IMG/VR virus record: IMGVR_UViG_3300025012_000017
Direction: 5' to 3' (one strand)
Source: a virus
DNA: 48,620 bases
In this document: in pieces, positions 1-48,620 of the stretch
How positions within the stretch are numbered: the first letter of the stretch is position 1
Layout of the letters: every line of letters starts with the position of its first letter
The notes under the pieces: model-generated
Told to the model about the DNA's origin: nothing
Databases searched by the model: none
Seen by the model: the letters and a program-made list of their open reading frames with translations, nothing else
Translations under genes and position numbers: made by a program

Positions 1-127
1 CAGCAGCCGCAGCAGCTACGAACGGCGCAGGTGGCTTTACGACAACCGATGGAACAAAGACGCTGACAAACACGACCCTGGATGCCAGCGGGACCGGGAA
101 CGTAGTCAAAGGCTTTGGCTACATCAC
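1..127. repeat. Exact 127-bp terminal overlap, copy 1 (assembly circularisation signature)
   Basis: nt 1-127 (CAGCAGCCGCAGCAGCTACG...GGCTTTGGCTACATCAC) are identical to nt 48494-48620. The overlap lies inside an open reading frame. Confidence 0.95.
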
Positions 128-614
128 GCTTGCCAACCCAAGCACCCTTGGCGGTGGCGTTACTCATCAGACCACGGCGACAGCAAGAGTTTACGGCCAA
201 GCCCTCTTCGCCAACGCGACCGACAAAGCTACGAACTATGTAGAGTACATCCTCGAAGTTCCCCGCGACCTGGATACTTCCGTTGCTCTTAAAGCCTATT
301 TCAAATTCAATCTTGGCGCTGCCGATACTGCCGATCACGACTATCTGATTTCTATGATAGATATCGCAGACTCAGCTGACAACACTACGGCAGTCGGTGA
401 CGAGGTGGCGCTTGACTATACCGCTGATGCTACCGGAGCTTCGGGAGATGTTGAAACCGCTGGCGGCAATGACTTGACCGGATGGGCCGCAGCACTCACG
501 CCGGGAAGCAAGTGGATTATCCGGGTAGCAAGAGATGGTGACAGCGCAACGGATGCCTCAACGGGTGATAGTTACAGCGGGCCGCTAACCATCCGTTACG
601 GCTTTACGCAGTAG
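1..614 (+). CDS. 3' part of the junction-spanning exported fibre/receptor-binding-like protein (651 aa in total)
   Basis: The frame of track ORF 354..614 is open back to nt 3 (AAAATNGAGGFTTTDGTKTL...). It is in phase with the frame starting at 47152 through the overlap: 1342+614 = 1956 nt = 652 codons. Stop TAG at 612-614. Confidence 0.8.
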   Translation, partial: AAAAATNGAGGFTTTDGTKTLTNTTLDASGTGNVVKGFGYITLANPSTLGGGVTHQTTATARVYGQALFANATDKATNYVEYILEVPRDLDTSVALKAYFKFNLGAADTADHDYLISMIDIADSADNTTAVGDEVALDYTADATGASGDVETAGGNDLTGWAAALTPGSKWIIRVARDGDSATDASTGDSYSGPLTIRYGFTQ

Positions 615-623
615 GGAGGAGAT

Positions 624-1454
624 ATGAACTTTGAACGCAAGCAGAAAATAGTCGATATGCTATCGCCGCTGATAGCGATTATCGTATTGGTTATCGCGGG
701 ATACGCCGTTGAAACGGCGGTGGCCGGGTTCGGGTATCAGGTGCAGATGGCGGGGTCGGTGCCGGCGGTTGGTGCATCCTACGCCTGCGATGCCTCAACA
801 GCAGATATTTGCGAGGATTGGGATGACGCGGACACGTTTCGCCTAACCTGGACCGATGTTACAGCGGGCGGCACAATCTCGGCGGCTGCACATTCTGGCA
901 CGTTATCCTGTACTGACAAGGGGTCACAGGCGATTACAGTTACCTACTCATCGCAGGCCGACCTTTACACCTCCACAAATCTCGGAAGCGCTCAAAATAC
1001 AGTTTACATCAATTTCTACTTCATCGTGACCGCGCACCCGAATATGGCTGCCGGAAACACTCAGGCGCTTTTAATTGGTAGTTCCGGCGCAAATGGTCAA
1101 TACCCAGGGCTAAAAATGCAGTTCAGAGAGGGGTCTGGTGATCAATTAGAAATTTCGGTGCATTACGACTCTACTCAAGTAGGAAGCTATGTGAGCATAG
1201 CCGACAATCAATGGTATCGACTTAGTGCGCTGTATTCTACAGATAACGTAGATGCCAATGGCAACGATGTTATCCGATGGTGGCTGGACGGCTCACAGCA
1301 AGCGGAAGTAACTAATGCCAATTTTATTCTAACGCGCCGTCCGCAATACTTCACCATATCCAACAACGCCGAGGTCGCGGGAAGCGTCGGTGTAAGTTTT
1401 CAGATAGACAACTTTGAAGTAGATTACGCCGAAATGCCAGCGGCTTGTCCGTAA
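624..1454 (+). CDS. Membrane-anchored protein with possible LamG/concanavalin-like jelly-roll domain
   Basis: RBS GGGAGGAG precedes the ATG. N-terminal hydrophobic helix LSPLIAIIVLVIAGYAV. The C-terminal part (NQWYRLSALY...IRWWLDGSQ) resembles the LamG-type pattern. Confidence 0.55.
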   Translation: MNFERKQKIVDMLSPLIAIIVLVIAGYAVETAVAGFGYQVQMAGSVPAVGASYACDASTADICEDWDDADTFRLTWTDVTAGGTISAAAHSGTLSCTDKGSQAITVTYSSQADLYTSTNLGSAQNTVYINFYFIVTAHPNMAAGNTQALLIGSSGANGQYPGLKMQFREGSGDQLEISVHYDSTQVGSYVSIADNQWYRLSALYSTDNVDANGNDVIRWWLDGSQQAEVTNANFILTRRPQYFTISNNAEVAGSVGVSFQIDNFEVDYAEMPAACP

Positions 1455-1460
1455 GGAGAG

Positions 1461-3368
1461 TTGATTTTGAAGAAAATCCTACCCATTACCTTGATACTGC
1501 TATGCTTGGCATCGGCAGCACACGCCGCTCCGGTGCTGTGTTTTACAGATTTGGTTGACGGCCCTAAAACCGGCCTTGGTGACGGCCTGGGCAGCGGGGC
1601 TATCGTGACCGTGTGGGGATGGAATCTTGGCAGTTCTCAAGGGGCTTCAACGATCACAATCGGCGGCGTTGCTCCAGCGTATGTTTACTATTGGGGCAAT
1701 GCGGACGGCGGGGCATCTGGCGGTGGCCCATCTGATTTATACTCCTATCACAAGATGCAAGAGATTTCCTTTTCCGTTCCTTCAGGAGTCGCGGACGGCT
1801 CTGTAAATATCCAAGTGACAGTTAGCGCGGTGGCATCGAATACCCTCCCATTTTATGTCCGAAGTGGAGAGATATTCTACGTTGCATCTGGTGGAAGTGG
1901 ATCAACCGGCTCTTGGGCAGCACCATTTGCATCGGTTACAGCCGCTATCGCAGATGCCGATTTTTCTATAGGTGATATTGTCTACATTAAAGACGATTAC
2001 ACCGAATCCGCAACAATTGGAGCTAATAAAGTTGGAACAAGTACAACGCGATGTGCCATTATTTCATATCCAGGCAGTCTATACCAAAACAGTAGCGGCA
2101 TAACATCGTATGCAGGTGGAACATCTATACACCCGTATTGGGTGCTATCGAAATTAAAAGTTTACAATAACTCCTCCCCAATAAGCATATCCGGACAATG
2201 GAGGATAATAGGGAATGAGATCACAGACAACACATCGGCAACTGGCGAAGGTGGAGCTGTTCTCGGTAGCGGAAATCCAGACTTTAACGGTGGGCTGGTG
2301 GGTGCCACAGATGGCCCTGTAGTATGCTATGGTAACTACATTCATGATTTTGGATATGCGGGAACCTCATTCAAGCACCATGTTTTTTATATATCAAACA
2401 GAGGAAGACGAACAGTAGAGGCCGATGACGGTAATTGCTACGAGTGCATACTGGACCACACTTCAAGCAGTGTAAATAAACCGTATAATGGGTCTGGTTC
2501 TTGGCAGACATATTGGGCTGCGTCATCTATGGGTGCGGATTATTGTCCATCGTGGGCTACCAGCACAAATTATGATGATGGAAAAATTTACACTTTTGAG
2601 CTTGGGTGGAACTATCTTTTGAATAATGGGGCCAGAAATGGGTTGCACATATATGACGAGCATCAATGCGGGGATTACCTCGGAACAATAGGCGTACATC
2701 ATAACGCAGTTATAAATCAGGCTGGGGCCTCTGTAGCAGTTGGAACACTTGGAGTCTATAACGCCGAGGATGATCCGTGCATATCTGCACCTGTGAATGT
2801 ATATAATAATATCGTAGTAAAATCAGGGCAATCACCGCATAGTGGATACACAGGGTTCAATATCTACGGTCAAAAAATGACGAGTCAAGTCAATGTCTAT
2901 AATAACACTCTTTATGGGTACGTAGGGAGCGAGGCCCACATGGATGTAAATGGTCCTGGTGGCTTGGCTGACTACGACTTTGCTGGTACCTGGAACTGCG
3001 TAAACAACATATTTTTCGATACCGATAACAAATATTGGACGCTCGATGGGTACGTTAGCAAGACTCCATCGCTGTTTGCTGACACCGTATTTTATGATGG
3101 CGGAGACAACAATCCAGTATCACCGCCAGCATGGGCCACCGGAGCGGTTGAGTCAGACCCGCTTTTCACCAACGCAGCCGCGAACGACTTCACCTTGCAA
3201 GCTGGCTCTCCAGCGCTAAATATTGGCGCGGCCCCACTCTCCGGTGCGCCGTTTTCTGGCTACGGAATCGATGGATCGATTCTTGACGCCGACATAGGGG
3301 CGTATGGGGAAAGCGGCACGGCACAGACAACCCGCAGTATGGGCGCGAAGCCTGGGTTGCTGCCGTAG
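1461..3368 (+). CDS. Secreted IPT/TIG-like + right-handed beta-helix protein (putative polysaccharide depolymerase / tailspike-like)
   Basis: Classical Sec signal peptide KKILPITLILLCLASAAHA. Ig-like segment ITIGGVAPAYVYYW...VNIQVTV. Then N/G/Y-rich repeats typical of parallel beta-helix proteins (VYNNIVV, VYNNTLYG, CVNNIFF). A TTG start at 1461 or, better spaced from AAGGAG, at 1467. Confidence 0.6.
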   Translation: MILKKILPITLILLCLASAAHAAPVLCFTDLVDGPKTGLGDGLGSGAIVTVWGWNLGSSQGASTITIGGVAPAYVYYWGNADGGASGGGPSDLYSYHKMQEISFSVPSGVADGSVNIQVTVSAVASNTLPFYVRSGEIFYVASGGSGSTGSWAAPFASVTAAIADADFSIGDIVYIKDDYTESATIGANKVGTSTTRCAIISYPGSLYQNSSGITSYAGGTSIHPYWVLSKLKVYNNSSPISISGQWRIIGNEITDNTSATGEGGAVLGSGNPDFNGGLVGATDGPVVCYGNYIHDFGYAGTSFKHHVFYISNRGRRTVEADDGNCYECILDHTSSSVNKPYNGSGSWQTYWAASSMGADYCPSWATSTNYDDGKIYTFELGWNYLLNNGARNGLHIYDEHQCGDYLGTIGVHHNAVINQAGASVAVGTLGVYNAEDDPCISAPVNVYNNIVVKSGQSPHSGYTGFNIYGQKMTSQVNVYNNTLYGYVGSEAHMDVNGPGGLADYDFAGTWNCVNNIFFDTDNKYWTLDGYVSKTPSLFADTVFYDGGDNNPVSPPAWATGAVESDPLFTNAAANDFTLQAGSPALNIGAAPLSGAPFSGYGIDGSILDADIGAYGESGTAQTTRSMGAKPGLLP

Positions 3369-3408
3369 AGCCGGAATGAATGTGAACGCATCTTGAGAGG
3401 AAACAAGA

Positions 3409-3654
3409 ATGGGATTAGACAAACTGAGTGACATGCAGATTAAGTTTCTTCAGTGGCTTGTCGGGATTCTCCTGGCAGTTCTCTCCATCTCAGGAGCGTG
3501 GTCGATGAGCCAGATATATCAGCTTAAGTGCGATCTGCCAAGAGAGTATGTCCTTCTAGAGCGCTATAACACTGACCAGGACCTGAAAGATAAAACACTT
3601 GACAGAATAGACAAGAAGCTTGACAGACTGATCGAACGGAGACAGGGAGACTAG
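3409..3654 (+). CDS. Single-pass membrane protein with coiled-coil tail (holin/spanin-like candidate)
   Basis: RBS GAGAGG. TM segment WLVGILLAVLSISGAWSM. Charged C-terminal tail. Confidence 0.45.
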   Translation: MGLDKLSDMQIKFLQWLVGILLAVLSISGAWSMSQIYQLKCDLPREYVLLERYNTDQDLKDKTLDRIDKKLDRLIERRQGD

Positions 3655-3657
3655 AAG

Positions 3658-3861
3658 ATGTCTCAGGATCGTGTCAAAATACTCAGGCAGATTCTGGAAG
3701 CTATTGAAGTCAAGTGCGGTACTTGTCCAATAGTAAGTACTTGGTATTGTAACAGTGGCTGTTTACTACCGGCAGCTAAAACGATTGCTGAGTTTGAACT
3801 GAAAGATCTTGGAGAATACATAGGAGGAAGAAGAGATGGAGAATTTAGGAATCACGACTGA
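3658..3861 (+). CDS. Small Cys-rich hypothetical protein
   Basis: RBS GGGAGA. 67 aa with CGTC...C..GC. Confidence 0.45.
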   Translation: MSQDRVKILRQILEAIEVKCGTCPIVSTWYCNSGCLLPAAKTIAEFELKDLGEYIGGRRDGEFRNHD

Positions 3862-4003
3862 CAATGTTGACGTTATAATCCTGGCTGCGATTGCAATCCT
3901 GGACTTGGTGGCGGGGCAAATTCCTGACAAGTTTGTCAACTACGTTGGAGTTGCCAGGAGAGTTCTTTCCTTCATCTCTCTTGGTAGAAAAGCCAAGAAG
4001 TAA
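3836..4003 (+). CDS. Small membrane protein, 55 aa (holin-like candidate; below the ORF-track size cut-off)
   Basis: ATG at 3836 lies 8 nt after AGGAGG (3822-3827). Translation MENLGITTDNVDVIILAAIAILDLVAGQIP...GRKAKK has a hydrophobic core and basic tail. TAA at 4001-4003. Confidence 0.5.
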   Translation: MENLGITTDNVDVIILAAIAILDLVAGQIPDKFVNYVGVARRVLSFISLGRKAKK

Positions 4004-4027
4004 CACCAACCACCTGTCCTTCACAAA

Positions 4028-4144
4028 ATGAAAAGGTACTGGAGCATGGGAAAGAAACTTCGGGACGAGATGATCAGGAAGGCACTTGAAGAAGACTTGA
4101 AAGAGAAGAAAGCCAAAGCAGCTAAAGGAAAGAAAAAGTCTTGA
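4028..4144 (+). CDS. Possible 38-aa Lys-rich peptide
   Basis: ATG 4028 to TGA 4142-4144, which overlaps the terL TTG start. No clear RBS. Confidence 0.2.
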   Translation: MKRYWSMGKKLRDEMIRKALEEDLKEKKAKAAKGKKKS

Positions 4145-5646
4145 ACAAGAGCATCCTAGATAAACTAAAAGCCTGGCATGACAGTCCCTTACTCTTTGTC
4201 ATGGAGGCCTTTGACTGGAGCAAGGTGCCGAAGAACGGTCCTTCGAAGCAGCAGCTAGATGGCCTTGCGAAGCTGGGAGAGAACAAGAGAATCTCCATTC
4301 GCTCGGGGCATGGAACTGGGAAAGATGCCTTCGCTTCCTGGGCTATCTGGTGGTTTATGACGACCAGGCCTTACCCGAAAGTTGCCTGCACCGCGCCAAC
4401 AGCGCATCAGCTTTCTGACGTTCTCTGGTCCGAGCTTCACAAGTGGTACCGGATGTCTATCTTCCAGGACGAGTTTGTAGTCCAGAAGGACAAGATCTTC
4501 CACAAAGACGCTCCGAAAGAGTGGTGGTGCCGTGCAATTTCCCCTAGTGCTAAAGCGTCAAAAGAGGAGCAAGCAGAGACACTTGCTGGCCTTCACGCTG
4601 AGCATCTTCTTATTGTTGTTGACGAGGCTTCTGGTGTGGTTGATCCAGTCTATGTTCCACTCGAAGGAGCTATGACGCAGGAGGACAATAGAAGTCTCCT
4701 GATCGGAAACCCGACGAAGAACACAGGGTACTTTCACGAGACACACTTTGACCCGAAGCTGAGCAAGAGCTGGACTAAATTGCATTGGGACTCTAGGAAG
4801 AGCGAGAACGTCTCTCCAGAGATGATCGAGTATTTCAGAAACAAGTACGGGGAGGGAACAAATGTCTGGAGAATTCGTGTTGAAGGAAATCCCCCTCTTG
4901 ATGATGATAATACTTATATTCCTCTGTCTTGGTCGCAACAGTGTGTTGGAAATATCGTGGAAGTTGACCCTGAGTGGCCTACTTATCTGGGCGTGGACGT
5001 GGCTCGTTATGGGGACGATGACTCTGTGATCTTGCCCAGGCAAGGGATGAGGATAGATCCTTGGATCACTTACAACGGGATGAATACTATTGAACTGGCA
5101 CAGCGGATTATCATCCCCTTCACGGACAACGAAGCTGACGGAGTTGGTATAGATGAGATAGGTGTTGGTGGTGGAGTGATTGACTGGCACCATCAAGACA
5201 CCAGGGGTCTCGGCCGAAGAATCGTCCAGCCGGTCAACACCACCTGGGCGTCCAGTGCGCCAGAGAAATACTTCAGACTTCGGGACGAGCTCTGGGGGAT
5301 TATGCGAGAGAATTGTATGCATTCTCGTTATAGTTTTCCTGACGTTGAAGTGACACTCAAGGGGATGACGCTGAACCTGGGTCAGGAACTTGCGAATGAA
5401 CTGGCCTCCCTCCGCTACGGCTTCAAAGGAAGCGCTATCAAAGTCGAATCAAAAGAGGACGCCAAGAAACGCGGCATTGACTCTCCGAATATCGCAGATG
5501 CTCTTGCTATCACGGAATATTTCTATCTCTTCTCGCAGCATGTGTGGGGAAAGGTCAAGAAGGACAAAGAGAAGAAAAAGAGAAGAAGTCTTCCTGGGAC
5601 AGGAATCCTAGCTTCCATCAAGAAACATTCTTGGACTGGAGTATAG
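4141..5646 (+). CDS. terL: Terminase large subunit
   Basis: Walker A SGHGTGKD. Walker B LLIVVDEASG. RNaseH-like nuclease motif LGVDVARYGDDDSV. Sits immediately upstream of the portal gene. TTG start is tentative. Confidence 0.9.
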   Translation: MNKSILDKLKAWHDSPLLFVMEAFDWSKVPKNGPSKQQLDGLAKLGENKRISIRSGHGTGKDAFASWAIWWFMTTRPYPKVACTAPTAHQLSDVLWSELHKWYRMSIFQDEFVVQKDKIFHKDAPKEWWCRAISPSAKASKEEQAETLAGLHAEHLLIVVDEASGVVDPVYVPLEGAMTQEDNRSLLIGNPTKNTGYFHETHFDPKLSKSWTKLHWDSRKSENVSPEMIEYFRNKYGEGTNVWRIRVEGNPPLDDDNTYIPLSWSQQCVGNIVEVDPEWPTYLGVDVARYGDDDSVILPRQGMRIDPWITYNGMNTIELAQRIIIPFTDNEADGVGIDEIGVGGGVIDWHHQDTRGLGRRIVQPVNTTWASSAPEKYFRLRDELWGIMRENCMHSRYSFPDVEVTLKGMTLNLGQELANELASLRYGFKGSAIKVESKEDAKKRGIDSPNIADALAITEYFYLFSQHVWGKVKKDKEKKKRRSLPGTGILASIKKHSWTGV

Positions 5647-5647
5647 A

Positions 5648-7525
5648 ATGGTAGAATCCACGACTGACAAGGAACACGAGAAGATCCTGCAATGGCTGAG
5701 GGACTGTGAAGCTAGTACCCCGGAGTCCGAGTACAGGAAGAAGTCCATCGAGAGCTACGAGTTCTATGCTGGCACACAGGATACTAAGGAAGTCATAGAG
5801 CTTCTCGAAGCACAGAACAGGCCCTATCCTGTCTTCAACGAGACTAAGCCAAAGGTGGATATGCTCGTTGGTATGGCAGCACAGGCTCCTACCACGTCAG
5901 TCGCTGTTCCTGTCGGAGCTGAGGACGAGGCTTTGACTGAGGTGATGAACGGAGTTCTCTTTCACTATCAGAAGAAGCTAGAAATCACCAGGAAGAGAAA
6001 CAAATGCTTCGAGCATACCTGCAAATCAGGACGGAGCCTTCACTGGTTCTGGATAGATGACAGCAATCCATTTAAGTATGCCATCAAGAGCAAACGCTGG
6101 CGTGGCGACCAGTTCTATCTCGACCCAAATGCTGTCACGATGAACCTGACAAACGATGGGGACCATAGGTTCATCTTCCTGGAGAAGTGGGTTTCGGAAG
6201 AAGAGCTTGCTAGGAGAGTTCCGGAGGGACATAACGTTGAGGAACTGAAGGACACGGCAACAGGGACTGATGGGCTCTCTTTCTGGAACGAAGCGCGGGA
6301 TCTCTATCGACTGATGGAGTGCTGGTATTTCAGGTTGCTCGAGACTTACTGGTTTATCAACCCGATCTCTGGAAGAGAAGAAGGTTTAATCAAAGAGGAC
6401 TTCCAGAATTTCAAGAAGGCCGTCATCCAGGGAATCCCGCTGGACCAGCAGGGGCAGCAGCTTTTCCAGATGACAGCGGAGCAGTTCCAGGAGTGGGAAG
6501 TTTCTTCCGTTAAGAAGAGCTTCAAGAAATGGGTCTACTACACCATCTTCTCAGGAGGAATTGTCATCGTCAGGGAGAAGAGCCCATTGAACTGGGATGG
6601 TTTCCCGGGGATTCTCTACGGGGCTTACAAGGATGATAATAACAACACCTGGCTTTCAGTGATTGAAACTATCAAGGACCCTCAGAGAAGCTTGAACACA
6701 CTGATGAGGCAGTTGGTTTACTTGCTGCAGACGCTACCGAAAGGAATCTTGCTCCACGAAACCGGGGCTATCATAGACATCGAGCGATACGAGCAGCACA
6801 GTGCAGAGCCTAACTTCCACATGGAAATTGCTCGCGGGATGATCGAGAAGGTGAAGTTCCAGACCCAGGGAGCGATCTCTCAGGTGTATCAGCAACTGAT
6901 CGGGATCTTCCTGAACGCTATCAAGAGCGCATCTGGAATCCATGATGACTTGATGGGGATTGAGACCTCTTCCAGGGAAGCAACGAGCACTCTTCGAGCA
7001 AGGCAGCAAACAAGCTTCGCTGTTCTCTATGTTCTCTTTGACAACTTTAGGATCTCACGCTTTAGAGAAACCAAGCTCCTCTTGACCTTGATCCAGCAAT
7101 ACGTCACAGAGCCAGAGTGGATCAGAATCACCGGGCAGAAGGGCATCCAAGTAATGCAGATCAACAGTCAGATTAACCCAGGAAGCCAGGGCTTCAATGA
7201 TGTCACAGCAATCGAGTACGACATCGAGGCTGACGAGATCACGGAGACGACTTCTATCAGGATGATGATCGCAGCGTTGTTAGCAGAATTTGCTCATAAC
7301 AACCCAAACACTATTCCTCCGACAGTAATGCTTGAGTACATGAACATTCCCTTTAGTGTCAAGCAGCAAGTACAAGCCTATTGGGAGCAGCAACAAAAGC
7401 TGCAACAGGAGCAAGCTGATAGAGAATATCAACTTCAGCTTCTGCAGATGGGCGTCCAGGTAGACGCTAATAAACAGAAAGCAAAGGAGAAAACCAATGA
7501 CAGAAGCAGCAGAAGTAAAGATTGA
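5648..7525 (+). CDS. Portal protein
   Basis: 625 aa. Located directly after terL and before the scaffold and capsid genes. RBS GGAG. Confidence 0.75.
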   Translation: MVESTTDKEHEKILQWLRDCEASTPESEYRKKSIESYEFYAGTQDTKEVIELLEAQNRPYPVFNETKPKVDMLVGMAAQAPTTSVAVPVGAEDEALTEVMNGVLFHYQKKLEITRKRNKCFEHTCKSGRSLHWFWIDDSNPFKYAIKSKRWRGDQFYLDPNAVTMNLTNDGDHRFIFLEKWVSEEELARRVPEGHNVEELKDTATGTDGLSFWNEARDLYRLMECWYFRLLETYWFINPISGREEGLIKEDFQNFKKAVIQGIPLDQQGQQLFQMTAEQFQEWEVSSVKKSFKKWVYYTIFSGGIVIVREKSPLNWDGFPGILYGAYKDDNNNTWLSVIETIKDPQRSLNTLMRQLVYLLQTLPKGILLHETGAIIDIERYEQHSAEPNFHMEIARGMIEKVKFQTQGAISQVYQQLIGIFLNAIKSASGIHDDLMGIETSSREATSTLRARQQTSFAVLYVLFDNFRISRFRETKLLLTLIQQYVTEPEWIRITGQKGIQVMQINSQINPGSQGFNDVTAIEYDIEADEITETTSIRMMIAALLAEFAHNNPNTIPPTVMLEYMNIPFSVKQQVQAYWEQQQKLQQEQADREYQLQLLQMGVQVDANKQKAKEKTNDRSSRSKD

Positions 7526-8351
7526 AGAAGGTGAGTTGGAGAGTGCGTTGGCTGGGAAGATTGGAGGCAGTGAAGAAGACGACAAACCTGCCGATCCTCC
7601 TGTTGACGAGAAGAAGGAACCTGAGACGCCAAAGGACGAGGGTCCCTCAGAACTGGATCAGCTCAAGCAGAGCAACGAAGAGTTGCGCCAGCTAATGCTA
7701 GAGCAGAAGCGACAGAACGCAAGATTGGAGAGCAGGCTCAACAGGCTTTCAAGACCAAAGACTGTAGAGAAAGAACCAGTCGAAGACGACGAGGACGAGG
7801 ACGAGGTAAAGCCGAAGGCTAAGACTGAAGCAAAGCCTTCAGAGGTCGAGACCCTGGAGCAAGAGGTCAAGGCCATTCATGACAGCAAGGATAGCATCTT
7901 CGACATGCAGCTGGACGTTATGTCCGAGAGTAAGCGATATAGCGATGTCCTGGAAGTTTGTTCTGACAGTCACATCTCAGACATCCTGGACGCAGCCACG
8001 AAACAGGTAGCAAAGGATCAGAACATGGACTACCATACTGCTTCCCTCTCCGTCGAGAAGTTTGTGTGGAGTCAGAAAAATCCTTATAAATATCTCTATG
8101 GTCTCATCAAGGAGTACCATCCCAAGTTCGTCAAGAAGGCTGGCCAAGACACGAGCGCAGCAGGAAAGACCGACGCGGGAAAAGAGAAAGAGAAACCCAA
8201 AGCACCGAGCAGCATTGCTTCTGTGCAAGATGACGGAAAGGTAAAGGGCGCGGGGTGGACGTCAGCAAAGATCGACGCCATGCCCGAGACTGAACTGCAC
8301 AAGGTTCCAGAAGATATCTACCAGAAATACCTTGCAAACGAGCTTGACTAG
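7497..8351 (+). CDS. Scaffolding protein
   Basis: Highly acidic, coiled-coil, E/K/D-rich 284-aa protein between portal and major capsid genes. RBS AAGGAG. Confidence 0.6.
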   Translation: MTEAAEVKIEEGELESALAGKIGGSEEDDKPADPPVDEKKEPETPKDEGPSELDQLKQSNEELRQLMLEQKRQNARLESRLNRLSRPKTVEKEPVEDDEDEDEVKPKAKTEAKPSEVETLEQEVKAIHDSKDSIFDMQLDVMSESKRYSDVLEVCSDSHISDILDAATKQVAKDQNMDYHTASLSVEKFVWSQKNPYKYLYGLIKEYHPKFVKKAGQDTSAAGKTDAGKEKEKPKAPSSIASVQDDGKVKGAGWTSAKIDAMPETELHKVPEDIYQKYLANELD

Positions 8352-8364
8352 AAAGGGGATTTAA

Positions 8365-9447
8365 ATGTCTACACCGAAAACCAAGATCTTGACGAATGAT
8401 GCCTTGACCAGGAAGAAATGGGCAAGAGATCTTTTCTCCGTGATTCTTCCTGGGGTTGAATTCAACTACCTGACCGGGACGGGAAAAGATGCTGTGGTCC
8501 AGATTAACACGGACCTCTCCAAGGGCGAGGGTGACGAAGTGACCTTCGGCATCCGGCTGCCTTTGACCGGCACTGGCGTTGTCGGAGATGCTACCATCGA
8601 GGGGAACGAAGAAAAGCTGACCTTCCGGAACTTCAAGCTGACCATCGAAGAGCTGAATCATGCTGTCGATACTGGCGGCAAGATGGAAGAGCAACGGATT
8701 CCTTACGACTTGATGAAAGAGGGCAAAGACGGTCTTCAGGAATGGTGGATCGGAAAGCTGAATGGCTTGCTCATCAACACCCTGATGGGGAACTCGGCTT
8801 ATACTTTCTGTGGGCGCCTGATGTCTGCGGCAGCGACTGCCTTCGCCAATGTCATCTCTGAGCCTACCAGCAACCACCACATGTTCCCGAACGGGAAGAC
8901 TGCTGAATCTGGCCTGACCGCAGCTGACACCATCGACCTGACGTTCCTGGATGCCATGAAGCAGCGCGCGGAGATCCCGCTCACCAACAGCTTCAAGATT
9001 CGCCCGTTGAAGCTGAAAGGGAAGAACTACTACCGCGTCCTGATGCACAACTACATGTTCGACATGCTGCGGCAGAACACGAACCCTGGACAGTGGGGTG
9101 ACTTGCGCCGGGCTGCCGGGCAGTTCGCGATGCCAGAGGTCGAGATCGAGTACAACGGAATGCTGGTCACAAAGTCTGAGTATGTCCCGCGTACCGTTGC
9201 TGGTTCCACGGACTACGAAGGTGTCTACCGTTGCGCTCTCCTGGGTGCTCAGGCAGCCGTTTGGGCCTGGGGTGGTGCCGGGGACAGCAAGTCTACTACC
9301 ATGTCTTTCGTGCCTTACACTAAGGATGCCAACCGCTTCATGATGGTTCGCGGTGGCGGTATCTTCGGCATGGAAGCAGTTTCTTTCACGACCTCTGGTG
9401 ACTACGGTCGTGTGATCGGTTCTCTGTGGGCGAAGAAACTTGATTAA
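8365..9447 (+). CDS. Major capsid protein (resembles the N4 gp56 / DUF4043 type)
   Basis: 360 aa at the canonical position. N-terminal pattern KKWARDLF...GKDAVVQINTDLSKGEGDEVTFGIRLPLTGTGVVGDATIEGNEEKL matches my memory of N4 gp56-family capsid proteins. Confidence 0.75.
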   Translation: MSTPKTKILTNDALTRKKWARDLFSVILPGVEFNYLTGTGKDAVVQINTDLSKGEGDEVTFGIRLPLTGTGVVGDATIEGNEEKLTFRNFKLTIEELNHAVDTGGKMEEQRIPYDLMKEGKDGLQEWWIGKLNGLLINTLMGNSAYTFCGRLMSAAATAFANVISEPTSNHHMFPNGKTAESGLTAADTIDLTFLDAMKQRAEIPLTNSFKIRPLKLKGKNYYRVLMHNYMFDMLRQNTNPGQWGDLRRAAGQFAMPEVEIEYNGMLVTKSEYVPRTVAGSTDYEGVYRCALLGAQAAVWAWGGAGDSKSTTMSFVPYTKDANRFMMVRGGGIFGMEAVSFTTSGDYGRVIGSLWAKKLD

Positions 9448-9466
9448 CATTTAAGGAGAAAAGCAA

Positions 9467-9859
9467 ATGGCTATCACGACTTACGAAAGCACTGCATGTG
9501 CTGACGGCCAGTGCTTGAGACTCGCCCACTCGAAGCTGGCTGAAGATCCTGCTGCTGGAACCTTCCCGATGATTCATATTCCGAGATATGCCTTTGTCAA
9601 GGATGTCTGGATTAGAATCACGGAAGTCGGCACCAGCAACACAATCACCCTTGGCTTCACCGGGAACAATGACACCGCTGACACCGATGCCATCATGAAG
9701 GTCAGCGAGGTCGAAGTTCTCCAGGTAGGTCAACAACGGGCACTGTTGTTTCCTGGCAAGTGGTTTGTGGACGGGGCTGGTAGTATCACCATGACTGTCG
9801 GCACAGCGCAGACCACTGGAAAATTCATGGTCTTTGCAGAATATTACGTCATCTACTAG
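9467..9859 (+). CDS. Hypothetical virion protein (head-associated by position)
   Basis: RBS AAGGAG. 130 aa, directly after the capsid gene. Confidence 0.5.
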   Translation: MAITTYESTACADGQCLRLAHSKLAEDPAAGTFPMIHIPRYAFVKDVWIRITEVGTSNTITLGFTGNNDTADTDAIMKVSEVEVLQVGQQRALLFPGKWFVDGAGSITMTVGTAQTTGKFMVFAEYYVIY

Positions 9860-9871
9860 GAGGATTTCAAA

Positions 9872-10366
9872 ATGGCTATTCTTGATCTTCGGCAATCTGA
9901 CGAACGAACCAACGTGTTGCCTAACCCGTACTGGGTGCGCTCTGCGGCTTTGACTGTGGCTGCTTTGAACACCGATGCAGTCTTGTTCTCTTTCCCTGCA
10001 AAGAAGGGAACGCTTGTTCTGGTTCACCAAGTAGCTTTCCAGCTTGTCACGGCCTTCAACGGTACCAGTGCTTCAGTGATCATTGGCTCAGGAACTATCG
10101 CCACGGATGCTGTTACCACCGGCGGGGCTATCTCTATCGTGGATGCTGATGAGTACTTTGCTACTGGTGAAATCACCGAGGCTACCCCAGCTTGGTATTG
10201 GCCTGCTACGAGTGATTTCTTTGGTGTTCTGGAACTTAGCAAGCCTTACGAGATCACCCCGGCTGACACTACTGTCCCGATCATCTACGCGAACTACACC
10301 GCGACGGCAGGAACTGCCACTACGGCTCTCGGTTATCTGCACATGCTGGTCTCCGAGATTCATTAA
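9872..10366 (+). CDS. Hypothetical virion protein (head-associated by position)
   Basis: RBS AGGAGG. 164 aa, T/A/G-rich beta-type sequence. Confidence 0.5.
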   Translation: MAILDLRQSDERTNVLPNPYWVRSAALTVAALNTDAVLFSFPAKKGTLVLVHQVAFQLVTAFNGTSASVIIGSGTIATDAVTTGGAISIVDADEYFATGEITEATPAWYWPATSDFFGVLELSKPYEITPADTTVPIIYANYTATAGTATTALGYLHMLVSEIH

Positions 10367-10415
10367 CCGCCAACTGTCGTTCATTTTGTGAAAAGGTCCT
10401 GGGGGATTCTTTAGT

Positions 10416-11081
10416 ATGAAACGATCAGAATTACGAGCAGCCCTGGCTGATACCATTCAAGACCCGAGCTATAGCACTGACGACCTGAATAGCAAGCTCT
10501 ACCAAGCTGCGCTTTACATCGCAGGGATCGTCCTCATCCCTGACTTTAAGCGTATTGGATCAGTTGCTACTGTCGCCGCTCAGCCCTGGGTCTCCCTCTC
10601 CAGCATGACCGGTGGCTTCAGTGGAAGAGTCTCTAGATTCCATAAAAAAGGAATCAAGATCTTCCCGAGCCTAGACCTCTTGGTCGATGCTTATGCTGGA
10701 GAGACTGACAATGAGGAGTTGACTCTTGCTGGAGAAGTGGAGGCAGTTGCTCAAGAGGGAAACATCCTCTGGTATCAGAAAGTTCCTGAAACTGAAGAGA
10801 CCCTTGTTTTGACATACTATCAGAATCCCCCAGCTTTCACGAATGACAACTACGAACCGGATTACATTCCTGAGCATTTGCAACAAAAGATTCTTGTCAA
10901 TGGAGCAGCCTTCTTGATATTCTCTGAAATCGAGGATGACGTAGACGATGTGAAGATCAACAGGACTGTGAATTACAACGAGTCCTTTAATGAGGACAAG
11001 AGAGACTCGGGAGTTAACAAACTGCGTGAGTGGATCTCTAGAAATCGCATCCCACACATCAGCAGTTCTTGGAGTGTGTAA
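10416..11081 (+). CDS. Hypothetical virion protein (head-tail connector candidate by position)
   Basis: 221-aa ORF in the structural operon. Confidence 0.45.
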   Translation: MKRSELRAALADTIQDPSYSTDDLNSKLYQAALYIAGIVLIPDFKRIGSVATVAAQPWVSLSSMTGGFSGRVSRFHKKGIKIFPSLDLLVDAYAGETDNEELTLAGEVEAVAQEGNILWYQKVPETEETLVLTYYQNPPAFTNDNYEPDYIPEHLQQKILVNGAAFLIFSEIEDDVDDVKINRTVNYNESFNEDKRDSGVNKLREWISRNRIPHISSSWSV

Positions 11082-11082
11082 C

Positions 11083-11265
11083 ATGGAACAGAAGGAATTT
11101 CAGAAGTTAATCACAAACATCACTGTGGTGTTGCACAATTACCTTGTCCTGTCAAAGCAATCCGGTCGTATCACCCTGATCCTGGATGCCGAGGCCGGGG
11201 TTCCAACACAGTGTGTCGTGGCAAATTCTCTCAAGCTTGACCTGTCAAAGCTGAAGGAAGATTAA
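11083..11265 (+). CDS. Small hypothetical protein (60 aa)
   Basis: ATG at 11083 lies one nt after the upstream TAA. The track ORF 10990..11265 would overlap the previous gene, so the internal start is preferred. Confidence 0.4.
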   Translation: MEQKEFQKLITNITVVLHNYLVLSKQSGRITLILDAEAGVPTQCVVANSLKLDLSKLKED

Positions 11266-11266
11266 C

Positions 11267-12193
11267 ATGGGAAAGAAAGTTCCTCTTTACAGGGCTTCTG
11301 CGGGGCTGAACGTCAAGGTAGACCCGGTGCGGGTTCAGTACGATCCGGACAAGGGGATCGTGGATCTGCAGGCCTGTTCGAACGTGGAGCTAGATCGCAC
11401 CGGGAGAATCAAGCGGAGAAAGGGTTTTACTTCGATTCTCTCAGGGTCTATGCATAGCGCGTTCTCCTGCGGAACCTACGCCCTGGCGATGTGGAATTAT
11501 CTCTCTCAGCATTACCTGATCTGGATCGACAAGGTGGGAGCGAATGGTCTAATAGTGGAGTTGCAGCACTATAATGCTCCGCTGTGCTATGCTCGAGTCG
11601 GGAATCGTATTTACTACTCCAACGGATTCGAGAAAGGATTCGTGGAGAATAAGACAGCATATTCATGGACTGCTGGAACCTACGTTGGGAAAGACTCGAC
11701 CAAGACAGTCTCAGATCCCCCGGCGGGACACCTGATGGAGATTGCTTTCGGCAGAATGTGGATTGCGGTGGACTCGCTGTTATACTACTCAGAGCCCTTC
11801 GCTTACAACCAGTTTGATCTTGCACGTTGCATCATCCAGAATCAGGGAAGGCTTTCACTAGTTAAGGCAGTCCAGGACGGTCTCTATGTCAGTGACACAA
11901 CCGGAGTCTACTATTGGCATGGGAAAAGTCCAAAGGAACTAGAGGTCTTGAAAGTCTCCTCTGACCCTGCGATCCAGGGGACGACAGTCCCGGAGCTTGT
12001 GTCAGGTCTCTCCCTGGGACTCCAAGATCCCTACCTCTACTGCCTCTTCCTGACTACCGGAGGCATCTGCTGCGGCGGACCGCAGGGACGTTTTATTAAT
12101 TTAACCGAAGAGAAGCTGGCTTATCCAAGGGCCCTGTCTGGCTCGGCAGTTCTCAAGGGCAACGATAATATTCTTTTTCTACTCAACAGCTAG
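11267..12193 (+). CDS. Hypothetical virion/tail protein
   Basis: 308 aa. RBS GAAGGAAG. In the structural operon. Confidence 0.5.
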   Translation: MGKKVPLYRASAGLNVKVDPVRVQYDPDKGIVDLQACSNVELDRTGRIKRRKGFTSILSGSMHSAFSCGTYALAMWNYLSQHYLIWIDKVGANGLIVELQHYNAPLCYARVGNRIYYSNGFEKGFVENKTAYSWTAGTYVGKDSTKTVSDPPAGHLMEIAFGRMWIAVDSLLYYSEPFAYNQFDLARCIIQNQGRLSLVKAVQDGLYVSDTTGVYYWHGKSPKELEVLKVSSDPAIQGTTVPELVSGLSLGLQDPYLYCLFLTTGGICCGGPQGRFINLTEEKLAYPRALSGSAVLKGNDNILFLLNS

Positions 12194-12205
12194 GAGGAAT
12201 CAAAG

Positions 12206-12664
12206 ATGACACTTCGAATTTCTACAGGACTGCGGAATGCGCTGCTTGGGACTGCGGCTTTTAAGACAGCCATGGCAGACGGTATCATTGACATTTACTC
12301 AGGGAGCCAGCCCGCGGACGCGGACACAGCGGAGAGTGGGACGCAGTTGGTGCGGATCACAGTCTCTTCTGGTGCCTTCACCTCTGGCGTGTCTACTAAT
12401 GGCCTGGAGTTCGGGACTGCTTCTGCCGGAGCTATTGCCAAAGCTGCTGCTGAAACTTGGTCTGGTGTAGGCTTAGCGACTGGTACCGCCGGGTGGTTCA
12501 GGTTCTATGCTAACACTGTCGTCACCGGTGGGAGCACTACGGCAGTCCGCTTCGACGGAGCGGTGGCTACCAGTGGAGCACAACTCAATCTCTCAAGCAC
12601 CACCATCACGCTCTCTGCAACCCTGACCATCGACGCCTTTACTATGACCATGCCGGCTGCGTAG
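12206..12664 (+). CDS. Small G/T/A/S-rich virion protein
   Basis: RBS AGGAGG. 152 aa. Followed by a strong stem-loop. Confidence 0.55.
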   Translation: MTLRISTGLRNALLGTAAFKTAMADGIIDIYSGSQPADADTAESGTQLVRITVSSGAFTSGVSTNGLEFGTASAGAIAKAAAETWSGVGLATGTAGWFRFYANTVVTGGSTTAVRFDGAVATSGAQLNLSSTTITLSATLTIDAFTMTMPAA

Positions 12665-12676
12665 CAACTAACAGAA

Positions 12677-12710
12677 GGTGGTGGATTAGGAGTATTTCTA
12701 CTCCACCACC
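12677..12710 (+). other. Stem-loop (GGTGGTGGA...TCCACCACC) without T-tract
   Basis: 9 perfect bp (12677-12685 with 12702-12710), extendable by TAGGA/TTTCTA pairing. No U-run follows. Lies 16 nt before the next start codon. Confidence 0.6.
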
Positions 12711-12726
12711 ACTGTCAGGAGAGAAC

Positions 12727-14295
12727 ATGGCTGAGACAGTTTATCTTAACAAAAGCTATAGGACAAGAGGCTATACCAGCACTGGTGCTATTTCACATGT
12801 TTCTCTGAATCTTCCCGGGACTGGAAGTGAAAAGAGCTACTTGATCAGCGGGGTGTCCGTTCACTGCGGCCTTACTCACAAGCAGTTATTCTTCGACGGA
12901 CAAAGCTCCATTGTTGTCTCTTACAATTACGAGCACACGGACTTTACAGCTTTCGAGATTCCTGGGAACTCACTCTTCTATTTTACCTTCTATGTCAGGG
13001 GAGATTTTCCACTTAACGACTTCGAGGAACTCTATGAAGAAACAGAGCACTTCGATGATATTACCATTATTATCTTGAACGGTCCTACTGACATTTATGG
13101 AAATCCAGTTTTACTCAATCCTGGCAATCCTGAGAATGGACCTATCTCTGTCGTAACTGGAGATATGTCAGGCGAGACTGTGATAACTGTTCCAGGCACA
13201 ACTGGTGTTGTCGTTGATGTCAGTCATGACTTCTCTAGCGGGACACTTGGATACTGGGAACAATATGGAACAGTAGGCTTCAACGCCTCTGGCGCTATTG
13301 TCTCCAGCGTGGCAAGTCCTTACAGCGAGAATATTCTCACCAACTCGGCGACGTTGACTGAAGGAGATCTAGTCTTCGGCGCGATGGAGAGCTGCACTAT
13401 AGACTTCGAGGTTGAGCTTATCTCAGCAACGTCGACAGGTTGCTATCTTGCCGTCAGCTTCGGAGCACAGTTCGAGTTAAATCCTGGAGCTGTGATTAAC
13501 TGGTACACGGACTACTTCGAAAATAACTTAGTAGGAACTGTGCACACTGGTGTGACAGAAGCAACGATCCGTCTTGTCGTGACTGAGACAGGCGGAGTTT
13601 ATACTGTCGATCCTTACTACAACGTGGGAGAAGGCTTTGTTGCTATTCCCCTTGACGAAGAACTATGCAACACAGGGGCTCCTGACTACACCGAGATGGC
13701 TTGTAATGTAGCAGGAAGTCTTATTATAACAGTGATGGCTGTGGTACTCTCTGGGTCTGCGCAGTATCTTATCAAAAATGTCTCTGTTACGCCAGACACA
13801 GCAATGCAGTTTATTGGAACTAGTCCTTCGGTGGATTATACTGTGACACATGTAGCACAGGGAGCTTGTGTTTTTCCTTTTCTTGAATCTTCTGGCAGTG
13901 CAACACGGTGGCTTGGCATGAACCAAGGGCATATGATTCTGCCTAGCTTTGCTGTAGGAGGCTATCAAACTGATAACGACAGGGCTGATGTTTCTCTTCC
14001 AGTGTTTGAGTGCTCAGGAAACATTCGTTGGGTGTACTGTAGCATGGAGTTTCCAGCACTGGAAGTAGGCGGCGGAAGTGAAATCAACTGGGGAGAGATG
14101 ACTTTCCCTATGCTGTCTTGCGACTCCACCTTGACTTATGCTTACTTCTTCGCAGGAATTATGCCTACACTTTCAGCGTTGTCCTTCGGGCAGGGAGTAC
14201 CGAGCACCATCAGCAACAGCTTAAAACCAGGAATCCTTCTTGAAGAGCATCCTGATATCACAGAGATTGCAAACACTCTTTTCTTAGGAATGTAA
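12727..14295 (+). CDS. Hypothetical tail/fibre-like protein with C-terminal LPxLxxxxG-type repeats
   Basis: 522 aa. RBS CAGGAGAG. C-terminal repeats MILPSFAVGG, SLPVFECSGN, EFPALEVGGG, TFPMLSCDST, IMPTLSALSFG. Confidence 0.5.
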   Translation: MAETVYLNKSYRTRGYTSTGAISHVSLNLPGTGSEKSYLISGVSVHCGLTHKQLFFDGQSSIVVSYNYEHTDFTAFEIPGNSLFYFTFYVRGDFPLNDFEELYEETEHFDDITIIILNGPTDIYGNPVLLNPGNPENGPISVVTGDMSGETVITVPGTTGVVVDVSHDFSSGTLGYWEQYGTVGFNASGAIVSSVASPYSENILTNSATLTEGDLVFGAMESCTIDFEVELISATSTGCYLAVSFGAQFELNPGAVINWYTDYFENNLVGTVHTGVTEATIRLVVTETGGVYTVDPYYNVGEGFVAIPLDEELCNTGAPDYTEMACNVAGSLIITVMAVVLSGSAQYLIKNVSVTPDTAMQFIGTSPSVDYTVTHVAQGACVFPFLESSGSATRWLGMNQGHMILPSFAVGGYQTDNDRADVSLPVFECSGNIRWVYCSMEFPALEVGGGSEINWGEMTFPMLSCDSTLTYAYFFAGIMPTLSALSFGQGVPSTISNSLKPGILLEEHPDITEIANTLFLGM

Positions 14296-14297
14296 TC

Positions 14298-15119
14298 ATG
14301 GCTGAGAAAGATAAAGTGGTAGCAGCGATTGACTACGCCAGGGAAAATTTAGTCCTGGATACGGACTTGGCTAGGCATGGAGTTCCAGACTACTGGATGG
14401 ACCCGCGCGGGGTTCTTTACTATGGTAGAGGTGATAGCGAGGATTATGCCTTCCTGGTGCACTCGCTGCTCCTGGCAGGAAGTGTTCCTTCCAGCAGACT
14501 GCGAACCTACTTTGGATACAAGTCCGGAGTAGAGTATTCTTGGCTTGCCTACAAGAGAACCAGTGACAACAACTGGGTGATCCTAGACGCACCGGCAAGT
14601 GCTGTTGTGGACGTAGATCTTCTCCCGCTTGCGAGTGCAGGAAGTGTCTACACTGATCCATGGGCTTACTTGACTGGCACAGCCTACGTGGTGGTGCATC
14701 CCTCTGAAGTCTTGAGCACTTACAACCAGAACACAGGAACGAACACACTCCCAAGGCTTTCTTGCTCCGTCACAGCAAGGCTTGTCCTCAGCGCGACCAT
14801 TGACTTCCCAGCCTTCACCATGGAGGCTTTTGGTGGTGGTAGGGCTTCTATGACCCTAGGAGCAATGACGGTCTCCGCCACTGGGATTGGTTCTCTGACT
14901 GCAAGCGGCATCGTCGCTCTTCCTAGATTAACTATCATAGCAACAGGAAAGTCTGGAGTTCTTGCTTCACTCTCTCAAACTCTCCCGGCAATGTCTCTCT
15001 CGTCAACAGGCTTTGAAGCTGTCACGACTACTGCAGCAGCAGCTCTTCCCAGACTTTCCTGTTACTCACTAGGGTCCTCGGCACTCTTCGACGATGACTA
15101 CGTTCTTCGCTTCCAGTAA
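14298..15119 (+). CDS. Transglutaminase-like (BTLCP-like) fold protein with substituted catalytic Cys, plus LPxL repeats
   Basis: GRGDSEDYAFLV resembles the GDCEDYA motif of bacterial transglutaminase-like cysteine proteinases, but with Ser47 (AGC 14436-14438). WVILDAP resembles the Asp motif. C-terminal half has six LPRLSCSVTA-type repeats. Confidence 0.45.
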   Translation: MAEKDKVVAAIDYARENLVLDTDLARHGVPDYWMDPRGVLYYGRGDSEDYAFLVHSLLLAGSVPSSRLRTYFGYKSGVEYSWLAYKRTSDNNWVILDAPASAVVDVDLLPLASAGSVYTDPWAYLTGTAYVVVHPSEVLSTYNQNTGTNTLPRLSCSVTARLVLSATIDFPAFTMEAFGGGRASMTLGAMTVSATGIGSLTASGIVALPRLTIIATGKSGVLASLSQTLPAMSLSSTGFEAVTTTAAAALPRLSCYSLGSSALFDDDYVLRFQ

Positions 15120-15152
15120 ACATTCATTTGTTGTATTACAGTAGGAGGGTCC

Positions 15153-15695
15153 GTGGCTACGTTGGGATTGTGTTTTACTAAGAATGTGGGAGTGGTGCAA
15201 CAGAGTAGACTCTCTTTCAACTCCCTCTGCAGGTTGGACGACGGAACGGTCCTGGGAGTTTCAAGCTCCGGGGCTTTTGTTCTTGACAACGGACACACAG
15301 ATGCAGGGACAGCCATCTCTGCTTTTGCTGAATTCGCTATGACAGATCTTGGCGTCCCGAAGCAGAAGTCTTTGAGAAAAGCTGTTGTTGGTCTGGAAGC
15401 TTCAGGGAACATGAAGATCTCTGTCAAGTCAGACGAAGGAAGTTTCGTGGAGAGGGACTTGGACTGCGACATTGATAGCTCCCGCGGCGAGGGAATAGTC
15501 GCTCCACTTGGCAGAGCTATTCGTGGTCGGTACTTCACTGTCAAGATAGCAAACACCCTCGGCTGTGACTTTGCCTTGAACGCGATTGACTTGGATGTTC
15601 AAGTGGGAACACAGAAGGCAGGAAGAGTTCACTTCTTTGAGAGCTTTGTCTCGGAAGATCTTCCCATGTTAACACTGGAAGGAACCGGGGTATGA
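15153..15695 (+). CDS. Hypothetical virion protein ending in one LPxL repeat
   Basis: GTG start after AGGAGGG. 180 aa. C-terminus is EDLPMLTLEGTGV. Confidence 0.45.
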   Translation: MATLGLCFTKNVGVVQQSRLSFNSLCRLDDGTVLGVSSSGAFVLDNGHTDAGTAISAFAEFAMTDLGVPKQKSLRKAVVGLEASGNMKISVKSDEGSFVERDLDCDIDSSRGEGIVAPLGRAIRGRYFTVKIANTLGCDFALNAIDLDVQVGTQKAGRVHFFESFVSEDLPMLTLEGTGV

Positions 15696-16984
15696 GAGTT
15701 TTCTCTGGCGAGAACAAGGATGCTGCTGAGATTAAATATCTCATGGAGAAGCACAAGCAGCAGATGACTGCCAGGGAGCTCTCGGCCTTTAAGACTACTG
15801 GGAGAACCAAGGATGGAAGGAAGTTTTCTATCTCTAGTATAGAGGGCATCGACAACGTGGTAGTAGAGGAAGCATCTAAGAAGAAACCTCTCTCCGAGTT
15901 CTCTCTTCCGAAGACTCTCAGGGAACGTGCTATGATCTGGATTGGCGCGACAAGGTTTACTGAGGACGTCTTCAGGAATCTATCTCAGCTCTGGGGAAGT
16001 AAGGTAAGGCCTGAGGCAACGCTTCCTAGAGACTTGGATGAATATACTTTGGTGTTCATTCCTGCGCTGTCAAGGGCACTGACAGAGGATGAGCTTGACA
16101 GGCTCCTGGCTTGGAAGACGCGGGTGTCTGGAAAGATCATCTTTTGCTTGGGAACAACAAGCCTTGCTAGAATCCTGCTTCCACTTGATACCACCGTGGC
16201 AGATGACAATGCCGTTACTTATACCAACGCAGCTTTGCTGGCTCTTGCTAGCCCGCTACGTTTCAGCGTGATGTACTCTACTTTGCTTCATTACATGACA
16301 GCAAGCTCCAGCGCCATCAAGGGAACACGGTATAGTAATCTTGTTGCAGCCAGTGGGTATTCTGGTGTCACCTCATCTGCGAGGTTCAATGGCAGTAATG
16401 TTAATAACCTTATACTCGACGGAGGAACATACTCTGTTGATGTTGCTGATAGTGAGAGATTGTTAGTTGCTATGACGACGGACGAGGTGGGAAGCACTGT
16501 TTCTGTTCCTATGGTTTACTCTGGGGTCTCTCCAGTCTTCTACCGAGGGTACTCTAATATTCCTTTTAAGATCGCTAGCTATGACTACGAGGACGTGGAG
16601 AGTTGGATGTATGATGCCTGCGCTTTGGAACTGGAGACTCCTATCTGGTGGAAGCTTTCCGGGAGTGAATATGAAAACTTTACTAATGACGCCAGGGTCT
16701 TGACAACACTGGAGAAGTATATCAGTCCTTACTACGTGGAGCCGGCAAGCTGGTCCTATCTCCCGACGATTGCTTTCTGCGATAACGTCATGCTGTTCGC
16801 CACAGGGAACAGGTGGTTTTCAGATAGTCTAGTCTTGAACTCTAGCTACGGAAACGCCAGATTTATTCTCCAGCTTCTCCTGGAACCTTGGCAAGACTCA
16901 GATGACTTCTTTAGAACTGGCCCCTTTGCTCTCTCTTGTTCTGTCAGCGAAGGGGACCTCTTTGACTTTGTGATTACTTACTAG
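15692..16984 (+). CDS. Hypothetical virion protein
   Basis: 430 aa. ATGA start/stop overlap with the preceding gene. Confidence 0.5.
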   Translation: MRVFSGENKDAAEIKYLMEKHKQQMTARELSAFKTTGRTKDGRKFSISSIEGIDNVVVEEASKKKPLSEFSLPKTLRERAMIWIGATRFTEDVFRNLSQLWGSKVRPEATLPRDLDEYTLVFIPALSRALTEDELDRLLAWKTRVSGKIIFCLGTTSLARILLPLDTTVADDNAVTYTNAALLALASPLRFSVMYSTLLHYMTASSSAIKGTRYSNLVAASGYSGVTSSARFNGSNVNNLILDGGTYSVDVADSERLLVAMTTDEVGSTVSVPMVYSGVSPVFYRGYSNIPFKIASYDYEDVESWMYDACALELETPIWWKLSGSEYENFTNDARVLTTLEKYISPYYVEPASWSYLPTIAFCDNVMLFATGNRWFSDSLVLNSSYGNARFILQLLLEPWQDSDDFFRTGPFALSCSVSEGDLFDFVITY

Positions 16985-16992
16985 GAGGAACC

Positions 16993-18177
16993 ATGGGTCT
17001 CTACGATGACATCAGGACGAATTCGAACGAAGCTCAGGAGATGGTGGAGAACCAGTTCTCTATCACACAGAACTGGGCAACGACTATGATGAACCAGACG
17101 TTGGCTTTCCTCAATGCTATGAACACGACGTCTAGCTTTGTGGTGCCAAGTATCACGTTGGATCACAGTCTTCCAGCAAGCTTGAACATCTCTGACTTCG
17201 CTGCAGTTGCTCCAGGAGAGATGACACTTAGCTACACTACCCCGGCGAGACCCAGTGTCTCGGTGTCCTCCTTGAGTGGGATCTTCAGCTTTTCCGGCGC
17301 ACTTTATTCCTCTGAGATTATAGAAGGAATTTTCTCTAAGATCTCAGGGACACTCACAAATGGAGGAACCGGGCTTGGTACTGCTGTCGAAGCTGCTCTC
17401 TGGGCAAGAGCCCTCGCCAGAAAGGAAGCAAAGGATGTCGCTCTCTATGCAGAGGCTGATGATTACTTCGCTTCAAGGGGATGGGTTCTTCCTGTTGGGA
17501 TGCACTCCGGTAGGTTGCTTGAAATTCAGAAAGAGATCTCAAGGGAAGATGCTCTGCTGAATTATGAGATCATGACAGTGCAAGCACAGCTCGCTGACCA
17601 GAACACAAGACATAATCTGGAGCAGGCTGTTGGGCTGGAGGGATTGCTGCGGGATTATTACTTGAAGTATGAAGCATTGAAACTGGAAACATCCAAGGCT
17701 TACTCCACAGCTACGGTGCAGGAGTTCACTGCGAATGTGGAAGCTGGGAAGCTTCAGTTGGAAATCTATTCTACTGATGTCCAGGCGATGATTAGCTTGA
17801 TCGAAGCGCAGGTGAAAGCGTACCTTGGAAGAGTTCAAGCCTACGAGTCTCAGGCCACTGCGTACAAGGCAACTGTGGAAGCTAAGGCCACGGCGTTTGC
17901 AGCAGAAGCATCCGTGGTGAAGACTGGGGCTGATATTGAACTGGCGAAGTTGGATGCTCAGATTAAGGCGTTCTTGGGTGTGGCACAGTTGAGAGCATCC
18001 ACGGCAGAGGGTGCAGCCAGAGTTTCGGCGCAGGTTGCTGCTGGTGCTATGTCAGCAGTGAACGCCGGGGTGTCTTTCAGCTACGGCGCGAATCAATCTG
18101 CCTCCGGCAGCGACAGCACGAGCACTCAGTTCAGCTACGCGAATGATGTTCAGGAAATTCTCTACGCTTACGAATAG
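16993..18177 (+). CDS. Coiled-coil A/Q-rich virion protein (internal/ejection or tail-associated candidate)
   Basis: RBS AGGAGG. 394 aa with a long heptad-like A/Q/K/E region. Confidence 0.45.
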   Translation: MGLYDDIRTNSNEAQEMVENQFSITQNWATTMMNQTLAFLNAMNTTSSFVVPSITLDHSLPASLNISDFAAVAPGEMTLSYTTPARPSVSVSSLSGIFSFSGALYSSEIIEGIFSKISGTLTNGGTGLGTAVEAALWARALARKEAKDVALYAEADDYFASRGWVLPVGMHSGRLLEIQKEISREDALLNYEIMTVQAQLADQNTRHNLEQAVGLEGLLRDYYLKYEALKLETSKAYSTATVQEFTANVEAGKLQLEIYSTDVQAMISLIEAQVKAYLGRVQAYESQATAYKATVEAKATAFAAEASVVKTGADIELAKLDAQIKAFLGVAQLRASTAEGAARVSAQVAAGAMSAVNAGVSFSYGANQSASGSDSTSTQFSYANDVQEILYAYE

Positions 18178-18186
18178 GAGGAAAGA

Positions 18187-18738
18187 ATGGCTAACATGTT
18201 GAACTTTCAGGGCGAACGGAAAAAGATGATCGAGGACTTCTCGAACAGAGCGCAGGCTTACCACGCGAGACAGCAAGGGTTTGAACTGCAGAAGCTGGAC
18301 GTGGAAGGAGAGATTAATAAGGCGCTGTTGGGGATGAAGACGAAAGCTGCGAAGGAATTACAAGATGATGATCAGGAGTTTAGTAAGCCTCTGCAGCAGG
18401 CACAGATCGGAAATATCTTGGAAGAGGTAAAGGGGAAACAGTTCGACAGGCAGCTCGGGATGGATTACTCTGGGACCTTCTTGGAGCAGAAGAGAAACCA
18501 GGGGAACTTGACGAACAAGTACTTTCGTCAGATGCTGGGTGTCCCGGAAGAAGGATCTGTCCCTCCCCTGGAAGACAACACCAAGTCAGTTGAGCCTCTC
18601 CAGGAACTTCCCATGCCGACGAACTTTACTGACTATCACCCGATGATGTTGCTTGCAGGAGCTGCCAAGAAGGGAGCCAAGAACGTTGATCCCTTTATGA
18701 ACTATCTCAGAAACCACTTCCGGATGCCCGGACAATAA
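18187..18738 (+). CDS. Hypothetical virion protein
   Basis: RBS AGGAGG. 183 aa. Confidence 0.45.
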   Translation: MANMLNFQGERKKMIEDFSNRAQAYHARQQGFELQKLDVEGEINKALLGMKTKAAKELQDDDQEFSKPLQQAQIGNILEEVKGKQFDRQLGMDYSGTFLEQKRNQGNLTNKYFRQMLGVPEEGSVPPLEDNTKSVEPLQELPMPTNFTDYHPMMLLAGAAKKGAKNVDPFMNYLRNHFRMPGQ

Positions 18739-18750
18739 GGAGACCTGAAC

Positions 18751-21700
18751 ATGGGACTGTCAGATTCTATTCTCCGTCAAGCTTTGTCAGACAATACTGG
18801 CGAAGAACTTGTGATGCAAGAGATTAAGAGGGTTCAGCAGGTTGAGAAGGCGAAGCAAGATCTCCTGGGAGATCCTAGTAAGCTGGATAATCTCGCGGCC
18901 GCTCTTGCTGAGAATTATACACCTTCAATGTTGAAGCCGAAAAACCTTTCGAAGTTCTCTTCCAAAGCAGAAGGTGTCGATAGCAACATTCCTGAGGATC
19001 ATCCCTTTGCTGGTATGGGCAGGGAGATGAAGGGGCGGTTGGAGGCTGTCCTCGCGGACCCACAGTACAAGGGTGTCTCTGCTGACGAGTTGGTTCAGAG
19101 AGTTGGGCAAAGTTACTTGATGGAGCCCGCGGGAGAGGGCAAGCGCCCGAGGATCGAGCAGGCTTACCGGTATAAGCGAGAGAAGGATGCTGGCTTGAAG
19201 ATGAGCTTGAATCCGTTCTCTGAGGATTCTTCCCTTCGGAAACTCCCCGGCTACGAACAGTGGCATGAGGCAACCAGGGGTGCTGAGGATGAGAAGCTGG
19301 CATCTGAGAGTTGGTTTGCTTCTAGTGGAGATCTTGCTGAGGCCACGGTGTGGGGTGCTGGAGTTGGAGCAGCCATTGGTGCTGTAACTGGCGGTCCGGT
19401 GGGAGCTGCTGTCGAAGGTGGGATCGGGGCTGTTGCTTCTCCTATCCTGGAAGTCTTCGCGCATCCAGTTCGTAGGGCACTACAGGGAACGGAGTGGTAT
19501 CGAAGCAAGATCTCTAGCGACTCAGGCTATGAGAACGCGAAAGCCCTGGGCTTTGAGATTGCTACTGACATCGGCATAGCTATGGGAGGTGTAAAGGCTG
19601 GGTCGAAGTTGCTGCGGAAGTCTACCAAGGCTGTGGACGCTGGCAGGAAGATGCTGGACGGTGACATCAGGAAGCTGTTGACTTCTGGAAGAGCGCAGGA
19701 TGCTACAGCAGCGAGTAACTCCTGGAAGAATGTCCACGGAGCTGAGATCGAAATGAAGGCTGCTCTTGATCGCTTTCGCTCTGGAACTATGGAAGCTGGG
19801 CAGTGGCAGTTCTATTCTGGAAGGAAGAAGATCACAGGGCCTGATGATGTTATTGACTTGGTAGAACGTGATGGCATCTATGAGATGGCCTCTGACGTGG
19901 GCAGGATGATTAAGGGAGAGCAGCGAGCGCTGCCTGAGGCGCAGAAGCTGTTGACTGCTCCTGAGGAAGTTGTCACTACCAAAGCTCTAACCCCCAAGAA
20001 GATGTTCAACAAGCTGACAGACCGTGGGGCTGACAAGGCTTTGAAGGAAGGAGTCACTGCTGGGGATCTTGACGGTGCTATCACGAAGGTTTTCCAGGAA
20101 GAGAGCGTGGTCCTAGACGTAGTCAAGAAAGAGGCGAATGACTTTTTAGACTTATTGACTACGAAAAAACCTTCACATGTCATATCAGCTTTCAAAGGCT
20201 TTGACAGAATAACACTGTCATTTGACACCTACGCAGGAGGTCCTTATAAAGACATTGATGAATTGAAGAAGTTTATCCGAGATAACCTTCCTGGCAGTTC
20301 TTTTGAAGTACAAAGACTACAAGCTAATATTGTGTCAGACACACGCGGAGTAAATAAAGTTAAAATAGACTTCGTTGGCCCTGACAGTGATACTCAAATG
20401 AGTAAAGCTTTTCGTTTGTTAACTGGTTCAGATGAATCCTTTAATATGAAATCAACAGCAGAAAAAGCAATGCCTTTAAAAGATAGGCTTGACCAGGTTG
20501 TTGATTTCCGTGGTAAGCAAGAATGGGCTGAGACATTTGGGATTGATCCTAGAGCTAAGGAACAGTTACAAAACGCGGGGTACAACTTAAATGAAATTCA
20601 TAAGTTAGAGAAAAGAAAACTACTTCGGCTTGTTGACTCTACAAAGAAAGAAAAGGCTGTTGTGCCGCAGGCTGCGAAGCAAGTCTCGAAGTTCCTGGAT
20701 GACGTTGCAGTTCCTGCGGAGTTGACTCCTGAGGCGCAGGGAATATTTTACCACACAACACCAAGCAGGAATATTGAATCTATAGCTGAGAAAGGTATTG
20801 TGCCTAAGAAAGATTATTCTTATTTTTCTGTTTCTGAGGATGACGCAACTAAGTGGGGAATCACAAAAGGAAATGAAATTCTAAGGGTAAAGGCGTCGGC
20901 ACTATTAGATACTGGTTACTCTAATGTTAAAAAGTCAGATAAAATAATCTCGCCTGATATGCTTGAAATAAAGCAGAACGGACAATGGGTTCCATTAAAA
21001 AACAGTAAGGTACAAGTCACAGCCGAAGAAGCAGTCTCCCAGGCTGACAAAGAACTTGCTAGCATGGTCTCGGATGCTGAGAGCACGGGGTACTTAGAGG
21101 CGATGCTGGAAAGCGGTAAGCTCAAAGCTGCTGAGATAATCAAGCACGAAGGTCCTGTGACTTCCTCCAGTGCTATCGACATCCCGGCTGCTGAGAGGAT
21201 GATTCCGCAAGAGGCTTTGATCGAAGACTTTATCTATGACAAGCTAGAAGATCAATTCGCCAAGAAGTACGGAGATCAGTTCTGGCATTGGACAAGCCCT
21301 GAGGTTTATGACAAGGTAGTACCGGATGAGAAAGCTCAGGCTGCTATCCAGAAGGGGTATGAGTTTCTCCAGAAGAAGTATGGCTACGACCTGAAGACAA
21401 TGGTTCCAAGCAAGCAGAAAGCTATCTTGAAGTATGGTAGTAAAGAAGGCCACGAGAAGATAGAGTTCGAGAACAGTGTCAAGGAGATCAGGAGTCTTTT
21501 TGATGGTGAAAAGCTTCTGGGGCCTCTTGGAGTTGGAATGCTTGCGGCGTTGACTGTTCCCATTACGTCTCTCTTCTCCGTTGACAGTGCTGAGGCTGCG
21601 GGCTTCTCCAGTGCTGCGAAGGTCCCCGGCGTTCTTGCTGGAATCATGAAGAAAGTCTCCGGTGCAGGGGAAGAAGCGAAGGTTGCTTTTATGAAAGGTC

Positions 21701-24042
21701 TGCGAGAAGGTCGCTACATTCCTGGAGAGCTGAAGGCTGGGCAGAAGACCGTGGATGAGAAGTACTTCGGCAGGCAGATGCACATCATGGAGGACGCGAA
21801 GAAAGCTGGTGTGAAGACGAAGGACATGTTTAAGTATAAGAAGCCTCTTCCCTTCGGGATTCATAACTTAATGTCACCGGCAGGTATTGCGAATGTGGCT
21901 TACAAGACTGGATTCTCTGTTGCTATTCAGAGGGCACACCTTCAAACACTGTGGGCAGTCCACACACGAGATATGACTAGGGTTGTTGAGAATATCTTAC
22001 GAGATGTTCCTGGATACAAGAGCGCTGCAGACGAGATAGCCAACATGACGAAGCCTTTTGTGGATAAGTACGCGAGTGTCCAAGCTGCTCGGGCGATGGA
22101 GCACAGGCTGAAGAGCATGGAGACAGCGATTGAGCGTTTGCAAAAGAAGGCGCTGTCAAAAAAGCTGACTCCGAAAGCACTCAGAGAGAACGACGAAGCC
22201 TTGAACAAAGCCGAGATGGGTCGTGAACTTCTCAGGAAAGAGTTCGACAGAATGAAGCCAACGGTGGATCAGTTCGACGTTGAGTTCGGAAAGCTGGAGC
22301 AGGACATAGCAAAGAAGTTCTCTAGTGCTAGGATTTTCTATGCAGCTGAGGACACGTCAGATTTCAGTCTTCGCCCCTGGCTCCGTGGGATGGTCTCTTA
22401 CGAGGAGGAAATAGCCGCAGGGCACATCAAGTCATTGATGGATGTCTACGCGAAGAGGATGCTGGCTGGTGGGCACAAGGTGATCACGGACAGACCTTTT
22501 ATGCATCATACTATCCATCCGAAGTACCAGGCAGATAAAGCGCAGGAGTTGTTGTCAAAGGTCGGGATCAACGTAGATGGACATGGCGCGTTTACTAAGT
22601 TTTTCAAGCGAGAGAAGTATTCCAAGTCCTTCGTGCCTGACATCCAGTACACCATGAACAAGTACATCCCGGATGCTGAGAAGAGAATCCTGGTCTCGGA
22701 TTTCTGGAGGAAACGCGGAAGCAAGGAGTTTCGGCAAGGCGGCTGGTATAGTCATATGAGAAGTTATGAAGTCCAGAATAACAAGATGCTCTCGAGTTTC
22801 TGGAATCGGCTTTACACTGCGGATGAACCAGAGATGAGGACGGTGGGGAATCGGCTGGCGAATTGGTATACTGCTTTTGAGACAGCAGCTTTGATCGGGT
22901 TCTCCCCGGCGACTGCTTTCAAGCATGTCTTCAAGAACCAGGGGACGTGGGGGCAGTTGGGATTCGCGAACGCTATTAGTCATGTTCCAGAAGCTATTGG
23001 CACCGCGTCTAGGAACTGGTTGAACTCAGCACAGGTGCAGGATGGCTTGACTATGCGGGCGTTCAGGAAGCTTGGGATTGACACCAGCTCGAAGGGCAGA
23101 GCCCTGGACAAGTTCGCTGACGCTATGATTCATCAGCACAAGATGATGCACTACATGTCTGACATGCAGGTGCCTGGGCTGGACCCAGGGTTGGCTAGTA
23201 AGGTTGACAACATGCTCTTTAAGTTTAACCAGAAAGGCAGCTTCATGGTGGCCGCGATTGAGTCCTTTGACAGGGCGCACTCGTTCCATGCAGCGTTGGA
23301 TATGGCAGTGAATAAGGGCATGTCTGGGAAGCAGGCAGTCTATGGGATTTTCGATACCATCTTGAAGAACAACTTCCTGGGTGGTGGTTTGAATCCTGAG
23401 TGGATGAGGAAGCCTGTGGTGAGGGCAGTCTTTCTTTTCCAGAATACTCCGTTTAAGATCATGGAGCGAAGACTTGTCAACGGGATTCAGACATATCAGA
23501 ACGTAAAGACTGCTATCGGAGTTATCAAGAAGCAGGACTTAAGGAAGACTCTCGGGGAGCTTCGTGATCTCAAACGCTACATCAAGTCTGGAGAAGACGA
23601 GATCAAGAAGAACCTGATCGGAGATGCTCTCTTTCACGACAAGGATGTCTTCGGAACGCCTGTCACGAAGCAGTTCATGCGGGAGTTCATCTACGTAGGG
23701 GCGACCATTTATGGCCTAGGGAGTCTCTTCGATGCTGACTTTCATCCACACTCTTTCCACGTTCCTTTTATCTCAACGTTCGGGGGAGACAAGCCTGAGC
23801 TAGGTGTAAGCCCTATGGCAGGGGCTATCTACAAGGGGCTGACTAGGAAGCGAGAGAGTGTGGATGAGACAGGTCAGGAGGTTGGTTGGGTCAGTCAGTT
23901 CTTTCAGGATTGGCTTGGAAGGAAGCAGTTCGTTCCGCAGACATTCTACAAACTGAACAGGATTTCTGAGAATGACATCCCGGAGGCTTACAAGGATAGT
24001 AGTCTTCGGTATCTCTTTGCGGTTCCGAGCCTTGATAAATAG
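18751..24042 (+). CDS. Giant (1763 aa) putative internal virion / ejection polyprotein
   Basis: RBS AAGGAG. Last gene of the structural operon. Glycine-zipper membrane-like segment GAGVGAAIGAVTGGPVGAAVEGGIGAV. AT-rich inserted segment near 20150-21010. Confidence 0.6.
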   Translation: MGLSDSILRQALSDNTGEELVMQEIKRVQQVEKAKQDLLGDPSKLDNLAAALAENYTPSMLKPKNLSKFSSKAEGVDSNIPEDHPFAGMGREMKGRLEAVLADPQYKGVSADELVQRVGQSYLMEPAGEGKRPRIEQAYRYKREKDAGLKMSLNPFSEDSSLRKLPGYEQWHEATRGAEDEKLASESWFASSGDLAEATVWGAGVGAAIGAVTGGPVGAAVEGGIGAVASPILEVFAHPVRRALQGTEWYRSKISSDSGYENAKALGFEIATDIGIAMGGVKAGSKLLRKSTKAVDAGRKMLDGDIRKLLTSGRAQDATAASNSWKNVHGAEIEMKAALDRFRSGTMEAGQWQFYSGRKKITGPDDVIDLVERDGIYEMASDVGRMIKGEQRALPEAQKLLTAPEEVVTTKALTPKKMFNKLTDRGADKALKEGVTAGDLDGAITKVFQEESVVLDVVKKEANDFLDLLTTKKPSHVISAFKGFDRITLSFDTYAGGPYKDIDELKKFIRDNLPGSSFEVQRLQANIVSDTRGVNKVKIDFVGPDSDTQMSKAFRLLTGSDESFNMKSTAEKAMPLKDRLDQVVDFRGKQEWAETFGIDPRAKEQLQNAGYNLNEIHKLEKRKLLRLVDSTKKEKAVVPQAAKQVSKFLDDVAVPAELTPEAQGIFYHTTPSRNIESIAEKGIVPKKDYSYFSVSEDDATKWGITKGNEILRVKASALLDTGYSNVKKSDKIISPDMLEIKQNGQWVPLKNSKVQVTAEEAVSQADKELASMVSDAESTGYLEAMLESGKLKAAEIIKHEGPVTSSSAIDIPAAERMIPQEALIEDFIYDKLEDQFAKKYGDQFWHWTSPEVYDKVVPDEKAQAAIQKGYEFLQKKYGYDLKTMVPSKQKAILKYGSKEGHEKIEFENSVKEIRSLFDGEKLLGPLGVGMLAALTVPITSLFSVDSAEAAGFSSAAKVPGVLAGIMKKVSGAGEEAKVAFMKGLREGRYIPGELKAGQKTVDEKYFGRQMHIMEDAKKAGVKTKDMFKYKKPLPFGIHNLMSPAGIANVAYKTGFSVAIQRAHLQTLWAVHTRDMTRVVENILRDVPGYKSAADEIANMTKPFVDKYASVQAARAMEHRLKSMETAIERLQKKALSKKLTPKALRENDEALNKAEMGRELLRKEFDRMKPTVDQFDVEFGKLEQDIAKKFSSARIFYAAEDTSDFSLRPWLRGMVSYEEEIAAGHIKSLMDVYAKRMLAGGHKVITDRPFMHHTIHPKYQADKAQELLSKVGINVDGHGAFTKFFKREKYSKSFVPDIQYTMNKYIPDAEKRILVSDFWRKRGSKEFRQGGWYSHMRSYEVQNNKMLSSFWNRLYTADEPEMRTVGNRLANWYTAFETAALIGFSPATAFKHVFKNQGTWGQLGFANAISHVPEAIGTASRNWLNSAQVQDGLTMRAFRKLGIDTSSKGRALDKFADAMIHQHKMMHYMSDMQVPGLDPGLASKVDNMLFKFNQKGSFMVAAIESFDRAHSFHAALDMAVNKGMSGKQAVYGIFDTILKNNFLGGGLNPEWMRKPVVRAVFLFQNTPFKIMERRLVNGIQTYQNVKTAIGVIKKQDLRKTLGELRDLKRYIKSGEDEIKKNLIGDALFHDKDVFGTPVTKQFMREFIYVGATIYGLGSLFDADFHPHSFHVPFISTFGGDKPELGVSPMAGAIYKGLTRKRESVDETGQEVGWVSQFFQDWLGRKQFVPQTFYKLNRISENDIPEAYKDSSLRYLFAVPSLDK

Positions 24043-24109
24043 CGCGCAAGATCATGTTGTCTATTAAGGCGTTGCAGTATTCTCCTAACGTCATACTGTT
24101 CTCCATTTA

Positions 24110-24125
24110 ATGAATCTTTACTGGG
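24110..24125 (+). promoter_or_regulatory. Copy of the recurrent motif (ATGAATCTTTACTGGG)
   Basis: Matches the consensus (G/A)TGAATCTTTACTGG. Its 3' GG runs into the terminator stem. Confidence 0.6.
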
Positions 24126-24158
24126 AGGGATGTTGAGTCCCTCCCTTTTCTTTCTTTA
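24123..24158 (+). terminator. Intrinsic terminator of the plus-strand structural operon
   Basis: GGGAGGGA (24123-24130), loop TGTTGAG, TCCCTCCC (24138-24145), followed by TTTTCTTTCTTT. Confidence 0.8.
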
Positions 24159-24326
24159 AAGACTCCCTCCAGGCTTACTCAAGACCTGGATTCAAGCACC
24201 CTTTACCACCCAGTGATTCTTATGTCCCTGCCCGATCATCATAATGCCTACCGTCCCTGTTAGTTGTTGTTGTTTTGGAACTGATTTCTGTTTCTGAGTG
24301 GGTGCTTTGGAAGTCTTTGTTTGGTG

Positions 24327-24662
24327 TTAGAAAACCCGGCTTCTGAGTACTGAGATCTTATCTAAGATGTCGTTGATGATGCTGTCCATGGTACTTGGAT
24401 AACTCGTCAGAACATTGGACATACTAAAGAAGTCCTCATTGTATTCTGGTTGAGTATTTGGCTGACCATCCATTGCTGAGATTACGTCGGACAAGACAAA
24501 GGAGACTTCTTGAAGTCTTGCGTAACTTCGATTGAACTGAATGAGCTTTGGCTCTTCGTCTTGCTGGAGTTTGGAAGGTGCTGCTTCTCCTTGGCAATAC
24601 TTTACCTTTGTTTCCTCGATTACCGGATGGTGCTTTTTCTTCGTCGTTGAAATTACTGGCAT
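24327..24662 (-). CDS. Hypothetical protein (last gene of the minus arm)
   Basis: 111-aa ORF starting 1 nt after the upstream stop. Confidence 0.5.
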   Translation of the reverse strand: MPVISTTKKKHHPVIEETKVKYCQGEAAPSKLQQDEEPKLIQFNRSYARLQEVSFVLSDVISAMDGQPNTQPEYNEDFFSMSNVLTSYPSTMDSIINDILDKISVLRSRVF

Positions 24663-24663
24663 G

Positions 24664-25923
24664 TTAGTTTCCTTTCTGTTTCTTCCTCCCCCAGATGTAC
24701 CAGATCCCTGTGACGCCAGTCTCCGGGTGAAGGAAAGTCCTGTGTGCGATTTCCTGTTGAAGTACTGTCTTGATCACGTTGTCGAACTTGGTGTTGTCGA
24801 TGTCCCTGACGGTTCGCTGTCTGACAAAACGCTCCTCGATGATCCCTTCCTGCTTGATGATCCGTGTCACCTCCGCGACCTCAGCTGCTATATCACTCTT
24901 CCCGACTGCTACGAAAGCGTTTTCCATACTGGCTTCGACTTCCTCTATGTGGTGGAGTGCTTCCTTGAGTTCATCGCTTGTGACAGTCATGGTGTTTCGC
25001 TTCGCTGCTGAGAGGATCATTCCTAGCTTCAACACGAACAACGGCTTCCTGGAATACCATCCCTTGAACGCCGTGTCCTTGCAGAGCCTCGTCGGGCTTC
25101 TCTCGTCGTAGTCTGTGTACCAGTCAACCCACCATTGGTAGCTCTCGTTGGTGTAGTTGTAACCCCCGGAGAGACCCCGGATGACGGCAAGGTCTGAGAC
25201 GAGTTCCTTTTTGATTCTCTGGACTTCGCTGTTCTCCTTTCTGTAAGTCTGGAGTTCTTCCCAGGATGTCACGCCGGGGACAGGGACTTTGGTTCCTTTG
25301 TCCTCTGACCAAGGGAAGAGAATCCGGGATGTCAAGCCTCCGCCGATGGCTCTAGCAGGAAGGCAAGAGGCTAGACTCTCTGGTGTTGTTGCTGCCAGGA
25401 GGTTGAGAAAAGGACTCTCGATTACGTTGCTTCCGCTGTGCTTGGTTCTGTACTTGTAAGGCCTGGTCTTACAGTCGAACAAGTCTGTGAGCAAAACTAT
25501 CATCTTCTGGTTGTCGCCCTTTTGACCGAGGAACGATTCGAACTCACCTGAGATGATATATAAACTGTTATGTATAAAGGTAGAACCGTCTCGCATTTGT
25601 TCATCTTCTTTAGCAGTTTCCAAGTCCTCCAACATCGCTTGCGGTGTGATAGCATCTGCACTGCGGTGGATACCAGAAACCTCAGCAACGATTTCTTCGC
25701 CAAAGGAGATAGCCTGAGTTTTTCTAGAGATCCCCGGTTCGGAGACCAATACCACGAACAAGTTTGGGTAGATTTTAATTCTTCCAAAGTTAAACCACAC
25801 TTTCTTCTGAAGCGCCCCGGCGATGACAGAGAACGCTGTCCATTTGTGAAAGAGCCTCGGGCTTTCTGTGTTTGCCACGTAGCTGTAGTAACCTTCCATC
25901 CAATCTGGTAGTCTCCGCGACAT
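24664..25923 (-). CDS. P-loop NTPase, DUF3987/VirE-like (putative replicative helicase or primase-associated protein)
   Basis: Walker A-like LVSEPGISRKT. Walker B-like KMIVLLTDLFD. 419 aa in the replication module. Confidence 0.45.
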   Translation of the reverse strand: MSRRLPDWMEGYYSYVANTESPRLFHKWTAFSVIAGALQKKVWFNFGRIKIYPNLFVVLVSEPGISRKTQAISFGEEIVAEVSGIHRSADAITPQAMLEDLETAKEDEQMRDGSTFIHNSLYIISGEFESFLGQKGDNQKMIVLLTDLFDCKTRPYKYRTKHSGSNVIESPFLNLLAATTPESLASCLPARAIGGGLTSRILFPWSEDKGTKVPVPGVTSWEELQTYRKENSEVQRIKKELVSDLAVIRGLSGGYNYTNESYQWWVDWYTDYDERSPTRLCKDTAFKGWYSRKPLFVLKLGMILSAAKRNTMTVTSDELKEALHHIEEVEASMENAFVAVGKSDIAAEVAEVTRIIKQEGIIEERFVRQRTVRDIDNTKFDNVIKTVLQQEIAHRTFLHPETGVTGIWYIWGRKKQKGN

Positions 25924-25953
25924 GTTGTGCTCCCATAGTTTGCTCCTTGTTCG

Positions 25954-26247
25954 TTAGCAGACTTTATTACCGTGGCGATAGGGTCTGTTGATGTTGAAGG
26001 CATGTTTCGTCAGGACAGCTTTCTCTAGGTTGATATTGTAGCCCGCGGCCATGTCCATTACTCGGATGATGATGTCAGCTAGTTCTTCCTCGAAGTTCTC
26101 GTTGTTCCCGTTCCTGTAGGCTTCGAGGGCTTCTGAGACTTCGGAGTGAACGAGGCACAGGAGTTCCGGGATAGGTCTTGAAGTAGTCCACCAGCCGTGT
26201 TCGACAGCATTCTTGTGAACGAGTTCTGCGATTTTACTGAATTCCAT
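25954..26247 (-). CDS. MazG-like nucleoside triphosphate pyrophosphohydrolase
   Basis: Pattern HSEVSEALEAYR...EEELADIIIRVMD...KHAFNINR is typical of the all-alpha NTP-PPase (MazG) family. Confidence 0.7.
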   Translation of the reverse strand: MEFSKIAELVHKNAVEHGWWTTSRPIPELLCLVHSEVSEALEAYRNGNNENFEEELADIIIRVMDMAAGYNINLEKAVLTKHAFNINRPYRHGNKVC

Positions 26248-26551
26248 TCTCTTTTCCTTTCAAGTCTTTAAGTATTCTAGCAAGAAGAAGGCAAGCGTAG
26301 TGTGCGATCTTGTAGCAATCTCGGATGGCTTCTCCGGTGCCCCGGGAGTTGGAGTTGATTCTGTTGATGTAGCGCTTTAGGTTCATCTGGATTTCCTGGA
26401 TCGTAAAACTCTCAGCTTGATCATCTGGTATGTCTCCGTACTGTGGGACGGTGTAGTCCTCGATGTGCTGGAAGACTTCTTGTGCAAACACGCACCACTG
26501 TAATGCACGTTTTGAATCTTTGCTGGTTGTTTTAATCAGCATTGTTCTCAT
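26234..26551 (-). CDS. Hypothetical protein (DUF3310-like pattern)
   Basis: 105 aa. The segment QYGD...LKRYINRIN...AIRDCYKIAHYACLLL is reminiscent of DUF3310. ATGA overlap with the polymerase stop. Confidence 0.3.
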   Translation of the reverse strand: MRTMLIKTTSKDSKRALQWCVFAQEVFQHIEDYTVPQYGDIPDDQAESFTIQEIQMNLKRYINRINSNSRGTGEAIRDCYKIAHYACLLLARILKDLKGKENGIQ

Positions 26552-29022
26552 TGCTCTAGCTCCTTTGTCGAGATGTCCGGTTGCTCCACCATGTCTCCCC
26601 AGGAAGTCCCGATCTTAAAGTCCACGTCGATGTAGTAGTGGTCGCCGTGACTTGACGTGAGTTCCATCTTCATGCTGCGCCAGAGAGCTTTGAGAGTCTC
26701 TCTGCGGTTTTCCTCTCCAAGGGGAGAAAAGACATAGATGGCATCGTGAAGCTGCAGTGCAAGGCTCCTGGTGTCCGAGATAGGGTCGTTGTAGAAGCGC
26801 ACGAGTGCCTGGTTCAGCCAGTCCCCGATGGTGGACTGTGGTTTGTAAGATGCAAGACTTCGAAAGAGACTACCATCCTGCCCCGGCTTCGGCCAGCGGT
26901 CGAGAAAGCGGTGCTTCCTGCCGAACAAGTTCGAGATGACGCGGCCATTCTGCTTGAGTTCTTGTTCGAGCCTGGTGTGCCACAATGCGAGCTGGGGAGA
27001 AGCTGCTTCGTCAAGTGCCAAGAGGTACTTTGCCTCTTTCATTCCGCAGCCAAGGCGCCGAGCAAGAACCCCTGGGCCTGCCTTGTAGTTTCTAGCATGG
27101 CGAATGGTCTTACCAGCAGAGCGTTGTTTCTTATCTACCTCTGCGAAGGGAATGCCGAACATCCTGGATGCATTCAAGGTGTGAACGTCATAGCCGTTGG
27201 CTTTTCTTTCCCTGGGAGACATCCCGAAGGAGTCCTGGAAGAGCTTGATGAGCTTGAAGTCCCGGGACTCGTAGGACACCACGACTGCTTCAGCCTGAAC
27301 ACCATCAGCCTCGATGATCTCATAGCCAGGGGGTGGGACGTACATTTTCCTGGCAGACACCGGGATGTTCTGGAGGTTTCCGCTGCCGTAGGGAACGACG
27401 ATGGATTTGCTAGAGGACCACCTGCCAAAGCTTCTGTGTTGCTCCTCGTCTTCTACCACCAAGCCCTGCTTCACATCCTGCATGTTCGCGCCAGTGATGT
27501 TGTAGTTAGTGTGGACTTTGCCTGCTGGCGAGATCGGGATGTCTATGAAGGTCTTGAGCTTATAGAGTTTTCGACCTTCCAGGATTTTAGCAAGCACCGG
27601 GTTGTCAGAAGACTTCTCTAGTTTGACAAGAGCCTCTTCGTCTACGGTTCGGACGCGTTTGTCAGTCCTCTTCTTCCTTCTCTTGAATTGCTCTGGAAGG
27701 AGCAGGTCGTCGTAGAGAAGCTTTTGGAGTTGTTGACTGGAGTTCAGGTTGATAGCGCCTTTGGCCCCTTCGCTGGAATGAAAGATGACAGTTCCATTGA
27801 GCTGCTCAGAGAGTTCGATCTTGAGGCTGTGGAGTTTGCTGTCAATGTCGTCCAGGAGTTGTTGCTGTTTCTCCCGGTCCACGGTGATCCCCTGCAGGTG
27901 CAGGAAGATCGCGGGCTCTAGCTGCGCCATCTCGTAGTTGAAGACGTGCCAGTGGTCGCCCTTTGTTAGCTCGCTCTTCATCACCTCGTAGCAACCGTAG
28001 GTGTTGGCACAGTCGCTCGGATTGTAGAGAGGATCGTGGTTGTCACTTTTCCAGAGCGGGACGTTGAGGCACACGCTGGAGAGGAAGGCAAGACTCCGAG
28101 GGGTCTCAGGCCAGCAGACATGGGTCGCTACCATCGTGTCGAAGCAGGGCCCTGGGATGTAGATTCCATGGTGGTGGTAGAGCACGGCATTGTCGAAGGC
28201 TAGGTTGTGACCTACGATTGTGTGAGTGTCTTCTGGACGAGGGACTGAGAAGACCTGGGCAAGCTTTTGCCAGACTTCGAGTTCGTCGTCAGGATGAAGT
28301 TTTGGATTTCTCCCTGAGAGGAACTTGAAAGAAACTGCGTGGTCCGGGGAGTCAGCAAGGCCGAGTTCCTCGATGTGAGTTCCTGGCTGGACAGTCTCAA
28401 TGTCTACTACGACTGCTTTCTTGTGATCGTGGATCAGGAAGTCCAGGTAGTCCAGAAAGACTTTCTTCGGGGCACTCGCAACCAGTCGTCTATTGTCTCT
28501 CGGTAGTGTTTTATCCTTCGAATTTCGAAGTGCTTTCTTGAGATCCATGATGACTGAGAAGTGGAGCTTCCACTCGTGGTTGACGGCCTGGGGGTGGTAG
28601 GTCGAGAAGACTTTGACGCCGGGGACGAGGGTAGACTCTGTGATGTAGCCTCTTTCCCTTTCTATTCCCCAGTTCCCTGTCAGTGCTCCGTTGGCCTTTG
28701 CTCCTAGGGCTATGACTATGTTCGGTCGGTACTTGATGATGTCGTTTTTCAGTTCCTCAATGAACTGTCTGAGGATAGGCTTAGGTGTTCTCTTCTTGGG
28801 ATCTTCGAAGAAGAAGTCAAAGTTGTTCCCTGGTGGTCGTTCCTTAGCAACATTCGTGATCAGGCATTCGTGGCGATTGATCCCGGCTGCGCGAAGAAGA
28901 GTGTCTAGGGTGTGCCCGGCGTAGCCTATGAAGGGCTTCCCGCTTCGATCCTCATCTTCTCCAGGAGCTTCGCCTACGAGCATGATCTGTGAGTTCGCAG
29001 GTCCAGTGATTTCAACGCGCAT
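26548..29022 (-). CDS. DNA polymerase I family (PolA) with N-terminal UDG-family-4-like domain and 3'-5' exonuclease
   Basis: UDG-like: GEAPGEDEDRSGKPFIGYAG and TYHPQA. Exonuclease: VVVDIETV, GHNLAFDNAVL, YNPSDCANTY. Polymerase: motif A IIEADGVQAEAVV, motif B RSAGKTIRHARNYKAG, motif C LQLHDAIYV. Start set at ATG 29022 (MRVEITG) because AGGAG lies 7 nt upstream; the track start 29070 has no RBS. Confidence 0.9.
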   Translation of the reverse strand: MRVEITGPANSQIMLVGEAPGEDEDRSGKPFIGYAGHTLDTLLRAAGINRHECLITNVAKERPPGNNFDFFFEDPKKRTPKPILRQFIEELKNDIIKYRPNIVIALGAKANGALTGNWGIERERGYITESTLVPGVKVFSTYHPQAVNHEWKLHFSVIMDLKKALRNSKDKTLPRDNRRLVASAPKKVFLDYLDFLIHDHKKAVVVDIETVQPGTHIEELGLADSPDHAVSFKFLSGRNPKLHPDDELEVWQKLAQVFSVPRPEDTHTIVGHNLAFDNAVLYHHHGIYIPGPCFDTMVATHVCWPETPRSLAFLSSVCLNVPLWKSDNHDPLYNPSDCANTYGCYEVMKSELTKGDHWHVFNYEMAQLEPAIFLHLQGITVDREKQQQLLDDIDSKLHSLKIELSEQLNGTVIFHSSEGAKGAINLNSSQQLQKLLYDDLLLPEQFKRRKKRTDKRVRTVDEEALVKLEKSSDNPVLAKILEGRKLYKLKTFIDIPISPAGKVHTNYNITGANMQDVKQGLVVEDEEQHRSFGRWSSSKSIVVPYGSGNLQNIPVSARKMYVPPPGYEIIEADGVQAEAVVVSYESRDFKLIKLFQDSFGMSPRERKANGYDVHTLNASRMFGIPFAEVDKKQRSAGKTIRHARNYKAGPGVLARRLGCGMKEAKYLLALDEAASPQLALWHTRLEQELKQNGRVISNLFGRKHRFLDRWPKPGQDGSLFRSLASYKPQSTIGDWLNQALVRFYNDPISDTRSLALQLHDAIYVFSPLGEENRRETLKALWRSMKMELTSSHGDHYYIDVDFKIGTSWGDMVEQPDISTKELEQ

Positions 29023-29032
29023 GAGTTGGCTC

Positions 29033-29230
29033 CTAGTCTTTTTTATGGAAGCGAAGTTCACGTACTTCATCTACAAGATGCATTACAGCCATAGTCAAGA
29101 ACATTACTGGATTGGTTCTTCTAAAAATTTCATCTACGACATCAACAGCAAAATCTTGTTTAAAGATCTCTTTAGCCAGATTAAGCATCAGCTCTTCATA
29201 CTCCTTATTATACTTGAATAAACTTTCCAC
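29033..29230 (-). CDS. Small hypothetical protein (65 aa)
   Basis: GTG at 29230 preceded by AGGAGG. The longer track ORF would overlap the upstream gene. Confidence 0.4.
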   Translation of the reverse strand: MESLFKYNKEYEELMLNLAKEIFKQDFAVDVVDEIFRRTNPVMFLTMAVMHLVDEVRELRFHKKD

Positions 29231-29238
29231 GTTTCCTC

Positions 29239-29496
29239 CTAGGAGTTGAGGTGTCCAGTTGCTTCTGTTCCGAAGAGAGGACTGGCTTTCGGTTTCCTTC
29301 CGAATTGATTCTTGGCACTGCAAGCAAGGCAGGCGAAACCAGCCTGGATCATGGCTTGACCTTCCTGTCCGTTAGGGCTCTGGAGGACTGACATGTGCTT
29401 GAGCTGGATGACTGGGGCGAAGTCTTTTCCTCCGCAGACGAGGCAGACGATGTCGTCGAGAGTGTTGACGTTGACTTGGGCTTGAGGTTTCTGCAT
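29239..29496 (-). CDS. Small zinc-ribbon protein (85 aa)
   Basis: CLVCGG...CLAC motif pair. ATG 29496 shares one nt with the upstream TAA. Confidence 0.5.
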   Translation of the reverse strand: MQKPQAQVNVNTLDDIVCLVCGGKDFAPVIQLKHMSVLQSPNGQEGQAMIQAGFACLACSAKNQFGRKPKASPLFGTEATGHLNS

Positions 29497-29720
29497 TAGT
29501 GTTCCTTTCTTTTCCATGAGTAGATTCCCCACAGCGCAAGGAGAAAGTAGATAGCGAAGAGTGTTCCCTGGGCTGGTAGTCCTTTCTTGAAGTCGATGAT
29601 CATCCAGGTGAAGTTAGTCACTGCCCAGATGTAGAAGCAAAGGTTGTTCTTCTTGATGTTGAGGATGACTCCCGCGATGCTTGCTGCTGAGGTTGTCCAG
29701 GATAGGAGTTCAAGGTTCAT
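29496..29720 (-). CDS. Small integral membrane protein (2-3 TM; faint PnuC-like pattern)
   Basis: 74 aa. Hydrophobic segments SAASIAGVILNI, FYIWAVTNFTWMII, LFAIYFLLALWGIYSW. ATGA coupling to the upstream gene. Confidence 0.5.
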   Translation of the reverse strand: MNLELLSWTTSAASIAGVILNIKKNNLCFYIWAVTNFTWMIIDFKKGLPAQGTLFAIYFLLALWGIYSWKRKEH

Positions 29721-31009
29721 GCTGCTCTCTTCCTTTCCATAACCTCGACCATGCGTTTTGCTGCGAAGGCATAGGCTTCCTGGGAGAGATCCCCGCCGAT
29801 GGCAGTCATGTTTCTGTGGATGGCAGCCTCGATGGAAGCTCCAGAGCCCATGAAAGGATCATAGAGTTTCTGACCAGGGAGAGCGCTTCGCTGAAGCAGG
29901 TTGTCTAGGAGCTTGACTGGTTTCTCGTACTGGTGGACTTTCTCTGAGAGAAGGACCGGGGGAACTTCTATCCAGTTCGGCATCCCTTCCTTGACAAGCC
30001 TCGAAGCTTCCTTTCTGGCATAAAGGATCACTTCGTAGCAATCGCTAGGCCAGTGAGTTGGCGCGTTACAACTTCCAGTAGTTCTTTTAATCCAGATAAT
30101 TGGCTTGACATAGCAGTTAAATCCGGCGTTGCAGAAGAAGTTTCGCACAGCGGTAAAATGTTCTGCACCAAGAAAGATGTATACATGAGCTGTTGAGTTA
30201 GTAAATCTATATGACTCTTGAGCGAGAAAATCGTAAACCCTAAGAGCTGGTTCTGTACTGTCGTCGAACTTGTAGTGAGTCGAGGACTGTCCACCGGTTT
30301 TACCTCCCGCGCCGATCATCAGTTTGTCGTGTTCAATGCCGTAGAGTGGATCTGTCAAGAGGATGTCAATGCTGTCGCTTGGGATCGTTGTCATGTAGTC
30401 GAGGGAGTCACCCTGGTAGAGCGTGAAGGGGTTCTCTGTCGTGGCCAGGATTTCCTCGTAAGCCTTGATCCCGGAGACTGCGTGCTGAAGCTTGTTGATA
30501 GCCTTGACAGCTTTCTTGATGTCGCTTTTTTTCTCCACGTTTGCAAGCTCTGGGAAGTCCTCTATGATCTTGGCGATCTTGATTTCCTCTGCGACCTTTG
30601 CTATGGAGACGCCGATTTTGTTTGCTGTGTCTTGGAGAGTCCAACCGCCGGATGCTCCGCAGGAGGAGATGCCATACTGGGACTGCATCAGACTGTGGAG
30701 TTCCAGGACAGCCTTGGAGCGCTCGTTTGCTGTGAAGTCTTTGCGATGGAGGTTCGCTTCGAGTTCGAGTTCTTTCATCTTGACTGGATCAACGGTGTCG
30801 TAGTAGACGCAGAGGACAGGCTTGTGGGCGAGTGTGGCTGCTGCGAGTCGCCGTCCACCGTCTATCAGTTCGTTGTTTCGGTTGATTATTACTGGGAGGA
30901 TGTTGCCGTGCTTGGCGATACTATCTGAGAGGGCTTGCAGGTCACCGAAGTCTTCTCGGACTCGGGTGTTGACCTTGACTTGCGTAGGATCGAGGAGGAT
31001 GGTTTCCAC
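29717..31009 (-). CDS. ParB-like nuclease domain fused to N6A/N4C DNA methyltransferase
   Basis: ParB N-terminal motif NELIDGGRRLAAA. Methyltransferase motif IV ILLTDPLYG precedes motif I YDPFMGSGASIEAA (beta-class order). GTG start. Confidence 0.85.
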   Translation of the reverse strand: METILLDPTQVKVNTRVREDFGDLQALSDSIAKHGNILPVIINRNNELIDGGRRLAAATLAHKPVLCVYYDTVDPVKMKELELEANLHRKDFTANERSKAVLELHSLMQSQYGISSCGASGGWTLQDTANKIGVSIAKVAEEIKIAKIIEDFPELANVEKKSDIKKAVKAINKLQHAVSGIKAYEEILATTENPFTLYQGDSLDYMTTIPSDSIDILLTDPLYGIEHDKLMIGAGGKTGGQSSTHYKFDDSTEPALRVYDFLAQESYRFTNSTAHVYIFLGAEHFTAVRNFFCNAGFNCYVKPIIWIKRTTGSCNAPTHWPSDCYEVILYARKEASRLVKEGMPNWIEVPPVLLSEKVHQYEKPVKLLDNLLQRSALPGQKLYDPFMGSGASIEAAIHRNMTAIGGDLSQEAYAFAAKRMVEVMERKRAA

Positions 31010-31039
31010 GAGGAGTGTTTCCTTTCTGTTCTGGAGTCG

Positions 31040-31267
31040 TCATAAGATGTTTAGCTTTCGCAGGACTTCGAGCTGCTGTGAAGAAAGTGTAATCGTTGGT
31101 GTCTTCTCTCCTTTCGCTTTCTTAGTTGTCATGGTTGTTGTCTTGACCCGGCACGGTGCTGGTGTGTCGAGATCGCGCTGTCGCGCCATAGAGTAATCAA
31201 GGAAGACTGCTCTCTGCATGTGCGGTGGGAGCTGAGAGAAGTTGAATTTAAGATCGGGGAGTCTCAA
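31040..31267 (-). CDS. Hypothetical protein
   Basis: TTG start at 31267, 8 nt after GAGGAGG. 75 aa. Confidence 0.4.
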   Translation of the reverse strand: MRLPDLKFNFSQLPPHMQRAVFLDYSMARQRDLDTPAPCRVKTTTMTTKKAKGEKTPTITLSSQQLEVLRKLNIL

Positions 31268-31511
31268 GTTTTGCTACCTCCTCTTCTATGTTTTCTCCAC
31301 AGTTTGGGCAATACTTGGGTGCTTGTTCTAAGTTAACTTCGATATTACCGCACTTAACAACTATTATTTCTCTACCAAAGTAGGAATCTTCGAATACTGT
31401 GTGAACTAGCGTAGAACTATCCTCCTTGGTTTTGTTTTCTCTGTCACCAGGATATTCTATCTCGTAGTCATGGTCTGGTGCTCCGCCACAAACGCAGTCC
31501 CAATCTACCAT
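31248..31511 (-). CDS. Zinc-ribbon protein (87 aa), first gene after a motif-bearing intergenic region
   Basis: CVCGG...CPNCG. RBS AAGGAGG. Motif copy ends 12 nt upstream of the ATG. Confidence 0.6.
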   Translation of the reverse strand: MVDWDCVCGGAPDHDYEIEYPGDRENKTKEDSSTLVHTVFEDSYFGREIIVVKCGNIEVNLEQAPKYCPNCGENIEEEVAKLETPRS

Positions 31512-31523
31512 ACTTTCCTCCTT

Positions 31524-31537
31524 CCAGTAAAGATTTA
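31524..31537 (-). promoter_or_regulatory. Copy of the recurrent motif (sense TAAATCTTTACTGG)
   Basis: Lies in a 150-nt intergenic gap. Followed by AAGGAGGAAAGT then ATG 31511. Confidence 0.6.
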
Positions 31538-31661
31538 TTTATTGAATTACAGTTGGTTAAGTTGCAGGAGTCAGGCTTATCCTGCTACCGGGATGGCTCT
31601 CGCCTCTGTTTCATCGCTTCTGTGTAATGCTCCGCAGGCCCGGATGGTTTGAAGGTTTAAC

Positions 31662-32060
31662 TTACTTACACACAACCTGATCCATGATCTTCAGGACTTC
31701 CGGGGAGAGTTGCTCCCAGGTCTTCGGGAAGGGGTACTTGGTGATGATGATTTGTCTGTGAGAGATCAAGACTCTGTCAACGTCAGGAAGCTTAGAGAGC
31801 CTTCCCTGGATGGACTTGCCCAGGTCGCTGGCGTTGTCAAGGGTTTTGACATCCACGGCCTGGAGGTCTTTGCCCTTCGTCAAGGCTTCTGCCACGTTGA
31901 AGATCATGACAGGGTAGTCACCGCGCGGGAGAACCTGGATGGAATATTCGTAGCAGTTTTTAGGTCCTGCTTTGAAGGGATTCTCCTTCTCCGCTGCGAG
32001 AGCATAAGCAGCAATGGCTACGACCAGGAGCATGAGAACAGTAGCAGTAACGTATTTCAT
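31662..32060 (-). CDS. Exported protein (signal peptide)
   Basis: MKYVTATVLMLLVVAIAAYALAAE. RBS AGGAGG. Confidence 0.6.
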   Translation of the reverse strand: MKYVTATVLMLLVVAIAAYALAAEKENPFKAGPKNCYEYSIQVLPRGDYPVMIFNVAEALTKGKDLQAVDVKTLDNASDLGKSIQGRLSKLPDVDRVLISHRQIIITKYPFPKTWEQLSPEVLKIMDQVVCK

Positions 32061-32069
32061 GACAGCCTC

Positions 32070-32591
32070 CTAGTCAATGTCCTCTTCCCGGCGTTTCATG
32101 TTCTGGGCCTTCATGCTGGTCACGCCCTGGTAGGTCTCAGGCCCCAGCTCCAGCAGGACAGGCAGGCCAATCCAGTTGCCCTCGGCGATCTCAGTCTGGA
32201 TGACAGTCATGTTTTTCATACTGATCTGCATTCCGTCTGCGAATTTCTTCAGCATGTTGATCTTGTTCTGCCATTTGTCGGAGCCGCCTTTGGTGGTCTG
32301 GCCTTTGTCGCTGGCCTTGGCAAGCCAGTTGAAGAAGGTGTATTGCTTGCCGTCGACAGGGGTTTCTCCGTCAGACATGTAGCCACCGTTGCCGTCGAGG
32401 ACGATCTTCCAGGAAATGCAGCTGCGCTCGGGCAGGAGGGTGACTTCAGAAACGCGCCCTTTGTACCAGCCCTTCCGCATCAAGGGCTCGGGCTTGAAAT
32501 CGTCTTCCAGGTCGAAGCTGGAATCCATCTCGCCGTTGGTGTTTTCTTCTTCGGGAACAGGGACTTCGTTGTTTTTGTTTTGTTCAGTCAT
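32070..32591 (-). CDS. DUF669-like protein (candidate ssDNA-binding partner of the AAA_24 ATPase)
   Basis: 173 aa with an acidic N-terminus. Immediately downstream of the AAA_24-type ATPase, as is usual for DUF669. Confidence 0.4.
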   Translation of the reverse strand: MTEQNKNNEVPVPEEENTNGEMDSSFDLEDDFKPEPLMRKGWYKGRVSEVTLLPERSCISWKIVLDGNGGYMSDGETPVDGKQYTFFNWLAKASDKGQTTKGGSDKWQNKINMLKKFADGMQISMKNMTVIQTEIAEGNWIGLPVLLELGPETYQGVTSMKAQNMKRREEDID

Positions 32592-33342
32592 TTTTCTTTT
32601 CTCCTTTTAATTTTCCGTCTTCGATGAGTTTGTCCAGGGCTTTTTTCAGTTCGTTGTAGTCGTTGGGGAGTTTGTCAGGAAGTAGTCGAAACTTTCCAGA
32701 GTAGAGACTCCGCGCTTTGTAGACTCCTTTCGTTACGAGGTTCATGTGGAACTTAGTGACGTTGCCGACGGTGACAGTTTCGCAAGCATAGATCTCGTTG
32801 AAGAGCCCAGGGATTTTGACAGAGAGGTCTCCCTGGATTTTAGGATCGGCTGAGATGATGTTGCCTTGCTTGTCTTTCTTAAAGTCCCAGTGACATGAGA
32901 AGACAAGGTTGCAAGGCCAGGAGATTATCATCCGGAGCTTAGCTTCCATCAAGTTCTTGACGATGTTGAAGTGGACGTTCCAGATGGGGCCTTCGTCGTC
33001 GCCTTTCTTCGGGTCGATCTGAAGCGCGCGCTGCATAGCGATGTCTTGCATGGCTGTGATGCTGTCCACGACGACAGTGGCGTACTTCCCGGCCTTGACA
33101 TCCAGTGCGACTTCACGGATGACTTTCTCCAGCTTGACCCATCCCTGCGCTGACATGGGGAACTGGTCGTAGTAGACATCATCTCGCTCGCGGTAGCCCA
33201 GGATGTGCTCGTCGAAGTCGAAGACGTAGATAGGACCTGGGCAGGTGGAAGCAAAGGTGGACTTTCCACTTCCGAAGGGGCCTATCAGCATGGCCTTGAG
33301 CCTCTCGCTTTCGACTGTGGCGTCAGATGCTTTCATTGGCAT
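32584..33342 (-). CDS. AAA_24 / Sak4-like RecA-fold ATPase
   Basis: Walker A LIGPFGSGKSTFA. Walker B ATVVVDSITA. 252 aa. Confidence 0.75.
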   Translation of the reverse strand: MPMKASDATVESERLKAMLIGPFGSGKSTFASTCPGPIYVFDFDEHILGYRERDDVYYDQFPMSAQGWVKLEKVIREVALDVKAGKYATVVVDSITAMQDIAMQRALQIDPKKGDDEGPIWNVHFNIVKNLMEAKLRMIISWPCNLVFSCHWDFKKDKQGNIISADPKIQGDLSVKIPGLFNEIYACETVTVGNVTKFHMNLVTKGVYKARSLYSGKFRLLPDKLPNDYNELKKALDKLIEDGKLKGEKKND

Positions 33343-33670
33343 TGTTGGGTTCCTTTTCTTTTGTCAGTTCTTGTAGTTGCTGTTTCAGGCAGTTGAGTTC
33401 TTTCTTTGTCTTTTCAGTTTCTTCGTGTTGTGTTCTGAAGAGCCTTTCGTAGCGTTCTGCTTTCTCTTTTGTTTCTTCCAGGATGTGCTCTTCTATTTCT
33501 TCTGGTTCGTCGATTACTTTCTTGGAGAAGACGACAGAGATTTCATGTGTTTCGGCAGGGATGAAGTCTTTGCCTGATTTCTTGACAGGCTGAAAGTGGT
33601 GAAGTTGATTTAAGTCAAACTTGTAAGGAACTGCGAACTCGTAGTAGCCGAAAGAAACGATTGCTGCCAT
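33323..33670 (-). CDS. Hypothetical coiled-coil protein (115 aa)
   Basis: ATG 33670 preceded by AAGGAG. The track start 33727 would overlap the upstream gene. Confidence 0.45.
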   Translation of the reverse strand: MAAIVSFGYYEFAVPYKFDLNQLHHFQPVKKSGKDFIPAETHEISVVFSKKVIDEPEEIEEHILEETKEKAERYERLFRTQHEETEKTKKELNCLKQQLQELTKEKEPNNANESI

Positions 33671-33689
33671 GGTAGTAATCTCCTTCCTT

Positions 33690-34715
33690 CTATAGATTCT
33701 TCGCCGGGTCCCAGTGATCCCCGACATGGTAGTTCTCGAAGCCCCTGATTTCCAGGGTGTGGCGTGTTTCTCTTTCCGTCAGGTTCCTGTCACAGATGTC
33801 AGAGAAAGAGCACCTGCCGTAGGTGTAGCAAGAGCCGTGCTCGCAGGGGAAGTTGTCATGGTCAATGGCGAGCATGATTCTCTGAGCGCTTTCCAGGAAG
33901 TTCTGTCTCCATGAGTTGATGTCGTCCTGGGAGTAGATCATGGGGACGCGGCGGAATTCGATCTTGGGCTTGCCGTATTCGCCAGTGGTTTTGCTTTTGT
34001 AGGCGCTGAGATGGTGCAGTGTGATAAAGTGACCCTCCGGAATCTCTTCCAGGACTTGACTTCCAGCATAGGTGTAGCCGATGCTCTGTGCGCTGCGTTG
34101 GAGTCTGCTGAGCTGCGTTGACATTGGCTGTCCAGTGGTCTTGTGATCCAGCTGCCAGTACCGTCCGTCGTAGTAGATTTCCATGTCAATAACGCCAGTG
34201 AACCAGAAGGGCTTCAGATAGGGGAAGCGGTGTTGTTCAGCAGGGGAGAGAATCATAGGGAGCTTGAATGGTTGCTCGACTGCGATGACTTTCAGGTGAT
34301 TTTCATCAGCCACGAACTCGTTGATATAGCACTGGAACGCCTGAAGGAGATTCTGGAGGGTTCGGTAGTCGTTGTACCAAGTGAAGTGTTGTCTTGTTTC
34401 TTCTTCCCAGGAAGTATTGGCTTGGAGAATTGCGTCTGTGATAGCTCCGCCGTCGTGGGTCCAGCCGTGGTCTTTGATATTCGCGTAGAAGGCTTCCATA
34501 GTCCTGTGCCAGACAGAGCCGTAGCGAAGAGCGCTGGAGCCTTGGTCCGGTTTCAGGTCGAGGATGTGACTAAGGAGGTATTTGCGGAGGCACTGATGGG
34601 CTGTGTCTTTACTGGAGTAGTCCAGCTTCAGGGAAGAGTCGTCCGGGGTTTGGTAGGTGAGTAGGCCTGTCATTATGTTCTCCATTCCTTTGAGAAGCTC
34701 TGCTGGTGTTGACAC
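33690..34715 (-). CDS. PD-(D/E)XK exonuclease, Cas4/RecB-like with C-terminal Cys cluster
   Basis: VIDMEIYYDGRYWQLDHKT (D...D/E-x-K). N-terminal Cys (HQC) plus C-terminal CEHGSCYTYGRCSFSDIC. GTG at 34715; an alternative ATG at 34673 has better RBS spacing. Confidence 0.65.
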   Translation of the reverse strand: MSTPAELLKGMENIMTGLLTYQTPDDSSLKLDYSSKDTAHQCLRKYLLSHILDLKPDQGSSALRYGSVWHRTMEAFYANIKDHGWTHDGGAITDAILQANTSWEEETRQHFTWYNDYRTLQNLLQAFQCYINEFVADENHLKVIAVEQPFKLPMILSPAEQHRFPYLKPFWFTGVIDMEIYYDGRYWQLDHKTTGQPMSTQLSRLQRSAQSIGYTYAGSQVLEEIPEGHFITLHHLSAYKSKTTGEYGKPKIEFRRVPMIYSQDDINSWRQNFLESAQRIMLAIDHDNFPCEHGSCYTYGRCSFSDICDRNLTERETRHTLEIRGFENYHVGDHWDPAKNL

Positions 34716-34851
34716 CGGCTTCTGTTGGAGTTGTTTGATTGTTGCTAGGACGTGTGGGTGGGTTGGTGTGCTGGTCGTTTATTTAGGAACTAGGAGCCTT
34801 CCTCCAACACATAGCCAACCCACCCTGAAGTCCAGGTGGACTGAACTGGAA

Positions 34852-35271
34852 CTACACGCCAGGAACGTTGATGCCGATCGCTTTCAGCGCGGCAATTGCA
34901 GCGGCCTTCTCAGCCGGGGGAAGCTTCGCCAAGCCGGAGGTGATGTCATTGACAGAGACCTTCGGGGAGGCAGGGGCGCGGACGGTGAGCTCGCCTTTGA
35001 GCAGGCCTTGCCAGACGGACTGGATAGCCTCTTCAGCGTCGGTGCCAGATCGTCCCGCGGCGGCATCGCCAAGGCGGTGGTTCAGAGCCAGAGCCGGCAG
35101 GTAGGCCAGGACTTTCTGGTCTTTCAGGGCCTTGGGGTCGAAGGTCATCTTGCCTTTTTTGCCGTCAATCACTGTGATTTCCAGCAGGTTGCCCTCGGTG
35201 ATGTTCTTGATCAGGCGGCGGGCTTTGGCTGGGGCTACTGCGGCGGTCGTGTTCGGGGTTGCTTCGGTCAT
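34852..35271 (-). CDS. Hypothetical protein (GC-rich, A-rich)
   Basis: RBS AAGGAG before ATG 35271. 139 aa. Confidence 0.55.
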   Translation of the reverse strand: MTEATPNTTAAVAPAKARRLIKNITEGNLLEITVIDGKKGKMTFDPKALKDQKVLAYLPALALNHRLGDAAAGRSGTDAEEAIQSVWQGLLKGELTVRAPASPKVSVNDITSGLAKLPPAEKAAAIAALKAIGINVPGV

Positions 35272-35404
35272 GTGCTTTCTCCTTTAGATGTTGTGAGATG
35301 ATGTCTGCGAGGTAATCTCGCATTGGGACTTTGGCATCTAGTGCCAAGATTGTCAACTGCTTATGTTCTTCGTCTGAGATGATCGTCTGCACGTTTTTGC
35401 TCAC
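35165..35404 (-). CDS. Ribbon-helix-helix (CopG/Arc-like) DNA-binding protein
   Basis: GTG start 7 nt after AAGGAGGG. VQTIISDEEHKQLTILALDAKVPMRDYLADIISQHL fits the beta-alpha-alpha RHH pattern. The ORF tail overlaps the next gene by 107 nt. Confidence 0.5.
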   Translation of the reverse strand: MSKNVQTIISDEEHKQLTILALDAKVPMRDYLADIISQHLKEKAHDRSNPEHDRRSSPSQSPPPDQEHHRGQPAGNHSD

Positions 35405-35461
35405 ATAGATTCCCTCCTTTCTTGCTGGAGCAGGTAGTCCCTGTTGGGACGTTCAGTTAGT

Positions 35462-35758
35462 TTATGGTTTAGTAAACATCGGTTTTTCTGCCGGTCCCTT
35501 GTTACCTTCTGCGACGGTTCCGAAGTCGAAGTCAGGAACTTTCATCACTGGGGTCGAAGAGGTCACAGAAAGCCTTGAGACATCGAACCAGTGGCATTCT
35601 TGAGGCAGTCCTTCTTTGTTAATTCCTGGATTAACGATTGCTTGGATGCATCCGTAAAGGTCGAAGGAGATAGAGGAAACAACTCCTTTCATACCAGTTA
35701 CACGATCCTTTACTTTGCAGCCGAGCAGATCAAGGTGCTTTTTAACATTTTCACTCAT
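35462..35758 (-). CDS. Hypothetical protein (98 aa), first gene after a motif-bearing intergenic region
   Basis: ATG 35758 preceded by GGAGGACAAC, which overlaps the motif. The track start 35848 lies upstream of the motif. Confidence 0.55.
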   Translation of the reverse strand: MSENVKKHLDLLGCKVKDRVTGMKGVVSSISFDLYGCIQAIVNPGINKEGLPQECHWFDVSRLSVTSSTPVMKVPDFDFGTVAEGNKGPAEKPMFTKP

Positions 35759-35766
35759 GTTGTCCT

Positions 35767-35781
35767 CCAGTAAAGATTCAT
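35767..35781 (-). promoter_or_regulatory. Copy of the recurrent motif (sense ATGAATCTTTACTGG)
   Basis: Ends 8 nt upstream of ATG 35758. Lies in a 137-nt intergenic gap. Confidence 0.65.
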
Positions 35782-35895
35782 ATTCCGTGTTTTTCCTTCG
35801 TCGTGCACATAATGTAATGTAACCATCATTTAATTGAATATAACGCACTTTCTCTCAGGTGTCAATGGGTTTTTTCGGTTGTTCGGTGTTAATTT

Positions 35896-36075
35896 TTAGT
35901 TCTTTTTAAGGGTGTGCTCCTTGACCACGGATGCGCTGGCGCGTTTAACTAGGGTGTGGTAGGAGTTTCTTGCTTGTCGTAAGATTTCAGCTGCTGCTGA
36001 GTAAGCTCTTTCAGCATCGTCAAGTCTGAAGCCAGCCTCATCCAGCATTTCCTTTGTGACTTTCTTGCTTTTCAT
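35896..36075 (-). CDS. Small hypothetical protein (59 aa; below the ORF-track cut-off)
   Basis: ATG 36075 forms an ATGA overlap with the upstream stop and follows GGAGGTGAAAGA. Translation MKSKKVTKEMLDEAGFRLDDAERAYSAAAEILRQ... TAA at 35896-35898. Confidence 0.5.
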   Translation of the reverse strand: MKSKKVTKEMLDEAGFRLDDAERAYSAAAEILRQARNSYHTLVKRASASVVKEHTLKKN

Positions 36076-36467
36076 TCTTTCACCTCCACCAGTAGACTAG
36101 GGTTTTCAACGCCTAGATAGACTCTCAAGATTCCCATAAGCTCCCGGACTGGGTCAGAGCCGAGAACTGCCTGGAGAGCGATTCTTTCTAGGTCGTCTTT
36201 GATCTTGAAAGGCAGCGTGACTGTGATGTGCCTGTTAGGGAGTCCGCTTTTGCTTGGGCTTTCCTTGATACCAGGAGCGTTGCCGTATTCTGATCGGCAA
36301 TAACCTCCGAGTGTGCCCATAGTTCTGAAGAACAGATTATAAGCTTCTTCAGAGTCAATGTCGATTTGGACTTGGTTCGCTTCGGGGTAGACAACTTCGA
36401 GGTTGTCTTGTTCGCACTTTGCCAGGAATTCGTTTCTTGTTTGGAGAAAGTAATCAAACCAGGACAT
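36072..36467 (-). CDS. Hypothetical protein
   Basis: 131 aa. RBS GGAGGTG. Confidence 0.5.
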   Translation of the reverse strand: MSWFDYFLQTRNEFLAKCEQDNLEVVYPEANQVQIDIDSEEAYNLFFRTMGTLGGYCRSEYGNAPGIKESPSKSGLPNRHITVTLPFKIKDDLERIALQAVLGSDPVRELMGILRVYLGVENPSLLVEVKE

Positions 36468-37311
36468 CTTTCACCTCCACTGCTACAGCAGCTATTGGGA
36501 TTTGTTTTTCAGTCTTGAGAAGCTCGTGTTTGACTATGAGAGTCTTTCCCTTGAGCGTCTCCTGGATGAACCAGTAGTGGCGTCTTTTATCATGACTGAG
36601 TTTCCCCGCCCCTACGGAAAAGACTGTGCCATCATCCCCTGAAACAAGAAAGGAGCCGACCATGGATTTCAGGCACCCATTCTTGTCAATAGCCTCTTCC
36701 ACACCCAGGATGGTATATTCGTCTTGCTCCGTGGGCTTGAACTTGAGCAGGTCTGTGGTGCGTTTCTTCTGGTAGGGGGCTGAGGGATTTCGGATGATAA
36801 TTCCTTCGTAGCCGTTGGACATGAAGATCTGGCATTGGGTAAGCCAATAGCTGAAAGGAATGACCAGGGCTTCGACGAATTTAAGGTTGCTTGGGAAGCG
36901 GTAGCTGAGTTGCCAGAGTTCTTGGATGCGGTTTGCTTGTTCCGCGCTTCCCTGGTGGTCGAAGATGTGGAACTCCATGAGGGAACAGTCTTCGTGCTTT
37001 GTCTTCCTGGATGCGCTGCAGGTGCTGTGGATTCTCTCTCTGCTCCAGCCGTGGACGTAGAGTTCTCCGTCGTAGTGAAGAGGGAGTTCCCTTTTAAGGG
37101 ATTCCTTGATTGCTGGCAGGTCGAATTCATTTCCATAACTGGAAAGCAACACCGGCTCTCCGTGAAACCACTCGACACGGCAGCGCTCGCCGTTGAGCTT
37201 GGGCTGGACGAGGAGGTTCTGGCCTAGGCCTTGGTAGCTAGCCCTGAGGAGGTTCCTCGGGTTCGGTGTCTGAGCTAGCATGATTCCTTCTCTCTTTGGT
37301 AGTGTTGGCAT
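36454..37311 (-). CDS. ATP-dependent DNA ligase
   Basis: Motif I PKLNGERC (adenylated Lys), ELYVHG, EGIIIRNP, LLKFKP. 285 aa, T7-ligase-sized. Confidence 0.8.
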   Translation of the reverse strand: MPTLPKREGIMLAQTPNPRNLLRASYQGLGQNLLVQPKLNGERCRVEWFHGEPVLLSSYGNEFDLPAIKESLKRELPLHYDGELYVHGWSRERIHSTCSASRKTKHEDCSLMEFHIFDHQGSAEQANRIQELWQLSYRFPSNLKFVEALVIPFSYWLTQCQIFMSNGYEGIIIRNPSAPYQKKRTTDLLKFKPTEQDEYTILGVEEAIDKNGCLKSMVGSFLVSGDDGTVFSVGAGKLSHDKRRHYWFIQETLKGKTLIVKHELLKTEKQIPIAAVAVEVKDVLV

Positions 37312-37548
37312 TTACTTAATCTCCCTTCTTTTAGGTATTATATTTCTTTTCATCAGGAATTCTTGTTTACTGTTAAAATTATCCCATGTTAGAAGAAGAA
37401 GTACTGCTTTGTTATCTATATCGTAGAGAATGTTTTGCTCCTCTTTCGTCAGAATTTCATGATTTACCTCAGCACATACTGATCTTATTCCTTTGATCCT
37501 GAGTCTAAGCCAGTTCCTTTTCATTGCCCATTCTTGTGCTGGTGTCAT
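37312..37548 (-). CDS. Small hypothetical protein (AT-rich; paralog of the next gene)
   Basis: 78 aa. AMKRNWLRLRIKG is similar to AQKRQWLKFRILS in 37545..37736. Confidence 0.45.
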   Translation of the reverse strand: MTPAQEWAMKRNWLRLRIKGIRSVCAEVNHEILTKEEQNILYDIDNKAVLLLLTWDNFNSKQEFLMKRNIIPKRREIK

Positions 37549-37736
37549 AGACTGTTCCTCCAGTTCTTGAGAACGTTCTTGAAGATGGTTTCGGCATTAG
37601 CGAGTTGAATTAACTCTATGTTCGAGAGCAGGCTTGCGTTCTCTTCACTGGAACAAAGCTCCAGATAGGAGAGGATTCGGAACTTGAGCCACTGGCGTTT
37701 CTGAGCTGTGGTTTGGGTTGTTTTCTTTCTTTTCAT
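37545..37736 (-). CDS. Small hypothetical protein (paralog of 37312..37548)
   Basis: 63 aa. Overlapping start/stop codons on both sides. Confidence 0.45.
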   Translation of the reverse strand: MKRKKTTQTTAQKRQWLKFRILSYLELCSSEENASLLSNIELIQLANAETIFKNVLKNWRNSL

Positions 37737-38164
37737 TCCTTGATCTCCTTTCTAAGGTCTTCCGGGATGTCTCCCTCGATGGCGATGATCTGCTCGTAGG
37801 TCATACCATCCTCGATCATGAGGGAGATGCGGCGCCGTTTTCTCTGGTCTTCGTCGAGTTCAGTTTTAGACACTTTTCCTGACAGGTCTTTCTTAAAGCC
37901 TACGAGGATAGAGGGTTTGAGTTTCTTGAGGACAAGGTAGAATTTTCCTTCTCTCAGCGTCGGGTAGATGTGGATGGAGTTTGCTGAAATAGGATCAACA
38001 CGCTCCAGTCCCTGGAGTTCCTTCTTGAAGATCTTGAGATAACTCTTCTGGATGTCCCGGTTCTCCATAGGAACGAAGAATTCTTCTCCGGTCTCCAGGT
38101 CCTGGGAGGCTTTCGTAATCCAGGAGGATGCTATGTCAGCTTCACTGGTTCGTCTGGTGGTCAT
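37733..38164 (-). CDS. Hypothetical protein with C-terminal HTH-like motif (paralog of 38945..39388)
   Basis: The C-terminus RRRISLMIEDGMTYEQIIAI matches EIQRICKLMEEDGATPEDIQQM in the other protein. Confidence 0.45.
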   Translation of the reverse strand: MTTRRTSEADIASSWITKASQDLETGEEFFVPMENRDIQKSYLKIFKKELQGLERVDPISANSIHIYPTLREGKFYLVLKKLKPSILVGFKKDLSGKVSKTELDEDQRKRRRISLMIEDGMTYEQIIAIEGDIPEDLRKEIKE

Positions 38165-38170
38165 ATTGGA

Positions 38171-38566
38171 TTACTCCATTTTCTTTAGTCCTTGAACTAT
38201 GTGGAGAGCCAGTGTCATGTAGTCCTTGACTTGTTGTTCGTTTGGTGTTTCTGAATCCCAGTCTCCATCAGATTTTATTCTTTCCAGCGTGTCACAGCCA
38301 GAACAGGAGCCGTAGTCTACTTTGACGTACCAAAACTCGTTTGGCTGATAACTATTTTCAGCAATGATGAAAAGCTGTGTTCCTTGATAGTGTCCGTGGT
38401 CGATGCAGGTGATGCGCGTAGGATCTATATCACCATAGTCTTCCGTTGCTATAATCTTGATTGTGTTTTCAACTACTTCCTGGTAGTTGTCTGGATGTTT
38501 CTTCTTGAAGACTTCTTCCAAGATTTCCTTGTTTGTCATAAAGCGGTCTACAAATTCTTGAATCAT
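38171..38566 (-). CDS. Hypothetical protein with YGSCSGCD motif
   Basis: 131 aa. RBS AAGGAG. Conserved-looking CIDHGH...YGSCSGCD. Confidence 0.5.
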   Translation of the reverse strand: MIQEFVDRFMTNKEILEEVFKKKHPDNYQEVVENTIKIIATEDYGDIDPTRITCIDHGHYQGTQLFIIAENSYQPNEFWYVKVDYGSCSGCDTLERIKSDGDWDSETPNEQQVKDYMTLALHIVQGLKKME

Positions 38567-38985
38567 AGCTTCTTCTCCTTCTTGCTTGAGACTTCCTTGG
38601 CGTAGATGATGAGCTTTTTAGCGAGGGTTTCAGAGGACATTTTTGAAAGCTCCCTCAAGCAATGCTTGCAAGTTGGCTGGTTTCTGATCTCGACCTTGCG
38701 AACAAGAACCCTGGAAGTGTCCCCTTTCAGGGGACTTCCTTGCCAGAAGAGAACGCCGTCCCTGACTACTGGCTTCATCTTCCACTTGGTGCTGTGTTCC
38801 TTTTCACAGAGAAGGCAGTTGACGTATACTCCCAGGATGAAGGATTTCTCTTTTCTCCTGGGAGCTGGCTTCTCCTTCGCTATCTTGAAGCCAAGTACCG
38901 AGAGAATCTCTTGCTCCTGCTCAGAAAGACCATTCCACTTTCCCTCAGGAATCTTGAAGGTGGTTGTTGCTATCTGCGTTGTCAT
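38563..38985 (-). CDS. Zinc-ribbon protein
   Basis: CLLC...CKHC. ATG 38985 lies 8 nt after GGGAGG. The track GTG start at 38994 abuts the RBS. Confidence 0.5.
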   Translation of the reverse strand: MTTQIATTTFKIPEGKWNGLSEQEQEILSVLGFKIAKEKPAPRRKEKSFILGVYVNCLLCEKEHSTKWKMKPVVRDGVLFWQGSPLKGDTSRVLVRKVEIRNQPTCKHCLRELSKMSSETLAKKLIIYAKEVSSKKEKKL

Positions 38986-39388
38986 CTCTGACACCTCCCT
39001 TCCAGGAGCTTTTCATTTGTTGAATGTCTTCTGGTGTTGCACCGTCCTCTTCCATGAGCTTGCAGATTCTCTGAATTTCAGAGTCTTCGCTGTCACAGAT
39101 GTCGAGGTTCTCTGTTGTTCCATCGGCTCTGGTGAGTGTAATATTGCTGGGTCCGAGGGGCTTGTAGAGAATCACGAAGTATTTTTCTTGTTTCTTGCTG
39201 GAGAAGCGGGAGATGGTCAGGCCGGAGAAAGAAAGGCCGGCGTTTTCCTGGAGGTTTTTCTCTTTGATCAGGGCAGTTCTCGTGGCTTCCATTTCCAGGT
39301 AGGTTCCTGCCTTGATGGTGATCTTCTCTCCTGTCTTGAGAGCCAGGGCTCTGGAAAGGATTTCCCTGGTGAGTGTTGCGCTGGGCAT
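38945..39388 (-). CDS. Hypothetical protein with C-terminal HTH-like motif (paralog of 37733..38164)
   Basis: 147 aa. Overlaps the next gene by about 41 nt. Confidence 0.45.
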   Translation of the reverse strand: MPSATLTREILSRALALKTGEKITIKAGTYLEMEATRTALIKEKNLQENAGLSFSGLTISRFSSKKQEKYFVILYKPLGPSNITLTRADGTTENLDICDSEDSEIQRICKLMEEDGATPEDIQQMKSSWKGGVRDDNADSNNHLQDS

Positions 39389-39414
39389 GGTTTGAGGTCC
39401 TTTCTCGTTGTTGT

Positions 39415-39765
39415 CTAGGTGAAGGGGCAGTTTTCTGCTGTTGGGCCGTAGTCAGGTTTAAATGTAGTTATAATCCGTTTTGTTTGGTAAGCTATGTCCT
39501 TGCTGAAGTAACCATCTTTAAATGCTTTAATAAGAATAAGAAATATTTTCCTGTATTCTTGCTGGCGAAGTTTTGAACTTCTTTTTTCACGTTTCTTAAA
39601 TACTTTAGGAGATGTTAAGCATAGTATATATCTGTTAGTTCCTGGCTCTTGTAGTGAAATTCCTATATCGTAGTCGCAGCCAGTAATAATGGCATCTTTT
39701 ATATTATGGTAGCCAGCTACCTTTAAGGTCTTTCCTTCAAGCTGCGTGTAGTCATAGCGAGGCAT
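39415..39765 (-). CDS. Hypothetical protein (markedly AT-rich gene)
   Basis: ATG 39765 (MPRYDYTQLEGK...) follows the upstream stop at 39786. A sampled 60-nt line counted by eye is about 32% GC. Confidence 0.45.
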   Translation of the reverse strand: MPRYDYTQLEGKTLKVAGYHNIKDAIITGCDYDIGISLQEPGTNRYILCLTSPKVFKKREKRSSKLRQQEYRKIFLILIKAFKDGYFSKDIAYQTKRIITTFKPDYGPTAENCPFT

Positions 39766-39785
39766 GGTTTTGTTTCCTTTCTTTT

Positions 39786-40442
39786 CTAGAGAATGTCTTC
39801 CGTTGGGATGAAGGACCATTTATCCCAGGCTTTTTTCTGCTCGTCAATGAAGTTGTGACTGATCTTTCCTATGAAGGAAAATCTTCTGGTTGATTTGAAA
39901 GCATCACCAAAGTCCCACACATAACACAGCTGCCCCACGCGCGGGAGCTTTGGTTTGTTGTTAGCGATTTTGTCAGCTTCTGCTTTGTGTAGCGCCATTC
40001 CTCTGCCTATCCAAGATACGTCGTGTTCTTTCTTTCCCTGGAGGCCGTCCAGGAAGTCCTGGGCTTCTTGTCTGGTGGAGAAGAAGTTCTCTTTACCACA
40101 AATTTTGCTGACTGTACCGTCTTTGTGAACGTAGCGACTATCGCAGTCATACACAGGCTCGTCTGCAATGTAGTATTTCTTCATAGCGTCAAATCTTGCT
40201 GGACCTTGGACTGTGAACTCTGCGTAAGCAACCTTCTTTTTTCCCTCTCGAACCTCAGCAAAAAGCTTATTGATCTGCTTTTGCTGACTGTCGAGGCGGA
40301 TTTGATAGGCTTCTCTGCTTGTGGAAGTCAGCTTTTGATTAATTGCTGATAAAGTCCAACTCTTCGAAGCAATATGCCTATTCACCAGCTGCTTCTCGAC
40401 TTCCTTTGAGATGATGGCTTGGAGTTCTTTTTCGATTGTCAT
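39786..40442 (-). CDS. Hypothetical protein
   Basis: 218-aa ORF with RBS. Confidence 0.5.
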   Translation of the reverse strand: MTIEKELQAIISKEVEKQLVNRHIASKSWTLSAINQKLTSTSREAYQIRLDSQQKQINKLFAEVREGKKKVAYAEFTVQGPARFDAMKKYYIADEPVYDCDSRYVHKDGTVSKICGKENFFSTRQEAQDFLDGLQGKKEHDVSWIGRGMALHKAEADKIANNKPKLPRVGQLCYVWDFGDAFKSTRRFSFIGKISHNFIDEQKKAWDKWSFIPTEDIL

Positions 40443-40458
40443 GGTTTGTTTTCCTTTC

Positions 40459-40665
40459 TTAGTCTGTATGTGTTATAACACCAAATTTTCCGTCTCTCAC
40501 CCAGGCATTTCTACCACCGAAATATGAGTGGTAGAATTTCTTTTCTATATCTTCAACAGTAACATCTTGACCACAGGAACCTGATATTCTGGTATGCGCG
40601 TAGCCTGGGATAGATGATTCGACTTTGATCTCTTTCGGTTTTAAGGCTTCTTTTTCGGTAGCCAT
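40459..40665 (-). CDS. Small hypothetical protein
   Basis: ATG 40665 lies 7 nt after GAGGAGG. 68 aa. Confidence 0.5.
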   Translation of the reverse strand: MATEKEALKPKEIKVESSIPGYAHTRISGSCGQDVTVEDIEKKFYHSYFGGRNAWVRDGKFGVITHTD

Positions 40666-40886
40666 TTCTGGACCTCCTCTTCCTTCAGCTTGAAAAGCCT
40701 CAGGACGTTTGCCTTCGCTGTTTCGAGTTTTTGATAGTAAAGACTGAAACGCTCAGGGTGGTGATCCCCGCAGGTTTCGATGTAGAAGCCGTGGTCTGTG
40801 GAGGCTTTGACTTCAGCAATGACTACATTGTTGAGCTTGAGCTGGAGAGCGTTGTTGCTCTCTTTCCATGTTAGCTTGAATGGCAT
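40641..40886 (-). CDS. Small hypothetical protein
   Basis: 81-aa ORF overlapping the next gene by 25 nt. Confidence 0.45.
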   Translation of the reverse strand: MPFKLTWKESNNALQLKLNNVVIAEVKASTDHGFYIETCGDHHPERFSLYYQKLETAKANVLRLFKLKEEEVQKWLPKKKP

Positions 40887-40899
40887 ATCTTCTTCCTTT

Positions 40900-41208
40900 C
40901 TACGACTCTAAGAGGTCCTGGATGGCATTCGTGTAGATTTTGAATTTCTTCAAGAGAGTCTTGATCAACTCCATGTCGAGCTTGTCTTCTGACTTGTAGA
41001 ATTCCAGGCTCTCCTGGAGTTCATTAGCTAGTGCTATTGCCTTGAGGCTTTCTGTCGAAAGCTTCCTAAGGCTTTCTTCAAGCCTGAGGTAGACAACAGA
41101 GGGGATTGTCAGGATGTCTTCTTTTCTTTCTTGGTTTTCTGTCATGGTTAGTTCCTTTGAATTAGGGTCAAGACATTTGATGTTAGTAGTATTTTCATAC
41201 CAAGACAT
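40900..41208 (-). CDS. Hypothetical protein
   Basis: 102 aa. RBS GAGGAAAGG. Its start shares one nt with the upstream stop. Confidence 0.45.
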   Translation of the reverse strand: MSWYENTTNIKCLDPNSKELTMTENQERKEDILTIPSVVYLRLEESLRKLSTESLKAIALANELQESLEFYKSEDKLDMELIKTLLKKFKIYTNAIQDLLES

Positions 41209-41399
41209 CAGTCCGATTTCCTTTCCTCTTTAAAGCGAGAAGGGCAGACAAGTCTGCACTCTCTGGGTGTGTAGGTGTCAGAGACAGTGCATGTTGATAG
41301 GCACCGAGGCCAGGGCGTGGCGTACTCTGCTGCTCTGAGAGTTCTCTTGTAGAAGGCTTCTTTCACTTCAGCTGGTGTCAGGATGTGTTTCGCCATCAT
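41208..41399 (-). CDS. Small Cys-containing protein (63 aa)
   Basis: ATG 41399 forms an ATGA overlap with the upstream stop and follows AGGAGAG. The longer track ORF (to 41567) overlaps the upstream gene out of frame. Confidence 0.45.
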   Translation of the reverse strand: MMAKHILTPAEVKEAFYKRTLRAAEYATPWPRCLSTCTVSDTYTPRECRLVCPSRFKEERKSD

Positions 41400-41680
41400 T
41401 CTATCTCTCCTCTCGCTTTCTTGTTGTGGTAGAAGCACAGGTCGAGTCTCCGGTAGTCTGCGGTGGAAAAGATCTTGGTAGTCTTCAGGCCCAGGTCGTC
41501 TTCGGTTTTGACTTCTTCGAGTCTCTTCGTTCCAGGGATCATTTCCAGCTCGACCGGCTGCATGCACTTCTTGCAGAGTGTGACTGCCGGGAGCGGGATG
41601 AAGTTGGTTGAGGCTGGCTTCTTTGAAAGCACGGCAGAGTCAATCTCTTCTTCCTCATCTGTGTCCCAGAACTGTGTCAT
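41396..41680 (-). CDS. Hypothetical acidic/zinc-ribbon-like protein (94 aa), first gene after a motif copy
   Basis: ATG 41680 (MTQFWDTDEEEE...) lies 20 nt downstream of the motif, with AAGGAAAGGAAA between them. Contains CKKC. Confidence 0.5.
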   Translation of the reverse strand: MTQFWDTDEEEEIDSAVLSKKPASTNFIPLPAVTLCKKCMQPVELEMIPGTKRLEEVKTEDDLGLKTTKIFSTADYRRLDLCFYHNKKARGEIE

Positions 41681-41700
41681 AGTGTCGTTTCCTTTCCTTG

Positions 41701-41724
41701 TCAGTAAAGATTCACATTGTGAAT
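41701..41724 (-). promoter_or_regulatory. Recurrent motif with dyad (sense ATTCAC-AAT-GTGAATCTTTACTGA)
   Basis: Perfect 6-bp dyad (41710-41715 with 41719-41724) plus the motif core. Lies in a 59-nt intergenic gap. Confidence 0.65.
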
Positions 41725-41739
41725 TGTAGGTGGTTGTTG

Positions 41740-41973
41740 TCATGCTATAAAGTCTACGTTATTTCTGAGAGAAACCACTGTTCTTGTGACATTTATGTTA
41801 AGATTTTTGGTGTTGTTTATAGCAGCTTTTGTGCAGTTTTGTCTGTTGCTATAGATTCTATCACCATAGATAGTAAACTTAGTCGTTTCTAACAACCAAC
41901 GCCACACTACTTCAGTGGCGTTATCAGGGTTGTAAATTTGCCACAGTCTAATAGTACCTCTTGGCTTATGCAT
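41740..41973 (-). CDS. Small hypothetical protein
   Basis: 77 aa. RBS GGGAGGA. Confidence 0.45.
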   Translation of the reverse strand: MHKPRGTIRLWQIYNPDNATEVVWRWLLETTKFTIYGDRIYSNRQNCTKAAINNTKNLNINVTRTVVSLRNNVDFIA

Positions 41974-41983
41974 GTCTTCCTCC

Positions 41984-42181
41984 CTATTTCAAAGCCGTTC
42001 CAAAAAGCAGCTCTTCCAGGTAGTCTGGTTCCAGGCCGAACCACTCCTCTGTGAAACCCTCTAGGTCTTCTCCAGAGTCCAGTCTTTCATTCATGTCTTC
42101 GATTGCGTTCTGGATAACTTCTCTTGCCTCTTCCTCTGTCATACCATCCCGCTTCATCAAGACCTGTTTCAGTGTCTGCAT
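41984..42181 (-). CDS. Small highly acidic protein
   Basis: 65 aa. RBS AGGAG. Contains MTEEEAREVIQNAIEDMNERLDSGEDLEGFTEEWFGLEPDYLEELL. Confidence 0.5.
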   Translation of the reverse strand: MQTLKQVLMKRDGMTEEEAREVIQNAIEDMNERLDSGEDLEGFTEEWFGLEPDYLEELLFGTALK

Positions 42182-42192
42182 GTTGAAAGCTC

Positions 42193-42648
42193 CTAGAGTT
42201 TCAGTTGTTTCAAGTTGCTAGCAGAAGCCCTCGTGGAAAGCTCCGTGACACGTTCCTGAAGGACTCTGTTATCCTGCGCGAGCCTGTCATAGTCTTCTGA
42301 GATGTCAGTCAAAGTCTTATTCTCGTCTTCCAGTTCCTGGATTTTCTTCTTGAGACTTTCTACCAGGGTGATGATAGACTCTCCAACTTCCAGGGTGTTG
42401 AAGGTATTCTCTCGGAGGATCTGTGGGGTTTTCTGTTGTGATGGCAGGTTTTTCTTGATGTAGTTGTTATAACTTATTCTGTCAATGATTCCTATCTTGT
42501 GGATGTAGAGAATGTGCTGCCCTGCTTTCACCTGCTTGACGCCAGCCTTCTTTGCAATGTCCTGGACAGAGAAAGGACCGTTCCAGTTGATGATTGCCTC
42601 TTTGACTTTCTGTGTCTCCGGTGTTTTAGCTGTCCATTCTGTTGTCAT
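42193..42648 (-). CDS. Possible HTH protein with C-terminal coiled coil
   Basis: ATG 42648 (MTTEWTAKTPE...). FSVQDIAKKAGVKQVKAGQHILYIHKIG is HTH-like. The C-terminus has a leucine-zipper-like heptad pattern. Confidence 0.4.
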   Translation of the reverse strand: MTTEWTAKTPETQKVKEAIINWNGPFSVQDIAKKAGVKQVKAGQHILYIHKIGIIDRISYNNYIKKNLPSQQKTPQILRENTFNTLEVGESIITLVESLKKKIQELEDENKTLTDISEDYDRLAQDNRVLQERVTELSTRASASNLKQLKL

Positions 42649-42743
42649 AGTGTTCCTTTCTTTTTCTGGTTTAAAAACCAAGCCAACTCTAACAACCGTG
42701 AAGACAGTCAGGAGGTCGCAAAGCCTGGCTGTCTTAGCTGCTG

Positions 42744-42887
42744 TTAGCGTTGAAGGGCTGCAACTGCCATGAGAAGCCAGAGAGCCGCGTAGCCGAAGAG
42801 GACTGAAAGGATGATCTGGCACACCAGCTTTAGCTTGCTTGGTTTCTTTTCCTTCCAGACGTAGTTAAAATTCGAATTCTGAGTCAT
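42744..42887 (-). CDS. Small membrane protein (47 aa; below the ORF-track cut-off as an independent gene)
   Basis: ATG 42887 lies 9 nt after AGGAGG. Contains the TM segment LVCQIILSVLFGYAALWLLMAVAAL. Confidence 0.45.
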   Translation of the reverse strand: MTQNSNFNYVWKEKKPSKLKLVCQIILSVLFGYAALWLLMAVAALQR

Positions 42888-43095
42888 TGTCTTCTTCCTC
42901 CTCTTTCTTGCAGATAGCATCAAAGCAGATTTCGCAAAGGCCAGAGATCCTGAACTCTTGCTTTCCTGCTTCGGAGTAACAGCGCTCCACGGCGGGCTTC
43001 TTGCACTGGATGCAAGTCTCCTTTGCCTTGGCATCTTCCACTGTTTCCCCGTAGAGCGCTCTTGCAAAGTTGTCCTTGAATTCCTTTAGTGACAT
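42865..43095 (-). CDS. Zinc-ribbon protein (76 aa)
   Basis: ATG 43095 follows GGTGGAGGAACCGCC. Contains CIQC...CEIC. Confidence 0.5.
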   Translation of the reverse strand: MSLKEFKDNFARALYGETVEDAKAKETCIQCKKPAVERCYSEAGKQEFRISGLCEICFDAICKKEEEEDNDSEFEF

Positions 43096-43415
43096 GGCGG
43101 TTCCTCCACCAAATAGTTGCAAGGATTGAAGTGCCCTGTTTTTTCAAAGAAACTTTTTTCATATGGAATAACTCCACTGTCGCTCGCAAAGGTGTCGCAA
43201 AGATCGCCATTCTCCAGTTTAAAAATCAGAATGGGTTTAATAAGTTTATCACTGTCACAGCAGATCAGCTTTACCGGGTAGTTGTAAAAGACTATCTGAA
43301 CCAGCTGACCACGGAACTGCACGTGTTTTCCTGCGTTGCCATACTTAGTATAAGTCCTACCAATTTTCAAGTTTTCCATGCCGTGTACTGCATTTGGAAA
43401 CAGCGGGTGTGTCAT
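43086..43415 (-). CDS. Hypothetical protein
   Basis: 109 aa. RBS AAGGAGG. Confidence 0.5.
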   Translation of the reverse strand: MTHPLFPNAVHGMENLKIGRTYTKYGNAGKHVQFRGQLVQIVFYNYPVKLICCDSDKLIKPILIFKLENGDLCDTFASDSGVIPYEKSFFEKTGHFNPCNYLVEEPPCH

Positions 43416-43428
43416 GAAAGCCTCCTTT

Positions 43429-43737
43429 CTAAGGTCCAGTCAATTCTTCCAACATCTCTACCAGGTCTTCCTCACAGAAGACTCCCTTGATGGTAGAGGG
43501 TTCCGAGGGCAGGACCTTAACACACTCTGCCCGGGCTTGTTCCAGTTCTGCAAGAAGCCACCTGGTGGAGTAAACCAGGTCTATGTCCGTGGGGCTTCTG
43601 TAGCCCACGGGGATTTCTCTGATGATGGTTTTTCTCTGCGAAACGATCCTCAGGCCAGTTGCCGCGCCTGGGTCTGCTATCGCAGACGTAACGAGGAAAA
43701 ACCCTGCTGTTGCTGTGATTGTCAGGAAACGCTTCAT
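43429..43737 (-). CDS. Exported protein (signal peptide)
   Basis: ATG 43737. MKRFLTITATAGFFLVTSAIA is signal-peptide-like. The track start 43818 adds an implausible extension. Confidence 0.5.
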   Translation of the reverse strand: MKRFLTITATAGFFLVTSAIADPGAATGLRIVSQRKTIIREIPVGYRSPTDIDLVYSTRWLLAELEQARAECVKVLPSEPSTIKGVFCEEDLVEMLEELTGP

Positions 43738-43880
43738 GCTTTGTTGTTCCTTTCTTCTTCTTGGTAGTAAAGGCAATTCCCACAGTCCTCTCCCTGCTCC
43801 TTCTGGCAGTAGAGACACCCCAGTTCCCTATCACTCAGAAGAAGCAAAAGTGCTGCGGTGGTGAGTTGGCTTGTCGTCAA
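43734..43880 (-). CDS. Small Cys-rich peptide (48 aa; not in the ORF track)
   Basis: TTG 43880 lies 6 nt after AAGGAG. Contains CLYC...CGNC. Its stop forms an ATGA overlap with the next start. Confidence 0.35.
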   Translation of the reverse strand: MTTSQLTTAALLLLLSDRELGCLYCQKEQGEDCGNCLYYQEEERNNKA

Positions 43881-43947
43881 GTTGTTTCTCCTTTCCCTTC
43901 AAAGTCTAAACCCACGTTCGGGTAGCCAAGAAGACTTCTCTCCTTGA

Positions 43948-44208
43948 CTACCCTGGCTTGGGTTTAGGAATGATTCTTTGCTGCCCTGGCATTGCTTTTT
44001 CAGCAATATCCCAGAGTTTCTTATTCAGATCACTGTTCTTGAAATCTCCTGCACTTGCCAAGGCTAAGCACGCACCGAACTGCTCATCATCCAATTCATA
44101 ATGATTGTTATCCATAGATACAGAATCCCACACTTTGACGTACCACTTTTCTGGACCGCGTTCAGCTTTAAACTGTGTGTCTTCCATGATTCCAGTAATT
44201 TCGATCAT
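43948..44208 (-). CDS. Hypothetical early protein
   Basis: 86 aa. RBS GGGAGAAAG. Confidence 0.5.
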   Translation of the reverse strand: MIEITGIMEDTQFKAERGPEKWYVKVWDSVSMDNNHYELDDEQFGACLALASAGDFKNSDLNKKLWDIAEKAMPGQQRIIPKPKPG

Positions 44209-44233
44209 TTTCTTTCTCCCTTCAGTTAATTGT

Positions 44234-44485
44234 TTAATGCTTTGAAGTCAAGGATTGTAGATTACTTCTCATGAAACTAAGGTCCCATTGAACTTTCTTA
44301 CCATTTTCAGTTTTCAGATCTATAAGAGTCTTGAAACAATGTCCTGGATGGCTGCCGGTAAAGACTTCATGGATGCACGTGATTGTAGCATATTCACCAT
44401 ACTTTGCTACTAAGTACTTCTTAAAGCTGAGCTGTTGTCCGACTGAGTATTTCATCAGCTTTTCCTCATTAAATGATTTTTTCAT
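44234..44485 (-). CDS. Hypothetical early protein (first gene of the minus arm)
   Basis: 83-aa ORF. The internal ATG at 44455 (MKYSVGQQ...) has a GAGGA RBS, while ATG 44485 has none, so the true start may be 44455. Confidence 0.5.
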   Translation of the reverse strand: MKKSFNEEKLMKYSVGQQLSFKKYLVAKYGEYATITCIHEVFTGSHPGHCFKTLIDLKTENGKKVQWDLSFMRSNLQSLTSKH

Positions 44486-44497
44486 TGATTAATGTCA

Positions 44498-44526
44498 ACC
44501 GTATCACATGGATCATGGTGTGTCAA
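44498..44526 (-). promoter_or_regulatory. Candidate sigma70-type promoter for the minus (early) arm
   Basis: In the minus sense: TTGACA (44526-44521), 17-nt spacer, TACGGT (44503-44498). A second TTGACA lies at 44498-44493. Confidence 0.4.
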
Positions 44527-44630
44527 CAATGATTTATAGTTGATATTGCACGATGCACGATCAATGAACAACGACCCATCGACCCTGTATCGTGTACCGT
44601 GTATCGTGTAACCGTGGGCCATTCCGCCAC

Positions 44631-44655
44631 ATTCACCCCGTGAATCTTTACTTCC
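44631..44655 (+). promoter_or_regulatory. Motif copy with perfect dyad (ATTCAC-CCC-GTGAATCTTTACTTCC)
   Basis: Read directly from the sequence. Dyad arms at 44631-44636 and 44640-44645. Confidence 0.7.
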
Positions 44656-44680
44656 TTCTCCTCCTCCTGTGTCACATATT

Positions 44681-44696
44681 ATGAATCTTTACTGGG
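44681..44696 (+). promoter_or_regulatory. Motif copy (ATGAATCTTTACTGGG)
   Basis: 41 nt after the previous copy. Confidence 0.7.
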
Positions 44697-44713
44697 CTTC
44701 CCTTCAGATCCTT

Positions 44714-44736
44714 TTCACGCGGTGAACCTTTACTGG
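44714..44736 (+). promoter_or_regulatory. Motif copy with dyad (TTCAC-GCG-GTGAACCTTTACTGG)
   Basis: 41 nt after the previous copy. One mismatch to the consensus. Confidence 0.7.
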
Positions 44737-44793
44737 AAGTCCGGGTGTTGCTGGCTTGTCCTCTTCTGGGCTCTCACAGCAAAGTTCTTTCTC

Positions 44794-44808
44794 GTGAATT
44801 TTTACTGT
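44794..44808 (+). promoter_or_regulatory. Degenerate motif copy (GTGAATTTTTACTGT)
   Basis: 72 nt after the previous copy and 35 nt before the T tract. Confidence 0.55.
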
Positions 44809-44826
44809 AACTTTTGAACATCTTCT

Positions 44827-44879
<53 letters not shown>

Positions 44880-44968
44880 TAAAAGTAAGAAATAGCCTAA
44901 TAGAGAGGTAGACAGTAAAGGAGAGCAAAGTAAAGAAAGAGACAACTGGGCAAAGAAGCCAGTAAAGA

Positions 44969-44991
44969 TTCACGACGTGAAACGGTGGGAA
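44969..44991 (-). promoter_or_regulatory. Motif copy with dyad, inverted orientation (sense TTCAC-GTC-GTGAATCTTTACTGG)
   Basis: The plus strand reads CCAGTAAAGATTCACGACGTGAA. Preceded by half-motifs AGTAAG (44894), CAGTAAAG (44923) and AGTAAAG (44939). Confidence 0.7.
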
Positions 44992-45219
44992 CGACCGGAA
45001 ATTACACGTTACACGGTACAGGGTACACCTCTGATTGTTGATGTTTTATACATCATCATGGTGTATCTTTCCAACAATCCACGACGTTTTTAGCCCATAC
45101 ATGGACATGCCCGAACGACAAAACACGCCACAATCGCCCCACGTTGCGTTTAAATGCCCTATATAATGGATGTATCGAACCAAACGCCCAATGCCCCAAA
45201 ACCCCGGCGGAAACGCCGT

Positions 45220-45233
45220 GTGAATCTTTCCTG
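45220..45233 (+). promoter_or_regulatory. Motif variant (GTGAATCTTTCCTG)
   Basis: Positions 45221-45233 are the exact reverse complement of 46149-46161. Confidence 0.55.
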
Positions 45234-45250
45234 CGGTGCAAGCACCAGAA

Positions 45251-45280
45251 AGTCCAAAGTCCTTGATAAAACCTGCCATG
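45251..45280. repeat. Left arm of the 30-bp imperfect inverted repeat bracketing gene 45307..45738
   Basis: Its reverse complement CATGGCAGGTTTTATCAAGGACTTTGGACT matches 45771-45800 at 25 of 30 positions. Confidence 0.8.
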
Positions 45281-45306
45281 TTTAGTTGAGTTTAAATTTA
45301 AAATGT

Positions 45307-45738
45307 CTATTCCGAAACAACAGCCGAAACTAAAGCCAACGACTTCTGGAGTGCCATTGCAATCACCTCGTCTTTCAAGCCCTGGGCTCGAAGAGCCCGG
45401 ACGGCTGCCCCGAGGTCGAACGCTGTCCTGGTCGAAGCTTTCTTTTCAAAGAGCTTTCCATTCAACCACTCTTCCCAAGTCGCCTTCAACGTCGCCTTCT
45501 TATCAGCAATCGTTTCAATCTCCGGCGGGGCCAGGGCATCGCTCAGCTTCTGCTTGACGCCGTATTGAATTGCGAATCTCTGTCCCACGGTCAACTCCGT
45601 AAAGCTCGGGAAGAGCTTGCGAAGTTCGGCACGAAACAGGAAATCAAAGCTCGGCTTCTCCTTCGTCCCACTGTTCACACCACACACCAGCTCGCTGCCA
45701 TTCTCAAGCTTCCAGGTCAATCTTACTTTTTCTGCCAT
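45307..45738 (-). CDS. Hypothetical protein, isolated gene inside the control region
   Basis: 143-aa ORF, GC-richer than its neighbours. GTGAATC lies immediately upstream of the ATG (plus strand GATTCAC at 45739-45745). A sigma70-like promoter lies about 180 nt upstream. Confidence 0.55.
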   Translation of the reverse strand: MAEKVRLTWKLENGSELVCGVNSGTKEKPSFDFLFRAELRKLFPSFTELTVGQRFAIQYGVKQKLSDALAPPEIETIADKKATLKATWEEWLNGKLFEKKASTRTAFDLGAAVRALRAQGLKDEVIAMALQKSLALVSAVVSE

Positions 45739-45770
45739 GATTCACCAACCTTTCTTCGGCTTTGCCGAAC

Positions 45771-45800
45771 CATGGCAGGCTTTATCAAAGACTTCAGCCT
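45771..45800. repeat. Right arm of the 30-bp inverted repeat
   Basis: CATGGCAGGCTTTATCAAAGACTTCAGCCT. Confidence 0.8.
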
Positions 45801-45918
45801 TTTCATGTTGCCGACGCTCCTATGCGTTCATCCATCGCGCCGACCGTATGAGCCAGTCTCATACAACTACCAGTAATCTAATCGCTTGCATCACCTCCTT
45901 CCATCAACTTATGGTTCA

Positions 45919-45947
45919 ATTAAATCATGAAAACATTAAATTGTCAA
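45919..45947 (-). promoter_or_regulatory. Sigma70-type promoter directed toward gene 45307..45738
   Basis: In the minus sense: TTGACA (45947-45942), 17-nt spacer ATTTAATGTTTTCATGA, TTTAAT (45924-45919). Confidence 0.55.
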
Positions 45948-46148
45948 GCAAGAAAACGACTGTCCAACAACAACCGTGTTTCATGCTTCCTTCCAACACC
46001 ATCCTCCACACTCTCAAGCCAACCACCCCCGAGGCACCCAAGGCCCCCTGGCGACCGAGGAAGATGGGCTGCGTTTTACACGCAAGTAGTTTTTCAAGCC
46101 CGTTACTGGAAGGGTTGGTGCTGGAATGGAGGGCTCCCGCGGAACCAT

Positions 46149-46161
46149 CAGGAAAGATTCA
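46149..46161 (-). promoter_or_regulatory. Motif variant, inverted (plus strand CAGGAAAGATTCA)
   Basis: Exact reverse complement of 45221-45233. Confidence 0.55.
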
Positions 46162-46192
46162 ATAGAAAGAATTTTGCTGCCGCAGAAAAATG

Positions 46193-46221
46193 TTGACAAG
46201 GGCACGGCGGGTCTCTAAAAT
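46193..46221 (+). promoter_or_regulatory. Near-consensus sigma70 promoter of the plus (structural) arm
   Basis: TTGACA (46193-46198), 17-nt spacer, TAAAAT (46216-46221). GAAGGAGAG RBS and GTG 46247 follow about 25 nt downstream. Confidence 0.7.
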
Positions 46222-46246
46222 GGGAGACTAGAGAAGGAGAGACCCC

Positions 46247-46720
46247 GTGGGAAGACCAGTGACACAAATCGACAGCGAGATACTCTACGACATCCTAGAA
46301 TCCGGGAAGAACCTGGATCAGGCCGCCGGGGAGCTTTCAGTCTCGATCCCGACCTTGACGAAGAGGATAGCGAGGATTCAAGAAGAGCAAGGCATTCTCC
46401 TCCAATACCGAACTCTTCAGAGCCTGCAACTAACGCAGCTCCAAGCCCAAATCCTAGAGAACATCACCCCGCAGAAGATAGCAGAAGCAAGCCTCCATGA
46501 CCTAGTCACAGCCTTCAAGATCCTGAAGGAAAAGGAACACCTGATCGAGGGGAAGCCAAGCGAGATCAAGGGCCTAGTCGGCTACCTCGTGGAGATGGAG
46601 AAGCAGAAGATAGCACTTGTCAAGAACGCAGTAGTCAGCAACGACAACGGCGAAGAGATTCTAGAAGGAGAATTCACAGATGAAAACGACGAGAACGAAG
46701 ACGAGCTACCAAACCTCTAG
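46247..46720 (+). CDS. HTH DNA-binding protein (small terminase subunit or late regulator candidate)
   Basis: GTG start after GAAGGAGAG. N-terminus GRPVTQ...LDQAAGELSVSIPTLTKRIARI is HTH-like, followed by a coiled coil and an acidic tail. First gene of the plus arm. Confidence 0.45.
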   Translation: MGRPVTQIDSEILYDILESGKNLDQAAGELSVSIPTLTKRIARIQEEQGILLQYRTLQSLQLTQLQAQILENITPQKIAEASLHDLVTAFKILKEKEHLIEGKPSEIKGLVGYLVEMEKQKIALVKNAVVSNDNGEEILEGEFTDENDENEDELPNL

Positions 46721-47138
46721 CAAACTAGGCTTTAGCCCAACCCGCCTTTGGTTGCTGGTAGGTCTTCTGCTGTTGGCACTCGCGGGGGTTTCAAGAGCCG
46801 ACACAGTCCTGGAACAGGGCGACGGAGCAGAGGTAGTCGTCACGCAAGAAATGACCTGGTCTACCAACGCCACGGACAGTCTCTCCGGTAAGCTTTCCCC
46901 TGGCTACCTCTACCAAGTTGCCATCAAGACCTCGGCTGACGAGACCGTCACCTTTGTGATCAAGGACAGCTACGGAAACGAACTCTTTAATAGGTCTTGG
47001 ACTGCCGCGGCAACGGGAGAAGCTCCCAAGTTTCCGACAGGGTTCTTTCACATCCCTAAAGGAAGCCGCTGCACCGGCACTCTCTCAGGCCTTACCTCCG
47101 GGACTGCCAAGGTCTTGATCACCTCTGTTAAGAAGTAA
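46680..47138 (+). CDS. Exported/membrane-anchored beta-rich protein
   Basis: ATG 46680 lies 9 nt after GAAGGAGA. Signal-anchor segment RLWLLVGLLLLALAGVSRA. Overlaps the previous gene by 41 nt. Confidence 0.55.
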   Translation: MKTTRTKTSYQTSSKLGFSPTRLWLLVGLLLLALAGVSRADTVLEQGDGAEVVVTQEMTWSTNATDSLSGKLSPGYLYQVAIKTSADETVTFVIKDSYGNELFNRSWTAAATGEAPKFPTGFFHIPKGSRCTGTLSGLTSGTAKVLITSVKK

Positions 47139-47151
47139 GGAAGAAAAGACT

Positions 47152-48620
47152 ATGACAAAGAGAATCCTTCTCACACTGTCCTTCATTTTGTGTATCTTTA
47201 CTGGCTTCACTCACGCTGGTCCTCCCGGTGCTCCTCCAGCACAGACCGGCACCTCAGCACAGCTCACCGCAGGAACTGACACGACACCACAACTATGGGA
47301 CGCCGCGACACTGGCAACACAGTTCGCTGGGGCTGCCGTCGAGATCGTAGACGAAGCTGTGACTGCTGCTAACATGAACGGAGACACAACTCACGGAGTT
47401 TCCCAGAATGCCCTGATCGACTACCTCATGGCAACCATCGATCCTGATGGAGACGGTTCTATCGCGGACTCCAGCCTGTCTATTGCTGATTTGACGCTGG
47501 CCGGCGCAGGAGGCCTCGTCCTTGGCGTCGCTGGAACGACACTCGGAACGGCACGCTGGTATACCAATGTCGCGGAGAACGTCTATCGCTTCGACCTCTT
47601 CTCATCCGATTTTACGCAAAACTGGGGCATCCGCTGGCAAACCGGCTATCCGCTCGAAAACGGCGGGCTTTTTACAGTCGGCACCACCGGGACGGGAACT
47701 TGGACTTACCAAGGTGTTGACCCCGGTGATGTTTTATTGCTGCCCGCTGACCCAGCGGCCCATGTGCTTTTCGGTTTCGACAATACTACAAATACCTACA
47801 AGCCTTTCACGATTGGTACCGGCCTTTCCTTTGACCAGGCGAGCAGCACGCTTTCTTCGACGGGCAGCGGTGATGACCTCGGTTCTGCCGTAGCCGCCGA
47901 CATTGTGGCACTGTTCAACACCGGGACGTGCTCTGGCTATCTCAAAAGCGATGGGACTTGCGATACTCCGAGCGGAACCGGCGACATGACCAAAGCCGTC
48001 TATGACGTAGCCAACAACTCCAAGGTTGACGACGCTGACGCCTTCACCCCAGTTGATACCGCAGACGAAAACGCCACCTTCTACCCGATATTCGTGGACG
48101 GCGCGACCGGAACCCAAGTTCCTGAGACTGACGGAGAAATCACATACAATCCGTCTACCGGGCGGCTCACGGTACCGATCATTACTGCCACAACATATGA
48201 AGGCACACCCACAGCCACCGGCCCTCAGATGTCAGTGATCTATGAAGACTCCGACAACGGATCAAACTATGTCGGCATAGGATCACCAGCCAGCCACAAC
48301 AGCGACACGGTTTATTTACTTCCGACCACGGCCCCGGCTGCTGGCGAGACCATAGTATGGGGAACACCTGCGGCGGTTACGGATTCGACCGGGGTTTCCA
48401 GGAGCACTTCGCAGGGAACTTTTATCACTCCGCAGACTTACGATGCAGACCTTACCACCTGGGCAGGCGTAACTCCCGGCAGCGGAGTAGCCACAGCAGC
48501 CGCAGCAGCTACGAACGGCGCAGGTGGCTTTACGACAACCGATGGAACAAAGACGCTGACAAACACGACCCTGGATGCCAGCGGGACCGGGAACGTAGTC
48601 AAAGGCTTTGGCTACATCAC
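47152..48620 (+). CDS. 5' part of the junction-spanning exported fibre/receptor-binding-like protein (651 aa; continues at nt 128-614)
   Basis: ATG 47152 follows AAGGAAG. Signal-peptide-like MTKRILLTLSFILCIFTGFTHA. I translated frame 1 by eye and saw no stop up to the window end. It is absent from the ORF track because it has no in-window stop. G/T/A/S/D-rich. Confidence 0.8.
   Translation, partial: MTKRILLTLSFILCIFTGFTHAGPPGAPPAQTGTSAQLTAGTDTTPQLWDAATLATQFAGAAVEIVDEAVTAANMNGDTTHGVSQNALIDYLMATIDPDGDGSIADSSLSIADLTLAGAGGLVLGVAGTTLGTARWYTNVAENVYRFDLFSSDFTQNWGIRWQTGYPLENGGLFTVGTTGTGTWTYQGVDPGDVLLLPADPAAHVLFGFDNTTNTYKPFTIGTGLSFDQASSTLSSTGSGDDLGSAVAADIVALFNTGTCSGYLKSDGTCDTPSGTGDMTKAVYDVANNSKVDDADAFTPVDTADENATFYPIFVDGATGTQVPETDGEITYNPSTGRLTVPIITATTYEGTPTATGPQMSVIYEDSDNGSNYVGIGSPASHNSDTVYLLPTTAPAAGETIVWGTPAAVTDSTGVSRSTSQGTFITPQTYDADLTTWAGVTPGSGVATAAAAATNGAGGFTTTDGTKTLTNTTLDASGTGNVVKGFGYI
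48494..48620. repeat. Exact 127-bp terminal overlap, copy 2
   Basis: Identical to nt 1-127. Unique genome length is therefore 48493 bp. Confidence 0.95.

Follow-up and report, generated by a model that had tools for sequence, protein, structure and literature searches.

A helically phased 33-bp palindrome before genes and in an origin-like region of an uncultured phage: possible operator sites for an oligomeric regulator

The stoperators of Cluster A mycobacteriophages (L5 gp71 type) are many sites of ~13-14 bp located in short intergenic spaces and promoter regions, where the bound phage protein is proposed to stop both initiation and elongation of transcription (PMC9283540). They are asymmetric, bound by monomers and oriented with transcription, and the phages that carry them are temperate and have an immunity repressor (PMC9283540). 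In Cluster K, start-associated sequences (SAS) are conserved stretches of 13-14 nt, of unknown function, that lie immediately upstream of start codons and overlap the ribosome-binding region; almost all have one orientation (PMC3203893). SAS are shared between subgroups and precede unrelated genes, and some copies, termed extended SAS, have an inverted repeat just upstream (17-bp repeats, variable spacer) (PMC3203893). The element described here, from the IMG/VR virus record IMGVR_UViG_3300025012_000017 of an uncultured phage (the window, 48,620 nt, analysed whole), is a variant of this kind of phage repeat, dissimilar in sequence to stoperators and unrelated in sequence to SAS. It shares with stoperators the genome-wide distribution of ~13-14-bp sites over intergenic and promoter regions and the proposed block of transcription by a phage protein, but here the site belongs to a 33-bp palindrome of four phased blocks and the 14-mer occurs in both orientations. 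A search for an integrase and for prophage copies found neither, and the phage appears lytic. An immunity repressor of the stoperator type is thus not to be expected, and the model has to assume a temporal regulator instead. With SAS the element shares 13-14 conserved nt immediately upstream of start codons, overlap with the ribosome-binding region, an inverted repeat just upstream of part of the copies and conservation between subgroups ahead of unrelated genes, but it is a single palindrome of fixed spacing whose copies also precede a terminator and populate an origin-like cluster.

A scan of both strands for TGAATCTTTACTGG, allowing up to two mismatches, returned 15 matches, against a mean of 0.54 and a maximum of 3 in dinucleotide-preserving shuffles. 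The recurrent, non-chance motif proposed in an earlier sequence-only reading of the window is thus borne out, as is its preference for non-coding DNA, which makes up 7.9% of the genome by our own gene list and holds 11 of the 15 matches (binomial P ~7e-10). Ten of the 11 positions listed in that reading are correct within 1 nt, the exception being the minus-strand copy given as 44969, which actually spans 44959-44972. Absent from its list were copies at 15113(-), 26513(+) and 47191(+), and TGAAAAGGTnCTGG, which defines a second spacer class, is present at 4029(+), 10389(+) and 39015(-); the match at 34602(+) is at chance level. The distances of 8, 12 and 20 nt reported between three minus-arm copies and the following ATG are correct, the four dyads are perfect (TTCAC-N3-GTGAA with spacers CCC, GCG, GTC and AAT), and the GTGAATC said to abut the ATG of gene 45307..45738 does so, at the 45738 start codon. 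The three minus-arm copies do not, however, occupy the only sizeable gaps of that arm, as had been claimed, because motif-free gaps of 136-216 nt lie at 29071, 34716, 35272, 42649 and 43741. The 35272 gap actually contains an unannotated small gene.

The 14-mer is the right half, and the better conserved one, of a 33-bp palindrome, CCAr-N6-TTCA-N5-TGAA-N6-yTGG, a larger element that the sequence-only reading missed (Table 1). This skeleton is matched 14 times against 1.16 expected, with information peaks at positions 1-3, 11-14, 20-23 and 30-33. The centres of the blocks are 10, 9 and 10 bp apart, about one helical turn, which on sequence grounds is the geometry of a protein touching one face of B-DNA. 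Eight of the ten full copies, in both arms, end 2-20 nt before a start codon, and both arms have the 14-mer half, in either orientation, in narrow gaps ahead of start codons. CTGG, the outer block, overlaps or directly adjoins the Shine-Dalgarno sequence in most copies, for example as CTGGAGG. The copy at 26513 lies beyond the PolA stop codon, in such a gap provided that GTG 26491 is the start of the following gene, which comparison with the close relative L119 suggests; it would then probably sit 2-3 nt before that start.

Table 1. Coordinates of the palindromes, half elements and associated features in the window.
Feature	Position	Strand	Context
Full palindrome, spacer class II, CCAC-ctgtcc-TTCA-caaaa-TGAA-aaggta-CTGG	4010..4042	none	Conserved in L266 and L137; 3 nt before ATG 4046, start of a 32-codon ORF overlapping the TerL start codon
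Full palindrome, spacer class II, 0 skeleton mismatches	10370..10402	none	13 nt before ATG 10416
Full palindrome	15113..15145	14-mer half on -	Gap between + genes 14298-15119 and 15153-15695; overlaps stop codon and Shine-Dalgarno TAGGAGG; identical in L266
Palindrome, 3 mismatches	24092..24124	exact 14-mer half on +	Between stop codon of 1763-aa gene and terminator
Intrinsic terminator hairpin GGGAGGGA-tgttgag-TCCCTCCC, then T-run	24125..24150	+	Directly after motif copy; read from sequence
Palindrome, 3 mismatches	26494..26526	none	Just past PolA stop codon (26548)
Full palindrome, 1 mismatch	31524..31556	none	12 nt before ATG 31511, variable 87-aa gene
Unannotated small ORF, GTG start, Arc/CopG-like ribbon-helix-helix candidate	35165..35404	-	
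Half element TGAA-tcttta-CTGG	35767..35780	-	8 nt before ATG 35758
Sigma-70-type promoter TTGACA-17-TATATT	35837..35865	-	Conserved in L119/L137; TTGACA-17-TATTGT in L141
Perfect palindrome CCAG-aagaca-TTCA-acaaa-TGAA-aagctc-CTGG	39002..39034	none	~20 nt before ATG 38982
Full palindrome including dyad ATTCAC-aat-GTGAAT	41701..41733	none	20 nt before ATG 41680; conserved in L137
Five heptads ACCGTGT/ATCGTGT	44582..44616	+	Left arm of 74-nt inverted repeat
Half element, cluster copy 1	44641..44654	+	Preceded by dyad ATTCAC-ccc-GTGAAT
Half element, exact 14-mer, cluster copy 2	44682..44695	+	41 nt after copy 1
Full palindrome, cluster copy 3	44704..44736	none	Contains dyad TTCAC-gcg-GTGAA
Half element, cluster copy 4	44795..44808	+	Within 31-nt inverted repeat with 46149-46179
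T41 homopolymer	44829..44869	+	Centre of inverted structure
Half element, exact 14-mer	44959..44972	-	Dyad TTCAC-gtc-GTGAA; mirrors cluster copy 1
Inverted heptads TACACGG, ~4 copies	45003..45028	+	Right arm of 74-nt inverted repeat
Half element, 2 mismatches	45221..45234	+	Adjoins left arm of 35-nt inverted repeat flanking 143-aa gene
Half element, 2 mismatches	46148..46161	-	Centre ~73 nt upstream of start site of 46193 promoter
Sigma-70-type promoter TTGACA-17-TAAAAT	46193..46221	+	Serves + arm
Possible palindrome, 3 mismatches, status uncertain	47172..47204	none	Inside 5' end of fibre gene

Taking the anatomy, statistics, placement and conservation of the element together with the host-type promoters and the lack of a detectable RNA polymerase, we favour, at a probability of roughly 0.4, operator-like DNA sites for an oligomeric phage regulator, acting like stoperators. 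An operator for a dimeric DNA-binding protein had been suggested before and, of the readings then offered, fits the anatomy best, with a binder that is putative. Binding by a protein, the choice of protein and a repressive effect are what we infer. A phage-encoded, sequence-specific regulator, a dimer of dimers or some higher oligomer, would bind duplex DNA along one helical face and there contact four major grooves in succession. Sitting in the short gaps between stop codons and ribosome-binding sites, and also within the 5' leader of the recombination/replication operon, the protein would block or gate elongation by the host sigma-70 RNA polymerase. An array of full and half sites would also load it onto the region of early control and the origin. 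Such loading, if it occurs, could couple timing, replication and transcription.

Consensus sigma-70-type promoters are located at the expected operon starts. The minus-strand promoter lies 57 nt upstream of the copy at 35767, which occupies +50 to +63 of the transcript and so holds a roadblock or leader position, not that of a promoter. The sequence-only reading had raised a phage-specific promoter of the single-subunit RNA polymerase type. Such a promoter could serve a phage-encoded or virion-delivered enzyme, T7-like or N4-like with hairpin promoters, that starts transcription in or near CTGG. Early promoters of N4 have a 5-6 bp stem and a 3-nt loop, and the T7 primary origin has tandem promoters next to an A/T-rich stretch. 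Comparable features are present here: in four copies a stem of 5-6 bp with a 3-nt loop is followed by the conserved sequence shortly before genes, a loop centre at -11 would put the start at the C, T or G of CTGG, tandem copies stand beside an A/T tract, the elements of relatives directly precede many genes, and a conserved virion protein of 1461-1763 aa is without assigned function. However, Pfam and PHROGs detected no RNA polymerase in any large ORF of the window or in the called genes of relatives, and a profile of the large virion protein found no polymerase in the PDB. The D of the DVFGT motif in this protein is not invariant across six homologues, and its predicted structure, of low confidence, is all-helical. 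In addition, the element, a palindrome, is found in either orientation, most copies lack a hairpin and host-type promoters are present. The conserved copy that follows the last structural gene points straight into the terminator of that gene, and the four tandem cluster copies aim at the T-tract with no gene beyond. A polymerase promoter is thus disfavoured as highly improbable.

A motif search in related phages (terminases 53-68% identical) recovered an analogous palindrome, AGAAAnGTCAA-www-TTGACnTTTCT, in the same gaps between stop codon and ribosome-binding site. Its core, GTCAA-N3-TTGAC, is present in 80 distinct copies in 1.12 Mb against ~1 expected, the next commonest 5-nt dyad having 18 copies. 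The two arms are conserved about equally and the flanks pair more than shuffled partners (119 vs 106 +/- 4.8). These palindromes come 3-9 nt after stop codons and are spread through the structural operon. We read the element as this lineage's version of an intercistronic palindrome belonging to a large family of uncultured ~48 kb podophages with a UDG-PolA fusion. Homology of the window to L119 and L137 is lost at the 14-mer's 3' end for the copies at 35767 and 26513, ~16 nt beyond it for that at 31524 and ~20 nt before the 14-mer for that at 24111, with genes replaced or inserted downstream. These joints would suit repeats that persist mainly by mediating exchange of gene modules, as recombination linkers or boundaries of mobile regulatory cassettes akin to the promoter-stem-loop cassettes of T4-type phages. 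Mosaic joints are nevertheless expected at gene boundaries regardless, most copies lie between conserved genes, and the strict phasing of four blocks and the conservation across the family point to a molecular reader rather than mere patches of homology, making this an improbable explanation.

The overlap of CTGG with the Shine-Dalgarno sequence, and the positions of full copies just before start codons, would be compatible with a function in translation or in the RNA as well. The element would then be an intercistronic or 5' UTR sequence that a factor of phage or host origin recognizes, or an endoribonuclease cuts, and that governs initiation of translation or stability of the downstream cistron; Cluster K start-associated sequences, a translational operator and T7 RNase III sites provide models. 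The copy at 35767 is certainly transcribed, inside a leader. In L141 the positional equivalent of the copy at 24092..24124 is AACAT-taa-ATGTT-TCTTTACTGG followed by a terminator. Two copies in this phage differ in stem sequence but keep the pairing, the 3-nt loop and TTTACTGG; two stems before one such sequence seem closer to what selection on structure, rather than on sequence, would give. The stems of L137 and the window phage differ by four substitutions, every one of which preserves G.U-compatible pairing on the motif strand, an outcome with a chance of ~1 in 5. Against this, the dispersed copies have minimum free energies of -1.2 kcal/mol or weaker with positive z-scores, and most copies are unable to form a stable hairpin. 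The family palindromes display no sense-strand excess of G.U pairs (17 vs 24) and equal folding energies for sense and antisense strands, with a mean of ~-6.5 kcal/mol including the tracts. Helical phasing of blocks is meaningless in RNA, the sense transcript at 15113 and 26513 carries the other half of the element, and cluster copies face one another around the T-tract with no nearby gene. A function in RNA is accordingly unlikely, and the RNA hairpin operator proposed earlier is weak, the dyad being present in only four of at least 17 copies. The folding data bear equally on the view that the elements are weak, leaky intrinsic terminators that tune expression along long operons. The family form AGAAAC-GTCAA...TTGAC-GTTTCT does resemble an A-tract, a stem and a U-rich tract placed soon after stop codons, but its stems are short and AT-rich, the dispersed copies in the window do not fold at all, sequence as well as structure is conserved across the divergence of the terminases, and a canonical terminator directly follows the copy at 24111. 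Leaky termination is thus very improbable.

In the control region, the T-tract and the heptad arrays are surrounded by at least eight sites, full and half, and degenerate minus-strand copies lie at ~44913 and ~44927. Cluster copies are spaced 41 nt, about four helical turns. In the control region of L137 (86% identical) all copies are retained while the spacers between them vary, and L123 has an analogous layout with octad arrays and an AT-rich centre. The counterpart of the T41 tract, which we propose to be a DNA-unwinding spacer, is ~T76 in L137/L138, and several assemblies break there. With the inverted heptads and the tract inside a 74-nt inverted repeat, and cumulative GC skew turning near 42-44 kb, the region looks replication-origin-like. 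The element might on these grounds be primarily a replication element, its clustered copies being origin iterons or accessory sites and the dispersed ones secondary binding or priming sites. This seems distinctly unlikely, however, as an origin role leaves unexplained the placement of ten dispersed copies precisely before ribosome-binding sites, the palindromes of relatives are scattered through the structural operon and the strand distribution of copies fits no simple replication-fork model.

If the sites are operators, two genes are candidates for the regulator. Ribbon-helix-helix operators (Arc, Mnt, CopG, omega) comprise short subsites about one helical turn apart, on which dimers assemble into tetramers or longer arrays, and the regulator gene typically adjoins its own operator. 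The element resembles these operators in its helical-turn subsites and in the Arc/CopG-like candidate gene that is the first after the motif in L119, L137 and L141, while the heptad arrays recall omega sites. Differences are the weak fold assignment (E 0.009-0.5) and a predicted DNA-reading strand that fails to change along with the inner dyad. Foldseek gave no matches for a monomer model of the candidate, itself of low confidence. The predicted N-terminal DNA-reading strand is almost identical in the window phage (MSKNVQT) and L141 (MSKNIQT), yet the inner dyads differ (TTCAC/GTGAA vs GGCACA/TGTGCC and AACAT/ATGTT), and the protein is therefore not the obvious reader of the inner blocks, although, adjoining one copy, it is one candidate binding protein. 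The helix-turn-helix protein at 46247, encoded by the first gene of the plus arm, is a candidate regulator as well.

A pattern scan with background statistics showed that the 14-mer TGAATCTTTACTGG is over-represented in the window, with 15 matches at up to two mismatches against 0.54 expected. Eleven of these 15 lie in non-coding DNA, which makes up 7.9% of the genome (P about 7e-10). These data are in keeping with the sequence-only reading, which had described a recurrent motif in non-coding DNA. Its copy coordinates hold with a single exception, a minus-strand copy given as 44969 that belongs at 44959; the copy-to-ATG distances of 8, 12 and 20 nt, the four inner dyads with the spacers CCC, GCG, GTC and AAT, and the GTGAATC that adjoins the start codon at 45738 are likewise correct. 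The gap list of the window contradicts the statement that sizeable gaps in the minus arm are confined to those with a copy.

As the flank 5' of the 14-mer is partly conserved, and a second spacer class, TGAAAAGGTnCTGG, precedes three more genes, the 14-mer proves to be half of a 33-bp palindrome, CCAr-N6-TTCA-N5-TGAA-N6-yTGG. This skeleton has 14 matches at up to three mismatches compared with 1.16 expected. Information content is highest at positions 1-3, 11-14, 20-23 and 30-33, which defines four blocks with centres spaced 10, 9 and 10 bp, and thus on one helix face. Ten full palindromes and seven half elements, which retain only the 14-mer side, are listed in the table.

Positions of the palindromic element, its half copies and neighbouring features in the window
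Feature	Position	Strand	Detail
Full palindrome	4010
Full palindrome	10370
Full palindrome	15113
Full palindrome	24092		14-mer half at 24111
Full palindrome	26494		14-mer half at 26513
Full palindrome	31524
Full palindrome	39002		perfect
Full palindrome	41701
Full palindrome	44704
Full palindrome	47172		less certain
Half element	35767
Half element	44641
Half element	44682
Half element	44795
Half element	44959
Half element	45221
Half element	46148
Plus arm	1-24042	+	restarts at 46247
Minus arm	24327-44485	-
Lysine-rich ORF	4046-4144	+	32 codons
1763-aa virion protein gene	18751-24042	+
DNA polymerase A gene	26548-29070	-
GTG-start ORF	35165-35404	-
98-aa gene	35462-35758	-	phrog_37639
Promoter	35865-35837		TTGACA-17-TATATT; conserved in L119, L137 and L141
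Cluster	44486-45030
Heptad array	44582-44616
T41 homopolymer	44829-44869
Heptad array	45003-45028
35-nt inverted repeat	45249-45283 / 45768-45802		arms 83% complementary
143-aa gene	45307-45738	-
Promoter, sigma-70-type	45921-45949	-	TTGACA-17-TTTAAT; faces 143-aa gene
Promoter	46171-46199	-	TTGTCA-17-CAAAAT
Promoter, sigma-70-type	46193-46221	+	TTGACA-17-TAAAAT; operon start

Eight of the ten full copies, from both arms, stop 2-20 nt short of a start codon, and the CTGG block runs into the Shine-Dalgarno sequence (GGAGG). The 14-mer half is found before genes in both orientations and is antisense at 15113 and 26513; these two copies, seemingly antisense or coding, are palindromes in tight stop-to-start gaps. 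The copy that faces the terminator of the structural arm is conserved. An upstream CTGTAAT box was rejected as a -10 element, as position 2 is G in most copies and the related phage L137 has TGCAAT. The short lysine-rich ORF begins 3 nt past a palindrome copy, and its stop codon overlaps the TTG start of the large terminase subunit gene (TTGA), which suggests translational coupling.

The first 127 nt of the window are identical to the last 127 nt and the genome is therefore circularly assembled, with a length of 48,493 bp. The plus arm encodes the large terminase subunit (TerL), a P22-type portal, the major capsid protein and a 1763-aa virion protein, while the minus arm encodes a primase, a uracil-DNA-glycosylase (UDG)-PolA fusion, a ParB-domain methyltransferase, a Sak4-like protein, a PD-(D/E)XK exonuclease, a ligase and many proteins without known relatives. 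The closest GenBank match to the portal protein is only 24% identical, and a near-identity search of GenBank phages with the motif-rich control region returned no match. PolA has 246 strong homologues, most of them on 45-52 kb contigs from sediment and groundwater. Its N-terminal family-4 UDG domain is a fusion common to at least 246 homologues on phage-sized contigs, some of which are binned in metagenome-assembled genomes of unrelated taxa (Heimdallarchaeia, Bacilli, Desulfobacterales and Micrarchaeota). No integrase was detected among the window ORFs searched, and the genome scan revealed no prophage copy, only phage-sized contigs binned into metagenome-assembled genomes; the phage is apparently lytic.

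The expectation that the motif be shared by related phages was borne out, as L119, L121, L137 and L266 retain every examinable copy. In L141, whose PolA is 69% identical, two sites are homologous by position and differ in their stems: the first is GGCACA-tta-TGTGCC followed by TTTACTGG and a ribosome-binding site, the second AACAT-taa-ATGTT-TCTTTACTGG followed by a terminator. A TerL profile search of IMG/VR provided 80 loci, and in the 1.12 Mb of relatives' sequence the dyad GTCAA-N3-TTGAC is present in 80 distinct copies compared with about 1 expected, with the longer form AGAAAnGTCAA-www-TTGACnTTTCT. This palindrome starts 3-9 nt past the preceding stop codon and lies 18-33 nt ahead of the following start codon; the genes behind it include those for TerL, the portal and the large virion protein. 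The shared intercistronic placement shows that the element in the window is this lineage's version of a family-wide palindrome. The element is real and conserved, ordinary in kind and new in form.

Several other candidate signals in the relatives were discarded. TTTACTGG alone occurs 124 times in these sequences, mostly in coding DNA and only five times with a perfect hairpin before it, a distribution that excludes it as a family-wide signal. The TTGAC of the family dyad is not a -35 element, as there is neither a -10 nor room for one before the start codon, and an apparent TAAG box is the upstream stop codon. The repeats TATGATGAAGT, AAGTGTCTTTGACA and TCAGTTACTGT in L131 and L124 are coding repeats of fibre proteins and not regulatory motifs. 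An IMG/VR scan with the exact 14-mer gave just single, chance-level matches among the matches listed, and none of the 119 IMG/VR loci with two CTTTACTGG copies 15-45 nt apart has a protein in common with the window. Neither Rfam, run at the gathering threshold and, for the control region, also with relaxed filters, nor tRNA detection gave a relevant match. A non-coding stretch of ∼350 nt precedes the exonuclease module in two relatives (L263, 450-800; L264, 2670-3060) and ends with a tRNA-like T-arm and acceptor (GCAGGTTCGAATCCTGC...); the window contains nothing comparable and no tRNA.

An oligomeric DNA-binding protein would be expected to read just such a helically phased palindrome, and the favoured view, to which we assign a probability of roughly 40%, is that the elements are operator-like DNA sites. 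A phage protein on the palindromes would control passage of the host polymerase between cistrons and within leaders, and the same protein would be loaded onto the control region. The arrangement of subsites about one helical turn apart is that of ribbon-helix-helix operators, here with spacings of 10, 9 and 10 bp and cluster copies 41 nt apart. It is less likely, and on balance doubtful, that the element acts at the level of RNA, a view retained because the sites are tightly tied to ribosome-binding sites and because L141 places different stems ahead of the same tail. Folding, however, lends this view little: the dispersed copies have no fold (-1.2 kcal/mol or weaker), and the family palindromes, although their flanking bases pair more than in shuffled sequence (119 versus 106 +/- 4.8), display no sense-strand G.U excess (17 versus 24) and have equal folding energy on both strands. 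An intrinsic terminator is made very unlikely by the same analyses, as neither the dispersed copies nor the family palindromes form a stable GC-rich hairpin with a U-tract.

The sequence-only reading had also compared the motif with promoters of single-subunit RNA polymerases. A promoter for a phage-specific polymerase is disfavoured by the lack of a detectable polymerase, the host-type promoters at operon starts and the copy before a terminator. Pfam and PHROGs searches of all ORFs of at least 270 aa and many small ones identified no RNA polymerase family, nor did precomputed Pfam assignments for the called genes of the relatives. The only two-barrel or T7-type polymerase motifs were DPDGD in the fibre gene and, in the 1763-aa virion protein, DVFGT with a non-invariant aspartate, and both were dismissed. 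T7-like promoters are asymmetric, co-oriented boxes of ∼20 bp, in contrast to a 33-bp palindrome that occurs in both orientations and in one copy faces a terminator. N4-type promoters have a 5-7 bp stem and 3-nt loop in every copy, whereas a perfect stem of at least 5 bp is present here in 4 of at least 17 copies. The promoter upstream of copy 35767 places that copy at +50 to +63.

The 1763-aa virion protein has no family match, and a PDB profile search with it found no polymerase. A homology search with its C-terminal 763 aa returned one sequence, and an AlphaFold model built on a thin alignment was unusable (pLDDT 36). Residues 663-732 show a weak match to RNA 2'-phosphotransferase (Tpt1/KptA, ADP-ribosyltransferase-like fold; E 8e-4); the homologues of L141 and L262 lack this segment, which may represent an injected domain that modifies the host. 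It is very improbable that the palindromes are sites of an undescribed transcription or RNA-processing machinery. In one form of this proposal the conserved 750-residue C-terminal part of the 1461-1763-aa virion protein would conceal a polymerase, and transcripts would begin at CTGG from extruded hairpins; in the other a hairpin-specific phage endoribonuclease would cut polycistronic RNA ahead of every ribosome-binding site. Either, if true, would mean that a large uncultured phage family expresses its genes by a new strategy.

The gene-free cluster is an imperfect 74-nt inverted repeat, each arm of which contains a heptad array (ACCGTGT; five versus four copies) and a dyad-bearing motif copy. 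Further motif copies on the left are spaced 41, 41 and 72 nt, the further ones on the right are degenerate, and all point toward the T41 tract. The region folds much better than shuffled sequence (z -6.8 and -5.5). In L137, 86% identical in the cluster, all motif copies and heptads are kept and the spacers have changed. A more distant relative, L123 (TerL 58% identical), has an analogous layout of inverted octad arrays (GTTTAATC) around an AT-rich centre, together with a homologue of the 143-aa gene and a TTGACA-17-TATACT promoter. Repeated sites beside an A/T-rich region are a feature of iteron-type origins, seen here in the heptads, motif copies, T41 tract and 74-nt inverted repeat, and the region is read as a putative early control and origin region. 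The heptads (ACCGTGT/ATCGTGT, five and about four copies in inverted arrays) are perfectly conserved between the window and L137 and could serve as iterons or as binding arrays like those of the omega repressor. In L137 and L138 the T41 homopolymer is extended to about 76 nt; three independent assemblies stop within the tract.

Beside the cluster, a 35-nt inverted repeat flanks the 143-aa gene. Both arms hold ATGGCAGG(T/C)TTTATCAA, so that two facing short ORFs both start MAGFIKDF; these ORFs are not conserved in L137 past the N-terminus and the repeat therefore has the look of a DNA or RNA element, one that could mediate 5'-3' pairing of the gene's own mRNA or represent the ends of a small mobile unit. 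A sigma-70-type promoter faces the 143-aa gene, and the -35 of a further minus-strand promoter overlaps that of the plus-strand promoter at 46193; from its position the former would start transcription right at motif copy 46148.

With respect to a protein that might bind the palindromes, an apparent gap at 35272-35461 contains a small GTG-start ORF, which overlaps an ATG-TGA pair and is overlooked if an ATG start is expected. Its product is a possible Arc/CopG-like ribbon-helix-helix protein. Homologues are present in L119 and L137 (78% identical), L141 (36%) and L264; a two-sequence profile matched YiiF (E 0.009), a CopG-family regulator (0.15) and ORF56 (0.54), and the L141 copy weakly matched an Arc-like repressor family in PHROGs (E 0.05). 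The monomer model (pLDDT 63) has an extended N-terminus and two helices, the expected strand-helix-helix order, and Foldseek found nothing with it. The homologue is the first gene past the motif in L119, L137 and L141; in the window the two are separated by an inserted 98-aa gene. The N-terminal strand is near-identical in the window and L141 while the inner dyads differ, and the assignment is therefore only a lead. Other candidate binders are a helix-turn-helix protein at 46247-46720 and a winged-helix/coiled-coil protein at 42193-42648.

To our knowledge, none of boxA/nut, parS, the ARG box, the IHF site, sigma-54 or ECF sigma promoters fits the spacing or symmetry of the element. The closest analogues are the stoperators of Cluster A mycobacteriophages (PMC9283540) and, in Cluster K, the start-associated sequences and their extended forms (PMC3203893). 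Stoperators resemble the element in their many short-site copies in short intergenic spaces and promoters, but are asymmetric, with an orientation that follows transcription, whereas the element is palindromic with antisense halves at 15113 and 26513; they also serve the immunity repressor of temperate phages. Start-associated sequences, which are conserved 13-mers, are similar in copy number, intergenic placement and location before start codons over the ribosome-binding site. They are not homologous to the element, making this an analogy only, and nearly all of them occur in one orientation, in contrast to the two orientations, terminator copies and gene-free cluster described here. The window element differs from both systems as a phased palindrome in an apparently lytic phage, clustered at an origin-like region.

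If the operator-like reading is right, one 33-bp palindrome and its GTCAA-N3-TTGAC counterpart mark the regulatory grammar of a large uncultured family, with hundreds of 45-52 kb genomes from sediment and groundwater, and point to a global regulator in a lytic phage, unlike the immunity repressors that act at stoperators in temperate phages. The element is of use for marking out operons and genuine start codons; it exposed the small unannotated candidate regulator gene and corrected at least one gene start. The copy at 39002-39034 supplies a concrete oligonucleotide for isolating the putative binding protein. The element is also a second, independent case of unexplained start-associated repeats such as those of mycobacteriophages.

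At the 35767, 26513, 31524 and 24111 copies, homology to L119 and L137 ends at the element or no more than about 20 nt away. These breaks fit recombination at conserved linkers, with the proviso that joints would be expected at gene boundaries anyway. L119 and L137 lack the 98-aa gene that immediately follows copy 35767 and have 96 unrelated nt in its place, an insertion or deletion exactly at the motif end.
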